DNA from: a virus
Direction: 5' to 3' (one strand)
DNA length: 64,000 nt
IMG/VR virus record: IMGVR_UViG_3300027749_000065
Coordinates: 1 to 64,000 of that record
Shown: piece by piece, positions 1 through 64,000 of the stretch
How the letters are laid out: each line of letters starts with the position of its first letter
How positions within the stretch are numbered: position 1 is the stretch's first letter
Made by a program: the position numbers and the translations under genes
Notes under the pieces: generated by a model
Database searches by the model: none
Seen by the model: the letters and a program-made list of their open reading frames with translations, nothing else
What the model was told of the DNA's origin: nothing

Positions 1-72
1 GTTAATAATAAGTACTTCGGTGTTATTACCGTAAGAGGTATTCAAGTATTTAACAACGATACATTGAGATAA
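1..72 (+). CDS. Major capsid protein (T4 gp23-like), C-terminal fragment
   Basis: Frame 1 reads VNNKYFGVITVRGIQVFNNDTLR*, resembling the C-terminus of gp23-like capsid proteins of large myoviruses; followed by a strong terminator. Confidence 0.65.
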   Translation, partial: VNNKYFGVITVRGIQVFNNDTLR

Positions 73-87
73 TCTCATAAAAAAAAC

Positions 88-131
88 AAAACCAAAAAAC
101 CTTCGAGAAATCGAGGGTTTTTTTTTGGTTT
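88..131 (+). terminator. Rho-independent terminator
   Basis: AAAAAACCTTCGA-GAAA-TCGAGGGTTTTTTTTT: stem, GNRA loop and U tract. Confidence 0.9.
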
Positions 132-150
132 AAAATTAAATGGATTGTAA

Positions 151-182
151 GTTGTTTTATATCATATTTATTATTATATTTG
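151..182 (+). promoter_or_regulatory. Bacteroidota-type sigma70 promoter
   Basis: GTTG (151-154), 20 nt, TATATTTG (175-182); ATG 4 nt later. Confidence 0.6.
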
Positions 183-186
183 ATTT

Positions 187-1902
187 ATGAAAAGAATTTT
201 AGATAATAAAGATATTGAAAATATAATAAGATTATATAAAACTGATGTTAAAAGTACGCATAAGTTAAGTGAAATGTTTGGTGTTGGTCATAAAAAGATT
301 TCACAGGTATTAAAAGAGAATAATGTTGAAATAAATAAAAAGGGTGGTCAGGAAAAAATTGGAAATAGTGATATTATTGAAAAATCTAAAATAAATCGTT
401 ATGTGACAGATACAATTGGTCATAAATTAATTGTGGTATGTAAAAAAACAAATAAAATCTTTGATGATGTAAATAATGTATCTGGTTGTTTGACAAGACA
501 TATTGTTGAAACATATGGTGATGTTGACATTCCGGTCACAAATTACCAAAGAAAAAAATATGAACATATCAATAATAAGAAATGGTTTGAAGAATATTTT
601 GATATAAGAGAAATACTAAAAAAAGATTATAGGAAATGTTGTTTATGTGACTGGGAGACTACTGATATTGAAAATAAAACTGGATGTTTTGAGACTCATA
701 TCAATAGTGTTCATAAAATAACATTAAATGAATATTTAGAAAAATTTCCACAAGATATTAAATACCATAAAACTTATTTAAAGGAAAAAGAAAGAATTAC
801 TGAATTTTTAGATGAAAAAAATTATGTGAGATGTAAGTTATGTGATCAAAAAATGAAAACAATCACCAATAAACACCTTATGGAAAAACATAACATTTCT
901 TGTTATGATTATAAGATAAAATTTCCAAATGAAATATTATCATCAAAATTGACTAGAAGTAAAATGAGTCATAATACTAAGATGAGTAATATTAATATGT
1001 CTCCAACATGGTCATCAAGTGGTGAAATTGAGTTAAGGGAATTTATTGAATCTTTAGGTTTTAAAACTGAAAAGGGTAAAAATAGAAAAATTTTAAATGG
1101 TAAAGAGATAGATATTATAATACCAGAGTTTAAAATTGGGATAGAGTACAATGGTTTATATTTTCATACCGAAAAAATGGGTAAAAATAGTTCATATCAT
1201 TTGAATAAAACAATTGAATGTAATAAAATTGGTTATAAATTAATTCAAATATTTGAAGATGAGTGGGTTGTAAAAAAAGATTTAGTTAAAAGTAAAATTA
1301 GACATATTTTAAAAATAAATAATGGTATTAAAATTGGTGGAAGAAACGTTATCATAAAAAGAATCGACTCATTATTAAAGTCTAATTTTTTAAACATAAA
1401 TCACATACAAGGAAACGATAATTCAAAAATACATTATGGTGGATTTTATAAAAATGAATTAATTGGTGTGATGACATTTAACGATAAAAGAAATATGACA
1501 AAAAACAAAGATGAACAATATGAATTATCAAGGTATTCAATTAAAGAAGGATATGTTGTTAATGGGTTGGCATCTAAATTTATAAAAACATTTAAAAATG
1601 AATATTCCCCAAAAAATATTATCAGTTTTGCTGATAGAAGATGGACATTAGATCCTGAAAATAATTTATATATTAAAATGGGGTTTAAATTAGTTGGTAT
1701 AAACAAACCTACCTACACTTATTACAATTCAAAAAAAAATAAATATAAACGTTTTCATAAATTTGGTTTTGGAAAAAACTCTTTAAAATTAAAACATCCA
1801 GATTTAGATTTTACAAAATCAGAAAAAACATTAATGAATGAACTTGGTTATGAGAGAATTTGGGATTGTGGGATGTTTAAATATGAATTATTTTTTGATT
1901 AA
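187..1902 (+). CDS. Free-standing homing endonuclease, Hef-like PD-(D/E)XK, with zinc fingers
   Basis: CxxC...H motifs; EIDI..IGIEYNGLYFH nuclease motif; NHIQG, ELSRY, ISFADRRW and C-terminal RIWDCG; paralogous to 44143..45666. Confidence 0.8.
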   Translation: MKRILDNKDIENIIRLYKTDVKSTHKLSEMFGVGHKKISQVLKENNVEINKKGGQEKIGNSDIIEKSKINRYVTDTIGHKLIVVCKKTNKIFDDVNNVSGCLTRHIVETYGDVDIPVTNYQRKKYEHINNKKWFEEYFDIREILKKDYRKCCLCDWETTDIENKTGCFETHINSVHKITLNEYLEKFPQDIKYHKTYLKEKERITEFLDEKNYVRCKLCDQKMKTITNKHLMEKHNISCYDYKIKFPNEILSSKLTRSKMSHNTKMSNINMSPTWSSSGEIELREFIESLGFKTEKGKNRKILNGKEIDIIIPEFKIGIEYNGLYFHTEKMGKNSSYHLNKTIECNKIGYKLIQIFEDEWVVKKDLVKSKIRHILKINNGIKIGGRNVIIKRIDSLLKSNFLNINHIQGNDNSKIHYGGFYKNELIGVMTFNDKRNMTKNKDEQYELSRYSIKEGYVVNGLASKFIKTFKNEYSPKNIISFADRRWTLDPENNLYIKMGFKLVGINKPTYTYYNSKKNKYKRFHKFGFGKNSLKLKHPDLDFTKSEKTLMNELGYERIWDCGMFKYELFFD

Positions 1903-1924
1903 TAATTTTTTTTAACTATATTTG
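1894..1924 (+). promoter_or_regulatory. Bacteroidota-type sigma70 promoter
   Basis: TTTG (1894-1897), 19 nt, TATATTTG (1917-1924); ATG at 1929. Confidence 0.75.
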
Positions 1925-1928
1925 TGTA

Positions 1929-2237
1929 ATGGGAGAAATTGAATATGAAAAGTTACGTTTGGATGTTTTACAAAAATTAATTGAGGAACGTGGTATTGAA
2001 TGTAAATCAAATAAAACAGAAATAATAAAACATCTTATAATGGATGATGAAGGAAAGTATATTAGAGAAACAACATATGAAAAATACGATAAAGATATGT
2101 TCTTATGTGGTATTGACATAAAAAATCAAAAACACATTATGGACATGAGTAAACTAATAGAAAAAAAAGAAGCAAAAAGATTTAATATGTATTCAAATAA
2201 TAGAATACATTATATAACAAAACAAAAATTAATGTAA
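1929..2237 (+). CDS. Small protein with N-terminal SAP/HeH-like nucleic-acid-binding motif
   Basis: YEKLRLDVLQKLIEERGI..NKTEIIKHL helix-extended-helix pattern. Confidence 0.5.
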   Translation: MGEIEYEKLRLDVLQKLIEERGIECKSNKTEIIKHLIMDDEGKYIRETTYEKYDKDMFLCGIDIKNQKHIMDMSKLIEKKEAKRFNMYSNNRIHYITKQKLM

Positions 2238-2677
2238 TGGAGTGGAATGAGTATTTTTTAGGTATTGCAGAACAAGTAAAATTAAAATCAAAAGATATTA
2301 ACACACAGATAGGTGCAGTTATCGTTGGTAGTGATAAGGAGATACTTTCTACGGGTTATAATTCATTTCCAAGGGGTTTGGATGATACGAAAGAAGAACG
2401 TCAGGAAAGACCTGAAAAATACTTTTGGATGGTTCATGCCGAAGCAAATGCAATATATAATGCTGCGAGAGTTGGAACACCAATAAAAGACTCTTCAATG
2501 TATATTACATCAGGTGTACCATGTATGGATTGTGCAAGAGGGATTATAAACTCTGGTATTAAGAAAGTATATTGTAAACGAGTTTGTACTACTACAAATA
2601 AAGATATGTGGGAAGAACACCAAAAACGTAGTATTGATATGTTACATGAATGTGGTGTGGATGTTATATTTTATTAG
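2237..2677 (+). CDS. dCMP deaminase
   Basis: TGYN, HAEANAI and PCMDC zinc-binding motifs. Confidence 0.93.
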   Translation: MEWNEYFLGIAEQVKLKSKDINTQIGAVIVGSDKEILSTGYNSFPRGLDDTKEERQERPEKYFWMVHAEANAIYNAARVGTPIKDSSMYITSGVPCMDCARGIINSGIKKVYCKRVCTTTNKDMWEEHQKRSIDMLHECGVDVIFY

Positions 2678-3164
2678 GTAATTGATCGTAATAATTTTTT
2701 AATTGATGTTCATATTCAAAATATTTTATATTATCCGGTGGGTTATAATTAACCATTTCTCTACCTTTAATAACCAAACCATCATAACCTAAATCTAACA
2801 TTTCAGTTCTTATATCAGTTTGATTAAAAAATTCATTAGGTTTATATGAGATATTACGTTCTTTACACCAATTATTAATTACATTTTGAAGAAAGATTTC
2901 TGCCAAATTTGTATCATGAACAACTTTTGGTGTTTTTGGAATTGCGTTTAATACGAAATAAACTTTACCGTATTTGTTTGCCATGTCTTTATTACCTAAA
3001 AACGCAGTATATAAACCAGAACCAAATCTACCTCCACCATTGTTTTCTTTTCCAAGTTCTGTAACACCACGTAATGTCACGTTTTTACGTTTCCATTTGA
3101 GATAATCTTTATGAGATTGTTCGTATAATATTTTAAATTGATTTTCTGTTATAATTATTTTCAT
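2664..3164 (-). CDS. ADP-ribosyltransferase-fold (ART-PolyVal-like) protein with N-terminal KIIITExQ leader
   Basis: LRG...FGSGLY...ANKYG.VY and GYDG....E.V.YNP pattern. Confidence 0.5.
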   Translation of the reverse strand: MKIIITENQFKILYEQSHKDYLKWKRKNVTLRGVTELGKENNGGGRFGSGLYTAFLGNKDMANKYGKVYFVLNAIPKTPKVVHDTNLAEIFLQNVINNWCKERNISYKPNEFFNQTDIRTEMLDLGYDGLVIKGREMVNYNPPDNIKYFEYEHQLKNYYDQLPNKI

Positions 3165-4087
3165 AATAACGATTTAATAATTCTATTAATGTAGTTTGGT
3201 GGAGTTCTTTTTATGTTATTTTGATTGGTTACCGAACCTTTAATCCATTCGCTTAAATCACTAATTTCATTATAGTCAACATCAGTATCATCATCAATTA
3301 AATCAACGTATTTACTCCAAGTCTTATCATAACCTTCCTTTGTCATCATTTCTAAAAAATCAGCTGCCATTGGGTGTTTTTTTCTTATAAAATCAATAAC
3401 TTTTGGTGAAATGTGTTTATTTAAATTTTTTAATAATATTTCATTAATTTGTATATAATATTTATTGATTAATTTTGTTATTTTTAATTTTTCTAGTATG
3501 ATTATAAAATATTCTTTTTCATCTTTTCCGATGTATCTTTTCACATCATAAACTTCAGCAAGATGTTGTGGTGTTTTTCCAATTAATTTATTTGAATTAA
3601 CCGCTTCGGTTTTATCGGTAGTTATTTTTAATACTTTATCGTTTCCGATGTCGTATGCCATTCCAAACTCACCACCCTTACCTAATTTTCTATGTTTTAA
3701 TTCTGTGAATTTTTTAATTATTTTAGATAAACTTCTATTATCAATATTAAGTTTTGTTTCATCTAACTCTAAATTTTGTACATCAGTTTCAAAGTTTTCA
3801 AAAAAATTTCCAAAACCAATATCGAAATAACCTATATTACCATTCTTTTTAAAACCGATATTATTTAAATTAACAAAATCTTCAGAATTAATATGATAAT
3901 ATTTTAATTCATCGATTATCCCAATAAATTGATTAAAAACCCATAAAAGTTTTTTATCATCAATTTTAACATTAGGTTTATCATTATAAACATAATAATT
4001 AATCAAGATTTCGGATACATAATCAATATCATTACTTTCAGTTAAAATTAATTTTTTTAATTGTGATTCGTTTAATAAGATTTTCAT
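3161..4087 (-). CDS. Protein kinase-like protein with lobes in permuted order
   Basis: HINSEDF..NN and YFDIG precede LGKGGEFGMAY and VLKIT..E. Confidence 0.5.
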   Translation of the reverse strand: MKILLNESQLKKLILTESNDIDYVSEILINYYVYNDKPNVKIDDKKLLWVFNQFIGIIDELKYYHINSEDFVNLNNIGFKKNGNIGYFDIGFGNFFENFETDVQNLELDETKLNIDNRSLSKIIKKFTELKHRKLGKGGEFGMAYDIGNDKVLKITTDKTEAVNSNKLIGKTPQHLAEVYDVKRYIGKDEKEYFIIILEKLKITKLINKYYIQINEILLKNLNKHISPKVIDFIRKKHPMAADFLEMMTKEGYDKTWSKYVDLIDDDTDVDYNEISDLSEWIKGSVTNQNNIKRTPPNYINRIIKSLL

Positions 4088-4116
4088 ATTAATTAAAGTT
4101 ATTATATTAAAAAACC

Positions 4117-4890
4117 TTATTTATCATTTGATAATTTAGTATCTTTTATGAATTTAGTATGAGAATTTTTATAAGATTTTTGTGATTCATCTTCCACATC
4201 TTTTGTGTATTGCCAGTTCCAATATAAATTATCGTTTGGTTTGAAACCATAAAATCTATGTACTTCTTTTTGTAGATTATTTACATTTTCACCATTCCAA
4301 TTTTGACCAACACATATATAACCAGTTTCAATATCTTTTATTATATTAGTTTCTCCAAGTGTTGTATGTCTATTCTCCAACCAATTTAATCTTTCAATTA
4401 GATTTTGATAATACATATTAGTTTGTCCCCATCTTATTGAACTAAAAAAAATAACAGTATCAGATTCAAACAATTCTTTAGATATTTTCCATAACTCGTC
4501 AGATTTGTTATTGATATTCACCCAACATCTATGATGTCCTGTTGGGTTCTTATTTTTATCTTTAAGTTCCGCATCTTTTAATCCACAACTATTACCGTCT
4601 TTTCTTGATACATTACCTTCACAAGGTAATATTTTTAGGTCGGTAACATCAATTAAAACACAATCATCACCTAATTCTTCTTTAATATACATCGCTAATA
4701 ATTTTGACTTAGGTATATCAATATTAACTTCATCAAAATTATATCTATTTGAACAACTTAATAATAGAATTTTTTTCTTTGTTTTAAGAATATCTATTGT
4801 CTTTTTTATTGACTTCCAAGCATCTGATTGAACCATTTCCTCGGAAATCATTATTTGTCTTATTCTTTCTATATTTTCGTTTAAATTCAT
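4117..4890 (-). CDS. Flavodoxin-fold NAD(P)H-dependent FMN reductase / iron-sulfur flavoprotein-like protein
   Basis: LLLSCSNR, ILPCEG..CG..HRC Cys cluster, SDTVIFFSSIRWG, LIERL. Confidence 0.75.
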   Translation of the reverse strand: MNLNENIERIRQIMISEEMVQSDAWKSIKKTIDILKTKKKILLLSCSNRYNFDEVNIDIPKSKLLAMYIKEELGDDCVLIDVTDLKILPCEGNVSRKDGNSCGLKDAELKDKNKNPTGHHRCWVNINNKSDELWKISKELFESDTVIFFSSIRWGQTNMYYQNLIERLNWLENRHTTLGETNIIKDIETGYICVGQNWNGENVNNLQKEVHRFYGFKPNDNLYWNWQYTKDVEDESQKSYKNSHTKFIKDTKLSNDK

Positions 4891-4983
4891 ATTAATATAA
4901 ATATAATAAAAAAATAAATAAATTTTACCATATTTTACATGTCCAATATGAAATTTTGTTATATTTATAATAAAAGGTAAGTT

Positions 4984-5877
4984 ATGATAATTTATAAATC
5001 AACAAATAAAGTTAATGGTAAGATATATATTGGACAAACAATTAATAGTTTGGAATCAAGAATTAAAAATCATATCAAAGAAAGTAAAAAAGAAAATGTA
5101 ATAAGACCATTTTTAAAAGCAATAAAAAAATATGGTATTGAAAATTTTTCATTTGAAATAATTGATCATGCAAATAATTTAGACGAATTAAATGAAAAAG
5201 AAATAATTTGGATTAGTGAATTTAATTCAATTTTACCTAATGGTTATAACATAACTGGAGGTGGACAAGGTAAAAAATTAAAGACAACAGATGAATTTAA
5301 AAAAACAATATCAGAAGGATTAAAAAAATCAGAAAAATGGCAAAAAATATTACAAAGTGAAGAATATCAAAATAAAATAAAAAATAATTTTATTGCATTT
5401 AATAAGGGTAAAAAATTCACAAAAGAACATAAAGATAAAATTTGGGAAGGAAATAAAGAACGAATTTTAAAATATAATAAAAGTACCTCTAAAGAATGGA
5501 TTATTGTTGATGTAAATAACAATATAAAAAGAATAACAGGAAAAGAAGAGTATTTTAAAAATTTAGGGATGGATTCTGGTAATATGAGTAGAATGGCAAA
5601 TAAACTAAATAAAAATAAAGTAATTAAAAGATATAACGGATATTATTGTTTCATTAATAATGGGGAATCTGATGAGATAATATTAAATAATGTTATAGAA
5701 TTAGACAATATTTATAAAACAGAGTTTAATATTTATAATAAAATAACACAAGAGACTAAAATAATAAAAAAAGATGAAATATATTCTTTCTGTGTGAGAG
5801 AAAGTCATGATTATTCATCTTTTTTAAGAATGATTAAAGGTAAATTTAAAACATATAAAAATTGGAGTCTTAAATAA
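4984..5877 (+). CDS. GIY-YIG homing endonuclease (Seg-like)
   Basis: MIIYKSTNKVNGKIYIGQT, R..H, catalytic E, GYN.T.GG; lies antisense within a minus-strand cluster. Confidence 0.9.
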   Translation: MIIYKSTNKVNGKIYIGQTINSLESRIKNHIKESKKENVIRPFLKAIKKYGIENFSFEIIDHANNLDELNEKEIIWISEFNSILPNGYNITGGGQGKKLKTTDEFKKTISEGLKKSEKWQKILQSEEYQNKIKNNFIAFNKGKKFTKEHKDKIWEGNKERILKYNKSTSKEWIIVDVNNNIKRITGKEEYFKNLGMDSGNMSRMANKLNKNKVIKRYNGYYCFINNGESDEIILNNVIELDNIYKTEFNIYNKITQETKIIKKDEIYSFCVRESHDYSSFLRMIKGKFKTYKNWSLK

Positions 5878-5878
5878 A

Positions 5879-5920
5879 AAAAAATATCTTATAAAATTAT
5901 AATTTTATAAGATATTTTTT
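5879..5920. terminator. Perfect 42-bp palindrome, bidirectional terminator
   Basis: AAAAAATATCTTATAAAATTA|TAATTTTATAAGATATTTTTT between convergent genes. Confidence 0.8.
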
Positions 5921-5922
5921 AA

Positions 5923-6666
5923 CTACCAGGCTCTGCAACTCCAGTAGCGCGGGCGATCTCTTGGACCTGGATTATCACATTTCATTCTTGCTCTAAATGA
6001 TTTTCTTCTTTCTGGATTATTTTTCTTAATAACCATTCTTTTACCATGAGCTGATTTACCACCAAAACCAAAGTTTACTTTAACGACTTTACCTTTATCA
6101 TTTTTAACAAAAACTCTAAATTTTTTGATGTCTCCCTGCATGATTTTACCCAACTGAACTTTTCTACCTTGGTATTCGGCTTCATTCAATAATTCATCAG
6201 GAATAAAATTAGTGTTTTGAACTGACCCAAATTCATCTTCAAAGATGATATCATTATTTTCATCAAATTCATTTAAAGAATGTATTTCTTTTAAAATTAA
6301 ATTTGTAATGTCACTTATAATTTCTTCATTATAATGAGTTAATTTAGGGGTATTACCAGTACCACTTTTTGGGTGTGTTTTTTCTGCGTTTCTTTTTTGA
6401 TTTGTCATTCCTTTCTTTTCTTTTTTTGTATATGAACTAGCGGTTTTTGGGGTTTCTTTTGAAACTTTTTTGGATGGTCTACATTTTGGGTAACTTCCAT
6501 CTGCTGCTTTCTTTCTTCCACATGGTGGATGTTTTCCATTAACCTTTTTGCTAACATCTACCCACTTTTCTTTAAACCATCTATTAAGATCTTCTTTTAA
6601 AACCTCACCAGATTCTAAAGATTCTTGAATATATTTTAAATCTTCTTTATTTACTAATATTTTCAT
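5923..6666 (-). CDS. Two-domain phage protein (DUF5872-like plus DUF6321-like)
   Basis: LNRWFKEKWVD..PCGR..YPKCRP, then AEYQGRKV..VKVNFG..SFRAR..RYWSC. Confidence 0.6.
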   Translation of the reverse strand: MKILVNKEDLKYIQESLESGEVLKEDLNRWFKEKWVDVSKKVNGKHPPCGRKKAADGSYPKCRPSKKVSKETPKTASSYTKKEKKGMTNQKRNAEKTHPKSGTGNTPKLTHYNEEIISDITNLILKEIHSLNEFDENNDIIFEDEFGSVQNTNFIPDELLNEAEYQGRKVQLGKIMQGDIKKFRVFVKNDKGKVVKVNFGFGGKSAHGKRMVIKKNNPERRKSFRARMKCDNPGPRDRPRYWSCRAW

Positions 6667-6674
6667 TTTATATA

Positions 6675-6890
6675 TTATTTAACTGTTCTCCATCCACCAC
6701 CTTTGGATTTATATCTTTTAGATGCGGCACCATTACAATATGCACTTGGACAGACTTTGTATTTAGATCTTGCCCACGCTAAACAACTAGCCCATAATTT
6801 TGAATTTGTTGGTTTATGTTTTGCTTCATCAATTTCCATTTCTTCATTAAGGATTAATTTTAATTGTTCTTCTGTTATTATTATTTTCAT
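6675..6890 (-). CDS. Small basic phage protein with KIIITEEQL leader
   Basis: KPTNSKLW..KYKVCPSAY..YKSKGGGW. Confidence 0.65.
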   Translation of the reverse strand: MKIIITEEQLKLILNEEMEIDEAKHKPTNSKLWASCLAWARSKYKVCPSAYCNGAASKRYKSKGGGWRTVK

Positions 6891-6896
6891 AATTTA

Positions 6897-7442
6897 TTAA
6901 TTAATATATGCGTTTAGTTCGTATTTTTTACCCAAGTGAGTTACTTGTATTTGTAATGCTTTTCTTTGTTCTTTTCCGTTTTTGTAAAGGGTTATGGTAA
7001 ATCTATTTGTTTTACCATCTCTTGGTCTAGCAGGACCCAGTCCTATTTTGGTTGATGTTTCATCTTTATCATATTCATAACCTCTTGATTCTGCGTATTC
7101 TAATGCTGAATTTATTGCGGAGGTATAAGAATCATGGTATGTTTCATAATCAGATTTTGATTCATTTAAATTTTGTTGTTCAAAATAACCTTCCATAAAA
7201 TTTGCAACTTCTTCGATGTCATCTTTTGATGTTGTGATATGATCTGCTGCCCAAGCATGTTCACCAGTTATTAATTTATCAAAACCTGGATGATGTTTAA
7301 AATTTAATATTTTTTCAATATCATTTTTCATATTTATTAAATTAGAAAGAACCATATAAGTTCCATCATTTTTTTCTTCTTCCATTTGTTCAGAAAGAAT
7401 TCTTTTTAATTGTTCTTCTGTTATTTTAATTTTTGTTTTCAT
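6897..7442 (-). CDS. Hypothetical protein with KIKITEEQL leader
   Basis: Start moved to ATG 7442, 5 nt after a TATTTAT motif. Confidence 0.7.
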   Translation of the reverse strand: MKTKIKITEEQLKRILSEQMEEEKNDGTYMVLSNLINMKNDIEKILNFKHHPGFDKLITGEHAWAADHITTSKDDIEEVANFMEGYFEQQNLNESKSDYETYHDSYTSAINSALEYAESRGYEYDKDETSTKIGLGPARPRDGKTNRFTITLYKNGKEQRKALQIQVTHLGKKYELNAYIN

Positions 7443-7455
7443 AATATATAAATAC

Positions 7456-8826
7456 TTATTTTTCTGATACAATTTCAAATTTTATTTGATCTTTATAATA
7501 AATTTCTTCTGTATGTGTATGACCTTTAAATTCCATATAATATTCTCTTGGAATTAAGTAATTGGTATCTAAATAGAAGGAATTTTCATTGGTAACATCT
7601 AATTGTGTCCAATTGTAAACAATGATATCGGTATGTCCTTCTTTTACAAAAAGTCTATAATAAACTTCTTTAAATAATTGTGTTTTTGGTGTGTCTATTG
7701 ATCTAAATGAAACAACAACTTTTCTTATATCACCTTGTTTTATTTTATCGGATTGTTTTATTCCAAAATATTGTATTGAGTATCTTTGTAGTTCTGTTTG
7801 ATTACCTCCAACTGTAAAATTTGCGGTATATGGATTTGGTACAAATTTTTGTGTTACATCATTAATTAATATACCATCTATGCTTATTGATTTCCACTTA
7901 TCATAGAAGAATCTTCTACCATCACAAATTTGTCCTGAGAGACCCAAGGTGACTTTATAAATACCTTTCCTAACCTTTGTTGTGGTTAATCCTGTAAGTG
8001 TTGAAATTGGGGTCTTTGATGTATCTAATATGTCAACAGTAGGAAGGTAATCTAAATCATAGAAATTAGTTCCTTTTGTAACATATAAATATAAATTTTG
8101 TGGTGTTCTTTCTATGAATAATTCTCTATCATCATCTATTTTATCATCAAAAATTGTTTCCACAAAAGGTTCAAAAAATGTTTGTGTGTATTTAGTAAAA
8201 AAGGCAACTGATTGTTCAAGGGAATTTGTTATACTTTGATATGGGATATCGAAAGCTAAACCCAATCCATAATTGGTAGAACCTCCGGTTAAAATACTAT
8301 TAATGTAGGATGTGATATCTGACTTAATATTTTCATTACCATTATCAAAATGTATTTTGGTTATTGTATTTGCAGTTAATTCATAAATACCTGATTTTGT
8401 CCAACCACTTAATGTTGTTTTATTATACCAGTTAGATGGTTTTGCGTCATATGTATGATTGTCTATCGATATATCTGAAGTGTATTCATAATCATACCCT
8501 GTTCCTTCATCCCAATATTCATCTATTCTAAAAACAATTAAATCAAAAGAACTAGTTCTTTGTTTTCCAGTACCCTTAATTTCATTTCGCATTGTTTCAT
8601 CACCAAATATCGTATTGGTCATGTTAAGATAATGTTTCGTATTATTATCTAATATAAAATCACCATTATTTATTTTGGTTTTTAATTCATTTAAATCTAC
8701 TTTAAAAATAAATTTTGAAAATCCATATCCGTAATATAATTCAGTTGCCGGAAATTTAGCGGTATTTACATACGAATTTTTAATTATTGTATTGTTTTTT
8801 TCAAAATATGAACGATAATATGACAT
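7456..8826 (-). CDS. Putative virion structural protein
   Basis: 456-aa beta-rich ORF with late motif upstream; W.EG.GYDY and [ST]GxT motifs. Confidence 0.55.
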   Translation of the reverse strand: MSYYRSYFEKNNTIIKNSYVNTAKFPATELYYGYGFSKFIFKVDLNELKTKINNGDFILDNNTKHYLNMTNTIFGDETMRNEIKGTGKQRTSSFDLIVFRIDEYWDEGTGYDYEYTSDISIDNHTYDAKPSNWYNKTTLSGWTKSGIYELTANTITKIHFDNGNENIKSDITSYINSILTGGSTNYGLGLAFDIPYQSITNSLEQSVAFFTKYTQTFFEPFVETIFDDKIDDDRELFIERTPQNLYLYVTKGTNFYDLDYLPTVDILDTSKTPISTLTGLTTTKVRKGIYKVTLGLSGQICDGRRFFYDKWKSISIDGILINDVTQKFVPNPYTANFTVGGNQTELQRYSIQYFGIKQSDKIKQGDIRKVVVSFRSIDTPKTQLFKEVYYRLFVKEGHTDIIVYNWTQLDVTNENSFYLDTNYLIPREYYMEFKGHTHTEEIYYKDQIKFEIVSEK

Positions 8827-8850
8827 CTTTTTTTATTATAAATATCTCAA

Positions 8851-10374
8851 TTAGTTGATTCTAATTGATTTATTTAAAAGATCATTTTCAATACTATTTA
8901 ATAATTCGTTTAACTTTGTGTAATTGGGGTCGCCCTGTACTAACGGTCCGACCAAATTATGTTGATGACTTAATAATAAGTCAATTATATGGTATAAGAT
9001 TTTTAATAAATTTTCACCTCTTACAAAAGAATAAGTTTTAGGTTGAATTTTTGTTATGTAGTCTTCTTGTGTAAAATCATATTTATTTAAATCATTAAAA
9101 TCAATTACCTTATCCGTTTCATTTGTATCGGTGGATAAGAAATAAATTTTATCAGACACTATTGATCCAAATGTTTGTTCTGGTGAATTATCATTTATTT
9201 TACCATATTCAAACATGGTTTCTTTTATTTTGGGTTTTGGTATTGCTCTTTCTTGTGACCATACCATACCAGAACCGGGTCCAACTTTACAAACTTCAAT
9301 ATTTGATATGAATATGGTTCTATTTTTGTTTTCAACATCTGTTGTTAATCTTTTAATAAATTCAGAAGATGGTCTAAAATAGAAAGGATGTATATCCTCG
9401 TTAGGATAAATAGAGTACGATGGGTTATTTAGTTTTAAATCATTTATTGTATATTTTAAACCTAAGTCATGTAAACTATTGATAGTGTGTCTAGTTTCAA
9501 TATAAGCGTTATTTAAAGAATTGACAGGTATTGAAAAAGTTGTTGAACCAGTTGTATGAATAAATTTGGTGAATCCTGTATTAATTGCGGTAAATTGATT
9601 AAAAACAGATGAGTTATATGAATCCCCATTTACTTTGCCTCCATCAACTTTATAAATATAAAAATTAACATTTGATGGGCTTGTTAAATTATCCAAATCA
9701 TATTCAATAATATATTTTATTGTTGCAGAATCATATGTTACTTCAGTTTTAATATCTGCGATTAAATCCATTTTTTTTGGGAACTTTTTTAATGTGATCT
9801 TCGCCAACTTGTTACTCATTAAAGGTTGTTGTAACATAGTTTTTCTATCTTTTACACTAGCAGCATCTTTTGATAATAACTTACCCCCTCTTAATATAAT
9901 ACCACCATCTGTAAAAATTAAATCAGAACCAGATTTACCGTATATTGCATAATCTTTTTCATCTGCAAATGAGTTTTTTGATCTATCATTTGTATATGTA
10001 TTATTTTTTGAATTTATAATATCTGCAGAATGTTTTACGTGAATACCATATGTGGTATTTTCAACTTGTTGTGAATATGTTTGAGTATTATAATCGTATC
10101 TAGTTGTAAAAGGTCCGGCAATATATTCTTGGTTAACAGTTTCTTTATCTGGATTATAATTGATAATTTTAACCGCTTGTTTTTCTAATGGAATGAAATT
10201 AATATTTGTTGGTAGAAATGGGCAACATACAAATGGATCTTTATCTCCCCATTCTTCATATTCAACCGATTTTTCTTTTTCACCAATGTAGTCATTATAA
10301 CGAACCGCACGTATTCTTCCAATACCTTTTGGGTCTTTATTATTTATACATATTCCAATATCTATTATTTTCAT
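8851..10374 (-). CDS. Baseplate central spike (gp5/gpV-like)
   Basis: N-terminal OB-fold GICINNKDPKGIGRIR; C-terminal VRGE.L and HQH (HxH) apex motif. Confidence 0.7.
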   Translation of the reverse strand: MKIIDIGICINNKDPKGIGRIRAVRYNDYIGEKEKSVEYEEWGDKDPFVCCPFLPTNINFIPLEKQAVKIINYNPDKETVNQEYIAGPFTTRYDYNTQTYSQQVENTTYGIHVKHSADIINSKNNTYTNDRSKNSFADEKDYAIYGKSGSDLIFTDGGIILRGGKLLSKDAASVKDRKTMLQQPLMSNKLAKITLKKFPKKMDLIADIKTEVTYDSATIKYIIEYDLDNLTSPSNVNFYIYKVDGGKVNGDSYNSSVFNQFTAINTGFTKFIHTTGSTTFSIPVNSLNNAYIETRHTINSLHDLGLKYTINDLKLNNPSYSIYPNEDIHPFYFRPSSEFIKRLTTDVENKNRTIFISNIEVCKVGPGSGMVWSQERAIPKPKIKETMFEYGKINDNSPEQTFGSIVSDKIYFLSTDTNETDKVIDFNDLNKYDFTQEDYITKIQPKTYSFVRGENLLKILYHIIDLLLSHQHNLVGPLVQGDPNYTKLNELLNSIENDLLNKSIRIN

Positions 10375-10574
10375 TATTTTATAATTCTTTTCCCTATTTC
10401 ATCATTAACTTTATCATATAACTCTTCAACACCATCAAGATGTCTTGTTAAGTCAATAATCAATTCTTTTGTTTTATTGAACTCTTCATATAGTTCTTTT
10501 TGTGCAATAAATAAATCATTATTTGATTTATCTTCTATATTTTCAACTATTTCAATTAATTTTTTCTTATCCAT
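10374..10574 (-). CDS. Small coiled-coil hypothetical protein
   Basis: 66-aa ORF coupled to neighbours. Confidence 0.6.
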   Translation of the reverse strand: MDKKKLIEIVENIEDKSNNDLFIAQKELYEEFNKTKELIIDLTRHLDGVEELYDKVNDEIGKRIIK

Positions 10575-10575
10575 A

Positions 10576-12471
10576 TTATAAAGATTTTCCTGCCAATGTC
10601 ATCATACCCGGTAATATTGTTCCAGGTCCTAATGGTGTTGCAACAATAATTGGTAATGAATTTGTTGAACTAACAAAACCGTTTGCATCTTTTTCTTCTG
10701 CATGTCCATCCATAATTGATTTAATCATTGTCTGAAGATTATTACTTTCACCAAATATTGGGCCCATATTAATACCAGCAGAAGACATTTTTTCGGATAT
10801 ATTCATACTAGCTCTTTCGGGACTATAACCGGATTGTTTGTCAGCGAACATTAATAACAAGTTAGGTATTTTTATTGGTCCATTTGCGGTCAATGCTCCA
10901 TTTATACCTGCAATTACAGCATTAAATAAATCGTAACAATTATCTAACCCATCTTGAAGTACTTTAGTAAGAAACGCAATTAATGCTGTTATTATTATGT
11001 AATACTTTTTTAATTTACCTTTAAGTATTTTTTTTGCCGTCTTTTGTAAAAATTTTAAAAGTTCTACTTTAATTAACTTCCAAAATTCCCTCATAAATAA
11101 CCAAAAAATGTCTTTAATAATTCCATAAAATAATTTCCATAATTTTTTCATTAGTATTTTTAAATCAATTGATGCTAAATTATTTTTTATTATTTTATAT
11201 ACTAAAACAATTGGGAAAAATATTTTGGGTGATAAAATTGCAGTTATCATTGCTTTAGGTACATTTAAAATATAAAGATTTTGTAAATTAATGTTGAAAT
11301 TGATTGTTGGTAAAGATGATTCTGATTGTGAAGATGCATCATTAGCCACTTTACTAAAAGTACTATCAATAACAGAACCAATTGGTTTTTTATCAATGAA
11401 ATATACGAAATCCTCAATCATCTTACCATTTACAGGAACTTCAAAATTATTACAATCTTTGAATTTTAAAACTCTTCTTTTTTTTGTATCTTCATCATCT
11501 ATATCAATACCCTCAACATCATCAAAATTAAAATATGATTGGATGTCTTCATCATTTTCATTAAACAATTTTGTTGGGTTATGATTTGTAAAATGTTTTG
11601 GATTTAATGGTGGTCCACAGACAGATAATAATTTCTTAATAATTCTTTGAACTTCATTCATCGCATCTAAAAAAAAGGATGGTTCAGTTCCGTCTCCTTG
11701 TATTGTCATTAACATTGCAGTTTTAACAATATCTCGTAATTCTGGTAATTCAATAGTTGAAAAATAATCTGAAAAAAATTCGCCAACTTTTGGTTGTGTA
11801 TTTTCTTGTGTTAAACCTGAAATCACAAAATGTTGATTAGGTGCACTCCAAGTTGATGTAAATAATGTTTTATTATTATTTGTATTAAACTGATATGGTG
11901 AACCATTAAAAGAGTTATAAAAATTTCTATTTACTTTCTGTTTGCCTTTATCAGGTGATGATGCTTCATACATTATTTTACCAGACGCAGATGAAGGTTC
12001 TACTGTAAACATTTTTAATAGATCAAACTCATTTGGGGTTAACGTTAGTTGATCTATATTAATTGATGTTAGTGTACCACAAATCCCATCTCCAGCAAAA
12101 AAAACTTTATTTACATTATCTGAAACAATTTGTCTAGTTGAACTTAAAGTTTTTTTTGCTGCAGTATGTGCACTATCTTTTAAAACCCCTAACGCTGATT
12201 TATCTTTTCCTGCATTTTTATTTTGACCTAAAAACCCGTTAGAAATATCAAGTAAATCACCAAAAATATCTTTATTGGAATTTGATGTTTTTCTTTTTTG
12301 TTTATCTAAATAAGCAGATAATTTTTTACCTAAAATAGCATCAGTTGATGGTAAATCTTTGAGGTATTTTTCATCAATACTATCTGTAAATGCTTTTGGG
12401 TCATCATTTATTTTTTTGATGGCCTCAAGTTTTGATTGTATTTTGTTTTTAGTACTTTTAACGTCGCTCAT
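10576..12471 (-). CDS. Hypothetical (probably virion) protein
   Basis: 631-aa ORF in the operon with the spike gene. Confidence 0.6.
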   Translation of the reverse strand: MSDVKSTKNKIQSKLEAIKKINDDPKAFTDSIDEKYLKDLPSTDAILGKKLSAYLDKQKRKTSNSNKDIFGDLLDISNGFLGQNKNAGKDKSALGVLKDSAHTAAKKTLSSTRQIVSDNVNKVFFAGDGICGTLTSINIDQLTLTPNEFDLLKMFTVEPSSASGKIMYEASSPDKGKQKVNRNFYNSFNGSPYQFNTNNNKTLFTSTWSAPNQHFVISGLTQENTQPKVGEFFSDYFSTIELPELRDIVKTAMLMTIQGDGTEPSFFLDAMNEVQRIIKKLLSVCGPPLNPKHFTNHNPTKLFNENDEDIQSYFNFDDVEGIDIDDEDTKKRRVLKFKDCNNFEVPVNGKMIEDFVYFIDKKPIGSVIDSTFSKVANDASSQSESSLPTINFNINLQNLYILNVPKAMITAILSPKIFFPIVLVYKIIKNNLASIDLKILMKKLWKLFYGIIKDIFWLFMREFWKLIKVELLKFLQKTAKKILKGKLKKYYIIITALIAFLTKVLQDGLDNCYDLFNAVIAGINGALTANGPIKIPNLLLMFADKQSGYSPERASMNISEKMSSAGINMGPIFGESNNLQTMIKSIMDGHAEEKDANGFVSSTNSLPIIVATPLGPGTILPGMMTLAGKSL

Positions 12472-12851
12472 TATAGTGAATATGAAGTTTTTGATATATT
12501 TTTATCATCATCATTAACTAATTTATCTAATATTGCTCTATCTTCATCAGATAATGTAAGTTTACCAATTGGCCCACCTCCATTACCTTGACCTTGTGTT
12601 TGTTTTAATAAAACACTCTGTAATTTAACTAATGATATTTTCTTTTCTGCACATTCATTAAGAATTTTTTGTTGTTCTTTAATTACAGGTCCAATCATAC
12701 TCATATCCTCAGCATCTTTCATAAACGCAAGCATTTTTTTCATAATTAATGATGCGGTATTTTTTTGTTCGATAATGTCATTATAAATTTCTTGCATTAA
12801 AGATAATGCAGAATCGACATCTAATGATATAATATTTCTTTTATTTGCCAT
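12471..12851 (-). CDS. Hypothetical helical protein
   Basis: 126-aa ORF with late motif 4 nt upstream. Confidence 0.65.
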   Translation of the reverse strand: MANKRNIISLDVDSALSLMQEIYNDIIEQKNTASLIMKKMLAFMKDAEDMSMIGPVIKEQQKILNECAEKKISLVKLQSVLLKQTQGQGNGGGPIGKLTLSDEDRAILDKLVNDDDKNISKTSYSL

Positions 12852-12871
12852 ATCAATAAATAGATGTTTTT

Positions 12872-13570
12872 TTATTTTATAACATCTTCTAATATACCAT
12901 TATACATTTTTTTATAACGTTTTAATGCTAATCTTATTTCTTTTGTGGATAAAGATGTCATTTCTCTTAATGATAAAAGTATTAAGTTTTTATTAAATTT
13001 ATTACCTCCACCAATTTGAAATATTTTATTAAAATTAGTGAAAATTTCAAGTAATGCATAACCTAATTTTCTTTCATTTTCGTTCATTTCTTCGTTTTCC
13101 ATGAATTCTTCTAATTCTACCACTAATTTAATAATGACATCAGAATAATCAATTACTTCGTAATCTATTGTATATGACAAATGAGGACTTTCTTCTATTT
13201 CGGAAGAAATATCCTCATATGATATACTTCTATTACTTTCTTTGGTGTCTTTTTGAATTGCACCCATCAAGTAATTTTTACAAATTGTACCAAAATACGA
13301 ATACGCCTTCGTATTTTGGGTATGGTCAAATTTGTTTAATTTTGTCATTAGAAAAGACCAAGTATCTGTATGATTTTCATCAAACGATATACCTTTTCTA
13401 TATAATTTATAGCGTCGAATAATTGATTCGATCATTATAATCAGGGGTTCTTTTAAATATTCATTGAATATCTTATTCCTTTCGTTTTCGTCTTCAGATT
13501 CTAGATATCTTACTACCGCTTCTTCTTGTTGAACCCCAAAATATTCTTTTTGGGTTCTTTTTTTTGGCAT
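12872..13570 (-). CDS. Phage sigma factor (T4 gp55-like late sigma)
   Basis: YFG..EEAVVRY and KFD....KAYSYFGTICKNYL sigma region 2-like segment. Confidence 0.65.
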   Translation of the reverse strand: MPKKRTQKEYFGVQQEEAVVRYLESEDENERNKIFNEYLKEPLIIMIESIIRRYKLYRKGISFDENHTDTWSFLMTKLNKFDHTQNTKAYSYFGTICKNYLMGAIQKDTKESNRSISYEDISSEIEESPHLSYTIDYEVIDYSDVIIKLVVELEEFMENEEMNENERKLGYALLEIFTNFNKIFQIGGGNKFNKNLILLSLREMTSLSTKEIRLALKRYKKMYNGILEDVIK

Positions 13571-14352
13571 TAAGATGGAACATATGTTAATTCTCGTTTA
13601 TTTTTAAAGAAAAATTCTTTTTTTGCTGAATCTATCCAAAACTTAACTTCTTGTTCAGTTAATTTTTCGTTTTCAAATGACCAAAATAATGAGTCTTCTC
13701 TTAAATTAACATGTTGATATCCAACACGTGGAACTGTCATTATTTTAACTTGATTATTAGTTAACCTTAATAAAAATTCATAACCAAATGTTAACTTAAT
13801 ATTTTCTTTAAACAACCCATTTTCTTTAATTACTTTAGTTTTATAAAGACCTCCACTTGTTTGATAATTTTGGAATTCCAATAATGTACCATTATCGATA
13901 AAACCTTGTTGGTCGGTAAAACCATATGCCCAAGATGATTCATTTGTAAAACTTAAAAAATTACCATCTTTATTAACATCTCTAATGATTGGAAGAAATA
14001 CATCAACATCAGTATATGATTTGATATGTTCATTCATTGATTTTAACCAAATTGGTTTGAATACGTCATCAACTTCTAATATTGTAAACCATTCGGTGTC
14101 GCATGTTTCAATACCTTTATTAATTTGTGAACAAAAATCTGTTTGACCTAAATTAACAACAAAATTTATTTCTAATTTTTGACCAAAATCAATTTTACTA
14201 ATTTCATTTTTAATGTTAGCTGGACAAATAATCAAAACTTTAACATCATTATAAAATGTGTTCATAGAATCAATTGCAATTGATAACATTTCCTTATATT
14301 CTTCATTTAATTTGTGTACAGGAATTAACACACTTATTTTTTTATTTTCCAT
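13570..14352 (-). CDS. Glycosyltransferase family 2
   Basis: KISVLIPVH, INKGIE, WFTILEVDD (DxD-like), FLLRL. Confidence 0.8.
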   Translation of the reverse strand: MENKKISVLIPVHKLNEEYKEMLSIAIDSMNTFYNDVKVLIICPANIKNEISKIDFGQKLEINFVVNLGQTDFCSQINKGIETCDTEWFTILEVDDVFKPIWLKSMNEHIKSYTDVDVFLPIIRDVNKDGNFLSFTNESSWAYGFTDQQGFIDNGTLLEFQNYQTSGGLYKTKVIKENGLFKENIKLTFGYEFLLRLTNNQVKIMTVPRVGYQHVNLREDSLFWSFENEKLTEQEVKFWIDSAKKEFFFKNKRELTYVPS

Positions 14353-15413
14353 TATATAGTTTCTTTGTTTATATTTTCAATCCCTTTTTCGATTGATTCT
14401 TTTCTTTTATTTTTTATCGATCCGAAAATAGATAAAACATTATTTTTAGTTACATTTGTATCATATGGTAATAAAGTGTCTTTCATTTTACTTTTAACCT
14501 CATCAGTTAAATCAATACCATCTAACCAAGATAATAAGAAAGTTCCCAAAATATCAACAAGATTATTAACATCATCTGTCCACATACCATTTTCACCTAA
14601 CCAATTTGGTTCTGTATCAGGAATTTTACCAATTACAGGTACTTCACATTTCATTGATTCAAGTGGAAATGTACCAAATGTAGAATCATCATCAACCCAT
14701 AATGAGACAACACATTCTTTTAATGCCCCACTAAAGTCTTTGTAACTCATTTGTACCATATCTCTGAATGTGATAAATCTAAGTTGCGGATATCTAAGAT
14801 AGAATTCAGATATTAATCTTCTATGAATAACTCTATCTCTACAATTAATTGCAACCAATGGTTTAATTGGGGTTTCTGAAGGTGTAAAATTATCACCAAT
14901 TATTGGTGGTATAATAAACACTAATGATTCTGGAAAATTTTGTAAAATATACTTTTTACTTTCTTCTGTTGTAGTTATCACTCTATCAAAACCAAAGTCA
15001 ATCCATCTACTACCAACTGGTAAAGTTTCAAAAATATAATTTTTTTGTTGGACTAACATTACTTTACTACATTTAACATTAGTTAATTGTTGTAAAACAT
15101 TTGAATAGTATTCAGGTACAACAATAGTATCATCAATTTTAATTTCAGGTCTGTCTTCTTTAATAGACACAACTTCTAATTTACTATAATCGTCACCTAA
15201 CCAAGGTACGCCTCCATATGTTTTATCCTCAACAAGTATTTTTGAAGTAAATCCATTATTATTCAATGTTAATGCCATATCATAGATATGTTTAACTGAC
15301 GCTCTTGGGTTATTTTTTGTATCATACGTTAAGAAATATATGACACTCTCATTTGAATCTAACCTTCCTATGGCTTCGATTAATTTTTGTATTTGTTCTT
15401 CTTTATTCATCAT
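14352..15413 (-). CDS. Glycosyltransferase, GT-B fold (GT4-like)
   Basis: IVVPE, STFGTFPLESMKCEVPVIG (E-x-FG-x-P-LEAM-like). Confidence 0.75.
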   Translation of the reverse strand: MMNKEEQIQKLIEAIGRLDSNESVIYFLTYDTKNNPRASVKHIYDMALTLNNNGFTSKILVEDKTYGGVPWLGDDYSKLEVVSIKEDRPEIKIDDTIVVPEYYSNVLQQLTNVKCSKVMLVQQKNYIFETLPVGSRWIDFGFDRVITTTEESKKYILQNFPESLVFIIPPIIGDNFTPSETPIKPLVAINCRDRVIHRRLISEFYLRYPQLRFITFRDMVQMSYKDFSGALKECVVSLWVDDDSTFGTFPLESMKCEVPVIGKIPDTEPNWLGENGMWTDDVNNLVDILGTFLLSWLDGIDLTDEVKSKMKDTLLPYDTNVTKNNVLSIFGSIKNKRKESIEKGIENINKETI

Positions 15414-15702
15414 CTTCTATATATTCAATTAAAATTTCACTTTTTATTAGACTATTCATTGCAAGTTGAAAGGAAATATCTTCATTTTTAAATCCTTTTA
15501 ATAATGTATCGTCTTCTCCTTCTTGAAAGTCGTTAATAACCCTATCCAAACACATTTTTATCATTTCATATTTAAAAACATTGATTTCCAAAGGTATTGT
15601 TTCAATATCTTCATCATTGTCTTCAACTATTCCATTTATTTTGCATTTGTCAACGATTCTGTCAAAATCAATGTAGTACTGTTTTCTGAAAAATTGAGCC
15701 AT
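15403..15702 (-). CDS. Hypothetical protein
   Basis: 99-aa ORF in operon. Confidence 0.6.
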   Translation of the reverse strand: MAQFFRKQYYIDFDRIVDKCKINGIVEDNDEDIETIPLEINVFKYEMIKMCLDRVINDFQEGEDDTLLKGFKNEDISFQLAMNSLIKSEILIEYIEDDE

Positions 15703-16316
15703 GTTTCTTTTATTTCTGTTAATTTAGTTATTTCTTTTTCAATTGTAAAGAATTCATTGTATTTGGTGTTAAATTTATAAACAGATTTATCAATAGGACA
15801 TTTTTCTATTATTTTTTTATTGTCCGTGATCCAATAATCACAATTTTTCCATGATTCATCAATTTCACTTGATTTAATAAATTTAATATTATTGGACATA
15901 ACACCATTTTTAGATAAAAAGAAAAGTGTTGCTGGTTTTGCTTTACCAAATTCATCTAAACCAATTAAAGTGATATTGTGTTCTAAATTTGAGGATATTA
16001 ATTTGTTAAGGTCTGTTATTGCGGTCGAATAACTAAGTCCAGCATGACCAAAAATTTCTATTGGGAATTCTAAGAATAAAAAGTATTCAAACTCTTCTTT
16101 TGATTTAAATTTATAACTATTTAATATGTTGTCATTTTGAATAGGTTCATTTATTTTATATTCAAAATCACTATTATCAGAATCAATTACTTTTCCTGTT
16201 TCAACATCAAGTTTGTTACCAATTTCTTCTGAGTTTAAATAATAATCTACGTAATGGTAGTCGAATTTTTGTATGAGGTTTCTAATTACCCCATCAATAC
16301 TAATATATATTTCCAT
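15636..16316 (-). CDS. HAD-superfamily 5'(3')-deoxyribonucleotidase-like protein
   Basis: Start MEIYISIDGVIRN (DxDGV-like, first Asp replaced by Ser); DYWITDN; FNTKYN. Confidence 0.6.
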   Translation of the reverse strand: MEIYISIDGVIRNLIQKFDYHYVDYYLNSEEIGNKLDVETGKVIDSDNSDFEYKINEPIQNDNILNSYKFKSKEEFEYFLFLEFPIEIFGHAGLSYSTAITDLNKLISSNLEHNITLIGLDEFGKAKPATLFFLSKNGVMSNNIKFIKSSEIDESWKNCDYWITDNKKIIEKCPIDKSVYKFNTKYNEFFTIEKEITKLTEIKETWLNFSENSTTLILTESLTNAK

Positions 16317-16353
16317 GTTCGTAAATATAATATTAATGTAAACATAAGTAAAT

Positions 16354-16393
16354 AATAAACCCATATCATTTATTATAGTGATATGGGTTTATT
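16354..16393 (-). terminator. Hairpin terminator after phoH
   Basis: AATAAACCCATATCA...TGATATGGGTTTATT, 15-bp stem. Confidence 0.75.
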
Positions 16394-16415
16394 GTGCAAA
16401 AATTACTTTATTAAT

Positions 16416-17108
16416 TTATTTGTTAAATAAATGTACTTTATATTTTTTATAAATTCTTTGTATTAATTCATCTCTTTTTTGGAATGATTCGTCTAATTCT
16501 TTAATACCAATACCTTCTTCATTTTTTAAAATTTCAATTAAATCAAAAATACCTGTGTTTTTTATGTCTGATTGAAAAGGGTCAGCCATTAAAATTAATT
16601 TTGAAGATGTACTTTTTCTTGTTATGAAAGAAACTTGTTCATGTAATGTCGCACCTTGTATTTCATCTGCAATAATACAACAATTTTCAAAAGTAACACC
16701 TCTACAATATTGTATTGGTTCAAAAATTACTTTTTTTTCCATAAAAAGTTTATGTGTTTCAGATTTACCAACAAGTTTTTCCATGTTGTCGACAAATGAA
16801 CGTAAATACTGTTCTACCTTATCATCTGATGTACCGGGTAAAAACCCCATACTTCTACCAATTTCAATAATTGGTTTAGTTAGAATTACTTTTTCAATGT
16901 TTTTTTTCCTTAATTCAGTTAAAGCATAATGAAGTGCTATTGTTGTTTTACCACAACCTGGATCAGCTAACAATAATGTTATCTTATTATTTCTGATAAA
17001 TTCAACAACTTCTTTTTGATTTTCATCTAAAGTAATCTCTAATTGTCTTGGATTTTTTGGAATTTTTTTCTCTTTGTAAACATCATCGGTGTGGTGTTTT
17101 GAAGTCAT
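16416..17108 (-). CDS. phoH: PhoH-like ATPase
   Basis: ADPGCGKT, MGFLPG, RGVTF, IADEIQ, ADPFQSD; start reassigned to ATG 17108. Confidence 0.9.
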   Translation of the reverse strand: MTSKHHTDDVYKEKKIPKNPRQLEITLDENQKEVVEFIRNNKITLLLADPGCGKTTIALHYALTELRKKNIEKVILTKPIIEIGRSMGFLPGTSDDKVEQYLRSFVDNMEKLVGKSETHKLFMEKKVIFEPIQYCRGVTFENCCIIADEIQGATLHEQVSFITRKSTSSKLILMADPFQSDIKNTGIFDLIEILKNEEGIGIKELDESFQKRDELIQRIYKKYKVHLFNK

Positions 17109-17174
17109 ATTATATCTTTTATTAATAAATATATCTTCAAAACCCAATACTTTATATATGTATTTTTTTATAAT

Positions 17175-17210
17175 AAAAAAAACCAATCAATTTTAATGAT
17201 TGGGTTTTTT
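17175..17210 (-). terminator. Terminator after the dUTPase C-fragment
   Basis: Minus strand CCCAATCA-loop-TGATTGGTTTTTTTT. Confidence 0.75.
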
Positions 17211-17226
17211 AAAAAGTGTGAGATAT

Positions 17227-17526
17227 TTATGATCCAGTACTACCAAATCCACCACTACCTCTATCACTATCAGATAATGTATCTGTTTCAATAAATTTAA
17301 TTTGTGGATAAGGTAAAATAATGATTTGAGCACCTCTATCACCAACTTTGTAATCAGCATCAAATGCATCATGTACCTTTTTAAAGGTAGCTTGGATTTC
17401 ACCTCTATACCCACAATTATGTAAACATAAATTATTTCCAAAGAAATTATGATTTTTTTCTACTGTTAAATGATAAATTGGTTTACTATTAGTTTTTTCA
17501 ATTTTTTTTATTTTGGTATATTTCAT
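17227..17526 (-). CDS. dut: Split intein C-fragment (37 aa) plus dUTPase C-terminal half
   Basis: MKYTKIKKIEK..IYHLTVEKNHNFFGNNLCLHN|CGYRGEI...DRGAQ...RGSGGFGSTG (dUTPase motifs 3-5). Confidence 0.92.
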   Translation of the reverse strand: MKYTKIKKIEKTNSKPIYHLTVEKNHNFFGNNLCLHNCGYRGEIQATFKKVHDAFDADYKVGDRGAQIIILPYPQIKFIETDTLSDSDRGSGGFGSTGS

Positions 17527-18346
17527 TTACTTTATTTTTAATCTTATTTAATGTTATTTTTTTTGTTTTATAATCATTTTCCCATATTATAATGACTTCA
17601 TACCCATTATCGGTTAATAATTTAACCCGTTGATTATCATTTTCCCATATTTCTTTAGCGGTTTTTCTAATTTGTTTATGGTAATAATCGGGATTAAAAA
17701 ATAATGGATTACAGTGCCAATAATCACCATAACATTCAATTAATATTTTATTATTTATTAAAATATCAGGAAATGTTTTTCTTATTTTTAAATCTATAAA
17801 TCCATTTGAATCAACTGTTAAATTTTTAATATTTAATTTTAAAAATTCAAATATTTCTTTTTCAAATTTAGATGTTCTTTTACCAACAAATTTAGACTTA
17901 CACTCATTTGAACAATAACCTTCATCCTCCCAATTTGAACTAATATATACTTTATCACAAGAATTACATTTTCTTTTTATTCTACCTGATAAGTGTTTAC
18001 ATTCATTTGAACAAAATTTAGAAACTTTTCGATAATTCCAAGTTTCATATTCTTTACCACAATGATCACATGAAAATTTATTTTTTTTTAATTTTATAGT
18101 ATTATTATTTTTCTGTTGATTCTTACTTGCACATGATATTGAGCAAAATCTTCTTTTAGTGTAATTTTGAACCTCAACTTCTTTATCACATTCTTCACAT
18201 TTAATAATTTTTCTTTTTCTTAATGGATTTAATATTGTTGACATTGAATTGATTCTACATTCATTTGAACAATATTTTGAATGATCTCTATTTGTTAAAA
18301 ATTCTTTACTACATTGTAAGCATATTTTTTCTTGTTTTTCACACAT
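17498..18346 (-). CDS. Free-standing homing endonuclease (Vsr/DUF559-like) with repeated Cys zinc-ribbon motifs
   Basis: Four CxxC..FCS.xC repeats; PDILI..LIECYGDYWH; IIWE. Confidence 0.8.
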   Translation of the reverse strand: MCEKQEKICLQCSKEFLTNRDHSKYCSNECRINSMSTILNPLRKRKIIKCEECDKEVEVQNYTKRRFCSISCASKNQQKNNNTIKLKKNKFSCDHCGKEYETWNYRKVSKFCSNECKHLSGRIKRKCNSCDKVYISSNWEDEGYCSNECKSKFVGKRTSKFEKEIFEFLKLNIKNLTVDSNGFIDLKIRKTFPDILINNKILIECYGDYWHCNPLFFNPDYYHKQIRKTAKEIWENDNQRVKLLTDNGYEVIIIWENDYKTKKITLNKIKNKVNEIYQNKKN

Positions 18347-18352
18347 ATAACC

Positions 18353-18385
18353 ACATTCTATTACAATAAATATCCAATAGAATGT
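18353..18385 (-). promoter_or_regulatory. Hairpin enclosing a late promoter upstream of the endonuclease
   Basis: 10-bp inverted repeat ACATTCTATT/AATAGAATGT with ATATTTAT (minus strand) in the loop. Confidence 0.7.
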
Positions 18386-18402
18386 AAAAGAATATGATAT
18401 AT

Positions 18403-19110
18403 TTACATAAATCTTAAGATTTCGTCATTTTCTGTTAAATCAAAAACTTTTTTCCATCCTGATTTAGTAAAAACTTCTTTTTCATGTGGTAATTCTACAA
18501 TATCTCCATCTTCTGTGGTGATTCTCAATAAATCTTTATTTTCTACTATCCACATATCTGTAACCATATCAGTTTCTATTGAATTTAATTCTTCGTTATA
18601 TGATAAAATTGGTATTGATATATTTTCAAATAAATCTTCAACATTAATATCCCCATTAATAGTTTTTATTTTTGTTCCAGATGGAACACAATCTACAACC
18701 CCGACTGAATTTGTTAATAGTAAATCATACTTTCTAACAGATGATCTTGGGAACACTAATCCAACATAACCTATAGGTATTTCTAATGCAATTCCAAAAC
18801 CGTATGTTATATCTACATTAGTTTTGTTTATTATTTCAGTTATTGTTAAATCCATTCCCGCATCCCCATCTTTTGAATATGATGGTATAACTGCATTTTC
18901 TTTTAGTTTTTTAATTTTAATCTGTAATGATTTGAGATTAGATGTCATACTTTCTTGTACATCGGTATTTAATTTTGTTAATAGATCATTTAAATCTGTA
19001 ATAAAATTTAAATCAATCTCTTCCTCATCTTCAGATTTTATTTGATTCTCAAAACCTTTTAGTTGTTCAATGTAATCTTTAATCTCTTCTTTTTCCATGT
19101 TCTTTTTCAT
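18403..19110 (-). CDS. dut: dUTPase N-terminal half plus split intein N-fragment (95 aa)
   Basis: GDAGMDL, PRSS, NSVGVVD|CVPSGTKIKT...GWKKVFDLTENDEIL*. Confidence 0.92.
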   Translation of the reverse strand: MKKNMEKEEIKDYIEQLKGFENQIKSEDEEEIDLNFITDLNDLLTKLNTDVQESMTSNLKSLQIKIKKLKENAVIPSYSKDGDAGMDLTITEIINKTNVDITYGFGIALEIPIGYVGLVFPRSSVRKYDLLLTNSVGVVDCVPSGTKIKTINGDINVEDLFENISIPILSYNEELNSIETDMVTDMWIVENKDLLRITTEDGDIVELPHEKEVFTKSGWKKVFDLTENDEILRFM

Positions 19111-19654
19111 CTATTATTGCCAATTCGATTCCTTGTTTAACAATGTTAGTTAATGCCTCGGAATAATATTTAGCTTGTTTATCAGTTTCGTCTTTATCCA
19201 AATTTACAATTGCTTGGAACTCAACTGGTATCAATTTAACCCCATTATTAATTGCATAATAAGCGGATCTTTCACCTGTTCTTAATGAAACAATTTCTTC
19301 ATTAAATTCATACATTTTACCCAAGTTTTTTCTGTGCCATTCACTTGGGTTTGGTTTAAATAAAAAAACCTTACCTATTTGTGAAAGAAATACACACTTA
19401 ATAATGGATTCCTTATTTTGTCTAATTGTTTCAGGTAATAAATCATTAATTTGGATAGCGTATTTACATGCTTTAATCAAATGATTTAATAAACCACCCG
19501 GAAAACAACCATACATCTCCAATGTAGGAGATGCGGGTGAAAGATAAAATCCATCACCTAAAAAATCTAATAATTCAGGGGTAAAGATATTATACTTATT
19601 ATTTGTTTCAATAAACTTCTGTTTATTTGACTCTAATTGTTGTGTTGTTAACAT
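19079..19654 (-). CDS. HD-domain-like protein (degenerate)
   Basis: SPAS..GCFPGGLLNH; HD motif replaced in FLSQIGK. Confidence 0.6.
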   Translation of the reverse strand: MLTTQQLESNKQKFIETNNKYNIFTPELLDFLGDGFYLSPASPTLEMYGCFPGGLLNHLIKACKYAIQINDLLPETIRQNKESIIKCVFLSQIGKVFLFKPNPSEWHRKNLGKMYEFNEEIVSLRTGERSAYYAINNGVKLIPVEFQAIVNLDKDETDKQAKYYSEALTNIVKQGIELAIIDEKEHGKRRD

Positions 19655-19732
19655 AATTTTTTTATTTTATATCGCGTTCTTTTTTTTTTGAGAAATATAT
19701 TTCTCATAAAGTTCAGTTTCTGTTACCATAAA

Positions 19733-19966
19733 TTAGTCTTTATAAAATTCGGGGGTGTTATTTTTATCAATAACACATTCAATTGGTAATTTAACAATTG
19801 ATAAGGTTTCACTAGATCTGATATCGCCTTCTCTGTATTTTGCTGCGACTAACATTGCTTCCTCGGCAGAATCTGCTTCTAAAGCATACTTTAATTTTTG
19901 AAGACGGTTATTACCGTTTCTGTCTACTTGTTCGGTTTCATAACCGATGGTAACTAAATAATGCAT
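19733..19966 (-). CDS. DUF4494-like protein
   Basis: YLVTIGYE..NG..KLKYALEADSAEEA pattern. Confidence 0.45.
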   Translation of the reverse strand: MHYLVTIGYETEQVDRNGNNRLQKLKYALEADSAEEAMLVAAKYREGDIRSSETLSIVKLPIECVIDKNNTPEFYKD

Positions 19967-19986
19967 ATTTTATAATTTTAATAAAT

Positions 19987-20018
19987 CAAATATAAACAAT
20001 ATTTTTTGATTTACCAAA
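19987..20018 (-). promoter_or_regulatory. Bacteroidota-type sigma70 promoter
   Basis: Minus strand TTTG (20018-20015), 20 nt, TATATTTG (19994-19987). Confidence 0.75.
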
Positions 20019-21245
20019 TTACTTGGTGATATTTTTAAAAAATTCGACCCTATCTTTACACACATTTCTTAATGCGAATTTATCTTTAACAGTTTCATAA
20101 AGTCGATTACCAAGATCTTCAATCATGTTTGGGTTATCAACCAAACGTTTCATATGTTTAGCCCAATCTTTATGGTTTCTATTTGTTTCAACTAACAACG
20201 CATTACCTTTATTATTAAATTGTCCACTATCTACTGCAGATATTAAATCTAAATTATATGGTTTAACATTACTAGCAATCAACGCCTTTTTATGGAAACC
20301 TGCTTCAATGACCTTTAATTGTGATTTATTTGCATTAAAATAAGACTCAACTAATGGTGCTAAAGAAATGTCAAAATAATTATAATTTATTGCATATTTT
20401 GCAACATCTAATGTCCATCTTCTTCTATATGTTTCATTTTCATCTTTATACTCTGGAATCGGTGTAAATGATTTAAGATATGTTTCGTAAGATGAATTAG
20501 TTACTCGATAATTATCGGTAAATATTTGTTCATACTTATACCAAACAGTCTCTTCTGGTTTTATTGGTCTTTGGGTTACTTGTTTTGTTTCTTGGTTGAA
20601 TTCACTAACAGAACCTCTTGTATCGAATCCACATAAAACAAATTGTGTATTTTCAGGTTTTTCATACTGAACACTTGAAATTCCATTTCTAAGTAATTCT
20701 AAGTCATGTAAATGACTACTTCCTCCTAACCATCCAAATCTTATCTTATCAGATTTAGTTGGGTTTGGTTGAAATTGTGATTCTTCATCATTAACCGCAT
20801 TTGGAAATATTATGGTATTTTTTAAACCTAATTTTTCTTTAATTGTATTTGCAAATAGAGATGTTGTTGTGGTGATATAGTCAACCAATCTTAACATCTC
20901 TATTTTTTTCTCGGCAATTTTATGTTCTTTAATTTGGTGGTACATTGGGTGTCTCATATCAACAACCCAAAGGTCATCAATATCCATTACTGTTTTAATT
21001 CCCTTTTCTTTTAACCATTTAATACGGTTAATATTCGCCTCATGAGTAGTAGGTACAACAAAACTATGGAAAACAACTACATTATAATCTTTGAAGAAAT
21101 CATCATTATCTTCAGGATTAAAAGAAATGTCTACGTGTATTTCATCTGAGTAGTTATCACCAATATATCTAAATGGATCTAAAATTCTAAATTTACCCAC
21201 ACCAAATTTATCTGATGGAATTGCTAATATCTTAATTTTTGACAT
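20019..21245 (-). CDS. Glycosyltransferase, GT-B fold
   Basis: VMDIDDLW, FPNA, FGWLGGSSH..DL, DISLAPL..FN..KSQLKVIEAG. Confidence 0.85.
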   Translation of the reverse strand: MSKIKILAIPSDKFGVGKFRILDPFRYIGDNYSDEIHVDISFNPEDNDDFFKDYNVVVFHSFVVPTTHEANINRIKWLKEKGIKTVMDIDDLWVVDMRHPMYHQIKEHKIAEKKIEMLRLVDYITTTTSLFANTIKEKLGLKNTIIFPNAVNDEESQFQPNPTKSDKIRFGWLGGSSHLHDLELLRNGISSVQYEKPENTQFVLCGFDTRGSVSEFNQETKQVTQRPIKPEETVWYKYEQIFTDNYRVTNSSYETYLKSFTPIPEYKDENETYRRRWTLDVAKYAINYNYFDISLAPLVESYFNANKSQLKVIEAGFHKKALIASNVKPYNLDLISAVDSGQFNNKGNALLVETNRNHKDWAKHMKRLVDNPNMIEDLGNRLYETVKDKFALRNVCKDRVEFFKNITK

Positions 21246-21295
21246 AAAATTTGTTTATACGTCAATGATAATATATATAATCCAAAAAGAAAAGG

Positions 21296-21985
21296 TTATT
21301 TAGCCTTGTTAACTTTAGTAATTTTTCCTGAAAATACTGAATCACCAACTTTAACAACTAAATTTTCATTTATTGATGTTGTTTTTTGTGCAGTTAATAA
21401 TTGATTTAATTTCTCATCCATTATTTTACGAATGGTATTTTCAATAATAGGCGTTAACGCACTTACAATCTCATTAACATCTTGTTTCGTATGAATTACT
21501 TGTGTTTGTTGTGGTCTTTGTGGTGTTTTCGATTTATTTGGTCCAACACCTTCTTGTTCCATTAATTTTCTTGCTTTATTAACAAAATTAATATCAAGTG
21601 AATCTGCCAATGATATTTGTTGTGGTTGTTGTATAGGGTGTTCTATCATTAGTTTTTTTATGTTTTCAGGTAATTTAGTATTTTGTATTCTATTAACATC
21701 TAAAACATTTGAACTAACAGGTTTTGTTGGTGTTGATCTTGATTCTTCCATCATACCCATCATGTCGTACCCTCCAATTTGTTGTGGCATCATTCTTTGT
21801 TGTGGTATCATTGGTTGATGCATCATTTGATTTGCACCTAATTCTTCTGGTGAAGATTTTAAAATGTTTTCATTAACATTACCTGTTTCATAGTCACCAT
21901 TATCCACTTTATTCATTATTTTTTTCGCCTGTACTAATCTCATCATTAAATCATTTTCTGAGATTACTCCATTTCCTTGTTGCAT
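21296..21985 (-). CDS. Hypothetical protein (Q/P/M-rich)
   Basis: 229-aa ORF. Confidence 0.7.
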   Translation of the reverse strand: MQQGNGVISENDLMMRLVQAKKIMNKVDNGDYETGNVNENILKSSPEELGANQMMHQPMIPQQRMMPQQIGGYDMMGMMEESRSTPTKPVSSNVLDVNRIQNTKLPENIKKLMIEHPIQQPQQISLADSLDINFVNKARKLMEQEGVGPNKSKTPQRPQQTQVIHTKQDVNEIVSALTPIIENTIRKIMDEKLNQLLTAQKTTSINENLVVKVGDSVFSGKITKVNKAK

Positions 21986-22022
21986 ATTTAATATATTTTA
22001 TTAATTATAATTATAATTATTA

Positions 22023-22835
22023 TTATAATAACATTAAAGTTTTAATTCTTTTAATGTTTTCATTTAATTGAGATGTTTGTTTATTTTTTATCTCATCTTC
22101 TGTCTCTTTTTTTAATCTATTTCTAGTTCCTTCACCTGGATTTGTGTTTTTATTTAAAGATGATTGTGATTTTTTCCAATCACTTAATTTTTTGTTATAT
22201 AAATCATTAAATATTTTTTCTTCTTCTGGGTTTTCTTTAGGTTTTTCTTCTGGTTTTGGTTGAGGTAATTCATTAGATGGTTTTATTTCTTTATTTGGTT
22301 CAACAGGAGTTGGTTCAGGTTTTTCGTCTGACTTTGGTTGAGGTAATAGTGGTTCAATTTTTTTAATTGGTTCTTCTGTGGGTTTTGGCTCTTTTTTAAC
22401 TGGTGTCGTTGTTTCCCAATTTGATTTAACGTATGTAACTCTCATCCCACCATATCTTGGGGATTCGTCTCCTTCTTTATAGTTTGGTTTTTTTTGATTG
22501 AATTGTGTGTTTTTATTTACTTCAATCCTACTCATTCTACTAACCATAAATGTTCTCCAACCATGTTCATTAAAACCTTTTTTTGAAACAGATGGTGGTT
22601 GTACATATGCTCTAATAACTAAGTTACCTTTACTATTAATACCCATAGCAACTGCTTCTGCATTAATTCTTCTTCCTTGTTTTACACTTTTTTCTTTTGG
22701 TTTTCTTGGACCCGTATAAAAGAAGGTAATAGGATTCCTATTAACAATTGCATCAACAATTGGTTTATTTTGAGTTGTTTTAAGAATGTTTTGTTCTTCA
22801 AGTATTTTGAAGAATAATTTTTTAGTTATTTCCAT
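22023..22835 (-). CDS. WYL-domain protein with Pro/Glu/Lys linker
   Basis: IVDAI..ITFFY..R.AEAVAMG..LVIRAY..GWRTFMVSRM. Confidence 0.7.
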   Translation of the reverse strand: MEITKKLFFKILEEQNILKTTQNKPIVDAIVNRNPITFFYTGPRKPKEKSVKQGRRINAEAVAMGINSKGNLVIRAYVQPPSVSKKGFNEHGWRTFMVSRMSRIEVNKNTQFNQKKPNYKEGDESPRYGGMRVTYVKSNWETTTPVKKEPKPTEEPIKKIEPLLPQPKSDEKPEPTPVEPNKEIKPSNELPQPKPEEKPKENPEEEKIFNDLYNKKLSDWKKSQSSLNKNTNPGEGTRNRLKKETEDEIKNKQTSQLNENIKRIKTLMLL

Positions 22836-22836
22836 A

Positions 22837-23502
22837 TTAAAAATCTGGATATGTATGTTTAGTTCCGTATTTATTTATTGCCAATTCTGTATTTCTTGTT
22901 AATATATCAGTTATTGAACCTACACTACCATTATTATCTCCTTTACCAAATTCATCACCATCAGAAATAGCGTCTTTATTTTGTGCAGAATATTGATTAT
23001 TTAAACCATATCTATTAAATGAAATAGTTGCGTTTCTATTTAAAATATCAGTTTGAGAACCAATCGATCCATTTTTTTCACCTTTACCAAATTCATCACC
23101 ATCAGAAATGGCATCTTTATTTTGTGCAGAATATTGATTATTTAAACCATATCTATTAAATGAAATAGTTGAATTTCTATTTAAAATATCAGTTTGAGAT
23201 CCGATAGAACCGTTATTTTCACCTTTACCAAATTCATCACCATCGGAAATAGCGTCTCTATTTTGTACAGAATATTCATTATTTAAACCATATCTATTAA
23301 ATGAAATAGTCGCATTTCTATTTAAAATATCAGTTTGAGAACCAATACTACCATTATTATCTCCTTTACCAAATTCATCACCATCAGAAATGGCGTCTTT
23401 ATTTTGTGCGGAATATTCATTAGTTGCACTATATCTGTTAATTACTAATTCTTGTGGTCTTAATTGATTTGCAATAATTTCTAATTGTGTTAATTTTGCC
23501 AT
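22837..23502 (-). CDS. Protein made of four 47-aa tandem repeats
   Basis: Unit NRYGLNNxYSAQNKDAISDGDEFGKGxNNGSIGSQTDILNRNATISF. Confidence 0.8.
   Translation of the reverse strand: MAKLTQLEIIANQLRPQELVINRYSATNEYSAQNKDAISDGDEFGKGDNNGSIGSQTDILNRNATISFNRYGLNNEYSVQNRDAISDGDEFGKGENNGSIGSQTDILNRNSTISFNRYGLNNQYSAQNKDAISDGDEFGKGEKNGSIGSQTDILNRNATISFNRYGLNNQYSAQNKDAISDGDEFGKGDNNGSVGSITDILTRNTELAINKYGTKHTYPDF
22876..23439 (-). repeat. 4 x 141-bp coding tandem repeat
   Basis: CCTTTACCAAATTCATCACCATC recurs at 141-bp spacing. Confidence 0.9.
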
Positions 23503-23503
23503 A

Positions 23504-24001
23504 TTAATATGTTATTAATTTTTTTATTTTTTCTATTTCTTCAAAAAGTCCCAATGACGTTATTGGTGTAATAGAAGATTTATGTGAATTACTTTTAATT
23601 AAATTAGTTGGTACGGTAAATCCAAATTTTTTTGTGTGTTTTTTTAGATATGAATTTTTTCTTTCTCCAGTTATTGCAGCCATTTCATCCGCATCTTTTC
23701 TTCCTTCTTTTCTATTGCTAATTAAATCACGTTCACCTTGTAAATGTTTTTTTGACCAATTATCCATTAATTGACCACCGTAAAGATTATATCTAGATAT
23801 ATCTTTAATTTTATCAATTCCTTGTAAATCATGAATAATTCTTTTTAATTGTCCATAAGTTACTTTTTTATCATTTAATATATTTTGTGCACGTTGTACT
23901 CCATGAGTATTCTTATCTTGTAAACCAGTTATTGTGTGGTTAATTAGATTAAGAATATCCTGTGGGACATCAAAAACTCTATCTTTTAATTCTTTATTCA
24001 T
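23504..24001 (-). CDS. Hypothetical head-associated phage protein
   Basis: GVQRA..LKRI..YNLYGG; C-terminal LFEEIEKIKKLI. Confidence 0.6.
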   Translation of the reverse strand: MNKELKDRVFDVPQDILNLINHTITGLQDKNTHGVQRAQNILNDKKVTYGQLKRIIHDLQGIDKIKDISRYNLYGGQLMDNWSKKHLQGERDLISNRKEGRKDADEMAAITGERKNSYLKKHTKKFGFTVPTNLIKSNSHKSSITPITSLGLFEEIEKIKKLITY

Positions 24002-24747
24002 TATTTTAAATGTTTCAAAATATCCTTTAATGATAAATTGTGACTATCCAAACTATTTTTTAATGATTTTATTTGTTTTAACACAATTGGATTAATTTTT
24101 TTTTCTTCATCGATTTCATTGTTAAGAATGTCATTTGATATATTTTTTTTAGATAAAATACTTTCAAGATATTCTTCCATAAATTTTTTAGGGTTTTCAA
24201 CTAATCTAACCTTATCATCTGGTAATTTTTGATCATATCCCATTTGACCTAATCTTTCGATTGCTTCTTCGTGTGTTAACCCTAATTCTTTTGTAAAATG
24301 TCTATATGCTTCTTTAAATCCTTCATCATCACCTAAAGTATCTTCATATCCTAATGATTTACTCATATCTGCTTCTGACATTCCATAATATTTCATGGAT
24401 ACCGCACCGTATGCACTTGATGAACCCATTTGTCCGGTTGACATTTTAACAACTTCATCACTTGTTTTATTATCAGTAACACCTTTTGTATTAAAATTTG
24501 TTGGTTTTTTACCTCTTGCAATGTTTAATTCATCATCAACAATTTCATCCATTTCTTTTTTTGTTTTTTTAACTTTTTTTGGTAAATGTTTAAAATCTGT
24601 TTTATCTGAAAATTCATGAGCCATTTTGTCCCATTTTTTTCTTTCTTTCGGTGAAGATGATTTATCTCCCGCTTTTGCATAAAAAAATTTTTGCTGTGCT
24701 TTTGATTCGAATTTTTCTTCTATTATTTGTTTTATAAAATTATTCAT
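24001..24747 (-). CDS. Hypothetical phage protein
   Basis: FESKAQQKFFYA..W..EF..KTDF..LP motif; late motif upstream. Confidence 0.65.
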   Translation of the reverse strand: MNNFIKQIIEEKFESKAQQKFFYAKAGDKSSSPKERKKWDKMAHEFSDKTDFKHLPKKVKKTKKEMDEIVDDELNIARGKKPTNFNTKGVTDNKTSDEVVKMSTGQMGSSSAYGAVSMKYYGMSEADMSKSLGYEDTLGDDEGFKEAYRHFTKELGLTHEEAIERLGQMGYDQKLPDDKVRLVENPKKFMEEYLESILSKKNISNDILNNEIDEEKKINPIVLKQIKSLKNSLDSHNLSLKDILKHLK

Positions 24748-24763
24748 TAAATATTGCTTTTAT

Positions 24764-24794
24764 ATAAATATCAAAACTTATTAAAGATATTTAT
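24764..24794. promoter_or_regulatory. Back-to-back phage late promoter motifs
   Basis: ATAAATAT (24764-71) and ATATTTAT (24787-94) between divergent genes. Confidence 0.65.
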
Positions 24795-24800
24795 ATAATT

Positions 24801-26192
24801 ATGGCAAGTCAAAATATTTTTAATTATTATGGTATTAAATTAGATGGTAGAATAGATTTTTCTGAGGTGTATGACTATGAAATCACAAAAAATGATTTAG
24901 ATTATAATTCAGATGTTATCCAATTTAATTATGATATTACATATACGTCTCTTACAATAAATAGTAGTTTAAGTGGATTTACTTGTGTTAGGGATTCTAT
25001 TACCATTACTGATGGTACAAGTGATTATACGATTGATTATAACGATTTTGTTAATTTTTTTGGATATCCTTATGATTATACGATATTAAATAATGATGTT
25101 TATAGAAGTAAAGACGGGATAAGTCATTACACTATTTCGGGTTATAATAATCCTATTGATACACCATCTATTTGGTTAACGAATAATTTATCAGGTTCAA
25201 CAATAGAGTGTTTGAGAAAATTATCTAACCCATCTAATTGTTGTCCACCTTATCCACAATTAGAAAATAAACCTTGGTCATATAAATTTAATACTGGTGG
25301 TGGAAATGATTATTGTTCACCATATATTAAAAGAAGAACAGAGAAAGGTTGGACTTTAGATTTTGTTTTTAATAGAGAACATAGTGGTTGGACTGATGGT
25401 TCTGTATTTTATTATATCGGGGTAAGAGGTGAAGACGATATTAAAAATTATGCAGATAATAACTTATCTTTTCAATTTACACCTGATGGTAGAATAAAAT
25501 TCATTGCTGTTAGATATTCTGGTGTTTGTAACCCAATATCAGGTTATAGTGATGGTTATTATATTGAAAGTGGTCAAACACCAACTTTATGTACAACTGC
25601 AGATAATAAAGATTTTAATGTGACAATTGTGTTCGATAGAGATTATAAATTGACAGATTGTAATATTGAAAATGATGGAGGTTGGAACGATTTAATTCAA
25701 GAATATAATATCGCACCATTAGAAGTTACTGATTCCCAAATAACGTCAACTCAAATTGTTACATACAACACAAATGAAATTTTAAATAAAAAATGGGAAA
25801 GTGAAAGAAAACAAAGATTGGGGACATTGAAAATATACTTAAATGGTAACCCAATTTATAAAATAAAAGAATGGGAAGAGATTATACCATCAAATAGAGG
25901 AATACAACCATTTATCCAATCTTGGGGTGGTGGAACAGGTTTAATGGGAGATATTCATGAAGGAACTTGTTGTTTTAATATAAAAAAAATAAAATATTAT
26001 GAAGAACCTCTAGATTATTTCCATATTAGACACAATTTTTTAATGTCATTAAAATCAGGACTTTATGATTACTTTATATGTGGTGTTAATTGTGTAGATA
26101 ATATTTATACGTTTGAACAAGGTAATATAACAGATATAGATGGTAATGTATTAGTTGATCAAAATAATAATAATATATTATATAGAATATAA
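24801..26192 (+). CDS. Virion protein with LamG/concanavalin-like domain
   Basis: GWTLDFVF..VFYYIG..VTIVFDR..LKIYLNG..IKYYEEPL. Confidence 0.55.
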   Translation: MASQNIFNYYGIKLDGRIDFSEVYDYEITKNDLDYNSDVIQFNYDITYTSLTINSSLSGFTCVRDSITITDGTSDYTIDYNDFVNFFGYPYDYTILNNDVYRSKDGISHYTISGYNNPIDTPSIWLTNNLSGSTIECLRKLSNPSNCCPPYPQLENKPWSYKFNTGGGNDYCSPYIKRRTEKGWTLDFVFNREHSGWTDGSVFYYIGVRGEDDIKNYADNNLSFQFTPDGRIKFIAVRYSGVCNPISGYSDGYYIESGQTPTLCTTADNKDFNVTIVFDRDYKLTDCNIENDGGWNDLIQEYNIAPLEVTDSQITSTQIVTYNTNEILNKKWESERKQRLGTLKIYLNGNPIYKIKEWEEIIPSNRGIQPFIQSWGGGTGLMGDIHEGTCCFNIKKIKYYEEPLDYFHIRHNFLMSLKSGLYDYFICGVNCVDNIYTFEQGNITDIDGNVLVDQNNNNILYRI

Positions 26193-26214
26193 AAAAAAAC
26201 AAATATTTATAGAT

Positions 26215-29130
26215 ATGTCAAATAAATATATAACACAATTACCTCGAATCACATCACCTCAATTTTCTGGTGAAACAATATATGATAATGGTACAACCAC
26301 ATATAAAATGTCATTACAGACTTTAACTGATTTTTTAATAGATAAGATTAATAATGAAAATCTAATTGATGTAACATATTCAGAATTGACGAGTAACATA
26401 ACCGGATCAACTTTAAAACCTGGTTATTATTATAATATAACCAATTTTAAAACTTGTTATGACCAACCTGATTTTAATAGTTACGGAAATGAAATTATAG
26501 GTAATAACTATAAACAATCCGAAGTCGAACCTATTATTGTTTTTGCCATAAGTGCGAATACGATTAGTTCAACTGCATATCAACCAAAATACCCAAAAGA
26601 TAGAATTCAATATGATTGGACATTTAATATAACCGAAAGAACTAACGGAGTCGCTTATGGTAGAATATCTGAAAGGATTGACGAATTCAATAACAGAACA
26701 GATTATGACCATAGAACAATTTTATTTAAAAGATATGAATATATTGAAATAGATTTTAATAACCCATATACAGGGACAGTATCAATATCACCCACTTCAG
26801 GTACTGAAATGATTGTAAATGGAACTGATACAATTTTTACAAATTCATCTATTGGAGAGTACGTTGGGTTTGAATTCAATAATAATTTCAACGCTTATGA
26901 AATAACATCTATTAGTAGTGACACTTTAATGACGATAACAGGTTTAACCAATACCAATTCTGGTGGTGGAGTTCAGATGTTTTTAGCCTATGGTCAAACG
27001 AACACAAGTTATAAACAAAATAACATCACGACAGGATATACTGAATATTATACATTTGATTATGGTAATTTTAATGTAAATAACTATATTGGTAATTTTG
27101 CAAATTCATATGTCTATGACGAGAATTCTTTCATATTAGCAAATAATGTATTTCATGGGTCAGGATATAGAAATAACAAATTTGGGGATATGTGTTATAA
27201 CAATTCATTTGATAATGATTGTGAAAATAATACAATAGGTAATTACTTTTACAATAACATTACAGATAATGATTTTGATGGTAACATTATTGGGAATTGG
27301 TTTAATAATAACAGAATTACGTCAAAATTCCAATACAATAGAATTGGTGAAAATTTTCAATTTAACTACCTTGTTCAAAATAGGTTTTATAGAAATAATA
27401 TTATGAATGGTTTTGAATATAATATTGTAAGTGGTGGAAATTTTCAAAACAACGAAATTGGTAGTGGATTTAATAATAATATACTTCGTAATGGTCAGTT
27501 TTATAAAAATGACATAGGTAATGGATATAATTTTAATAAAGTATATTCTAATTCCTTCAGTAATTTAATTGGAAATGGGTTCGCAGGTAATAACATTTAT
27601 TGTGAGTTTTACGAAAATACAATTGGTGAATATTACAACAATAATACATTAGGTAACATATCAAATCCATCAAGTAAAGAATTTTATAAAAACAGAATAG
27701 GGAATAGTTTTAATGGTAATGTAATTACCAATAATTTTTTTAAAAATGATATGGGTAATGATTTCTATAATAATAATATAAGCGGAGAAACATATACCAA
27801 TAAAATCGGTGAACGATTTGAAAATAATACAATATATAACGATTTTTACGATAATCAAATATTTAACGAGTTTAAAGGTAATATGATATATCAGAGTTTT
27901 TACCAGAATAGATTAGATTTCGGATTCGGTGGATTTGGTGGAAATCATTTTAGTGGGACTTGTGTTGGTAATACATTTGGTCCTGGTATTAATAGTAATG
28001 ACTTTTTGGGTTCTGTTTACACAAATACATTTAAAGGTGTGGTTTACGGAAACACTATTGGTGATAATTTTAACGGTAATAACATCGGTTTTGGTTTTTT
28101 TGATAATATAATAGGTGAAAATTTTGGATTTGGATCTAGTGAACCACAAGGTAATATTATTGGAAATAATTTTCATAACAACACAATAGGTGAATATTTT
28201 TATAATAATACAATTCCTGATAATTTTTATTATAACAAAGTTGGTAATTATTTTCAATGGAATGTAATTAACACAAATATAGGTAATACTGATTTTACAT
28301 TGAACTACGGAAATATTACAGGGTTTTCTTATGTTTCAAATGGTAATACCGCTGGTAATGCGTTGACCACTAATATTACTGGTGTTACAAATGGAAATGG
28401 TGTTGGTACTCAATTCACAATTACAAGTGATAGTGGTACTATTGTTGGTGTTGACTTGACGAATTGTGGTAAATTTTATTTAGTTAATGATACTATAACA
28501 ATATTAGGAACTCAAATAGGTGGAACAACTCCTACTGATGATGTTGTTATTACAGTTACTGGAACGAGTGAAACTCCTGTGTTTTATGAACACCATACTA
28601 AACAAATGTTTGAAATAAGAGGTGGTAACAAAAGAGTATCGTATTATGATAAAGATGATGTATTAAATTTAGATCCTATTGGTATATCATTTACAATAAA
28701 CTCATCTGATTTTTCGAATGGTTACCATATATATCAAGACACCACTCCTTTAGGTCTTAATGGGACTGGAGGTTTTCAAAATACCGCGTCACAAAATAAT
28801 TTATATCAAGGTTTTTATGGTAATGGATTGAACGGAAATTCATTATCTGAAATAACTGCAGTATATAGTGTGTTAGGTTTTAGTCAATACGATTCAGTTG
28901 GTCGTCTTTGGTATGTAACTTGGGGTGTAGGTAGTTCAGTATCTTCTGGAATTGTGAAATTTGGGTGCGATGTTAATGGTAATTACTTTGATATCCAAAC
29001 AATTGATACTTCTGATACTAATTATTTAACAACAGATAATTCCAATGGTACGAGTTTAGTTGGTACGTTTAAATTCCCTGCAACATTTACAATTTATAAA
29101 CCAATAATAAATAAAATTGGATGGTGTTAA
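26215..29130 (+). CDS. Tail fibre/spike-like protein with beta-helix repeats
   Basis: Start reassigned to ATG 26215 (ATATTTAT 4 nt upstream); KYITQLP N-terminus; many N-x-I-G-N-x-F repeats. Confidence 0.7.
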   Translation: MSNKYITQLPRITSPQFSGETIYDNGTTTYKMSLQTLTDFLIDKINNENLIDVTYSELTSNITGSTLKPGYYYNITNFKTCYDQPDFNSYGNEIIGNNYKQSEVEPIIVFAISANTISSTAYQPKYPKDRIQYDWTFNITERTNGVAYGRISERIDEFNNRTDYDHRTILFKRYEYIEIDFNNPYTGTVSISPTSGTEMIVNGTDTIFTNSSIGEYVGFEFNNNFNAYEITSISSDTLMTITGLTNTNSGGGVQMFLAYGQTNTSYKQNNITTGYTEYYTFDYGNFNVNNYIGNFANSYVYDENSFILANNVFHGSGYRNNKFGDMCYNNSFDNDCENNTIGNYFYNNITDNDFDGNIIGNWFNNNRITSKFQYNRIGENFQFNYLVQNRFYRNNIMNGFEYNIVSGGNFQNNEIGSGFNNNILRNGQFYKNDIGNGYNFNKVYSNSFSNLIGNGFAGNNIYCEFYENTIGEYYNNNTLGNISNPSSKEFYKNRIGNSFNGNVITNNFFKNDMGNDFYNNNISGETYTNKIGERFENNTIYNDFYDNQIFNEFKGNMIYQSFYQNRLDFGFGGFGGNHFSGTCVGNTFGPGINSNDFLGSVYTNTFKGVVYGNTIGDNFNGNNIGFGFFDNIIGENFGFGSSEPQGNIIGNNFHNNTIGEYFYNNTIPDNFYYNKVGNYFQWNVINTNIGNTDFTLNYGNITGFSYVSNGNTAGNALTTNITGVTNGNGVGTQFTITSDSGTIVGVDLTNCGKFYLVNDTITILGTQIGGTTPTDDVVITVTGTSETPVFYEHHTKQMFEIRGGNKRVSYYDKDDVLNLDPIGISFTINSSDFSNGYHIYQDTTPLGLNGTGGFQNTASQNNLYQGFYGNGLNGNSLSEITAVYSVLGFSQYDSVGRLWYVTWGVGSSVSSGIVKFGCDVNGNYFDIQTIDTSDTNYLTTDNSNGTSLVGTFKFPATFTIYKPIINKIGWC

Positions 29131-29131
29131 T

Positions 29132-29803
29132 ATGATAACAAAAAGACCATATAACACAAGGGGTAATCCTAATACAAGTTGGATTAATTCATATAGGACA
29201 TTTACTTTTCCAGGGTATTTTGATCCAGAATATATGAACTTTGGTGACTTACAAACTATTAACGATGATAGGGTTCAACCGGGTGGACATGTACCAATAC
29301 ACGAACATAAGAATATGGAAATTTTTGGTTATGTCGTGGAAGGTGATTGTAGACACACAGATAGTCATGGTAATGTTTTAGACATACCAGCAGGTTCGGT
29401 TCAAAGAATGAGTAGTGGAAGTGGAATAAAACATACAGAAGGTAACTCATCGGATAAACCAAATCGTTATCTCCAATTATGGATTAGACCAAATGTATTT
29501 GATACTGAACCAATACATGAATGGTATCAATTTACAAGAGAGGATAAACTAAATAAATTTTGTGATATAACTGAAAAATTACCAATAAAACAAGATGCAA
29601 AATTTTTATCTGGTATATTTACTGAAAATTTTAACTATAGACTTAATAGTAGTCGTAAGTACTATTTATATGTTGTGTCAGGTGATTTAAAAGTAAATAA
29701 CTATTCGTTAGTAGAAGGGGACGGATTAAGTTTTATAGAAGAAAATAAAATAGAAATTAATACAGAAAACGAATCTGAAATTATCCTATTTGATTTGGTG
29801 TAA
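29132..29803 (+). CDS. Pirin family protein (YhhW-like)
   Basis: TF.F.GYFDP..MNFG.L..INDD, HEHKNMEI, H.DS.GN, GSGIKHTE, LQLWI. Confidence 0.92.
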   Translation: MITKRPYNTRGNPNTSWINSYRTFTFPGYFDPEYMNFGDLQTINDDRVQPGGHVPIHEHKNMEIFGYVVEGDCRHTDSHGNVLDIPAGSVQRMSSGSGIKHTEGNSSDKPNRYLQLWIRPNVFDTEPIHEWYQFTREDKLNKFCDITEKLPIKQDAKFLSGIFTENFNYRLNSSRKYYLYVVSGDLKVNNYSLVEGDGLSFIEENKIEINTENESEIILFDLV

Positions 29804-29822
29804 AAAATTAAAAATTTAAATT

Positions 29823-30089
29823 ATGAGAATTTGCATATTATGTGAAGAATCTAAAGTTCTTCAAGCAAGAGAAAAAATGAAAAATGATAATATCTTAAAG
29901 ATTGATTTATCACCAACAGGAGAATTACCATCAACACATAAATTATGTGTTATGGCAGTTACCGAAGAAAAAGCAAACCAACTTATGAGTTCAGCTGAAT
30001 TAACTATAATTGAAGCGATGAACCCAAGAGAATTTTTGGAAAAACATAATCTTAAAAAAATTGGAAAGTACGGAATTGGAAACCTATAA
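29823..30089 (+). CDS. Hypothetical protein
   Basis: 88-aa ORF. Confidence 0.6.
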   Translation: MRICILCEESKVLQAREKMKNDNILKIDLSPTGELPSTHKLCVMAVTEEKANQLMSSAELTIIEAMNPREFLEKHNLKKIGKYGIGNL

Positions 30090-30696
30090 AATAAAAAAAA
30101 AGTTTATTACAGAAGATGAAAAAATCCAAATAGTGAATTGGATTGAATCTGTTAATCATATTGGTAATGATAGTAATTATCATTTAACAGAACTATCTAA
30201 AGAACTAAATGGTAAATCTTATATGTTTAACATTTCAAACAATCAATTAACCAATTATATAACAAAATTTCAATCAATATCAGATGTCTCAAAAGAACCA
30301 TTACCTGATTTTATTCATGAAATAAATGATAGAATTTCTAAAGAATTTGGTTTTTCAAAAGAAAATATTTTTTTACAGGCAGTAGATATGAATAAAGGTG
30401 GTAAAATAAACCCACATTATGATGCTTCTATTGATGGGTATATAAATTATAAATGTAACATTAGTGTTTTATCAGAAGATTATGGTTTATATATTGATAG
30501 GGATGTAATTAATATTCAACAAACAGATTTGTATGGATTTGAGGCTTCGTTGTATAAACATTGGACGAATGAGTTTAATTCAAGAAGAATATTTTTAAGT
30601 TTTGGGTTTTTATTAAAATATGAAGATCTTAATAGGAATATAAATGACCCAAGGGTAAGGTTAAGTAAAAGAATAGAAAAATACTTTCAAAAGTAA
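30061..30696 (+). CDS. 2OG-Fe(II) oxygenase
   Basis: PHYD (HxD), distal H (KHWT), R..LSFG; start uncertain (TTG). Confidence 0.7.
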   Translation: MESTELETYKIKKKFITEDEKIQIVNWIESVNHIGNDSNYHLTELSKELNGKSYMFNISNNQLTNYITKFQSISDVSKEPLPDFIHEINDRISKEFGFSKENIFLQAVDMNKGGKINPHYDASIDGYINYKCNISVLSEDYGLYIDRDVINIQQTDLYGFEASLYKHWTNEFNSRRIFLSFGFLLKYEDLNRNINDPRVRLSKRIEKYFQK

Positions 30697-30709
30697 AATA
30701 TTTATAAAT

Positions 30710-31078
30710 ATGGAATTTTATATAAGACAAGGTGCTAGTGACCCAATTTTAAAGTTAAAGTTAATTGATGATGGTATAAATGACAAATCATCAATTAATG
30801 ATTTATTAGAAAATTCAGACATTACATTTGAAATGTCGGAATATAAAACCAATGTACCTGTTATATTGAATGGTCTTTGTTGGACAACATCAAGAACTAA
30901 AAAATATAACATGACTACTGACGAATATTATATTACATTTAGATTTACCGAAGATCAAACATCTCAAATTGGTAAATTTGAAGGTAAATTTATTGTTCAA
31001 TTTGTTGATACAAATAGAAACCCAACCACTAAGTTAATTCTACCTGTAAAAGAAAAACTATACATCAATATTTTTTAA
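30710..31078 (+). CDS. BppU-like virion protein
   Basis: FYIRQG..P.L, ITFEM, F..DQT...GKFEGKF. Confidence 0.55.
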   Translation: MEFYIRQGASDPILKLKLIDDGINDKSSINDLLENSDITFEMSEYKTNVPVILNGLCWTTSRTKKYNMTTDEYYITFRFTEDQTSQIGKFEGKFIVQFVDTNRNPTTKLILPVKEKLYINIF

Positions 31079-31134
31079 TTTGATTTTTTTTGACTATATT
31101 TATTTTTGTTAAGACTAACTACGATTTACTCGTA
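31079..31134 (+). promoter_or_regulatory. Host-type promoter and 5' UTR hairpin of the DNA polymerase gene
   Basis: TTTG (31079-82), 18 nt, TATTTTTG (31101-08); TACGA-TTTAC-TCGTA hairpin at 31120-34. Confidence 0.55.
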
Positions 31135-31164
31135 AGCTAATGTGTCAATTTAAAAATAAAATAT

Positions 31165-34065
31165 ATGTCAGAAGTAATCTCACAGGAACTTATCGAAAGT
31201 TTCCTTAATGGTGGTGACCCCGAACAATTTATAGTCGGAGTAGAATTCAGTTATGCCACGAACAAAATTCACAAAATTATTCAAGATCCTGAAAAAGGTA
31301 AAATTGTAAAAATGGATTCATTTACACCATTCCTATGGGTTGGTGATTTAAATAATCAGAACTTTTACAGTAACAACAAGTCTCTACAAAAACAAAAAAT
31401 GGGTGAACATGGTATTTTAATTGAAAAATTAAATACCGGTGGTAATGAAAGATTGGAAAAGGGTCACAAATTTTTAGTAAAAAGTATTAAAGGTTATAGT
31501 AACTTAACTAACTTCTTTAAACAAGGTGGGATTGACCCTTGGGGTGAAAAACATAGACACCTATTTACCATATTATCTCCTGTTGAACAATATCTAGTTC
31601 AAACAAAGAAACGTTTATTTAAAGGTATTGATGAATATTCAGATGTTTATCGTTTTGTATTCGATATTGAAACCACTGGATTAGAACCTGAGACTTGTAA
31701 TATCATATTGATTGGAGTTAAGGATAATCGTGGTTTAAATAGGACAATTTCCGCGTTTGGTGAAGATGGTGAAAAGAAATGTATTGAAGAATTCTTTAAA
31801 ATAATTAGAGAAAAGAAACCAACAATTATTGGTGGTTATAATTCTGCTTCCTTTGACTTTCCATTTATATTAAAAAGAGCGGAAATATTAGGTGTTAATG
31901 TAAAAGATTTAACAAAAATATTTACTGATGATGGAATTAAACAAAAAGAAGGTATTCTAAAACTTGCAAATGAAGTTGAACCATATACACAACATATTAT
32001 ATGGGGATTTAACATTATTGATATAGCTCACGCTGTTAGAAGAGCACAAGCAATCAATTCAGAAATTAAGAAATGGGGTTTAAAATATATTACCAAATAT
32101 TTGGAAAAAGAAAAACCAAATCGGGTATATGTGGAAGGTAGTTCTATCTCTAAGATATACTTGGATAATGAACAATATTATATGAATCCAAAAACAGGTG
32201 GTTATAGAAAAATGGGTTCTCCGGGTACTGAGAATTTATTAAGTAAATATCCGGGTAAATTTGAGATATGGTCAGGTTCAAGAATTGTTGAACAATACCT
32301 TGATGATGACTTATATGAAACAATGTTAGTGGATGATTCATTTAGTCAGTCTACATTTCTAATATCAAAACTTGTACCTACAACATATGAAAGAATTGCA
32401 ACAATGGGTACAGCTACATTATGGAAAATAATAATGTTAGCGTGGTCATATGAGAATGGTCTTGCTGTTCCATATAAAGCAGAACGTAGACCAATTACTG
32501 GTGGTCTTTCAAGATTATTGAAAGCGGGATTTGCAAAAGACATTGTTAAATTTGACTATGCTTCCCTATATCCTTCAATTCAACTTGTTTATGATATATT
32601 TCCTGAATGTGATATTATGGGTGTGCAGAAATCCATGTTGAAATATTTTCGTAACATTCGTATTAAGTATAAAAGACTTAAAGAAGATAATGAAAAAAGT
32701 AACCCTGAATTAGCGGAATCGTATGATAGAAAACAATTACCAATTAAGATATTCATCAATGCTTACTTTGGTTCATTGTCGGCACCGCATGTATTTCCTT
32801 GGGGTGACATGGATAAAGGTGAAACAATTACTTGTGTTGGTCGTCAATGTTTACGTATGATGATTATGTTCTATATGAAAAAAGGATATAAACCACTCGT
32901 AATGGACACCGATGGGGTTAATTTTGAAACACCTGAAGATATTGAAGAACATGTTTACATTGGTAAAGGTTTAAATGAATTGGTTAAAGAAGGAGAAGAA
33001 TATCGTGGTATTAAAGCAGATACCGCTGAGTTCAATGATATTTTTATGAGAAATGAGATGGGTTTAGATATTGACTATGTTGCAATATCTTGTATTAACG
33101 TATCAAGAAAGAATTATATCATTAAATTAGAGAAGAAAGGAAAGGAAAAGATTAAATTAACAGGTAATACAATAAAATCTAAGAAACTTCAACAGTATAT
33201 TGTGGAATTCTTAGATGAAGGATTAAAATATTTATTAAATGGTGATGGATTATCTTTTGTTGAGTTGTATTATTCTTATGTGGAGAAGATATGTAATAAG
33301 GAAATACCACTTTCCAAGATAGCAAATAAATCTCGTGTTAAACAAAGTGTAGAAGACTATAAGAAACATTGTGAAAAACGAACTAAATCAGGTTCTTTAA
33401 TGTCAAGACAAGCACATATGGAATTAGTTATACAAAACAACTATCCCGCAGGTCTTGGTGAAACAATTTATTATGTAAATAACGGACCTAAGAAATCTTC
33501 TGGTGATGTTGAGAGAAAGAATAAATGGACAAAGAAAGAAACCGAACAATATTTCATTGACAATGGTAAACAAATGCCAGATAACCATTATGTTTTAAAT
33601 GTGAATTGTTATATGATTCCTGAAAAGGAAATAATAGAAAATCCTGATATGGTGGGTGATTATAATGTTGCACGTTATCTAAATAACTTTAACAAACGTG
33701 TTGAACCATTATTGGTAGTATTCAAACCTGAAATAAGAGAAGATATTTTAGTTGAAAACTTAGATGATAGACAATTTTTCACCAAACTTCAATGTGAATT
33801 GGTCAATGGTTTTCCATTAAAAGAAAGTGGTCAAGATAAGTTTGATGAAGTTATGACACTATCTGAAAGTGAAGTTGCTTTTTGGAATAGAGTTCGTAGA
33901 GACCCATATTTTATGTACGTTGAAGATAGTTTAAAACTTGCTGACCCATATTGGGTTGATCATAATAGACGAGTTGTTAATTATGAAGAAGTTTGTACGG
34001 TCAGCAATGAAGATGAATTATTAGGTGATGATTCTGACCTAATGTTACACGCAAATCACGTTTAA
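31165..34065 (+). CDS. DNA polymerase family B
   Basis: Exo FDIETTG, YN..FD; Pol DYASLYPS, K..IN.YFG, DTDG. Confidence 0.96.
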   Translation: MSEVISQELIESFLNGGDPEQFIVGVEFSYATNKIHKIIQDPEKGKIVKMDSFTPFLWVGDLNNQNFYSNNKSLQKQKMGEHGILIEKLNTGGNERLEKGHKFLVKSIKGYSNLTNFFKQGGIDPWGEKHRHLFTILSPVEQYLVQTKKRLFKGIDEYSDVYRFVFDIETTGLEPETCNIILIGVKDNRGLNRTISAFGEDGEKKCIEEFFKIIREKKPTIIGGYNSASFDFPFILKRAEILGVNVKDLTKIFTDDGIKQKEGILKLANEVEPYTQHIIWGFNIIDIAHAVRRAQAINSEIKKWGLKYITKYLEKEKPNRVYVEGSSISKIYLDNEQYYMNPKTGGYRKMGSPGTENLLSKYPGKFEIWSGSRIVEQYLDDDLYETMLVDDSFSQSTFLISKLVPTTYERIATMGTATLWKIIMLAWSYENGLAVPYKAERRPITGGLSRLLKAGFAKDIVKFDYASLYPSIQLVYDIFPECDIMGVQKSMLKYFRNIRIKYKRLKEDNEKSNPELAESYDRKQLPIKIFINAYFGSLSAPHVFPWGDMDKGETITCVGRQCLRMMIMFYMKKGYKPLVMDTDGVNFETPEDIEEHVYIGKGLNELVKEGEEYRGIKADTAEFNDIFMRNEMGLDIDYVAISCINVSRKNYIIKLEKKGKEKIKLTGNTIKSKKLQQYIVEFLDEGLKYLLNGDGLSFVELYYSYVEKICNKEIPLSKIANKSRVKQSVEDYKKHCEKRTKSGSLMSRQAHMELVIQNNYPAGLGETIYYVNNGPKKSSGDVERKNKWTKKETEQYFIDNGKQMPDNHYVLNVNCYMIPEKEIIENPDMVGDYNVARYLNNFNKRVEPLLVVFKPEIREDILVENLDDRQFFTKLQCELVNGFPLKESGQDKFDEVMTLSESEVAFWNRVRRDPYFMYVEDSLKLADPYWVDHNRRVVNYEEVCTVSNEDELLGDDSDLMLHANHV

Positions 34066-35180
34066 ATTATATTAATAGGTGAAGGCATTGCTCTGAACTT
34101 CAAAGATTTATTAAGATTCTCCGCCTCGTTAGCTTTACGTTCCATCATTTTATCGGGGCGGAGTCTTTCTAATCTAGCCATTAATTCTTCAATTAATTTT
34201 AATTTCTCATCTTTACCCTCTGTTAATAATGAAGTGTAATCAAGTTTAATTTCACTATCAGGAACTTTTAAATCTCCTGAATATTTTCCCCAAATTCTAC
34301 CTAAACCTTCTTTAGAAAATGCAATTAGGTATTTTCTAACCCAATTTTGTGAAGGATTGTTTAATTTATCCCAAGTTAATTGTTCAGTCATAACGTCAGA
34401 TGGTAATTTAATCACATCTCTATTTTTATCCAAACAAGTATCCCTATCCATAGTATCATAATACCAATACCAAACTTGGTAATTATTTTGTTGTTTATTT
34501 GCAAAATCAAATCTACCACCTGGTACGTTATATAAATGAACATGTTTTGTTCCATTTGGTCCTGCAGTTATTCTATATGTTACATCACCACCAATTAAAC
34601 GATTTTTAAGATTTCTATCACCCATTCTTAATAATAAATCAAATGCAGGCATCATAAAATAAGAACCAGATGACCCTTGTTGTGCGAAACCACCAATACC
34701 ACCAAAACCTACGCCACCAAGACCACCAAATCCACCTAAAAATGGATCAATAATCGAATCTGATAAAGTGGCACGAGTAAACCATAATAATTCATTAATT
34801 TCACGACCCGCTGGTATTTCATATACTTGTTGATTATTAACAAGATTAAAGAAATCTTTCTTTAATTCCCAAGGACCATTTGCTTGTAATCCAACAATTT
34901 TTGAATATGAATATGTGTATTGTGTTTCATAATCCAAACTTCTTGTAGTAAATGCACGAGTTAATGATTGTGTATCGACATTAAGACCCATTAATGATGA
35001 CCATTGTGATTCAATCAACCAATCACTAACATATTGTTCGTATTCTGAGATAGATAATTCTAAAAAAGTATCCATTTGTTCTTCAGTCAATTCAATACCA
35101 CGAACTGGCATCCCTAAAAGGTGGAAAACTTGTGTATATAATTTTTCTTTATCTATTGGACTAATGATGGTTGATGACAT
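34062..35180 (-). CDS. Neck/head completion protein (T4 gp13-like)
   Basis: LG.PVRGIELTEEQM; WVRKY..A..KE.LG.IWGKY. Confidence 0.75.
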   Translation of the reverse strand: MSSTIISPIDKEKLYTQVFHLLGMPVRGIELTEEQMDTFLELSISEYEQYVSDWLIESQWSSLMGLNVDTQSLTRAFTTRSLDYETQYTYSYSKIVGLQANGPWELKKDFFNLVNNQQVYEIPAGREINELLWFTRATLSDSIIDPFLGGFGGLGGVGFGGIGGFAQQGSSGSYFMMPAFDLLLRMGDRNLKNRLIGGDVTYRITAGPNGTKHVHLYNVPGGRFDFANKQQNNYQVWYWYYDTMDRDTCLDKNRDVIKLPSDVMTEQLTWDKLNNPSQNWVRKYLIAFSKEGLGRIWGKYSGDLKVPDSEIKLDYTSLLTEGKDEKLKLIEELMARLERLRPDKMMERKANEAENLNKSLKFRAMPSPINII

Positions 35181-35183
35181 ATA

Positions 35184-35215
35184 TTTGTTTTATTAAATAA
35201 ATATTACTATATTTG
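35184..35215. promoter_or_regulatory. Overlapping divergent promoters (host-type +, late-type -)
   Basis: TTTG 35184-87, 20 nt, TATATTTG 35208-15 on +; ATATTTAT on - at 35204-35197. Confidence 0.65.
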
Positions 35216-35220
35216 GTTTT

Positions 35221-36195
35221 ATGACATTTAACGATTTCAAAACATTTTTTTCAAGTAACCTAAAATGGGTATATCGAGATAAATGTGATGCAGTATTTAA
35301 AAGACAATTTACTAAAATTGGTAAATATCATTTTTGTGAGAAAAATAATAAATATGGTATTCTCGATGAAGATGGTAGATGGGGGTTTGAAAATACCATA
35401 AATACTAATTCAAGATGTGCATTGGAATTATATAATATTTATCTTGAGTTTGGTAATCAAAAATTAGATTTTTTTGAAAATACAGAATATTCCGTTAATA
35501 AATTATGGAATTTTATTGAAGATAATTTTGAATTACTATTCACATATAATATAGAAACAAAATATTACCATAAGTTTAGACTTATTTGTAATCTTTCTTG
35601 GTCAAGAGGTCAAATAACATCAGTCTTTTTTTATTTAATACATAAAAATATATTTCCTGACACAATTAAAACAATACTTGAGTTAGAAAGAGGATTATTT
35701 TTAGATTTAAAAGGAATAGATGGGTTATTAAATCAAAAAGATGGAACAGAGTTATCTTTACAAATAAAGAGTGGAACTTTTGAAAAGAAGAAATGTTTTT
35801 ATATTATTGATGGTGCTCAGAATGATTTTAATAGTCCAGCCAATTATTATTGTTACATTTATATTGGTGAAGAGAATAATCAAATTATTGTTTTTGAAAA
35901 TAAAAAAGAAGGTATAATGTCAAATAATAGTCAATGTATTATTGACGAAGAAATTGTAAAATATATAGATATGGAAAATAAAGAAAATATATCACAAAAA
36001 CTAATGGAAATACTATTATTTTGTTCAAAAAATGAATTTGTTTTTGAATTAAAAAATAATGAACCAGAAAACGGTTTTAAAATCGAACTTAATCCTGAAA
36101 AAGTGGTAACAATATCAATTAATGATTTTGAAGATAAAGGATTATATAATTTATTGGAAGAGAACTTTAATAAATTAAAGAATCTCCCCCAATAA
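35221..36195 (+). CDS. Hypothetical protein, possible PD-(D/E)XK nuclease
   Basis: D.KGIDG......LQIKS motif. Confidence 0.45.
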   Translation: MTFNDFKTFFSSNLKWVYRDKCDAVFKRQFTKIGKYHFCEKNNKYGILDEDGRWGFENTINTNSRCALELYNIYLEFGNQKLDFFENTEYSVNKLWNFIEDNFELLFTYNIETKYYHKFRLICNLSWSRGQITSVFFYLIHKNIFPDTIKTILELERGLFLDLKGIDGLLNQKDGTELSLQIKSGTFEKKKCFYIIDGAQNDFNSPANYYCYIYIGEENNQIIVFENKKEGIMSNNSQCIIDEEIVKYIDMENKENISQKLMEILLFCSKNEFVFELKNNEPENGFKIELNPEKVVTISINDFEDKGLYNLLEENFNKLKNLPQ

Positions 36196-39021
36196 TTCTT
36201 TTGTAAAGGATTCTGAATATTCACCGTCACCCATCACCTGATCTATAATGTTTTTCTTTTTATTCAACATATTATAGATTATTCTTTCTATTGTATTATC
36301 AAATATTGGGTAATAAACCATAACACCCTTTTTTTGACCATATCTGTATGCCCTATCTTCTGCTTGTGAATGTAGTGCCGGCACAAATGCCAAGTCATTC
36401 ATAATTACAACTTCTGCAGCAGTTAAAGTAATACCAACACCACCAGCAACAATATTAGAAATGAATATTTTTATCTTATCTTCATTTTGAAATTTATCAA
36501 CACTATCCTGTCTTTTTTCTTTTGACATTCTACCATCTAATATTACTGAATTTTTTTTATACTTTTCATGTAACATATCCAATGTCATGGTAAAATTGGT
36601 AAAAACGATTATTTTTTTATCTTGTTCTAACGCCTTGTCAATTAATTCACATGTATAGTCTATTTTTTCAAATGAAATTACTTGTCTAATTTTCATCAAA
36701 CGATTAATTGTTACACTAATACTTTCATTATCCTTTTTTTCGTTAGATATTCTCATGAAGTTTTCTAATTCTTCCTCATAATAGGTACTTTTTAACTCCA
36801 AAAAAACTGGAGATATAATCTTCTCAGGTAAATCCAATATATCTGTCTTCATTCTTCTTAAAACAAGGTTTTTTGTACGTTCTCTTAGTTCATCTAAGTG
36901 ACTAGCACCACTAGTGTTCCATATTTTTTTACCATTTACAGTAAACTGAAATCCTTTACAATATCTTTTGACATAACTTTGCCAATTAAGGGTTAAAGGT
37001 GAATCAACGATGCTCAAAAGATTAAAATAATTAATTGGTCTTGATGTCATTGGTGTACCTGTTAATAACCACACTTTTGGAATTTTATCTAAAATGTCAT
37101 TTAATAGTTTAGTTCTATTTGCGGTGGTATTTGAAATCATATGTGCTTCATCCACAATAGCCAAATCAAATTTTTCATTTTCAATTAAATTTAATTCAGG
37201 ATTTTCATTATCTATTGCGTGGTAGTTTTTGATTATATCATAATTAATAATATAAAATTTAAATGTTGAACCCCATTTTCCACCTTCAACAATTAAAACA
37301 CGTTCATCTGAATAAATCGAAATCTCTCTTTGCCAGTTAATCTTTAAAGATGCCGGACAAACAATCAATATTTTTTTAGCACCACTTTCTAAAGATGCGA
37401 TCGTAGCAGAAGTTGTATTATGTGTAACAATCGCATGTTCTGCAACATATAATTTATCTGGAGAATCTACTGAAATACATGTACACTCACTTTCACCATA
37501 TTTTTCAATATTAGTGATATATCTACCCGTTGGATATTTTTTAGGTTCGTTATATAAATCTGATTTTCGTTTTAAACGAAATGGGTTCATACCTGGAGGT
37601 AATTTTATATTTAATCTATATGATATTTTACATTCAACTCTAATTCCATTTTTTTTATAAAAACTTCTTCTTGACCTTTTTCTACAAATACCACCTAAAG
37701 TATGAACAATTTCAGCAACATCATCACATAGTTGTTCAGACACAGTAGAAAATTCAGTTCCATTAAAATTACCATTTTTTGATTTCATACAATGTCCATC
37801 AGTATCCATCAATCCTTGTAATATTGATAGTCTATTTTCAATTGTTGTATATTTGTATATATCAGGTATAAATTTATTATGTGATCGAGTATGTTCCAAA
37901 TGTAGATCGAATAATGAATTTCCAACATTTATATAACCATTTCTTTTGTTATCTTGTGGTTTGTTTTCTTTTAATTTAAATAAACTAAATAAAGAATCAT
38001 AATCATCTTTATGAACAGAAAATTTTATATTTTTATTTTTAAATGACCCATCACCCAATCCAAGTCCTAATAAATAAGGATCAATCGGTAAAATATTTTT
38101 ATTATTAAATTCTATCGGTTTAACAATTGGTATTTGCCACTTATTATTTCCATTTGGGGATTTATAATATGTATTAATTTTGTAATCTCTATCTTCATTA
38201 TAACCACTACCTTTTATTAATATTTCCCCACCTTCAAACATTTGTTTAGTTGATAACACTAAAGATTTTTTCAATCTATCATTTTTTCTATTTTTACCAT
38301 AATTTGGTGATGAAACTGACCATAAATGTTCATCCCCACTTAAAATTGTGTATCCATCATTAAAAGTTATTTTATATGTTTCTTTTTTACCTTGAGGAAA
38401 TACACCAATTACATTACACGGTTTACCATTTGAACCAATTACCTTATCGCCAATAACAATTTCACCCATTTTTTTTACACCTAACTCATTGTAAATCAAT
38501 GTATTATTGTCTAAAAATTTCCCCAAACCCATATCATCCGCCAATATGAATTTATCGTTTGCTAGTAATTTCTCAATTGCAACTTTTTGATGTTCTAATG
38601 GTGGTCTTTTATTAAATCTTGAATAATCAATAATTCTATTTAATTTTTTTTCAGGTTGTACGATTGCTGCTTTAGGTAACCAAAATGCGTGGTTAACTTC
38701 ATGTTCAAGATATTTTCCCCATATATGATATGCCTTATCGCTTTCACATAATAATTTTTCACACCAAATATGTTCCAATTTATCTAATAATAAACGTTCA
38801 TCCATTATTTTTTCAGCAAAAGAATCAACAATTTTTATGTGTTTTTTTGCCACTTTTGGTTCAACATTATGGTAGTTTAAAACATAATCAGATTGTGGGC
38901 GTGACAATTTAAAGTTCTTAACGGACGTGAACTTGTTCTTCAATTCTAATAGATGGTTATTTGCTCCACTATATTCTAATAATATTTCTCTTGCCCTAAT
39001 TTCAGGAATTTTATTATTCAT
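36175..39021 (-). CDS. SNF2/SWI2-family helicase containing an intein
   Basis: LADDMGLGK|T, VDEAH, LTGTP, QAEDRAYRYGQ. Confidence 0.93.
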   Translation of the reverse strand: MNNKIPEIRAREILLEYSGANNHLLELKNKFTSVKNFKLSRPQSDYVLNYHNVEPKVAKKHIKIVDSFAEKIMDERLLLDKLEHIWCEKLLCESDKAYHIWGKYLEHEVNHAFWLPKAAIVQPEKKLNRIIDYSRFNKRPPLEHQKVAIEKLLANDKFILADDMGLGKFLDNNTLIYNELGVKKMGEIVIGDKVIGSNGKPCNVIGVFPQGKKETYKITFNDGYTILSGDEHLWSVSSPNYGKNRKNDRLKKSLVLSTKQMFEGGEILIKGSGYNEDRDYKINTYYKSPNGNNKWQIPIVKPIEFNNKNILPIDPYLLGLGLGDGSFKNKNIKFSVHKDDYDSLFSLFKLKENKPQDNKRNGYINVGNSLFDLHLEHTRSHNKFIPDIYKYTTIENRLSILQGLMDTDGHCMKSKNGNFNGTEFSTVSEQLCDDVAEIVHTLGGICRKRSRRSFYKKNGIRVECKISYRLNIKLPPGMNPFRLKRKSDLYNEPKKYPTGRYITNIEKYGESECTCISVDSPDKLYVAEHAIVTHNTTSATIASLESGAKKILIVCPASLKINWQREISIYSDERVLIVEGGKWGSTFKFYIINYDIIKNYHAIDNENPELNLIENEKFDLAIVDEAHMISNTTANRTKLLNDILDKIPKVWLLTGTPMTSRPINYFNLLSIVDSPLTLNWQSYVKRYCKGFQFTVNGKKIWNTSGASHLDELRERTKNLVLRRMKTDILDLPEKIISPVFLELKSTYYEEELENFMRISNEKKDNESISVTINRLMKIRQVISFEKIDYTCELIDKALEQDKKIIVFTNFTMTLDMLHEKYKKNSVILDGRMSKEKRQDSVDKFQNEDKIKIFISNIVAGGVGITLTAAEVVIMNDLAFVPALHSQAEDRAYRYGQKKGVMVYYPIFDNTIERIIYNMLNKKKNIIDQVMGDGEYSESFTKELLGEIL
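37417..38517 (-). mobile_element. Class 3 intein (367 aa) with LAGLIDADG endonuclease
   Basis: Inserted in Walker A GK|T; begins FLDNNT; HLW, CTCISV, VTHN; LLGLGLGDG and LQGLMDTDG. Confidence 0.9.
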
Positions 39022-39069
39022 AATAAAATATAATAAAATGGAATGACATTTTAAAGTATTTATAAGTAT

Positions 39070-39582
39070 ATGGATAATAAATTACCGATAACTCGTTTGG
39101 GGAAATTCATTTCTGAAGATGATTTTCAACTAAATATTTCAATGGGAGAAGAATATCTTCATGGTGATTTGAATATGAAACTTGTTTTATATAGGGTTGA
39201 TAGACAAAAAACAGATATTGATAATGTTTATGGTGAAGTGGGTATGGATGAAATAAAATATCAACCTCCAGTAGAATTTAATGGATTGGTTAAAATTATT
39301 GAACCAAAGAATAGTTCATATAAAGATGGTTTGGTAAGATATAACGAACCTGGAAATATGACCATATCTATTTATATTAAACATTTAAATGAATTAAAAA
39401 TTGATATAAAATATGGTGATTATATAGGTTATTCTGAATCTGAAACTAAAACAAGATTTTATAGTGTTATAGACGATGGTAAAGTTACATCAGATAATAA
39501 ACATACGATGTTCGGTTATAAACCTTTTTATAGGACTATAACTTGTTCACCTGTACAAGACGGAGAATTTAGAGGAGTATAA
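39070..39582 (+). CDS. Head closure/neck protein (gp14-like)
   Basis: DNVYGE, IKYGDYI; position before the tail terminator. Confidence 0.6.
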   Translation: MDNKLPITRLGKFISEDDFQLNISMGEEYLHGDLNMKLVLYRVDRQKTDIDNVYGEVGMDEIKYQPPVEFNGLVKIIEPKNSSYKDGLVRYNEPGNMTISIYIKHLNELKIDIKYGDYIGYSESETKTRFYSVIDDGKVTSDNKHTMFGYKPFYRTITCSPVQDGEFRGV

Positions 39583-39583
39583 T

Positions 39584-40819
39584 ATGGGAACACCAAAAAG
39601 AAAAACGAATATTAAAATATATTCTGAAAAAATTTTAACGGACAGAAGACAAGAATTATTAGATAATATCACAAAAAATGATCCATATCTACCTGATAGT
39701 ATATTGCACGATGATTTAGATAGAGGTTTATTAGATTATGTTATTAAAAACTTTAAAGTGACATCTGATGGTAAACAAATACCTATTATAGAAAAAATAT
39801 TAACAATACAAAGATGGGCAGAGTTTACAAATAATTGGGAATTTTCAGATGAGGATGGTATTGTTCAATTACCATTTGTGTCAATTATTAGAAAACCAGA
39901 TGTACAATTTGGTACAAATCCATCTGTTCAAAGAACAATACCTGATAGGCATCAATTTTATTATTCTATTGTACAAACTTGGAATGGTAACGAGAAGGGT
40001 GCGGATGTTTATAAAATACCACAACCTATACCTGTTGACATTACATATGATGTTACAATTATTTGTAATAAATTTAGAGATGTTAATAAATTTAATAAAA
40101 TAGTTTTACAACATTTTGCATCAAGACAAGACTATACAATTGTAAAAGGACATTACATTCCAATTGTTCTTGATAAAATTGAAGATAATACACCAATGCA
40201 GACTTTAGATGGTCGTAGATTTTATGTCCAAACATATCAATTTACAATGTTAGGGTTTTTAATTGATAGTGAAGAATTTGAAGTTAAACCGGCAATTAGT
40301 AGAGCAATACTAATGGATGAAATAGTTACTGAAAATAGACCAAGTAAAATTATAAAACAATCGGTTATAGATATTACAATCGTTTCTTTTAAAGGAAATG
40401 GTACTCAAATAATATTCACTGTTGGTGAACCTATTGGTGTTTTGTTTAATGTTACAATAAATGGGTTAACTCAAAGGGATGGTGTGGATTATTTTCACAT
40501 ATCTAATTCTTCAAGAATATCATTCTCAGAACCACCACCATCAAATAGTACTATTGTAATAACATATTATAAAGGTAGAAATCCATCAATGACAAATACT
40601 AATGGAGTGATCTTAAATTATAATTTAGAGTATTTTACTTATAATGGTTCTACATTAACATTTAATACAACTAACCCAATTGTTAGTGTTATTTTTTTAG
40701 AAATTAATGGTTTAATTGAAGTGAAATCAATTGATTATAATATTTCTGTTTTAGGTGTTATAGAATTATCACAACCACCTATTATTGGATCAGTTATTGG
40801 GGTGGGTTATTTATATTAA
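39584..40819 (+). CDS. Tail terminator (gp15-like) with C-terminal Ig-like repeats
   Basis: LPFVSIIR, PIPVDITYDV; two NGL.Q/E..DY beta-sandwich repeats. Confidence 0.6.
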   Translation: MGTPKRKTNIKIYSEKILTDRRQELLDNITKNDPYLPDSILHDDLDRGLLDYVIKNFKVTSDGKQIPIIEKILTIQRWAEFTNNWEFSDEDGIVQLPFVSIIRKPDVQFGTNPSVQRTIPDRHQFYYSIVQTWNGNEKGADVYKIPQPIPVDITYDVTIICNKFRDVNKFNKIVLQHFASRQDYTIVKGHYIPIVLDKIEDNTPMQTLDGRRFYVQTYQFTMLGFLIDSEEFEVKPAISRAILMDEIVTENRPSKIIKQSVIDITIVSFKGNGTQIIFTVGEPIGVLFNVTINGLTQRDGVDYFHISNSSRISFSEPPPSNSTIVITYYKGRNPSMTNTNGVILNYNLEYFTYNGSTLTFNTTNPIVSVIFLEINGLIEVKSIDYNISVLGVIELSQPPIIGSVIGVGYLY

Positions 40820-40974
40820 TCATCACCATATAAATCTTTTTTTATTGGTTTACAATGTTGTTCTATCCATTTTTCAATGATTTTATGGATTTTTAAACCA
40901 TTTTTTTCACAATGACTTTTTAACATTGTATGATGTTTTTCACTTATCTTAACGTTTTTTTGTTTGTTTTCCAT
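40816..40974 (-). CDS. Ribbon-helix-helix DNA-binding protein (52 aa, not in the ORF track)
   Basis: MENKQKNVKISEKHHTMLKSHCEKNGLKIHKIIEKWIEQHCKPIKKDLYGDD. Confidence 0.7.
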   Translation of the reverse strand: MENKQKNVKISEKHHTMLKSHCEKNGLKIHKIIEKWIEQHCKPIKKDLYGDD

Positions 40975-40993
40975 ATAAAATATATTAAAAGAT

Positions 40994-41021
40994 AAAATAA
41001 GATAGTTTATTATCTTATTTT
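40994..41021. promoter_or_regulatory. 11-bp inverted repeat, candidate operator
   Basis: AAAATAAGATA-GTTTAT-TATCTTATTTT between the divergent RHH and sheath genes. Confidence 0.5.
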
Positions 41022-41101
41022 TGGAATATAGTAAAATCTTTGATAAAAATAAAGATATTTATTAAATAAGAAATAAAAATTTTAAACAAACAAAAAAATC
41101 A

Positions 41102-44023
41102 ATGGCAAATTCAAACAGAGTATTCGTTTCTCCGGGTGTGTACACATCAGAGCTCGATTTAACATTTGTGGCACAAAGTGTTGGTGTCACAACACTAGGT
41201 TTAGTGGGTGAAACTTTAAAAGGTCCTGCATTTGAACCTATCTTAATTTCATCTTGGGATGAATTTAGAACATATTTTGGAAGTTCTTCACCAGAAAAAG
41301 ATGGTGTTGGAAATCCAAAATATGAATTACCTTACTTCGCCAAATCTTATCTAACAGAAGCGAATCAATTATTCGTTACAAGGATTCTTGGGTATACAGG
41401 GTATAAACCAGGTCTTTCTTATGGTATTAAATCACTAGGTGGTATTAATCTTGGTACATATAGTGGTTATACTAATGGACTTACAATGTCAGGTACTAGT
41501 ACTACGATTACCGCATCAACAATTTATAATGAATTATCAGGTAAAACAAATATAGGAAATGGTTTATCAGTTACAAATTATATTGTTAGTAAATATAGTG
41601 GAAATACATCAACAAATCATAATGACTGGTTCACAATAGGACTTATTCCGTCAGCGAATATTCCTAATAATGGAACTGAGGTTAAATCACCATTTACTGA
41701 TGATTATAATTTGAATAACAAAAACAATAAAGAATGGTATAATGTATTCTTCCATAAAACAGGTTCGACTGACTCAACAATAGATGGGGTATATTCATAT
41801 TTATTTCAATATAATTCAGGTACATCAAGATTTGATGTGACAAGATTTATATATTCAGCATCGCTTAATACTGATTATGACAACATAATTATTGCTTGTT
41901 TAAGATCAAGAGGTCATTATGTGACAAATAAATTAAAATTAGAAGTTACTGGATTAACAAGTGTTAGTTTATCATCAGTTAATGATATAACAGTTAACCC
42001 ATATCAAGATTTCACTATTAGTGTTACGGGTTCAACTGGTGGAAATAAATCATTTACATGTAACATAGATAATACTTCGTCTAAATCTTTAACAAAAGTA
42101 TTAGGTACAGAAGTATTTGATAGGGATTATTATGATCATCCATTATATGTTCATGAATATTATCCAAATTTATTGAAGAATGCTTATCAACAAGGTTATA
42201 TTAGAGGTTTAAGTTTAACAATCGTAACAAACGATGAGCAAGATGGTTTTTTACCAAGTAATGGTGGTTATAAGGCGTTTGATACCCCAGCATCACCAAT
42301 GGTTGTTTCTGAGGTAAGAGGTGGTAAAGTATTAGATTTATTCAATGTAATAACAATATCAGATGGTAATGATGCAAATGAACAAGTTAAAATTACGATC
42401 CAAAATATCAATACAGATAATGGTGAATTTGATTTAATTGTTAGAGATTTTTATGATACTGATTCAAATCAAGTTGTACTTGAAAAATTCTCAAGATGTT
42501 CAATGAATCCTGACGCTCCGGGGTATATAGGTATAAAAGTTGGTACATCAGATGGTCAATATCCATTATTGTCAAAATATATAATGTTAAATTTAGAACC
42601 TAACGCACCTGTTGATTCAATTCCAGCTGGTTTCAGAGGATTTGTTAAAAATACAATATTTGGTACATCATATCTTGGTGAAACCATATATAAAACAAAA
42701 TATTTTAATCCGGGTGATACAATTTATTATACCGCAGACGGTACTCCAAATATATCATCTGGAGATAAAATTAGAAATGTAACATTAGGTTTATCTTCAT
42801 CTGATGGTTTTTCATATGATGCTGATTTATTTAAATATAAAGGGTCACATGCTGCAGGACAAACATTTGGTTTTCATTTATCTGTAAATGCGTCAGGTTT
42901 AACTGCAATATATGGTGCAACAGGAACAACAGGAACAACATATAAAACAACCCCTTATGATTTAGAAGGTCAAACATCAGGATCAACAGGTGTTAATATG
43001 TTAACAAAATTAGCAAATCGTAAATTCACATTTGCAGTGTGTGGTGGTTTTGATGGTTGGGATATATATAGAAGTACAAGAACATATGATGATGGTTATA
43101 TTTTTGGTAAATCAACATATACTAATAGTAATATAAACAATGGTGGTGTGTTTAACGTAACAAAAGGTAATTCTGATTATTATGCATATTATGATGGTAT
43201 AAAAACTTTTGCAAATCCAGAATCAATTGATATTAACGTATTTGCAACACCTGGTATTAACTTCTATAATCATAGTTCTTTAACAAATCAAGCGATTGAA
43301 ATGATTGAAGTAGATAGAGCTGATTCATTATATGTTATATCATCACCTAATGAAAGTACTGCGGACGGTGTAATTGGTGATATCATGGATCAAGAATATG
43401 ATAGTAATTACTCAGCAACATACTGGCCTTGGATTCAAATTAAAGATGTTGATAATGCAACTCAAATATATATCCCACCAACAGGTGAGGTATTAAGAAA
43501 CATCGCATTAACTGATAACATTGCTTATCCTTGGTACGCATCCGCTGGTTACTCAAGAGGACTTGTTAAATCAATTAAAGCAGTTAAGAAATTAACATCT
43601 GATGAAAGAGATAATTTGTATAAAAATAGAATTAACCCAATTGCAACATTCTCCGATACTGGTACAATTATTTGGGGTAATAAAACACTTCAAGTTAGAG
43701 AATCAGCACTTGATAGAATTAACGTAAGAAGATTATTATTAAGAGCAAGAAAGTTAATCTCAGCTGTTTGTGTAAGATTATTATTTGAACAAAATGATGA
43801 CCAAATTAGACAAGAATTCTTGAGATTAGTTAATCCAATTCTTGAAGCAATTAAAAAAGAAAGAGGTTTAACTGATTTCCGTGTAACTGTTTCTAATGAC
43901 CCTGCTGATATTGATGCAAATACATTGAGAGGTAAAATATACATCAAACCAACACGTAGTTTGGAATTTATTGATGTAGAATTTATCATAACTCCAACAG
44001 GTGCTTCATTTGAAAACGTGTAA
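41102..44023 (+). CDS. Tail sheath protein
   Basis: VSPGVYTSE, KGPAFEP, YWPW, PWYASAG..RG, INPI, WGNKT, RINVRRL, IKPTRSLEFI. Confidence 0.96.
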   Translation: MANSNRVFVSPGVYTSELDLTFVAQSVGVTTLGLVGETLKGPAFEPILISSWDEFRTYFGSSSPEKDGVGNPKYELPYFAKSYLTEANQLFVTRILGYTGYKPGLSYGIKSLGGINLGTYSGYTNGLTMSGTSTTITASTIYNELSGKTNIGNGLSVTNYIVSKYSGNTSTNHNDWFTIGLIPSANIPNNGTEVKSPFTDDYNLNNKNNKEWYNVFFHKTGSTDSTIDGVYSYLFQYNSGTSRFDVTRFIYSASLNTDYDNIIIACLRSRGHYVTNKLKLEVTGLTSVSLSSVNDITVNPYQDFTISVTGSTGGNKSFTCNIDNTSSKSLTKVLGTEVFDRDYYDHPLYVHEYYPNLLKNAYQQGYIRGLSLTIVTNDEQDGFLPSNGGYKAFDTPASPMVVSEVRGGKVLDLFNVITISDGNDANEQVKITIQNINTDNGEFDLIVRDFYDTDSNQVVLEKFSRCSMNPDAPGYIGIKVGTSDGQYPLLSKYIMLNLEPNAPVDSIPAGFRGFVKNTIFGTSYLGETIYKTKYFNPGDTIYYTADGTPNISSGDKIRNVTLGLSSSDGFSYDADLFKYKGSHAAGQTFGFHLSVNASGLTAIYGATGTTGTTYKTTPYDLEGQTSGSTGVNMLTKLANRKFTFAVCGGFDGWDIYRSTRTYDDGYIFGKSTYTNSNINNGGVFNVTKGNSDYYAYYDGIKTFANPESIDINVFATPGINFYNHSSLTNQAIEMIEVDRADSLYVISSPNESTADGVIGDIMDQEYDSNYSATYWPWIQIKDVDNATQIYIPPTGEVLRNIALTDNIAYPWYASAGYSRGLVKSIKAVKKLTSDERDNLYKNRINPIATFSDTGTIIWGNKTLQVRESALDRINVRRLLLRARKLISAVCVRLLFEQNDDQIRQEFLRLVNPILEAIKKERGLTDFRVTVSNDPADIDANTLRGKIYIKPTRSLEFIDVEFIITPTGASFENV

Positions 44024-44043
44024 AATTTAAACATAATAATTTT

Positions 44044-44079
44044 AAAAAACCTTTTAAGAAATTCTTAAAAGGTTTTTTT
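44044..44079 (+). terminator. Terminator after the tail sheath gene
   Basis: AAAAAACCTTTTAAGA-AAT-TCTTAAAAGGTTTTTTT. Confidence 0.85.
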
Positions 44080-44142
44080 ATTTTAATACTTTTTACTATA
44101 TTTATGTATATAGGTTAACGTTACCATTAAATATATTTTACC

Positions 44143-45666
44143 ATGAAAATAGAATTAAAATGTAAAAATTGTAATGAGTCATTTATGACTGATTTTAAAT
44201 TTAGAGATAAAAGTTTTTGTAATAGAAAATGTTATTTTGAGTATGCAAATGAAAATAAGTTACTGGGTAATAAGAAAAATGAATCAGTAAGGGAGAAGAG
44301 AATTTGTGTTCAATGTGGAGATGAATTTTTGGAGAGAAAAAAATATGAAAGAAAATTATGTTCTGAAAAATGTAGAAAAGAATGGAATATTACTGAGGAT
44401 AATAAAAATGACAGAATAAAAAAATCAAAAGAATCGATGATTAATAAATATGGTGTTGATTGTCATTTTAAAACTAATGATTTCAAACTTAATGTTAAAA
44501 ATTTAATGTTTGAAAAACATGGTGTTTATCACCCAATGGAAAAAAAAGAATTTGTTGATAAATTAAAAAATACCTTTCGTGAAAATCATTTACCAAAATT
44601 AATACAGGAATTAAAAACAAATAATATAGAATTAATTGATGATTACATAAATAATAAAGATAAAAATACAAGTAGAACATATAATTTTAAATGTTTAAAA
44701 TGTGATAATATATTTTCAAGTACATTATTAGGTTCTGGTAAAATACCTATTTGTAGAAAATGTTATCCAATAATTAAAAACTCATCTATAGAAGTCTTTA
44801 TTAAAGATTTATTAAATGAAAACCAAATAACACATGTAGATGGTAATAGAAAAATTTTAAATGGTAAAGAAATTGATATTTTAATTAAAGAAAAAAATAT
44901 TGGGTTCGAAATAAATGGTAATTATTATCATTCAGAAATAAGTGGAGAAAAAGACAAAAATTATCATATTAATAAAAGTAAAATATGTTATGATAATAAT
45001 ATCAAATTAATACATATATATGAAGATGAAATAATGTTAAAATTTCCGATAGTTAAATCTAGAATTAAAAATATATTGGGAATTTCTGAAAATAAAATAT
45101 ATGGTAGGAAATGTATTGTTAAAGAAATCGATAAAAAAACAGCATCTAATTTTTTAGATAAAAATCACATACAAGGTAATTGTGTCGATAAAATTAGATT
45201 AGGTTTATTTTATGAAAACACATTGGTTTCTATTATGACATTTTCAAATAAAAGAAAAGTATTAGGTAATAAATCCGCAATAAATGAATTTGAATTAATA
45301 CGATTTTGTAATATAATTGATTCAAATGTAATTGGATCATTTTCAAAATTATTGAATTATTTTATTAACAATTTTTCACCAAATAAAATTATTACATACG
45401 CAGATATTAGATGGTCAGGTTTAAATCCTGAAAGTACAATATACAAAAAATATGGTTTTAAATTTATAGGTACAACACCACCAAATTATTGGTATTTAAA
45501 TAGAGAAAATTATTTAAATAGATACCATCGTTTTAATTTTAGAAAAGATATTTTATTAAAAGAAGGATTTAATAAAATTCAAACAGAATGGGAAATTATG
45601 AAATTAAAAAATTATGATAGAATTTGGGATTGTGGATCAATGAAATTTGAACTAAATTTATTATAA
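44143..45666 (+). CDS. Free-standing homing endonuclease, Hef-like
   Basis: Zn ribbons, EIDI..GFEINGNYYH, NHIQG, YADIRW, RIWDCG. Confidence 0.8.
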   Translation: MKIELKCKNCNESFMTDFKFRDKSFCNRKCYFEYANENKLLGNKKNESVREKRICVQCGDEFLERKKYERKLCSEKCRKEWNITEDNKNDRIKKSKESMINKYGVDCHFKTNDFKLNVKNLMFEKHGVYHPMEKKEFVDKLKNTFRENHLPKLIQELKTNNIELIDDYINNKDKNTSRTYNFKCLKCDNIFSSTLLGSGKIPICRKCYPIIKNSSIEVFIKDLLNENQITHVDGNRKILNGKEIDILIKEKNIGFEINGNYYHSEISGEKDKNYHINKSKICYDNNIKLIHIYEDEIMLKFPIVKSRIKNILGISENKIYGRKCIVKEIDKKTASNFLDKNHIQGNCVDKIRLGLFYENTLVSIMTFSNKRKVLGNKSAINEFELIRFCNIIDSNVIGSFSKLLNYFINNFSPNKIITYADIRWSGLNPESTIYKKYGFKFIGTTPPNYWYLNRENYLNRYHRFNFRKDILLKEGFNKIQTEWEIMKLKNYDRIWDCGSMKFELNLL

Positions 45667-45686
45667 CACCAATAGGTGACTCATTT

Positions 45687-45723
45687 AAAAAAGACCTTGA
45701 TTTATTTCAAGGTCTTTTTTTTT
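45687..45723 (+). terminator. Terminator
   Basis: AAAAAAGACCTTGA...TCAAGGTCTTTTTTTTT. Confidence 0.85.
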
Positions 45724-45764
45724 ACTTTTTTTTATAAAATTAATTTATACTGGACCATTATAAA

Positions 45765-45829
45765 ATACTAGAACTAGATATACTAGAACTAGATATACTA
45801 GAACTAGATATACTAGAACTAGATATACT
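45765..45829. repeat. 4.3 x 15-bp perfect tandem repeat ATACTAGAACTAGAT
   Basis: Direct reading; intergenic, no spacers. Confidence 0.95.
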
Positions 45830-45957
45830 GGGTACCTAACAAATATAAATAAAAAAATTCAAATAAAAAAGTATTAAATAAAATAAATAAAATATTTTCA
45901 AAAATCACATATTTATAATAAAAGAATAAAATAAACTAAAACAAAAAAATAAAAAAA

Positions 45958-46446
45958 ATGGCAGATTTATTAATGAAAATGCCGGTTCCATATGAACCGT
46001 TAAGAGTAAACAGATTTATATTGAGATTCCCAACTTCATTAGGGATTAATGAATGGTTTGTTACTTCAACATCAAGACCTAAAGCAAAAATAAATTCAGT
46101 AGCAATTCCATTTTTAAATACTTCAACATATGTTGCTGGTAGATTTGAATGGGAAGAAATGCAAGTTACATTTAAAGACCCAATTGGACCATCTGCATCT
46201 CAAGCATTAATGGAATGGTTTCGTTTACATGCGGAATCAGTAACAGGACGTATGGGATATGCTGCTGGTTATAAAAAAGACATTGAACTTGAAATGTTAG
46301 ATCCAACAGGTGTTGTTGTTCAAAAATGGATACTTCAAGGTACATTCATGACAGGATTTGATGGTCAAGCTTTAGATTACTCAAGAGATGAAATTGCAAC
46401 TATTCAAGTAGGTTTACGCCCGGATAGATGTATACTTGTCTACTAG
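45958..46446 (+). CDS. Tail tube protein (gp19-like)
   Basis: EP.R.NRF, AGRFEW, YKKDI.LEMLDPTG.VVQKW.LQG.F, LDY. Confidence 0.9.
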   Translation: MADLLMKMPVPYEPLRVNRFILRFPTSLGINEWFVTSTSRPKAKINSVAIPFLNTSTYVAGRFEWEEMQVTFKDPIGPSASQALMEWFRLHAESVTGRMGYAAGYKKDIELEMLDPTGVVVQKWILQGTFMTGFDGQALDYSRDEIATIQVGLRPDRCILVY

Positions 46447-46488
46447 TTTTTTACAAAAATATATCTATCGGGTTTACATTTTACTATT

Positions 46489-46528
46489 ATTTCCATATAT
46501 TTATCTAAAAAGGTAGATATATGGAAAT
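46489..46528 (+). promoter_or_regulatory. Start-codon-sequestering hairpin with internal late promoter
   Basis: ATTTCCATATAT-TTATCT-AAAA-AGGTAG-ATATATGGAAAT; ATG 46521 lies in the 3' arm. Confidence 0.8.
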
Positions 46529-47426
46529 TTTTATTTGTAAGATATGTAAAAAAGAGTTTAATAGTTTATTAGGTGTTTCAAATCATTCTAATAGATTTCA
46601 TAACATAAGTCCTAAAATGACATATATTGATTTTGTTTTGAATAATGTAGAACCTAAATGTGAATGTGGTTGTGGTGAAAAAACAAAATTTTTAACTATA
46701 AATAAAGGTTTTAGTAAGTTTATTTCTGGACATAATAGTTCCACATCAAATAATAACTTTCATAAAAACCCTGAAAGTAAAATTAAATCGGCAAAGACAC
46801 AATCTGAAAATTGGAGTAAAGGTATGTATCGTAGATGGTGGGAAGAGGATACTGAAGATACTAAACAAAAAATTGAAGGGATAAAAGAAAAATTAAGAAA
46901 CGACAAAGTAAGAGGTAAGAAAATATCTGATAAATTATCAGGTGTACCTAAAACAGAAGAAAGTAAAATTAAAAATTCGTTATCTCAAATCGAAAGATAT
47001 AAAAATAACCCCCAATTAAAAATTGATGCATCTAAAAGAAAACTAATTTGGATGAGAAATAATTCAAAAGTTAAAACATCTAAATTAGAAATTATTTTCT
47101 CTAAAATTTTAGATGATCTTGGTTTAATAAAAGATGTTGATTATATACATAATTATTTAATATCTGAAATTAAAACTTTTTTTGATTTTTATTTTATTAA
47201 TAAAAAAATATTAATTGAAGTTGATGGTGATTTTTATCATTGTAATCCAAATAGTAAATTTTCAATTCCAAAATACGAAATACAAAATAAAAACATATCA
47301 AATGATAAAAGGAAAAATACATGGTGTAAAAATCATAATATCATATTAATTCGTTATTGGGAAAAAGATATAAATGAAAACCCTGAATATGTAATAAAAG
47401 ATTTAAAAGAAAAATTAGGTATTTGA
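46521..47426 (+). CDS. Free-standing homing endonuclease (DUF559/Vsr-like, NUMOD3, C2H2 finger)
   Basis: CKIC..H...H, CECGCG, FDFY..LIEVDGDFYH, LIRYWE. Confidence 0.8.
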   Translation: MEIFICKICKKEFNSLLGVSNHSNRFHNISPKMTYIDFVLNNVEPKCECGCGEKTKFLTINKGFSKFISGHNSSTSNNNFHKNPESKIKSAKTQSENWSKGMYRRWWEEDTEDTKQKIEGIKEKLRNDKVRGKKISDKLSGVPKTEESKIKNSLSQIERYKNNPQLKIDASKRKLIWMRNNSKVKTSKLEIIFSKILDDLGLIKDVDYIHNYLISEIKTFFDFYFINKKILIEVDGDFYHCNPNSKFSIPKYEIQNKNISNDKRKNTWCKNHNIILIRYWEKDINENPEYVIKDLKEKLGI

Positions 47427-47458
47427 TTTTTTTACAAAAATATATTTCAAATTATACG

Positions 47459-47487
47459 AATTCCCATATTTTATATGGGAATTTTTT
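47459..47487 (+). terminator. Terminator
   Basis: AATTCCCATAT-TTT-ATATGGGAATTTTTT. Confidence 0.8.
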
Positions 47488-47541
47488 ATTTATAAAAAAA
47501 ATTCTTTACTTTCAACTATATATTAATTAAATTAATGTATT

Positions 47542-48291
47542 ATGGAAGAATTAAAGATTGACCCAAGAGTTGCTTATGATGTAGTAGAACTACCGAGCAA
47601 AGGTATTCATTACCCAAACAAAAAGAAATCAGTTAGAGTTGCGTATTTAACTGCTGCAGATGAAAATATCTTATCTGCACCGAATTTTATAAATTCAGAT
47701 TCAATGATTGGTGAATTGTTGAAAAGAAAAGTATTAGATAGAGATATTGATACTGATGATTTAGTTGAAGAAGATATTCAAACTATTCTTATCTTTTTAA
47801 GAAATACTGCTTTTGGTAGTGAATATGAAATTACCACTACTGATCCTAAAACAAATAAACCTTTCAATACTAAAATTGATTTGGGTTCATTGAAAGTAAA
47901 AGACTTTAATTTAGTTGGAAATAGTGACGATGAGTTTTCATATTATTTTGAAAAATCTAAAGTTGATATTACTTTTAAATTTTTAAATAAAAAACAAGAA
48001 AGAGAAATTGAAAAAATTAAAACAGGTTGGAATGGTTTAGGTGCACCACCTATTGTTACAAAAAGATTGGAATTTATGATTAAATCCATAGGAGGAAATA
48101 AAGACCAATTAAATATTAGAAATTTAGTTGAAAATTTACCAATTAAGGATTCACAAGATTTTAGAAAATTTGTTGAAGAAAATAAACCAGGTTTAGACCT
48201 AACACAAACTGTAACAACCCCATCAGGAGAGAATATCCAAGTAAATATTGGATTTGGGGTAGAATTCTTTCTCCCTTTCTTCGGACTATAA
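47542..48291 (+). CDS. Tail assembly chaperone / baseplate hub assembly protein (gp26-like)
   Basis: VELPSKG..Y, LTAADENIL, ILIFLR..AFG..Y, C-terminal EFF.P; between tube and tape measure genes. Confidence 0.75.
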   Translation: MEELKIDPRVAYDVVELPSKGIHYPNKKKSVRVAYLTAADENILSAPNFINSDSMIGELLKRKVLDRDIDTDDLVEEDIQTILIFLRNTAFGSEYEITTTDPKTNKPFNTKIDLGSLKVKDFNLVGNSDDEFSYYFEKSKVDITFKFLNKKQEREIEKIKTGWNGLGAPPIVTKRLEFMIKSIGGNKDQLNIRNLVENLPIKDSQDFRKFVEENKPGLDLTQTVTTPSGENIQVNIGFGVEFFLPFFGL

Positions 48292-48415
48292 GGTATCACA
48301 ATTAAATGAAATTTTATTATTAGTTACTAGAGGTTTTAGTTATTCTGATTTATTAATAATGCCAATCTATGTAAGAAGGTTTTATATTAATCAATTAATA
48401 GTAAATAAAAATTAA
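48263..48415 (+). CDS. Frameshifted C-terminal extension of the chaperone (gp51/gpT-like)
   Basis: +1 frame: SSDYKVSQLNEILLLVTRGFSYSDLLIMPIYVRRFYINQLIVNKN*, with no ATG before the MP motif. Confidence 0.65.
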   Translation, partial: NSFSLSSDYKVSQLNEILLLVTRGFSYSDLLIMPIYVRRFYINQLIVNKN

Positions 48416-48441
48416 TCTATTTATTAATAAATTACTTAACT

Positions 48442-50331
48442 ATGACTATAGATGAAATAATTGATTTGGTTAATAAATCTAAAAATGAAAATGATTTTAT
48501 TGCAAATTTAAGAGATAAAAAAGATCTTGTTTCAGATGAAAAAGCTAGACGTTTTTACAATCAACATAAAATTAAAACAGAACCAAATAAAAGTACGGGA
48601 GGTTCTAATAATTCTAGTAATAGTGATACGGTTGGTGATTTTGCAGGTGGGTTAAATGATATATTAGATAAATTCCAAACAAAATCTAGATATAGTAATC
48701 CAGATTCAAATACGGGAAATATTAGTGATATTTTAAAAACTATAGAAAAAGGTGGTGTATCTTGGAGTACTGTACTTGGCACTATAAAACTATCAATGGG
48801 TGCTATTGTTGATCAGATTGCAAAAGAAAGTGACTTACATACTAATATAAATGAATCTTTAGGTGTCACTGGAAAATTATCAGAAGACACAAGGGATGCA
48901 ATTATTCAATCTTCAGTACATGCGAAAGAATTTGGTTATGGTTTAGAAGACGTTGCAAGTTTATCCAAAAGTATTGGAGAATCAACGGGCAAATTTAATA
49001 TGTTATCTGATCAACAAATGAATAAGGCGGAAGAAACTGCAAGGGCATTTGTTGGTACTTTAAATCAAATGGGTGAAACATTTAATCAATTTGAACAAGT
49101 TGGTATTGGGGCAACAAAGGCGATGGAAGATATCAATAATGCCGGTCTAACATCATTACATTTAGGATTAAATGCGAAAAAAACAGTTAAAGATATAAGT
49201 GAAAACTTAGGTAAATTAAATGAATATGGTTTCAAGAATGGTGTTCAAGGTTTAGCTGAAATGTCAAGAAAGTCAACTGAGTTCAGAATGAGTATGTCCG
49301 AAGTTTTTAAAGTTGCGGATAAAGTAATGAGCCCAGAAGGTGCGATTGATTTGGCAGCGAATTTACAAGTTTTAGGTGGTGCAATTGGTGATTTTAATGA
49401 CCCATTAAAAATGATGTACGACGCAACAAATAATGTTGAAGGTTTACAAGATGCTTTAATAAAGAGTGCAAGTTCATTGGCAACATATAACAAAGAACAA
49501 GGTAGATTTGAAATAACAGGTATTAATTTAAGAAGAGCTAAAGAAATGGCTTCTCAACTTGGTGTTAGTATGGGTGAACTAACTAAAAGCGCAATCGCAT
49601 CACAAGAAAGGATGGAAGGGATGGCTGAGATGACATCTAAAGCGTTTAGTGGTTTTAAAGATACTGATAAAGAATTTTTACTTAATATGTCTAGAATGGA
49701 TAAAGGTGAAATGAAGATATCTATTCCACCAAACCTAAGAGAAAATTTAGAATTAAAATTTGGTGACCAATCACAGGTTGCATTAAAAGATTTAAGTGAT
49801 AAACAAGCAAATGCATTATTGGAATATAAAAAACAAATTGAAACTATGGGTAGTGCGGAGGACGTTGCTAGAGGACAATTTAGTGCTATTGTTAATATTA
49901 AAAATTCATTGGACACCATAATACAATCACAGATAACTAAAGGTTCTAAAATGGTTATGGGTAGTGGTGATAATAGATTAGGTCTCAATAAAAAATTAGG
50001 AAATATTTCAAAAAGTTTGGTTGAAAGTTCAAAATACGTACAAAATAATGTAAATTTACCTGAAACTGCTGTTGGTGAAGTTAATAAAATAATTAACGAA
50101 TTTAAAAATAGTGAAATATTTAAAACACTTAGTAATATTGAAAATTCGGCAGAAGAAAATGCTAAAAAAATGATTAGTGCAGTAAGTGAGGGTGTTTCTA
50201 AAGGTGGTGAAATAGTTAAAGAGGCGTTTAAAAGTATGTCTAATATTACAAACAATATCACTAATAATTACAATGGTGATTCGTCAAGTGGGAATAAAGG
50301 TAATTTTTTATCCCCAACTAAATCTAAATAA
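48442..50331 (+). CDS. Tape measure protein
   Basis: Ala/Gly/Ser-rich helical protein directly after the chaperone. Confidence 0.7.
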   Translation: MTIDEIIDLVNKSKNENDFIANLRDKKDLVSDEKARRFYNQHKIKTEPNKSTGGSNNSSNSDTVGDFAGGLNDILDKFQTKSRYSNPDSNTGNISDILKTIEKGGVSWSTVLGTIKLSMGAIVDQIAKESDLHTNINESLGVTGKLSEDTRDAIIQSSVHAKEFGYGLEDVASLSKSIGESTGKFNMLSDQQMNKAEETARAFVGTLNQMGETFNQFEQVGIGATKAMEDINNAGLTSLHLGLNAKKTVKDISENLGKLNEYGFKNGVQGLAEMSRKSTEFRMSMSEVFKVADKVMSPEGAIDLAANLQVLGGAIGDFNDPLKMMYDATNNVEGLQDALIKSASSLATYNKEQGRFEITGINLRRAKEMASQLGVSMGELTKSAIASQERMEGMAEMTSKAFSGFKDTDKEFLLNMSRMDKGEMKISIPPNLRENLELKFGDQSQVALKDLSDKQANALLEYKKQIETMGSAEDVARGQFSAIVNIKNSLDTIIQSQITKGSKMVMGSGDNRLGLNKKLGNISKSLVESSKYVQNNVNLPETAVGEVNKIINEFKNSEIFKTLSNIENSAEENAKKMISAVSEGVSKGGEIVKEAFKSMSNITNNITNNYNGDSSSGNKGNFLSPTKSK

Positions 50332-50373
50332 ATAATATTTTTTAATATTGTCTATTTATTATAAAACACAATA

Positions 50374-53300
50374 ATGCCAAGTTATTTAGATTTTAATACA
50401 ACAAAAGTTTTTAGGGACGCAGTAATAAATAGAACTTTAAAACAACCTAATGGACCTCAAACATTTACAAGTGCAAACTATGTAGTTCAAGGTACTAATG
50501 ATTTTCCTGATATCTATCAAGGTACGGTTGAAGATATTAGACCATCTAAATTATTATTAACACAAAATAGTAATATTTATAAACCAACAAATTATTTTAT
50601 TAACGACACAATAGGTGTATTACCAAGGAAATCTAATTTAACATTATATCCTTATTTTGTCTCAAGTAAACATAATTTAATTGGTATAATGACAAGTGGT
50701 GATGATACTACTGAATCTGAATTATATCGTTTTGCAGCACATTACATTAAAACTAATTCAAATGGACCTGTTCTTTCTAGAGTTACACAGAACTTGGAAT
50801 CCGCAACTATTGGTAGATTTAGATTAGCAGACGCATTAAATGGTAATACTGCAACAGCATTAAACATATTAACTGGTAGAGAACCTTTAATTGAACCAAA
50901 TTATAAAGTTACTGTTTCAAATTCGTTGGTAGGTAAAGCAATTGATTTTGTTCAAACAGTTGCAGGAACATCATTACCATTTTCAACAATACCGGGTGAT
51001 TATTTAACTGACCCAAGAAACCCTATTCATTATAGACCAACACCAAGTTCGGAATTAGGAAAAGTTGTTCAAGATGTTACTGGTGCAATTGGTTCATTAA
51101 TTGGTATTCAAAGAAGACCAAAAACAACAAGAAAACCATCTGATTTATTAATTGAACATACAAGTAATGGTCAATTAAATAGATTATATGATTTATTATC
51201 TTATTCAAAATATGCACCTAATTATACAACAGTAGCAAGATCACAAAATTCATCTAAATTATTTGGTTTTATTGATAAAGTTGCTCAAGGTATAAAAAAT
51301 GTTTTAGGTACAGAAGCACCAGCTGGTAAAGCGTATATCGGTGATGATAGATCTGATAATGTGATAAATGCAATGACAGACCAATTCGGAAGACCTGTTC
51401 ATAGTACATATTATTTAGGTTTAAAATTTGACCCAATTCAAACAAATTATTTTGAAGGGATGAAGGGATTAAGCGAAGGTGGTGATATTGCCAGTAAATT
51501 AACATGGTATGGTATTAATTCAAGAAAGAATAATAAATTAGGTGTAAATAATGCAAATTATAAAACATCACAAGAAAGTAAAATTTTACCTACTCTTTCA
51601 ACAAATACAAATTTTAGAGAAGGTTCAATATTATCAGTAACTCAAGAGATACTTAACACAATGCCACCAGGAGGACAATCACGTACTCATGTTGGTAATG
51701 TTATTGACCAAACTTCTAGAGTATTCAAAGAAGGTAATAAAATGTTATCAAGAGGTTCTGCAATTAAATATACTGAAAAATTTACTGGTATTGAAAGTGG
51801 TGTTGAGTATTGTAGGGTTTGGACAAAAGATAGACCATATTATACATATGCAGATACAATGAAACGTAATGCTAACATTAGAAAAATGGATGGTAGCGTT
51901 ATGGGTGGGGCTAGTAGAGTTTGGAATTTAAATTATGGTCCAATAAGTGTAAATAATAAAGATTTTGTAGGTTCAACAAATTTATTTCCACGTACAAAAA
52001 GTTCTAATGAACCTGAAAATTTTTATGCTAAAAAATATATGTTTTCAATTGAAAACTTAGCATGGAGATCATCAAATAAACCTGGGTTTACTGTACAAGA
52101 TTTACCTGTTTGTGAAAGAGGTAATAATGGTGGTAGAGTTATGTGGTTTCCACCATATGATTTAAAAGTTCAAGAAAGTAATGCTGCAAGATGGGAAAGT
52201 AATTCATTTTTAGGAAGACCTGAACCAATTTATACATATCAAAATACTGAAAGAAGTGGTACGATTAGTTTTAAAGTAGTTGTAGATCACCCAAGTATTT
52301 TAAATTTATTAGTTAATCAAGAACTTAAAAATAAAAGTGATGAAGAAGCCGATAATTATATTAATGCATTTTTTGCTGGTTGTAAAGATCTTGATTTGTA
52401 TGAATTAGTACAAAAATACAAAACAGTAAGTGCTAGTGATTTAGAATTGATAATTGAATATATTAATAATGATAAACCAAATCAAGATATTGTTACAGAA
52501 AATAAAATAATTTTAGAACCAATTGTACAACCAGAACCAGATGTAAAGGTAGATCCAAGTCCAATCAAAGTACCACCATTATTGGTTCATTTAAGATTCC
52601 AAAATGATTATCCAAAAATACAAGTTAGCGATACTGCAAGTAAAGATAATTATGAAACTTATTATAAAGATATTTCTAGTGATTCATTTAAGACTAATAC
52701 AAAAAATCAATTAATAGATGGTATAACAAAAATATATAATAATAGTAATGATTTAAAATCTATAAATGATAGGGATATTTTACAATTAACACCAGGAGAT
52801 ACTTTATCAAATTGGACGGCAAGTACAGTTTCATTACTTGAAAAAGTTTTTACTAGTTCAGAAACTGGATATAACGACTTTAAACAAAGAATGAGTGATT
52901 TAAAGAATGATTTAACAAGTGGTTTAACGGGTAATATTAGAATTGGTATTACTTCATCATGTTCTGCTGTTGCTGATAATACATACAATATGGCATTATC
53001 TGTAAGAAGAACCGATTCAATCATTCAAGAAGTTTTGGCATTAATATCAACAGGTACACAAGACAGTAAATTAAACATAAGTAAAGCAGATTTACCTGTA
53101 AAAGGTGACACCGATAAAATAAAAGAGGTGGTATATACATTTAAAGAGTTAGGTTTTTCTTTAAACCCTGATAAAACATTAACTTTCACAACACATAGTA
53201 AAGGTGAAACTGCTGAAAGTGATTTTAGTGGTGATTGTGGTAAAAAGAATTTTTATAACACTAATTTAAAAATTGCATCACATCTTGCATTTGGTTGTAG

Positions 53301-55149
53301 ACAATCTATTGTTAATATTGAAACATATGAACGTAAGGATCCCAGTACAAACAAACCTAATGGTAATGATCCTACACCAAATGATATTAAATTTAGAGAG
53401 ATAATTATACCAGGAGGTAAAAAAACAGTAAAAGAAAAACGAAAAATACCTATTGATATAATGAAAAGAATTATATCAAAAACATTAAACGAATCTTTTT
53501 ATTTTAAAAAATTGGAAGAAACAGACCCACTTGTTTTTTCATCATTAAGAGAAAAATTAAAATATTTTCACCCAGGGTTTCATTCAATGACACCAGAAGG
53601 TTTAAACAGTAGATTAACTTTTTTACACCAATGTATAAGACCTGGAGATACTTTACCAATTAAAGGAGTGAGTGATGATAGGGATTTAAATGCACGAAAT
53701 ACAACATTTGGACCTCCACCTATTTGTGTTATCAGAATTGGTGATTTTTATCATTCAAAAATCGTAATAGAATCTGTTGGTATAACATATGATGATAACG
53801 TATGGGATTTAAATCCAGAAGGTATTGGTATTCAACCAATGATTGCAAATGTAAATTTACAAGTTAAATTTATTGGTGGTCAAGGTTTAGAAAAACCTGT
53901 TGAAAGATTACAAAATGCATTATCTTCTAATTTCTATGCAAATACTGAAATGTACGATGAAAGATCTCAGATAACAAATACAATGATGAATAATGGTGAG
54001 AAAACCACTAAAGAATTTACAAGAGAGTTTTTAGAAAAAATAAGAGGTAATAAAAATACAGAAGTAACGCCAAATACAACATCATCAAAAAATGAAATTA
54101 ATACACAGCAGTATATTGGAATTACCGATAATAAAACAGATGATTTAACTGGTTTACTTGATGGTGATGGTGGATTATTTAATGCCACAGAAAAATATTA
54201 TACAAATTATAAGGTGATATATAATTCTTTATTAAAGAATTTTGGTCCTAAAGTAATAAGTGTTTTATTATCACCAAAATATAGAACAGTAAATACATAT
54301 GAGGTATCGACACCGACATCAACAACTAATATTAACTTATTTGGTAATTATAGTGATGGTGTTGATTCTAACACTTTAATTAATGATTTTGGGGATAGTT
54401 GTTTAAAAACAATAAATAATATGACTGACTTATCTTCAATATTTGATTTCTCAAGTAGTGCGTTTAAAAACAAAGTAGGTTTAATTGCTGCATCGAATGA
54501 CATTTTAAAGAAATATCTACCAACAATAACTAGTTCGAGAATAAAGAATGACTTAATTGCTGATACTGGTTGTAATGATTTTTTATCATTCAGAAACACA
54601 TTGATTAAATCGTTGGATAAAGTTAATTTTTTAGTTAAATATCACTACGATGGAAAGGTAGATAAAGAAGGTACAACCGGAAAAAAGAATACATTAGATG
54701 GATTTATGATCGATGATTTTTATAATCAATATAGTAATGTTATTAATTACATAACAAATACTAATAGTTTATTATATGATAATTTAGATGATGGTATTGA
54801 TTTTAATACACCAGTAGTTAGTGAAAGTGATTTAAAATCAATTTTACAAGTATTATTAGTTAATGAAAAAAATAATATTTTAAATCTATATAAAGCACAA
54901 CCTACGACATTCCCAACAAAGGTAATTGATGATATTGAAGGTAATTTAAATGATTTTTTTAAACATCAACCAAAGTTGATAAACTTTAAATTTAAAAAAT
55001 ATCCAAAAAGAACAAATAGTAAAAAATTATCATATAATATTACGACTGAAGATTTAATTGTCGATCAGAATATGTTATCTGATCTAATTAAATTAAATTC
55101 ATCAAGTAATGTTGAAAAAAATAAATTAAATTTTTATAGAAAAAAATAA
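50374..55149 (+). CDS. Large baseplate/tail-tip protein with OmpA-like segment
   Basis: FPPYDL..W...FLGRPEPIYTY; N.ALS.RR; PPICVIRIGDFY..W. Confidence 0.6.
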   Translation: MPSYLDFNTTKVFRDAVINRTLKQPNGPQTFTSANYVVQGTNDFPDIYQGTVEDIRPSKLLLTQNSNIYKPTNYFINDTIGVLPRKSNLTLYPYFVSSKHNLIGIMTSGDDTTESELYRFAAHYIKTNSNGPVLSRVTQNLESATIGRFRLADALNGNTATALNILTGREPLIEPNYKVTVSNSLVGKAIDFVQTVAGTSLPFSTIPGDYLTDPRNPIHYRPTPSSELGKVVQDVTGAIGSLIGIQRRPKTTRKPSDLLIEHTSNGQLNRLYDLLSYSKYAPNYTTVARSQNSSKLFGFIDKVAQGIKNVLGTEAPAGKAYIGDDRSDNVINAMTDQFGRPVHSTYYLGLKFDPIQTNYFEGMKGLSEGGDIASKLTWYGINSRKNNKLGVNNANYKTSQESKILPTLSTNTNFREGSILSVTQEILNTMPPGGQSRTHVGNVIDQTSRVFKEGNKMLSRGSAIKYTEKFTGIESGVEYCRVWTKDRPYYTYADTMKRNANIRKMDGSVMGGASRVWNLNYGPISVNNKDFVGSTNLFPRTKSSNEPENFYAKKYMFSIENLAWRSSNKPGFTVQDLPVCERGNNGGRVMWFPPYDLKVQESNAARWESNSFLGRPEPIYTYQNTERSGTISFKVVVDHPSILNLLVNQELKNKSDEEADNYINAFFAGCKDLDLYELVQKYKTVSASDLELIIEYINNDKPNQDIVTENKIILEPIVQPEPDVKVDPSPIKVPPLLVHLRFQNDYPKIQVSDTASKDNYETYYKDISSDSFKTNTKNQLIDGITKIYNNSNDLKSINDRDILQLTPGDTLSNWTASTVSLLEKVFTSSETGYNDFKQRMSDLKNDLTSGLTGNIRIGITSSCSAVADNTYNMALSVRRTDSIIQEVLALISTGTQDSKLNISKADLPVKGDTDKIKEVVYTFKELGFSLNPDKTLTFTTHSKGETAESDFSGDCGKKNFYNTNLKIASHLAFGCRQSIVNIETYERKDPSTNKPNGNDPTPNDIKFREIIIPGGKKTVKEKRKIPIDIMKRIISKTLNESFYFKKLEETDPLVFSSLREKLKYFHPGFHSMTPEGLNSRLTFLHQCIRPGDTLPIKGVSDDRDLNARNTTFGPPPICVIRIGDFYHSKIVIESVGITYDDNVWDLNPEGIGIQPMIANVNLQVKFIGGQGLEKPVERLQNALSSNFYANTEMYDERSQITNTMMNNGEKTTKEFTREFLEKIRGNKNTEVTPNTTSSKNEINTQQYIGITDNKTDDLTGLLDGDGGLFNATEKYYTNYKVIYNSLLKNFGPKVISVLLSPKYRTVNTYEVSTPTSTTNINLFGNYSDGVDSNTLINDFGDSCLKTINNMTDLSSIFDFSSSAFKNKVGLIAASNDILKKYLPTITSSRIKNDLIADTGCNDFLSFRNTLIKSLDKVNFLVKYHYDGKVDKEGTTGKKNTLDGFMIDDFYNQYSNVINYITNTNSLLYDNLDDGIDFNTPVVSESDLKSILQVLLVNEKNNILNLYKAQPTTFPTKVIDDIEGNLNDFFKHQPKLINFKFKKYPKRTNSKKLSYNITTEDLIVDQNMLSDLIKLNSSSNVEKNKLNFYRKK

Positions 55150-55151
55150 AC

Positions 55152-55478
55152 ATGAGTAGAAATTATTTTAATAGATATCAATTTTTCGAAGAACAAGGAA
55201 GTTTTAGGATTGTACCTGGTATAGAAATACCAATTAAAGGCACTGACAAATATCTACAATATAAAAAAGGTAAAGATAGGTTAGATAAAATTTCACAACA
55301 GTATTATCAAAGTCCAGTTTTTGGTTGGTTGATATTATTATCAAACCCAACCGCGGGAAGTATTGAATTTGAAATACCTGATAATTTCTTATTAAGAATA
55401 CCAAACCCATTAGTTACCACTTTACAAGATTACAAAAGTGCAGTAGATTTATACACATTATACTATGGCAATAAATAA
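55152..55478 (+). CDS. Baseplate wedge protein (LysM/gp53-like)
   Basis: DRLDKISQQYY...GWLIL.SNP..LRIP. Confidence 0.75.
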   Translation: MSRNYFNRYQFFEEQGSFRIVPGIEIPIKGTDKYLQYKKGKDRLDKISQQYYQSPVFGWLILLSNPTAGSIEFEIPDNFLLRIPNPLVTTLQDYKSAVDLYTLYYGNK

Positions 55479-58400
55479 TTTAACAAATTCTGAAGAAATT
55501 TTAATAAAAGTAGATCAAAACAATTTAATTTGTATTGACCCAAATAGTGTTGTGGATAGTGATGGAAATGTACAACCAAGAGGAATACAACAAGAAAACT
55601 TAGTTATGTATGTTAATCTTGAGGCTGATTTAGTACCAAGAACAACTTTAATTAATAATGACAACAAAAATACTATGGTTAGTATTGCTGGTGGTCAATT
55701 AAATTTCATGAGAAATCAAAATGGTCAAGATTTTGATAGTACTTGGACTGACACATATACACCATATACCAACGAATCGTATGGAAGTCAAAATAAAATG
55801 TCGGAAAATGAAAATGGTATTAACCCACATTTACAACAAAAATGGTACGATACCTCAGCACAATCTTTTGGTATTGATAGTGTAAATATTACCATTAATT
55901 CTGCTGCGATTCCTAGAGTTAGTATTATGTTTATTGATGTTAGAGGTAAAACAATGTTTGAATCTCCTGAGAATTCACCATATAAAACATTTTTTCATGT
56001 ACCTTGGCCAATATTTTATTTAACAGTTAAGGGATTTTATGGAAAGGCAATTAGATATAGATTACATTTAGTTAAATTTTCTTCAAAATATAATGAAAGT
56101 AATGGTAATTTTGAAATATCAACAGATTTTGTTGGGTCAACATTTGCATATTTGAGTGATATACCTTTAAAAGGTATTCTTAATGCTCCTTATATGTTTT
56201 CAAGTGAAAGTACCACAAAACCTGTTTTTAACCCAAGTACAAAGACATATGATAAAAAGGTTTCTAAAACGGCAAGAGGATATTCAATATTAAAATCAGT
56301 ATATGCTGAATATAAACAAAAAGGTTATCTACCAGAAGATTTCCCTGTTAAAACATTAAGAGAGATTGCTGTTGTTGCCCAAACATTAGATAAACTATTT
56401 GAATCCGAAATATTATCAGAAGTTGTAAATGTTGAAATTTTTAAGGTATTAAAAGAAATGGGTGATACAATTCTTGCATTTGATAATGATGTCAAAACAT
56501 GGGCAAGAACCACCTTATCAACACAAAAAGAACTAAAAAATGGTGATGATTATTATTACCTTTTGGGTACAGTATCTGACAAAACAAGTTCGGCAAAAAT
56601 AATTGGTACAACAACAACAAATACTTTAGAATCTATTATAACAAAATATAATAAACAACTAAAAGAGACACAAACACTTGCAAATAAAATAAAACTAACA
56701 AGCAAAAATAAAATAGATTTAACTAAAGTTAATGTTAAATTAATTGGTGAAATTTCTAATTATTATATACAAGTTGGTACAAATTATTTAGTTGCGATTG
56801 ATAAATTATATAATCAAATACAAGAAATACACAGAACATTTGAGGAACAAAGGGTTAAATTTGAAAATATCATTGAAGAAAAGATGAATGATATTGTTAA
56901 AGACCCTAAAAAGGGTATTGGATTTTCACCGACTGTTAAAAATATATTCGCTGTTTTATTGGCAAATGCTGAGGTTTTCATTAGATTAATGAAACAAACG
57001 CATGCTTCTGCTTTTGATGTATCTGAAAAAAGAAAAAATTTAATAAGTAATTTTTCAACAGAAACAATTGGTGAAAATATATATCCGTGGCCAGAAATAA
57101 AAAAACAAATTAATAACGATCAAAAAGTACCAGTTTATCCGGGTAATCCTGACATGATTTCTAAACTTAAATCTGATGATAGTACTTTATGGCCTGAAGT
57201 AAATTTTGTTGAAAATTTTCATGGCACTGCAACACAAAAATACGATCCATTGGGTGAAAAAGAAGGTGGTGTAAATCAGATTAATTATATTTTTGATTCT
57301 AATTCATCTGAATACAATTCAAGTAAAATTGGTTCTATATCTTATTTAAATAAAAATATACCATATAGTGAACAAATACCGACATCAATATTGTATGAGA
57401 TTTATGAAAGAGCATATAATTATACTTTTTTTGATTCGTTTAATACTAACACCTTAACAGAGTTAGCTAAAATTGAATTTGAAAATTTATCAAAATCAAT
57501 AAAAGAAAATGATGAAATTACAGTTCTTCTACATGATAAAATAATAAATAGAAATACGTTACTAACATATTTAAATACTTATTCACCATTACAGAGGTAT
57601 CCATATTATCAAGATAATTTACCTACAACAGATTATTTGGTAAATGCAATTAGTAAACCATTTAAAATTGAACAATATATACCACATAGTGGTATAAGTA
57701 CAGATTATCAATATCCAAAGTTAAATGAAAATTTATTAAACTATACCGTTGATGACGATAGAAAATATATTTATCCGTTTAGTTCTGATTTATATCTTTC
57801 ATATCAAAACATTTCAAAAAATAATTACCAAACAAACAATATTTCAATAGATGGTAATTTACAAGTCGATACATTAAACGGTTTTATTTGTTCACCTAAA
57901 AAACCAAAAAATTGGGTTAAAATTGGTAATAATAGTGGATATACTGAAAATTTATTTAGTCAAAAATTATTAATAGGGTATAGTCAAGTTAATATTTTAA
58001 ACACACCATATTTTCATAAACAACTTTATAATGATTTTAATAATGGAGTTAATTATGGAAAGTATGCTGGTTCTGCATATTTGTTATTAAATTCATTACC
58101 ATTTTATGATTTAGAAGATAAGTTAAATTTTAATATTAATAAAAGTAGTATCAATATGGCAACATTATTCAAAGAGGTTGGTGCTACTCATATGATACCA
58201 TATCACTTAATTGTTAAATGGGGTTCAATATATCATAGATATAAAAATTATTTATTAAATGGGGTTGATATTTTAGATGGGTTTTTAACAACAGGTAATA
58301 CCACAACAGTAGTACCGGGAAAAACATTTTTTAATTATAACCAAACAGGATCAACATTTACATCGTACACTATATCAAATATCGATATAGTGTATTCAGG

Positions 58401-61266
58401 AAGTACATCAGACCTTGGAGTACATCCGTATTATGATGCCATTTATCATAATATTGTTAACAATTATGCACATTATGACATTACGACTGGTAATACATCA
58501 TTTAATTCAAATGTAACAAGTAACATAATAAATGGTAGTTATAAAATAAATGACAGTAAAAGATATTGGACAAGTTTTGTTGATAATTCTAAATTTGATA
58601 GTGAAGATAAAAGATACACTTTTTTACCATCTAGCGGAGGTAATGACATAACTAGTAAAATTTTTTCAAAAGGATATTTTACACCAAAAACAGAAATAAA
58701 TACTGAATCATTTTATGATGCGGAACAAACAAATTTAAGATTAATTTGGTCAGATGAAATTTTGGATGTGACAAATGAATTTAGTGGAAAAACTTTTCCA
58801 TCATATGGGCAATATAATAGAACATATAATAGTGGAAATACAAATGATAATTTATATAGTATTAATACAAATTTTAGAAAAGTTATTGATTTAATTGGTA
58901 CGTTTAGTCCTTTAATACTTGATGACTTTGAAAGTATTTTTTTAGAATTCGCAACAGAAAAAATTAATTCTTTAGCGCCATTTATTAGATTTAATAAAGT
59001 AAATTATTATAAATTCCAAGATTTATTAAAAGATATTGTTTCAGTTACAAAAAATGATGGAGATAGTAATTTAAGTATTGATGATTTGATAACACAATTA
59101 AAAACAAGACAAGTTACCAATTTAAAAGAAATTACTAATAAAATACTTTCTACTGAAAATTTATTATCTTTCACAATTACAAATCCAAAAGAAATAAATC
59201 CATACATGTTTGAAGGTTTTATTTTAGGAACAACTGGTAATACCTTTACTTATTTACCGTTTAATATCAGTCAAGTAACACCAATAAATTTAGAGGCAAT
59301 TAAATTATATATTGGTGAAGATATAGATAATTATTATGTTAATTTCTTTAGTGTTAATAATGTGGAATTAAATATAGAAAATATTAAAATATTTAGACCA
59401 TTAATATTATCATACGCTGGTTATGTTAATAATGGTAATGTAAATAATAGTATAAGTTTTAAAAATTATTTGGCGAATAATATATATGGTAAGAGTGCGG
59501 TAATACCAAAAAGTATGGGTTTCACTAATAGATTAAATTTTTTCTTAGATGTATTAATACCTCAATTTAAAAACTTATTAACTAGTACAACAAATAAAAG
59601 AATTGATATAACTGGTGGTTATAATATTGATGGTTTAAAATTAGAACTTTATAATTATTTTAAATCATTAAACGATAAATGGATTGCGGGTAATTCTATT
59701 GGTCAAAGAAATTTAATTGAAGAATTTTTATTTTTAGATAGGGCAAATAGAGATATTGGAGATAGGTTTTATTTAAATTTAGAAAGAATAAGTAATTTAA
59801 TGGATGATAAAAATATTAACCAAACATTGTATAGTGCGATTTCAATTTTAATTCAAGATTCAGGATTAGATATGAGAGCGTTACCAGCATATGTTAATTT
59901 TTATGGTACAAATTTTTCAAATGTAAGTAAAATCACACCATCTAAAAATGTGGCTAAAAACTTATTTGGTACATTTTTAGAAGTTGATTATCAAGAATCT
60001 TCACCAAAAATAATAATTCAATTAGTTTCAGGAGCATCAAAACATCCATCAGATATGGATAAAAAGGTTTATAAGTTTGCCGATGATAGTTTTAATATTT
60101 CGAATATTAATAATAATCCATTAATTGTAACATTACCAGAAGTGTATTCACCAGGTGTGTTAGCAAAATCAAATAAAGTTGTTGCATTTGAAGTTAGTTT
60201 TGGTGATGAAAACCAAGGTATATTTAAAGGTCTAACACTTAACCAAGATAGTTTAAAGAATACTACCGAGGCATTTATGGTTATGGAAAATTTAGGTAGA
60301 TCTGAATCAGGAGCAGGAACATATAATGTAGATGTTGGTTTATTTGAGTATTATAGACAAGCATCATATACTGTTACTGTTACATGTATGGGTAATGTAA
60401 TGATACAACCAACAATGTATTTCTATTTAAAGAATATCCCTATGTTTAAGGGGTCTTATTGGGTTATGGATGTTAGTCATTCAATTAAAAATAATTCAAT
60501 AACTACAACCTTTAAAGGGGTAAGAATGCCAGTCTCACCGTTTCCAGATCCTAAAGACTCATTTTTATCATCTTATAGAACATTATTCGATAAAATTAAA
60601 AATGTTGCAGTAAGTAAAGTTAAAGAAACAGACTTAAAAAATACAACAACAACTATTAATGTAACAACCAATCATGGTAATTTTAAAACAGATCCTGGCA
60701 CATTGTTAAAATCAGAAACAATCAATATGATTATGAATTTAGATGCTGGTGCGAACGCATTTGGTGTACATTATAATGGAGATGAAAATGTAGACACAAC
60801 AGTTCAAAGGATTAAATTTACAAATAATCCAGATGAAATATGGTTAAGAACAAGGGTAGTTAAAATGGGTGGAGCAAAATATGATGTAAAAGATAATAAT
60901 GAAATGCAATTAATCAGTTTATTGGACGCTAACCTCAGAGCGATAAATCCTAGAAAATTACCTTGGTCTGAGGTTAAAAATACTGGACAATATTTCTTTG
61001 CGTGTAAATTTGATTTACATTATACAACTCCAGATTATATTGCTGCAGCGACCACAACATTTTATAATCCAAATACAAAAGGTGATATATTTATATTACA
61101 ACCTAATTATCAATTAGATAAAAATAACGGTAAAATACAAGTTCAAGGGGCAATTGATATTATACCAAATAGTTTAAGTTATGGTATGGTCATGTCAGGT
61201 GAACTAATGAGAAAACTGAATTTACATGATAATGATGTAGTATATTTCAAAATGGAAAAAAAATAA
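55465..61266 (+). CDS. Very large baseplate hub/virion protein
   Basis: 1933 aa; FGI.S.NI, F.L.VKGFYG; C-terminal MGN.MIQPTMYF.L..PMF.G.Y.V..V.H (hub-like). Confidence 0.6.
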   Translation: MAINNLTNSEEILIKVDQNNLICIDPNSVVDSDGNVQPRGIQQENLVMYVNLEADLVPRTTLINNDNKNTMVSIAGGQLNFMRNQNGQDFDSTWTDTYTPYTNESYGSQNKMSENENGINPHLQQKWYDTSAQSFGIDSVNITINSAAIPRVSIMFIDVRGKTMFESPENSPYKTFFHVPWPIFYLTVKGFYGKAIRYRLHLVKFSSKYNESNGNFEISTDFVGSTFAYLSDIPLKGILNAPYMFSSESTTKPVFNPSTKTYDKKVSKTARGYSILKSVYAEYKQKGYLPEDFPVKTLREIAVVAQTLDKLFESEILSEVVNVEIFKVLKEMGDTILAFDNDVKTWARTTLSTQKELKNGDDYYYLLGTVSDKTSSAKIIGTTTTNTLESIITKYNKQLKETQTLANKIKLTSKNKIDLTKVNVKLIGEISNYYIQVGTNYLVAIDKLYNQIQEIHRTFEEQRVKFENIIEEKMNDIVKDPKKGIGFSPTVKNIFAVLLANAEVFIRLMKQTHASAFDVSEKRKNLISNFSTETIGENIYPWPEIKKQINNDQKVPVYPGNPDMISKLKSDDSTLWPEVNFVENFHGTATQKYDPLGEKEGGVNQINYIFDSNSSEYNSSKIGSISYLNKNIPYSEQIPTSILYEIYERAYNYTFFDSFNTNTLTELAKIEFENLSKSIKENDEITVLLHDKIINRNTLLTYLNTYSPLQRYPYYQDNLPTTDYLVNAISKPFKIEQYIPHSGISTDYQYPKLNENLLNYTVDDDRKYIYPFSSDLYLSYQNISKNNYQTNNISIDGNLQVDTLNGFICSPKKPKNWVKIGNNSGYTENLFSQKLLIGYSQVNILNTPYFHKQLYNDFNNGVNYGKYAGSAYLLLNSLPFYDLEDKLNFNINKSSINMATLFKEVGATHMIPYHLIVKWGSIYHRYKNYLLNGVDILDGFLTTGNTTTVVPGKTFFNYNQTGSTFTSYTISNIDIVYSGSTSDLGVHPYYDAIYHNIVNNYAHYDITTGNTSFNSNVTSNIINGSYKINDSKRYWTSFVDNSKFDSEDKRYTFLPSSGGNDITSKIFSKGYFTPKTEINTESFYDAEQTNLRLIWSDEILDVTNEFSGKTFPSYGQYNRTYNSGNTNDNLYSINTNFRKVIDLIGTFSPLILDDFESIFLEFATEKINSLAPFIRFNKVNYYKFQDLLKDIVSVTKNDGDSNLSIDDLITQLKTRQVTNLKEITNKILSTENLLSFTITNPKEINPYMFEGFILGTTGNTFTYLPFNISQVTPINLEAIKLYIGEDIDNYYVNFFSVNNVELNIENIKIFRPLILSYAGYVNNGNVNNSISFKNYLANNIYGKSAVIPKSMGFTNRLNFFLDVLIPQFKNLLTSTTNKRIDITGGYNIDGLKLELYNYFKSLNDKWIAGNSIGQRNLIEEFLFLDRANRDIGDRFYLNLERISNLMDDKNINQTLYSAISILIQDSGLDMRALPAYVNFYGTNFSNVSKITPSKNVAKNLFGTFLEVDYQESSPKIIIQLVSGASKHPSDMDKKVYKFADDSFNISNINNNPLIVTLPEVYSPGVLAKSNKVVAFEVSFGDENQGIFKGLTLNQDSLKNTTEAFMVMENLGRSESGAGTYNVDVGLFEYYRQASYTVTVTCMGNVMIQPTMYFYLKNIPMFKGSYWVMDVSHSIKNNSITTTFKGVRMPVSPFPDPKDSFLSSYRTLFDKIKNVAVSKVKETDLKNTTTTINVTTNHGNFKTDPGTLLKSETINMIMNLDAGANAFGVHYNGDENVDTTVQRIKFTNNPDEIWLRTRVVKMGGAKYDVKDNNEMQLISLLDANLRAINPRKLPWSEVKNTGQYFFACKFDLHYTTPDYIAAATTTFYNPNTKGDIFILQPNYQLDKNNGKIQVQGAIDIIPNSLSYGMVMSGELMRKLNLHDNDVVYFKMEKK

Positions 61267-61303
61267 TTTTATTCAATTTTTGAGATATTTATAATAAAAC
61301 ATT

Positions 61304-61507
61304 ATGGATAATAATAAATTAAACAATTCATTAGATAAATTTTTAAACCCAAATGTGGTTAATAGTTTTTCTAATAATGGAAAAGAACAAGAAGTTTGTG
61401 ATTTACAAACTGGAGAATGTTATACAATAAAATCTAAAGACGGTATCGTTGAAAGAATAAATAAAAGATTCATTACCGAAGACGGTAGACAATTATTACA
61501 AGACTAA
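61304..61507 (+). CDS. Hypothetical protein
   Basis: 67 aa, VCDLQTGECY; late motif upstream. Confidence 0.65.
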   Translation: MDNNKLNNSLDKFLNPNVVNSFSNNGKEQEVCDLQTGECYTIKSKDGIVERINKRFITEDGRQLLQD

Positions 61508-61512
61508 TTACT

Positions 61513-62163
61513 ATGTTAGAGAAACAATTACACGAAGAATTATTGCGTTACAGAGAAATCAATAATTACGGAAAAAGATTTATAAATGAACAAGCAGACC
61601 CAACTGAATTACCACCAGCACCAGGTGGAGACGTACCTCCTACAGGAGATGTTCCACCACCAATAGGAGATACCACAGTACCACCAACAGGGGATGTAGG
61701 AGCACCACCGACAGATACACCTCTACCTGAAGAAGATTCAACAGAAGAGATTGATATTACTGACTTAGTTAATATGACTAAAAATATTAAAAAAGATATT
61801 GATACAAGTAAACAAGATCATGGTTCGGTTATATCTAAAATGGATGATGTATTTACTAAACTAGATGACTTAGCAGCAAAATTATCTGAAATGGATGCGG
61901 TTATTCAAAAAATTGATCAATTAGGTGATGAGGTTAAACAAATGAAACCTGAAACTCCAATTGAAAAATTAGAAATGAGATCATTAGATTCATACCCATT
62001 CAGTCAAAAACCAACTGATTTCTTTAATCAGAAACAATCTGAAATGAAAGCAAGTGGTAAAAATGAATACATATTAAGAAAAGACGATATTAGTAACTAT
62101 TCTAAAAACACAATAAAAGATACATTTAACCAAGAAAACGAAGACGATGAATATAGGTTCTAA
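61513..62163 (+). CDS. Hypothetical protein with Pro-rich repeats and coiled coil
   Basis: LHEELLRYREI leader, PPTGDV repeats. Confidence 0.7.
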   Translation: MLEKQLHEELLRYREINNYGKRFINEQADPTELPPAPGGDVPPTGDVPPPIGDTTVPPTGDVGAPPTDTPLPEEDSTEEIDITDLVNMTKNIKKDIDTSKQDHGSVISKMDDVFTKLDDLAAKLSEMDAVIQKIDQLGDEVKQMKPETPIEKLEMRSLDSYPFSQKPTDFFNQKQSEMKASGKNEYILRKDDISNYSKNTIKDTFNQENEDDEYRF

Positions 62164-62518
62164 AGTGAAATTCTTCATGGAAATTCATGCACAATTTAAA
62201 ATTAACCATTGGCAAACTAAAGGATTTGCAAGACACGAGGCATTTGGCAATATCTATATGGAACTTATTGAATTGATTGATAGGTTTGTTGAGGAGGCCA
62301 TGGGTAAATACGGTAGATTTACATTAGAAGGTGATGATCAGACACTTGAATTAAAAAATTTAAGTGAGATTGATGTTAAATCAATGATTAAGACTATCAG
62401 AGAAGCACTAATACAATTTACCGATGAATTTGACGAGACGGATACTAACTTATTAAATATCCGTGACGAAATGTTAGGAGAAGTCAATAAGTTGAGTTAT
62501 TTGTTAACATTAGAGTAA
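62147..62518 (+). CDS. Ferritin/Dps-like protein (DUF5856-like)
   Basis: HWQTKGFARHEAFG..Y..L..LIDRFVE; LNIRDEM. Confidence 0.75.
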   Translation: MNIGSKVKFFMEIHAQFKINHWQTKGFARHEAFGNIYMELIELIDRFVEEAMGKYGRFTLEGDDQTLELKNLSEIDVKSMIKTIREALIQFTDEFDETDTNLLNIRDEMLGEVNKLSYLLTLE

Positions 62519-62613
62519 GAGAAACTTTATTTTTAGAAAACTATTATTACATTTTTTTTATTGATTTTATTTTACTATATTTGATTTATTAGAAACATTT
62601 TTAAACAATAATT

Positions 62614-63459
62614 ATGAGTACATTTGACGCGGTACTGGCACAGTACGAAAAAAACAAGAACGGTTCTTACAATGGAGTCCCACAGATGTCTGAAGCAGAC
62701 AGATTAAAAAAGTATTTCAACACGGTTTTACCGAAAGGACAAACCACTGGTGAAAAAAGAATCAGAATCCTACCTACTAAGGACGGTTCAACACCATTCG
62801 TTGAAGCTTATTTTCACGAAATTTTTGTAGATGGAAAGAAAGTAAAACTTTACGACCCAAAACAAGATGGTAAACGTTCTCCTTTAAACGAAGTAAAGGA
62901 AGGTCTATTAATGACCAAAAGACAAGAAGACAATTTATTGGCGAGACAATATACTTCTAAGAAGTTTTATATTGTTAAAGTTATCGACAGAGATAACGAA
63001 GCAGACGGTCCTAAGTTTTGGAGATTTAAACACGCTTCAAAAGGAGACGGAATCTTAGATAAGATTGTTCCAATTTGGAGAAACAGAGGAAATCTTACAG
63101 ATGTTAATGAAGGTCGTGATTTAACACTTTCATTATCACTTTTAAAATCAAATACTGGTGGTGAGTACACCGCAGTATCATCTATCATTCCTGAAGATAA
63201 AGCACCATTACATACTGATCAGTTAATTGCTGATAAATGGATAAATGATGAAATGACATGGGATAGTGCTTATGCAAAAAAATCTGAGGATTATTTAGAT
63301 TTAGTTGCCAATGGTGAAACACCAAAGTGGGATGCTGATTTGAAGAAATACGTTTCAATGAACGTATCTGAAGAAACAATTGGTACACCAAAAACACAAA
63401 CACCAAAAATTGTTGACCCACAAGAAGACGATGAACCCTCAGATGATCTTCCGTTCTAA
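62614..63459 (+). CDS. Single-stranded DNA-binding protein (gp32-like)
   Basis: RIRILP, VIDR, GRDL, acidic tail DDLPF. Confidence 0.8.
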   Translation: MSTFDAVLAQYEKNKNGSYNGVPQMSEADRLKKYFNTVLPKGQTTGEKRIRILPTKDGSTPFVEAYFHEIFVDGKKVKLYDPKQDGKRSPLNEVKEGLLMTKRQEDNLLARQYTSKKFYIVKVIDRDNEADGPKFWRFKHASKGDGILDKIVPIWRNRGNLTDVNEGRDLTLSLSLLKSNTGGEYTAVSSIIPEDKAPLHTDQLIADKWINDEMTWDSAYAKKSEDYLDLVANGETPKWDADLKKYVSMNVSEETIGTPKTQTPKIVDPQEDDEPSDDLPF

Positions 63460-63479
63460 TTAAAAAAATAATAAACTTT

Positions 63480-63530
63480 ATGGCATGGACTTATTTATTA
63501 TATCAATAATATGGTCTGTGCCATTTTTTT
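63480..63530 (+). terminator. Hairpin with U tract between ssb and recA
   Basis: ATGGCATGGAC...GTCTGTGCCAT TTTTTT. Confidence 0.6.
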
Positions 63531-63542
63531 CAAACAAAGAAA

Positions 63543-64000
63543 ATGGCTACAATTAAGAAAAAAGAAATTGGAGATTACAAAAGTAAGTATTCAAGTAAAA
63601 CAAAATATAAAGAAGAGAATTTTTACTTTTGCGGTGATGCTTTTTTTAAAGCGTCAGGTGTACCAGGTCCTATAATGGGTGGAATTAATATGTTTTTAGG
63701 ACATTCTAATTCATCAAAAACAACTGCAATGATTTTATCTGCTGCAGATGCACAAAAGAAAGGTGACCTACCTGTTTTTATTATTACAGAGAAAAAATGG
63801 GATTGGAAACACGCAGTTGAATTGGGGTTACAAGCAACAAAAGATTCTGATGGAGTATGGGACGGTGATTTCATATATAACGATACATTTGATTATATTG
63901 AACAAGCAACAGAATTTGTCAATGAATTATTAGATGCACAAGAAAAAGGTGAAATACCTCGTAATATATTATTTTTATGGGATTCAGTAGGTTCAATTCC
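63543..64000 (+). CDS. recA: RecA/UvsX-like recombinase (runs off the window end)
   Basis: MATIKKKE...FLGHSNSSKTT (Walker A), AQKKG..PVFIITE, LFLWDSVGS (Walker B). Confidence 0.85.
   Translation, partial: MATIKKKEIGDYKSKYSSKTKYKEENFYFCGDAFFKASGVPGPIMGGINMFLGHSNSSKTTAMILSAADAQKKGDLPVFIITEKKWDWKHAVELGLQATKDSDGVWDGDFIYNDTFDYIEQATEFVNELLDAQEKGEIPRNILFLWDSVGSI

Follow-up and report, generated by a model that had tools for sequence, protein, structure and literature searches.

Two short motifs, A and B, were found at the termini of unrelated late proteins of an uncultured lake phage. On balance, from indirect evidence, we think it probable that both represent a single kind of short amphipathic helix, which varies in dialect, can be moved between proteins, sits at a terminus and addresses its bearer to the interior of the prohead, in the manner of the capsid targeting sequence (CTS) of phage T4. 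The purpose predicted for this tag from the protein sequences is most plausibly the loading of unrelated late proteins into the head. The window comprises the 64,000 nucleotides of DNA that were analysed (positions 1 to 64,000 of IMG/VR record IMGVR_UViG_3300027749_000065) and belongs to a fragment that makes up about one third of a far-T4-type phage with a genome of some 310 kb. For this phage no cultured relative was found, the nearest phage records sharing less than 45% identity. Searches covered the 84 proteins of the 98.8-kb contig, itself a fragment, and a wider set of 1,914 proteins from the contig together with 80 related loci.

Motif A has the form M-K-h-h-h-[TN]-E-x-[QD]-[LF]-K-x-[IL] and begins five adjacent minus-strand genes within 2664-7442 (2664-3164, 3161-4087, 5923-6666, 6675-6890 and 6897-7442). 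The nine terminal peptides quoted in the original prediction, including motif A at these five N-termini, were all found where they had been placed. In order to score the A tags we used a leave-one-out approach, in which a model built from four tags was scored on the fifth in comparison with 4,200 shuffled proteins and the untagged real proteins. Four of the five outscored all 4,200 shuffles and every untagged real protein; the tag of 5923-6666 failed with a score of 1.6 bits, which was matched or beaten by 82 of the 4,200 shuffles. Applied to the 84 contig proteins, a strict version of the pattern matched four N-termini and one internal site (residue 1482 of 50374-55149). Distinct segments scoring at least 8 bits with the motif-A profile were N-terminal in 38 cases, internal in four (two start miscalls and two domain junctions) and C-terminal in one. 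A loose pattern gave a further 38 internal matches across the 80 related loci, nearly all corresponding to one conserved helix in a single enzyme family of roughly 190 aa, the window orthologue of which lies at 19079-19654, so that A-like strings do exist inside proteins. At its 8-bit threshold the motif-A profile did not detect this internal helix. Helices commonly begin with strings of the A-like kind.

The first of the A-tagged genes (2664-3164, minus strand) encodes a 166-aa protein in which a tag at residues 1-15, ending in L-Y-E15, precedes a body with a probable ADP-ribosyltransferase (ART) fold. Its AF2 model has a mean pLDDT of 90.8 with a helix at residues 7-28, and the structural matches listed, which span Z 4.1-6.5 with Foldseek E values of at least 0.027, are ART-type enzymes (diphtheria toxin catalytic domain, Z 6.1; MbcT, Z 5.0; tankyrases, about 4.7) with the exception of the top match, an unannotated chain of the cyanophage A4 pre-ejectosome (Z 6.5). 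Residues R32, Y52 and E136 are invariant and are candidate catalytic residues. The earlier description of this protein as ART-like is supported at the level of the fold, but neither a Pfam match nor a PDB sequence match was found for it. The adjacent gene (3161-4087, minus strand) encodes a protein of 308 aa with a tag at residues 1-17, ending in L-T-E17, and a protein-kinase-like body. Here the AF2 model has a mean pLDDT of 86.7 and tag residues 1-20 fall to 45-49, so that in the model the tag is not packed on the body. Its top Foldseek matches are all protein kinases, albeit weak ones (E 0.016-0.1, TM about 0.2), so the kinase-like label has weak fold support; G139, G142 and K154 are invariant and are candidates for the glycine loop and catalytic lysine, with Atlas providing a lead only.

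Three further minus-strand products complete the group. The 247-aa basic protein of 5923-6666 has a weak motif-A start ending in I-Q-E15, followed by DUF5872 and a phrog_7595 domain. The DUF5872 assignment was confirmed (E 1.8e-12) and the DUF6321 domain also named had no Pfam match, the C-terminal half of the protein matching only phrog_7595. Orthologues of this protein in relatives fit motif A more closely, and some have a second A motif at the junction between the two domains. A 71-aa basic cysteine-containing protein (6675-6890) carries a tag ending in L-N-E16 with a left-out score of 18.0 bits, and a 181-aa protein (6897-7442), the true start of which is the ATG at 7442, carries one ending in L-S-E18. 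A WYL domain had also been proposed and proved weak, at E 0.019 across 16 residues.

Motif B forms an amphipathic helix of basic and hydrophobic character at the very terminus of the protein. The pattern originally given for it matched four of the 84 contig proteins and every match was terminal; three of these, all on the minus strand, we retain. At 4117-4890 the tag is N-terminal (residues 1-17, with L-N-E5 and I-S-E17) on a 257-aa FMN-reductase-like protein, for which the flavoprotein label is a lead only (FMN_red clusters in Atlas, Flavodoxin_5 E 0.034). At 22023-22835 it occupies residues 257-270 of a 270-aa protein, preceded by L-N-E259, where it follows a conserved N-terminal domain and a variable P/E/K-rich linker; in an alignment with two orthologues the tag is kept and in one of them the linker is deleted. 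At 23504-24001 a B-like tag, conserved in both whole relatives, forms residues 152-165 of a 165-aa basic protein with L-F-E154. The fourth peptide, at 61513, is a conserved N-terminal helix that neither model detects and we rejected it as a member. A 229-aa protein (21296-21985, minus strand) has an A/B hybrid look at N-terminal residues 7-25, conserved in both relatives and detected by neither model, and is listed as a candidate member only.

When a tighter motif-B pattern was run over the 1,914 proteins, 80 of 101 matches were C-terminal, 19 N-terminal and two internal, both of the latter resembling gene-call artefacts. Motif B also forms the C-terminal end of the scaffold-position protein and of the prohead protease in relatives. 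A profile for which the C-terminal 12 residues of 64 scaffold-position proteins were the sole input ranked the protease tails first and B-tagged cargo next, and at 4 bits or more it gave 28 terminal and 5 internal matches among 1,803 unique non-scaffold proteins, in comparison with means of 1.0 and 1.9 respectively in shuffled proteomes. A basic-hydrophobic amphipathic helix at an extreme terminus would also suit targeting to a membrane or assembly site, as with the terminal helices of MinD or FtsA, recruiting late proteins to the site of T4-type prohead initiation at the inner membrane, and T4 proheads do assemble on the membrane (PMC5694885). We consider this very unlikely, as the motif is present on scaffold core and protease, which end up inside the shell, the tags are glutamate-rich, and the [IL]-x-E boundaries described below would have no role. 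For motif A the link to the head is indirect and rests on the interchange of A and B on orthologous bodies, on the [IL]-x-E sites and on the analogy with Alt of T4.

Judged by their flanking residues, the tags are bounded by sites of the type cut by the T4 prohead protease. An [IL]-x-E lies within 15 residues behind the A core in all 22 A-tagged proteins of the contig and two whole relatives, which represent 17 families and are thus not independent rows, compared with 103 of 587 untagged proteins (18%), and the C-terminal B tags have L-N-E, L-K-E, L-Q-E or L-F-E ahead of them. The ART-like body has 422 homologues and among the 120 listed the leader helix differs by lineage; 107 of these 120 have a leader of 12-60 aa, and in 91 of the 107 an [IL]-x-E stands right before the domain regardless of the leader sequence.

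The tags are portable. The 32 tagged proteins of the three genomes fall into 22 families that are mutually unrelated by BLASTP, as originally claimed for the attached bodies, and in other lineages the same bodies carry other leader helices. Orthologues of 6897-7442 have A-type, B-type or other leaders, the kinase-like body has 41 homologues with other leaders or in fused forms such as tag-ART-kinase (P0123), and in four other phage contigs the leader of the ART-like gene is of the same type as the leaders of its neighbours. The idea of a portable address tag thus holds insofar as the tag is portable, strictly terminal and found on unrelated late proteins, but the "payload of effectors" attached to it is uncertain, since some bodies look metabolic (the FMN-reductase-like protein, and a pterin dehydratase in relatives). 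An unlikely alternative, although the foremost of those we weighed, is that the helices have no role in head entry and act as pro-peptides, whether cleavable or regulatory, or as generic additions serving oligomerisation, enzyme latency or chaperone recognition. Amphipathic N-terminal helices with a T/S-E-x-Q/D capping box are common, the A-like string of the pterin dehydratase belongs to that enzyme's own Pfam domain, ART-like leaders are highly diverse (56 of the 120 listed were classed as "other helix"), and several of the enzyme-like bodies could require latency. Pro-peptides of this kind would however leave unexplained the motif on the tails of the scaffold-position protein and prohead protease, the restriction of tags to late units and the head-protease type of the [IL]-x-E boundary.

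The late-type context of the tagged genes was borne out by the promoter-like motifs of their units. Among 34 tagged genes, 31 are in units headed by the late-type promoter-like motif TATTTAT[AT], none in units headed by TAnnTTTG and three in units where no motif was found, and no replication or nucleotide-metabolism protein of the contig carries a tag. In the window TATTTAT[AT] at 24763-24770 (minus strand) heads the unit running from 24747 to 21296, and further copies at 8837-8844, 7447-7454 (adjoining the ATG of 6897-7442) and 4896-4903 (the own promoter motif of 4117-4890) head units holding tag genes. The same motif lies ahead of the portal, scaffold-position and protease genes of relatives and ahead of sheath and tube genes. 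Less probable than membrane targeting is that the similarity is kept at the level of DNA or mRNA, either because short stretches of homology assist the shuffling of cassettes in a hyperplastic region or because such starts are favoured in the translation of leaderless late mRNAs. Among direct DNA repeats in 2600-7600 the tag-coding stretches do rank highest (44 nt at 73-80% identity and, between 6834-6887 and 7380-7433, 54 nt at 85%), several ATGs have a late-type promoter motif at a distance of 11-13 nt, and the bodies are shuffled and fused among relatives. Against this, the repeats break off only a few bases from the ATG and leave out the promoters, and in a genome of 27% G+C the DNA identity follows from peptide identity together with codon choice. 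Motif B is moreover found on C-terminal ends, motif A on junctions between domains inside a protein, and many late genes have quite different starts.

The prediction had located the tagged genes near the capsid gene, and this is the case in relatives only, as no capsid gene was found in the window or in its 98.8-kb contig. The T4-type head module as a whole (portal, S77 protease, scaffold-position protein and gp23-type capsid protein) is absent from this contig, which is itself a fragment, and we therefore infer the protease of this phage from relatives. In these the module lies just past the tag cluster, with matches to Portal_T4, Peptidase_S77 and Gp23 and an S77 match in all three related records searched, and the gp23-type gene is 1-3 kb beyond the dCMP deaminase gene, a position just off the left end of the window. 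The capsid protein of relatives has an invariant I58-N59-E60 followed by A-A, which resembles the L-T-E65 followed by A in the T4 record for gp23. The density of [IL]-x-E in the scaffold-position protein was not clearly higher than in other proteins (2.33 per 100 aa versus a mean of 1.66, sd 0.86). Loading of the tail or baseplate in place of the head, as by the N-terminal packing signals of extracellular contractile injection systems, is the least probable of the alternatives. Three large genes (7456-12471) precede the cluster in the window; no family matches were found for them, and one has a spike-like N-terminal motif as read from its sequence. This has to be set against motif B on the scaffold-position protein and head protease, the adjacent head module in relatives, and the fact that a phage tail tube is filled by the tape measure protein.

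The tag system is best read as a variant of the T4 CTS principle. As described in PMC9026906 and PMC5694885, the CTS is carried by the T4 internal proteins IPI-III and Alt and is removed by the prohead protease gp21 (Mullaney and Black 1996). These papers describe the CTS as the first 10 residues of IPIII, with Alt and gp21 also processed at their C-termini (PMC9026906), and Alt as a packaged ADP-ribosyltransferase cut at ITE-6 and LTE-619 (PMC5694885). In the T4 record Alt begins M-E-L-I-T-E and gp21 ends with I-T-E and then a tail containing an amphipathic helix. Both systems feature short terminal peptides on unrelated proteins, one of them ART-fold, an [IL]-x-E-type boundary, late genes and a cargo set that varies between relatives, and relatives within the clade possess the T4-type head gene set and S77 protease. 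In direct comparison with the Alt N-terminus the only sequence overlap is between M-E-L-I-T-E and the I-T-E at motif A residues 5-7. The putative tag described here differs in its greater length of 15-20 residues, the first h-x-E being followed on the body side by a conserved helix. It differs further in the use of the B dialect at either end and its sharing with scaffold and protease tails, and in the number of body families on which it is found, no fewer than 22 across three genomes, among them enzymes that look metabolic.

Lambda (C/Nu3), herpesviruses (protease/scaffold) and HK97 (protease) provide examples in which scaffold and maturation protease have a capsid-binding C-terminal tail in common, the usual signature of shell or core binding. 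The scaffold-position protein and protease of the clade likewise share a terminal motif, but here it is also present on unrelated non-structural-looking proteins and at N-termini. Encapsulin cargo-loading peptides, which are short, occur at either terminus and send unrelated enzymes into an HK97-fold shell, resemble the tags in these respects; encapsulins however lack scaffold, protease and DNA and use a different motif, and shell binding is only putative for the tags. In phiKZ, 201phi2-1 and SPN3US long N-terminal propeptides of head or ejection proteins are cut after Glu by gp21-related proteases (PMC5694885, PMC9026906). As there described, these giant phages are similar in their many internal proteins and Glu-ending cleavage motifs, with several sites per propeptide, but they belong to a different lineage, and their propeptides mostly exceed 100 residues and have no single shared short motif. 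Within the literature covered, searches for capsid targeting sequences in jumbo or metagenomic phages found only the T4, phiKZ and SPN3US work.

Under the T4-like reading tagged proteins would be produced late in infection alongside the head proteins, and the tag would dock its cargo onto the assembling core or inner shell surface through the same contact used by the tails of the scaffold-position protein and prohead protease. The tags of any one genome differ from one another, so that a single receptor has to be assumed. Once assembly is complete, the gp21-family protease would cut at the [IL]-x-E between tag and body, releasing the body inside the head, and the cargo (ART-fold, kinase-like, FMN-reductase-like and small basic Cys-containing proteins) would then travel with the DNA and perhaps enter the host together with it. 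Binding, cleavage, packaging and injection are all steps that we infer.

More tentatively, uncultured giant lake phages of the far-T4 type may use a modular prohead helix at either end of a protein, copied from scaffold and protease tails, cut at a flanking [IL]-x-E and present, in various dialects that differ by lineage, in many groups of uncultured phages. They would use it to pre-pack a fast-changing set of at least a dozen enzymes (ART-fold, kinase-like, ParB-nuclease-like, NUDIX and FMN-reductase-like), to be delivered along with the DNA. The presence of the motif on scaffold and protease tails hints at how such a tag could have originated, as a copied contact of the head's own internal proteins, and a tag that works at both ends would broaden the T4 rule. 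Should it prove to be a head address, the tag would provide a handle for packaging foreign proteins into the capsids of non-model phages, and the proteins that a large clade of uncultured phages injects or encapsidates could be read directly from its genes, with other clades listable through their own dialects, giving pointers to new anti-defence and host-takeover enzymes.

Five neighbouring genes on the minus strand (2664-3164, 3161-4087, 5923-6666, 6675-6890 and 6897-7442) start with motif A, M-K-h-h-h-[TN]-E-x-[QD]-[LF]-K-x-[IL], and a second short peptide, motif B (L[NHF]E[NE][IL]x[RK]xxx[LI]), occupies the N-terminus of 4117-4890 and the C-termini of 22023-22835 and 23504-24001. All of the peptides quoted in the original prediction were present at the positions it gave. 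In a leave-one-out analysis, in which four A tags were used to find the fifth, four of the five were recovered above all 4,200 shuffled and all untagged real proteins; the test failed for 5923-6666, the orthologues of which fit motif A better than the window copy does. The motif-B instance claimed at 61513 was not sustained, being a conserved N-terminal helix that both models nevertheless missed. Between the two C-terminally tagged genes, in a common late unit, lies 22837-23502, a 221-residue protein of four tandem repeats of approximately 48 residues each with a D-G-D-E-F-G-K-G core, and the tag-gene cluster is interrupted midway by an opposite-strand gene (4984-5877) for an endonuclease that is GIY-YIG-like by motif.

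The window forms the first 64 kb of a contig of 98,810 bases and 27% G+C that carries genes for a contractile tail (sheath, tube, baseplate wedge) and a replication set, along with inteins and several homing endonucleases. Homology searches including PHROGs found no capsid, portal, protease or terminase gene in the contig; PHROG 'terminase' families match a 948-residue helicase (36175-39021) solely via an inserted intein-like segment at about residues 141-540 and a DnaB-like protein (contig 66038-68434) likewise only through an intein-like insert, and neither is therefore a real terminase match. With Pfam and PHROGs the majority of the window proteins had no family, and the neighbours 8851-10374 and 7456-8826, for which a PDB sequence search found nothing, are left unnamed. 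The 7456-8826 protein has 235 relatives in IMG/VR, from which 80 loci were retained for comparison. The closest related record is a 162-kb fragment with 89% identity at this anchor, and two others, of 311 and 288 kb, have a completeness of 93% and 92%, so that the contig represents about one third of the genome of a giant phage. Capsid and sheath proteins match those of the nearest cultured phages (Rhodothermus RM378, Flavobacterium 'immuto' and Microcystis Mel-JY01) at less than 45% identity.

In the 1,914 proteins of the contig and the 80 loci the motif-B pattern gave 101 matches, 80 C-terminal, 19 N-terminal and two internal, the last two both likely gene-call artefacts. For motif A a profile of 17 tags, chosen by coordinates and counted as distinct segments at 8 bits or more, found 38 N-terminal, four internal and one C-terminal segments; two of the internal segments are start miscalls and two are two-domain junctions in fused proteins. 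A DUF5872 protein of the 311-kb relative (273481-273894, also L008:12405-12818) stops directly after an internal copy, a lipoprotein-like gene having replaced its second domain and left the motif as a C-terminal relic. Our first seed model at a permissive threshold returned 82 N-terminal, 90 internal and 15 C-terminal domain hits and is meaningful in its top scores only, and the 17-tag profile and the leave-one-out analysis were relied on instead. A loose motif-A pattern matched internally 38 times, nearly always in one conserved helix of one family of about 190 residues, and in the pterin dehydratase of the relatives an A-like start lies within the protein's own Pfam domain. A-like strings are thus a common helix start, and the evidence for motif A is its clustering and position, the string alone being insufficient.

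That the tagged bodies are mutually unrelated was borne out, with the 32 tagged proteins of the contig and the two whole relatives making up 22 families, between which BLASTP detects no similarity beyond the tag. In the closest relative there is another such cluster at a separate place in the genome, with at least seven A-tagged genes. A further unrelated body is a 134-residue ParB/Srx-like protein of the relatives with a D-G-H-H-R motif and a clear N-terminal motif-B tag (L022:1366-1770, L065:1253-1657, L071:1313-1717). The body of 2664-3164, previously called ART-like, has a confident predicted fold (pLDDT 90.8); its top structural match is an unannotated phage chain of the cyanophage A4 pre-ejectosome (Z 6.5), followed by ART-type enzymes, namely the diphtheria toxin catalytic domain (Z 6.1), MbcT (Z 5.0) and tankyrases. 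As these scores are modest, we name it ART-fold without assigning it to a family. A profile of the ART-like family against PDB sequences gave nothing significant (best E 0.047). A term search of the A4 structure paper (PMC12002296) gave no mention of an ART-type domain. The kinase-like label of 3161-4087 is weakly supported, the top Foldseek matches of its body all being protein kinases, at weak scores. Its tag has a pLDDT of 45-49 in the predicted structure and so is not packed on the body.

On homologues of the ART-like and kinase-like bodies from other metagenomic phages the leaders are different ones. For the ART-like body, the 120 homologues listed divide as follows: the leader is A-type in 11, of an I-I-x-I-I-[KN]-E-E type in 38, B-type in two and another helix in 56; four have nearly none, seven have long extensions and two lack the domain anchor used for leader placement. 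Fusions with a single tag at the front also occur among the homologues, as tag-ART-kinase and tag-NUDIX-kinase (P0123, P0125; some metagenomic phages). In the window the ART-like and kinase-like bodies belong to overlapping neighbour genes, and in some metagenomic phages they form one protein. In other phage lineages the neighbours of the ART-like gene carry the leader type of that contig in four of the six loci inspected out of 16. Orthologues of 6897-7442 in the 80 loci have A-type, B-type or other leader helices, and this interchange is our main ground for regarding A and B as dialects of a single device. Several different small proteins of three loci from other lineages (L112, L114, L117) share a recurrent N-terminal peptide, K-Q-R-L-F-E-[VI]-M-x-[KR]-[VL], which resembles the clade protease tail R-M-K-x-L-M-x-x-L-D and, judged by sequence, may be another dialect.

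The tagged genes had been described as late and near the capsid gene. The second point holds for the relatives, in which the tag cluster is followed by a dCMP deaminase gene and then, on the opposite strand and in T4 order, by a head module of portal (Portal_T4), two small proteins, protease (Peptidase_S77), an acidic scaffold-position protein of about 400 residues and capsid protein (Gp23); it does not hold for the contig, which has no capsid gene, and the window ends about where this module would start. With regard to timing, the 8-mer TATTTAT[AT] is enriched 17-28x upstream of genes and lies ahead of the sheath, tube, tape-measure-position and baseplate genes, and in the relatives also of those for the portal, scaffold-position protein and protease. 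Another motif, TAnnTTTG, lies ahead of the gp32 gene and certain other non-structural genes, with window sites upstream of 1929, 19966, 35221 and 62614. The contig and the two whole relatives together hold 34 tagged genes; 31 of them belong to co-directional units with TATTTAT[AT] at the head, none to units with TAnnTTTG there, and for three no motif was found, against a baseline of 25/84, 58/203 and 59/393 of all genes preceded by TATTTAT[AT]. In the contig the tags are missing from every protein of replication or nucleotide metabolism; they are therefore not equally common there on early and replication proteins.

TATTTAT[AT] often lies just 11-13 nt before the ATG, as at 4896-4903, 7447-7454, 12855-12862, 24788-24795 and others, with no Shine-Dalgarno-like sequence in between, so that many late mRNAs may have little or no leader. 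Homing-endonuclease genes (187-1902, 4984-5877, 17498-18346, 46521-47426 and contig 97063-97977) each have their own late-type motif 22-26 nt upstream. Ribosome-binding sites are absent. This absence and the TAnnTTTG motif are both typical of Bacteroidota hosts, and a low-G+C bacterium of this phylum may therefore be the host.

Motif B is also the C-terminal string of the scaffold-position protein, and a close variant of it ends the protease. A profile restricted to the final 12 residues of 64 scaffold-position proteins puts the protease tails at the top, with the B-tagged proteins next, namely the 22023-22835 family, that of 4117-4890, a paralogous family in the relatives and the ParB-like 134-residue protein. 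On 1,803 unique non-scaffold proteins it gave 28 terminal and five internal hits at 4 bits or more, compared with means of 1.0 and 1.9 in shuffled proteomes. When scaffold and protease have a tail in common, it usually marks the contact that brings both into the procapsid, as in lambda, herpesviruses and HK97. A propeptide devoid of any address role, a helix for the membrane or assembly site, and a signal for cargo of the tail were each considered as explanations of the tags, and the presence of motif B or its close variant on the scaffold and protease tails speaks against all three. As for a feature acting at the level of DNA or mRNA, the DNA repeats span the tag codons only and stop at the ATG, which disfavours a recombination module. 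In the 22023-22835 family the tag is retained in one orthologue although the preceding linker is deleted; single-protein search found no related loci for this protein, and alignment search gave only contigs already in the set or close kin. When the relatives' capsid protein (alignment of 44) was modelled in complex with residues 1-40 of 4117-4890, in a run without controls, the score was 0.00, which counts neither for nor against.

Candidate cut sites accompany the tags. An [IL]-x-E lies within 15 residues behind the core in 22/22 A-tagged proteins, which represent 17 families and so are non-independent, versus 103/587 untagged N-termini and 527/2,935 internal windows. Of the 120 ART-like homologues listed 107 have a leader of 12-60 residues, and in 91 of these [IL]-x-E directly precedes the conserved domain, regardless of leader sequence. 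C-terminal B tags are preceded by L-N-E, L-K-E, L-Q-E or L-F-E, and in the clade capsid protein residues 58-60 are an invariant I-N-E, with A-A next. In the T4 record gp23 has L-T-E at 63-65 followed by A, Alt starts M-E-L-I-T-E, and the end of gp21 is I-T-E followed by a tail with an amphipathic helix. In the literature the gp23 propeptide is given as 65 residues (PMC5694885), the capsid targeting sequence as the first 10 residues of IPIII and T4 propeptides as 10-20 residues, with Alt cleaved at ITE-6 and LTE-619 and C-terminal processing of gp21 thought to occur (PMC9026906, PMC5694885). The density of [IL]-x-E in the scaffold-position protein (2.33 vs 1.66 per 100 residues elsewhere) is within the spread and gives no support for T4-like degradation.

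The principle is familiar from T4, and phiKZ-like phages are known to have extended propeptides; a full-text literature search found no description of motif A or B, or of tags like the capsid targeting sequence in uncultured far-T4 giant phages. On balance we lean towards reading the tag as a new form of the T4 kind of capsid-address tag, a helix of 15-20 residues bounded by a protease-type site, usable at either end of a protein and common to scaffold and protease. We infer that such a tag would bind, be cut and get its cargo packaged in the head, from which the tagged proteins would then be injected.

Follow-up and report, generated by a model that had tools for sequence, protein, structure and literature searches.

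How does a phage obtain dUTPase from a gene that lies in two pieces? In an uncultured freshwater phage, the enzyme is encoded by two half-genes, each of which carries one half of an intein, with an endonuclease gene lying between them. The locus is part of a 64,000-nucleotide stretch of DNA (IMG/VR record IMGVR_UViG_3300027749_000065, positions 1 to 64,000), which is the window analysed here and to which all coordinates refer.

The dUTPase gene is broken inside motif 3

The locus comprises three ORFs, all on the minus strand: 18403-19110, 17498-18346 and 17227-17526. Read in the direction of translation, the first ORF encodes the dUTPase N-extein (18691..19110), with a variable N-terminal extension of about 60 amino acids, motif 1 (GDAGMDL), motif 2 (PRSS) and GVVD, the first half of motif 3. 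It then enters the 95-amino-acid intein N half (IntN; 18403..18690), which begins with Cys1 (codon 18688-18690) and runs to a stop codon (18403-18405). The last ORF starts with Met and the 37-amino-acid intein C half (IntC; 17416..17526), ending LHN, and continues into the C-extein (17227..17415; 62 amino acids and the stop codon) with Cys+1 (codon 17413-17415) in CGYRGE, motif 4 (GDRGAQ) and motif 5 (RGSGGFGSTGS). All five motifs of the trimeric dUTPases can thus be read in the two ORFs, with the break falling between GVVD and CGYRGE.

Profile searches support this division. Each half matches the Pfam dUTPase family (PF00692; profile length 129) above cut-off, with profile positions 2-82 in the 235-aa ORF and 72-129 in the 99-aa ORF, and the Intein_splicing profile (length 155) is likewise shared out, with positions 10-92 in the former and 120-155 in the latter. 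The N-extein also matches dUTPases of known structure (E down to 3.4e-9), and alignment with these places GVVD on the G-T-V/I-D of motif 3. These results bear out the initial annotation, which had described a dUTPase split at motif 3 into two genes, an acidic 95-aa IntN with Cys1 at 18690, and a basic 37-aa IntC ending HN and followed by CGYRGE and motifs 4-5. One detail needed correction: the N-half ORF does extend from 18403 to 19110 as annotated, but translation likely starts at the ATG at 19098 rather than at 19110, because both the homologues and the gene call on the record (P0001, 231 aa) begin MEKEEI.

The same layout is present in at least eight distinct viral contigs from IMG/VR and in 17 protein clusters, and parts of the stretch were found in 24 sequencing runs from 20 studies. 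This recurrence in independent contigs and runs argues that the split layout is neither a chance arrangement nor an assembly artefact. One metatranscriptome run contains 66% of the sampled words, which may reflect DNA carry-over. No second dut was found in the 98.8-kb record, itself a fragment with a CheckV completeness of about 30%.

Intein halves and splice residues

The two intein halves are oppositely charged, with 9 Lys/Arg against 21 Asp/Glu in IntN (net charge -12) and 7 Lys/Arg against 2 Asp/Glu in IntC (net charge +5). A profile built from seven IntN sequences matches the Ssp DnaB mini-intein (1MI8; E 4.7e-9) and NrdJ-1 (8UBS; 3.4e-5), while an IntC profile matches the Spl DnaX mini-intein (7CFV; 4e-9) and gp41-1 (6QAZ; 3.4e-6). 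Joined, IntN and IntC can be aligned over their full length with a contiguous QueC mini-intein (L109) and with another split intein (L110), and all intein blocks are present.

The residues that would carry out splicing are strictly conserved. Cys1 is invariant in the 17 clusters and the eight loci, and in those eight loci, whose inteins are 36-100% identical, the terminal His-Asn (H36-N37 of IntC) and Cys+1 are also invariant, in keeping with canonical class 1 inteins, which have Cys or Ser at position 1, a His before the terminal Asn, and Cys, Ser or Thr at +1. The initial annotation had proposed a comparison with related phages carrying an intact dut; such syntenic alleles are present in two relatives (L014 and L090), whose motif 3 reads GVIDSGYRGE, and the residue at +1, which is Cys in 8/8 fractured loci, is Ser in 105/105 of the closest intact homologues.

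Two other positions depart from the class 1 pattern. The positions aligned with the canonical block B T-x-x-H read P-H-E-K, and in an HMM alignment with the DnaB intein the Pro and Lys sit on the block B Thr and His. The second position of the block varies (H, Y, L, A or K), and one clade (L091/L095) has T-E-N-T. Block F of IntC, IYHLTVEKNHNFF, carries His at F4, where class 1 inteins have Asp; the main clade reads IYHLTV (His) and the L091/L095 clade TYDITV (Asp). Because block B lacks T-x-x-H and F4 alternates between His and Asp, splicing competence should not be assumed. The role of the block B histidine is still debated. It is essential in many inteins, and a very small natural subset lacks it (PMC6333167). 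Some natural inteins of this kind still splice (PMC6333167).

The endonuclease and movement of the cassette

The ORF between the halves (17498-18346, minus strand) encodes a free-standing, homing-type endonuclease of 282 amino acids, and its 3' end overlaps the IntC ORF by 29 nt. Residues 1-150 contain five CxxC...CSxxC zinc-ribbon repeats, followed by a Vsr-like nuclease domain at residues 155-282 (about 17501-17884). Sequence similarity to Vsr is only marginal (Pfam MTES_1575, E 5.5e-4, below cut-off; Vsr, E of about 0.09), so the assignment rests on fold comparison. The AlphaFold model (pLDDT 94) has Vsr as its top Foldseek match, and it superimposes on Vsr (1CW0; Z 11.0, rmsd 3.3, 117 aligned), on a DUF559-like protein (3HRL; Z 10.6) and on the catalytic domain of I-Bth0305I (3R3P; Z 10.4, rmsd 2.9, 97/98 residues). 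The predicted structure thus identifies the nuclease domain as a Vsr-type fold, in agreement with the Vsr/DUF559-type endonuclease that had been annotated here. Among 56 homologues, D194, G207, H211 and E256 are invariant and E204, W210 and D237 are at least 90% conserved. The catalytic Asp, Glu, (Trp-)His and Asp positions, mapped to Vsr by motif order, are kept and fit the residue pattern described for such enzymes (PMC2677866).

Within the 56-nt spacer between the IntN stop codon and the endonuclease start lies a hairpin (18339..18397, minus strand; fold energy -17.2 kcal/mol, z -3.4 against shuffles), with an inner stem of 13 bp and an outer stem that extends to the G of the endonuclease AUG. 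Similar hairpins cover the endonuclease AUG in three related loci (L085, L091 and L095) and are absent from three others (L084, L086 and L088). The loop contains ATATTTAT (18366-18373), which we considered as a promoter; this motif is not enriched in the window (37 found against 31.9 expected) and can serve as a lead at most. A scan for sigma-70-type promoters stayed at chance level (24 found against 23.6 expected). A terminator-consensus scan found three sites in 2.9 kb against 0.4 expected, including a terminator-like hairpin followed by a T-run (17183..17203, minus strand) 24 nt past the stop codon of the dUTPase C half.

All parts of the locus are under purifying selection, with dN/dS values of 0.15-0.39 for IntN, 0.03-0.12 for IntC, 0.18-0.34 for the endonuclease and 0.12-0.41 for the exteins. 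In one related locus (L088), the endonuclease is shortened to 201 amino acids while both intein halves are intact, which fits a dependence of the host on the intein once the endonuclease has decayed.

Comparison with a related phage contig (L081) revealed recent lateral movement. Between the two, DNA identity is 99.7% in IntN, 98.2% in the spacer, 99.4% in the endonuclease gene and 100% in IntC, whereas the exteins are 79.5-79.6% and the neighbouring genes 80-84.5% identical. The stretch of high identity begins 12 nt ahead of the Cys1 codon and stops 5 nt beyond the intein. Identity thus drops from about 99.5% in the cassette to about 80% in the flanks no more than 12 nt from either end of the intein, which shows that the cassette moved recently and as one unit. 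In a tree of the N-extein core (82 columns), the best topology implies eight changes between split and intact alleles, but well-supported branches force only one, and polyphyly of the split alleles is not demonstrated by this tree. A contiguous, unsplit dUTPase intein was absent from the best 120 matches listed (129-412 aa), which is weak evidence of absence; above 412 aa, the matches listed contained only three unrelated N-terminal fusion proteins and likewise no contiguous dUTPase intein.

Trans-splicing, its alternatives and known fractured genes

The reading that we consider likely is that a mobile cassette of split intein and endonuclease occupies motif 3 of the phage dut gene, that trans-splicing restores the dUTPase and that the endonuclease drives homing. 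The cassette would consist of IntN, the hairpin spacer, the Vsr-like homing endonuclease gene and IntC, inserted immediately behind the catalytic Asp of motif 3, and three proteins would be made: DutN-IntN, the endonuclease and IntC-DutC. The acidic IntN and the basic IntC are predicted to associate and fold into a 132-aa mini-intein, which would join the dUTPase pieces by means of Cys1, the terminal Asn and Cys+1. The spliced enzyme, of about 198-202 amino acids (about 23 kDa) with the junction GVVD-CGYRGE, could then trimerise. The endonuclease, for its part, would cut dut alleles without an intein (GV[IV]D-SGYRGE) in relatives that infect the same cell, and repair would copy in the whole cassette together with the Ser-to-Cys change. 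Such site-specific cleavage finds indirect support in the transfer of the cassette as a unit whose edges lie at the intein ends. In favour of a need for trans-splicing are the invariant splice nucleophiles, the purifying selection and a break that lies beside the catalytic Asp; the missing block B His makes it less certain.

The lack of a block B T-x-x-H, seen in every dUTPase split intein examined, is a point in favour of a different reading, in which the intein halves no longer splice and instead act as a tight non-covalent clamp that holds the dUTPase fragments together. Assembly of a fragmented phage enzyme has a precedent in NrdA of phage Aeh1, which is described as split by an endonuclease, without an intein, and assembled without splicing (PMC3045599). 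We nevertheless regard a clamp as unlikely. Cys1, the terminal His-Asn and Cys+1 are invariant across clades that are only 36% identical, and a clamp does not account for the presence of Cys at +1 in all split alleles where every one of the closest intact homologues has Ser. Moreover, as judged from dUTPase structures, a 132-aa intein that stayed in place at the motif 3 catalytic Asp would be likely to obstruct the active site, and natural inteins that splice without the block B His exist (PMC6333167).

Decay is harder still to reconcile with the data. If the split dut were a pseudogene left by endonuclease insertion, with the phage relying on its host's dUTPase or on another one, an intact dut could lie in the part of the genome that the record does not cover, and the aberrant end of the C-extein in one related locus (L095), which lacks motif 5, would be in keeping with degeneration. 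However, dN/dS is well below 1 for both exteins and both intein halves in several pairs, the five dUTPase motifs are all intact and the layout is kept in many diverged phages, which makes this explanation very improbable. The least probable reading, to which we give hardly any credence, is removal of the interruption as RNA, by a group I or group II intron with an endonuclease ORF, the intein-like segments being incidental. The initial annotation had named RNA splicing as one finding that would speak against it, and group I introns do carry Vsr-like endonucleases (PMC2677866). Yet a search of 16900-19400 for intron families gave no match, even with E allowed up to 1, the segments on either side are true intein halves that share the reading frame of the exteins and evolve under purifying selection, and the boundaries of the mobile unit coincide with the intein ends; RNA splicing is therefore without support.

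The preferred reading, trans-splicing from a mobile cassette, places the locus among known fractured genes. This layout has been known since 2009, when Dassa, London, Stoddard, Schueler-Furman and Pietrokovski listed eight host types: gp41, IMPDH, NrdA, NrdJ, DnaE, DNA ligase, terminase and an unknown protein (PMC2677866). The precedents named in the initial annotation (gp41, NrdA/NrdJ and IMPDH) are all on that list, and its remark that no dUTPase example was known also stands: dUTPase is not among the eight hosts, and a search of the accessible literature found no paper on an intein with dUTPase as its host. dUTPase is thus a new host for the arrangement. In those loci as in this one, a split intein interrupts a conserved enzyme of DNA metabolism at a conserved motif, the two halves flank a free-standing endonuclease gene of the same orientation, a hairpin precedes the endonuclease ORF and coding frames overlap; a Vsr-like endonuclease is present in half of them, and they likewise derive from phage-like aquatic metagenome DNA, including that of a freshwater lake (PMC2677866). 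What sets the present locus apart is the host, a point of insertion just behind the Asp of motif 3, an intein family without block B T-x-x-H, and recent lateral transfer of the whole cassette, shown directly in DNA.

The components have individual counterparts. I-Bth0305I (3R3P), a Vsr-like homing endonuclease from the recA intron of Bacillus phage 0305phi8-36, and E. coli Vsr (1CW0) share with the endonuclease described here the nuclease fold and the conserved Asp, Glu, Trp-His and Asp. Unlike I-Bth0305I, our endonuclease is free-standing between intein halves rather than intron-encoded, and unlike both enzymes its N-terminal DNA-binding part is predicted to consist of five tandem zinc ribbons. 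The gp41-1, NrdJ-1 and DnaE split inteins (6QAZ, 8UBS and 4KL5, among others) are split at the same site, the usual point of endonuclease insertion, and share a short IntC (35-40 aa), charge-complementary halves and the Cys1/terminal Asn chemistry; the dUTPase intein differs in having P-x-x-K and an F4 His instead of T-x-x-H and Asp, and in having the catalytic Asp of the host enzyme at -1. Orthologues of Tko CDC21-1 resemble it in lacking the block B His, presumably with a compensating residue, but are contiguous and archaeal, reside in an unrelated host and have a bulky Leu at -1 (PMC6333167). In the dUTPase intein, Lys at B10 (K70 of IntN) and His at F4 (H20 of IntC) are candidate compensating residues.

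A further proposal, which we put forward tentatively and would sooner doubt than accept, is that the split inteins of dUTPase genes represent a naturally occurring lineage, widespread and mobile to this day, that trans-splices efficiently without block B T-x-x-H. Other residues would then serve in catalysis, B10 Lys and F4 His in one clade and B10 Thr and F4 Asp in the second, perhaps with help from the host's catalytic Asp at -1. If true, these inteins would constitute a subclass with a mechanism of its own, from which new orthogonal split inteins having a C half of 37 aa could be drawn.

Split inteins of natural origin are in wide use as tools for protein ligation, and the present family adds diverse, short members (95 + 37 aa) without a histidine in block B. 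The locus also extends the short list of naturally fractured genes by a new host and a new site, immediately behind the catalytic Asp in motif 3 of dUTPase, and provides a clean case of cassette mobility, with split intein and free-standing endonuclease moving together as one homing unit. In phages with a split dut, dUTPase activity probably needs post-translational ligation.

Anatomy of the interrupted dUTPase gene

Three open reading frames lie head to tail on the minus strand: a 235-aa ORF (18403-19110) in which the N half of dUTPase is followed by an intein N half (IntN, 95 aa), a 282-aa endonuclease ORF (17498-18346), and a 99-aa ORF (17227-17526) in which an intein C half (IntC, 37 aa) precedes the rest of dUTPase. 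The Pfam dUTPase profile (129 positions) is matched over positions 2-82 in the 235-aa ORF and 72-129 in the 99-aa ORF, and Intein_splicing (155 positions) over 10-92 at the C-terminus of the former and 120-155 at the N-terminus of the latter. Aligned to solved dUTPases, the 235-aa ORF tracks them as far as the motif 3 G-V-V-D and diverges beyond; the 99-aa ORF opens with 37 residues ending in L-H-N and returns to dUTPase from C-G-Y-R-G-E, this C-extein carrying motifs 4 (GDRGAQ) and 5 (RGSGGFGSTGS). The first intein residue, Cys1, is encoded at 18688-18690 and the first C-extein residue, Cys+1, at 17413-17415, both on the minus strand. IntN contains 9 K/R against 21 D/E and IntC 7 against 2. 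ORF reading and residue counts confirmed the coordinates, fragment lengths and charges of the initial annotation, and its placement of the break at GVVD/CGYRGE, of Cys1 at 18690, of the HN ending the C-fragment and of Cys+1 also held.

Translation of the N half likely starts at 19098 (MEKEEI...), since homologues and the gene call on the record begin there. Ahead of the dUTPase core, split and intact homologues alike have ~60 aa of acidic, poorly conserved N-terminal sequence (18931-19098 in the window, minus strand), which is absent from a sub-group (protein clusters P0015, P0018 and P0019, and locus L085). The 98.8-kb record, itself a genome fragment, was searched for a second dUTPase gene (dut), and none turned up.

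The IntN profile, built from seven sequences, matches the Ssp DnaB mini-intein (1MI8, E 4.7e-9), and also NrdJ-1 (8UBS) and DnaE inteins, while the seven-sequence IntC profile matches the Spl DnaX mini-intein (7CFV, 4e-9) and gp41-1 (6QAZ, 3.4e-6). Joined in a script, IntN and IntC give 132 aa that align end to end with a contiguous mini-intein in QueC of locus L109 and with the split intein of L110, the split point coinciding with a linker position of the L109 intein. In sequence, the two halves together are one complete intein. The L109 gene (3197-4459) has a dut-related IntC (…YDITVEKNHNFFAN…HNC) and a normal TSDH block B, and a close relative of the dut IntC (…YDITVEKNHNFFAN…HNC) also begins the C half of a class II ribonucleotide reductase at L093 (101-1813).

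Canonical inteins have T-x-x-H in block B and usually Asp at F4; both features are missing here. Block B reads P-H-E-K, with Pro on the Thr and Lys on the His in the DnaB intein HMM alignment, and its second-position His is variable among dut inteins (H, Y, L, A, K). Block F reads IYHLTV, placing His at F4. In a second clade (L091, L095), block B is T-E-N-T, F4 is Asp and SNF replaces HNF. Friedel et al. (PMC6333167) describe the block B His as essential in many inteins, with only a very small group lacking it by nature and compensating through another residue.

Recurrence, selection and alternative readings

dUTPase N halves joined to IntN of this type form 17 protein clusters at 90% identity. 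The full three-gene layout is present in IMG/VR at L001/L081, L002/L082, L003/L084, L085, L086, L088/L092, L091 and L095/L096, and one fractured allele has a GenBank copy (WGS JFJP01), listed there without a name. Among these loci the host dUTPases fall to 28-35% identity in the N-extein core and the inteins are 36-100% identical to each other; Cys1, His-Asn and Cys+1 are invariant. Estimates of dN/dS are 0.15-0.39 for IntN, 0.03-0.12 for IntC, 0.18-0.34 for the endonuclease and 0.12-0.41 for the exteins, and the fractured arrangement is, on this comparative evidence, maintained by selection. The residue after the motif 3 Asp is Ser in 105 of the 105 closest intact homologues and Cys+1 in every split allele. 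The comparison with relatives carrying intact dut, proposed in the initial annotation, agrees: syntenic alleles in L014 and L090 keep the neighbours seen here (an upstream 76-aa ORF and, on the downstream side, PhoH) and have Ser in place of Cys+1. At L095 (3998-4306) the end of the fractured C-extein is aberrant (…SVSEIITLPFYCFINKK) and lacks motif 5, possibly through frameshift, decay or sequencing error.

That the split dut is a pseudogene is contradicted by purifying selection and by its intact dUTPase motifs. RNA joining, which the initial annotation had named as refuting its reading, would require the interruption to be removed by splicing of the transcript, but a search of intron families over 16900-19400, at E up to 1, gave no match, and what interrupts the gene is a pair of intein halves in frame with the exteins. 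The only serious rival to the predicted protein trans-splicing is that the intein halves act as a non-covalent clamp without splicing, and it is serious because the block B His is absent; such a clamp would nevertheless leave unexplained both the invariant Cys1, Asn and Cys+1 and the strict association of split alleles with the Ser-to-Cys change.

Transfer of the cassette and its endonuclease

We compared DNA identity by segment between the window and L081 (IMGVR_UViG_3300020731_000016). The cassette is near-identical (IntN 99.7%, spacer 98.2%, endonuclease 99.4%, IntC 100%), whereas the N-extein (79.6%), C-extein (79.5%) and neighbouring genes (80-84.5%) have diverged. Mismatches end at 18703, 12 nt before the Cys1 codon, and restart at 17410, 5 nt past the intein end, leaving 7 differences in ~1290 bp. 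This contrast marks a recent lateral transfer of the cassette as a unit, Cys+1 codon included, and homing by the encoded, putatively site-specific endonuclease would predict it. The pattern repeats against the more distant L084, with identity of 80-90% in the cassette coding parts, 77% in the spacer and 63-65% in the exteins. A tree built from the short core of the N-extein did not distinguish how many transfers had occurred.

The endonuclease consists of five CxxC...(Y/F)CSxxC units and a domain containing IECYGDYWHCNP and IWE. Its matches to Pfam MTES_1575 (below cut-off) and to the Vsr sequence (E about 0.09) are marginal. The fold, predicted by AlphaFold from an alignment of 56 homologues (mean pLDDT 94), bears out the proposed free-standing Vsr/DUF559-type enzyme between the halves: Foldseek ranks E. 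coli Vsr (1CW0, probability 1.00) first among PDB structures, and VIA-align gives Z 11.0 for Vsr (117 aligned, rmsd 3.3), 10.6 for the DUF559-like protein 3HRL and 10.4 for the catalytic domain of the homing endonuclease I-Bth0305I (3R3P, 97/98 of its residues). Across the 56 homologues D194, G207, H211 and E256 never vary and E204, W210 and D237 hardly do, fitting the Asp / extra Glu / Trp-His / Asp pattern of the Vsr-like family of Dassa et al. 2009 (PMC2677866). This is a large family, counting 6045 cluster representatives at E up to 0.001. The nuclease of L091 and L095 is of another kind, with a weak similarity to TnsA (E 0.0033, below cut-off), and at L088 (3171-3994) the endonuclease ORF is shortened to 201 aa, its nuclease domain gone and both intein halves intact. 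There, ~220 nt of non-coding DNA separate the shortened ORF from IntC, and the IMPDH gene downstream of the fractured dut contains a large contiguous intein.

The 56-nt spacer is filled by a hairpin reaching the endonuclease AUG (13-bp inner stem, -17.2 kcal/mol, z -3.4); comparable AUG-covering hairpins occur in L085, L091 and L095 and none in L084, L086 and L088. The IntC and endonuclease ORFs share 29 nt, and a terminator-like hairpin (17183-17203) lies past the dUTPase C half. By eye, an (A)TATTTAT motif follows the IntN stop and precedes the endonuclease start at 6/7 loci (window 18366-18373, minus strand, in the hairpin loop, and the spacers of L084, L085, L088, L091 and L095); it is not enriched across the window (37 found, 31.9 expected).

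Relation to known fractured genes

The PhoH gene adjoining dut is intein-free in the window (16416-17186, minus strand); in the close relative L081 (4360-6135, equivalent to L001:6941-8716) it encodes 591 aa with a ~335-aa insert after the P-loop GCGK, carrying a LAGLIDADG domain (Pfam). By eye, this insert begins with Ala and ends THN|T; a Trp follows the block B His, F4 is Cys and a Thr precedes HN, which is the W-C-T pattern of class 3 inteins. At L110 (2384-4732) a clamp-loader gene (RFC/gp44-like AAA+) is fractured like dut: its N half closes with an intein N half that follows ILDE|C, its interposed endonuclease (319 aa) is TnsA-like (Pfam 26.7 bits, cut-off 26.5), and its C half begins with an IntC ending THN|C.

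At dut, the window has the "fractured gene" layout reported by Dassa et al. 2009 (PMC2677866), who described overlapping frames and hairpins ahead of endonuclease ORFs, as at this locus. Their hosts were gp41 helicase, IMPDH, NrdA, NrdJ, DnaE, DNA ligase, terminase and one unknown protein, with an additional SbcD-like case without an intein; dUTPase is absent. The initial annotation knew of no dUTPase example, and full-text literature searches likewise found no paper on dUTPase as an intein host, split inteins included. Since the layout is shared and a dUTPase-hosted intein was not found in the literature, dUTPase is, as read from these genes, a new host and a new insertion site for a known fractured-gene arrangement, with a non-canonical catalytic set.
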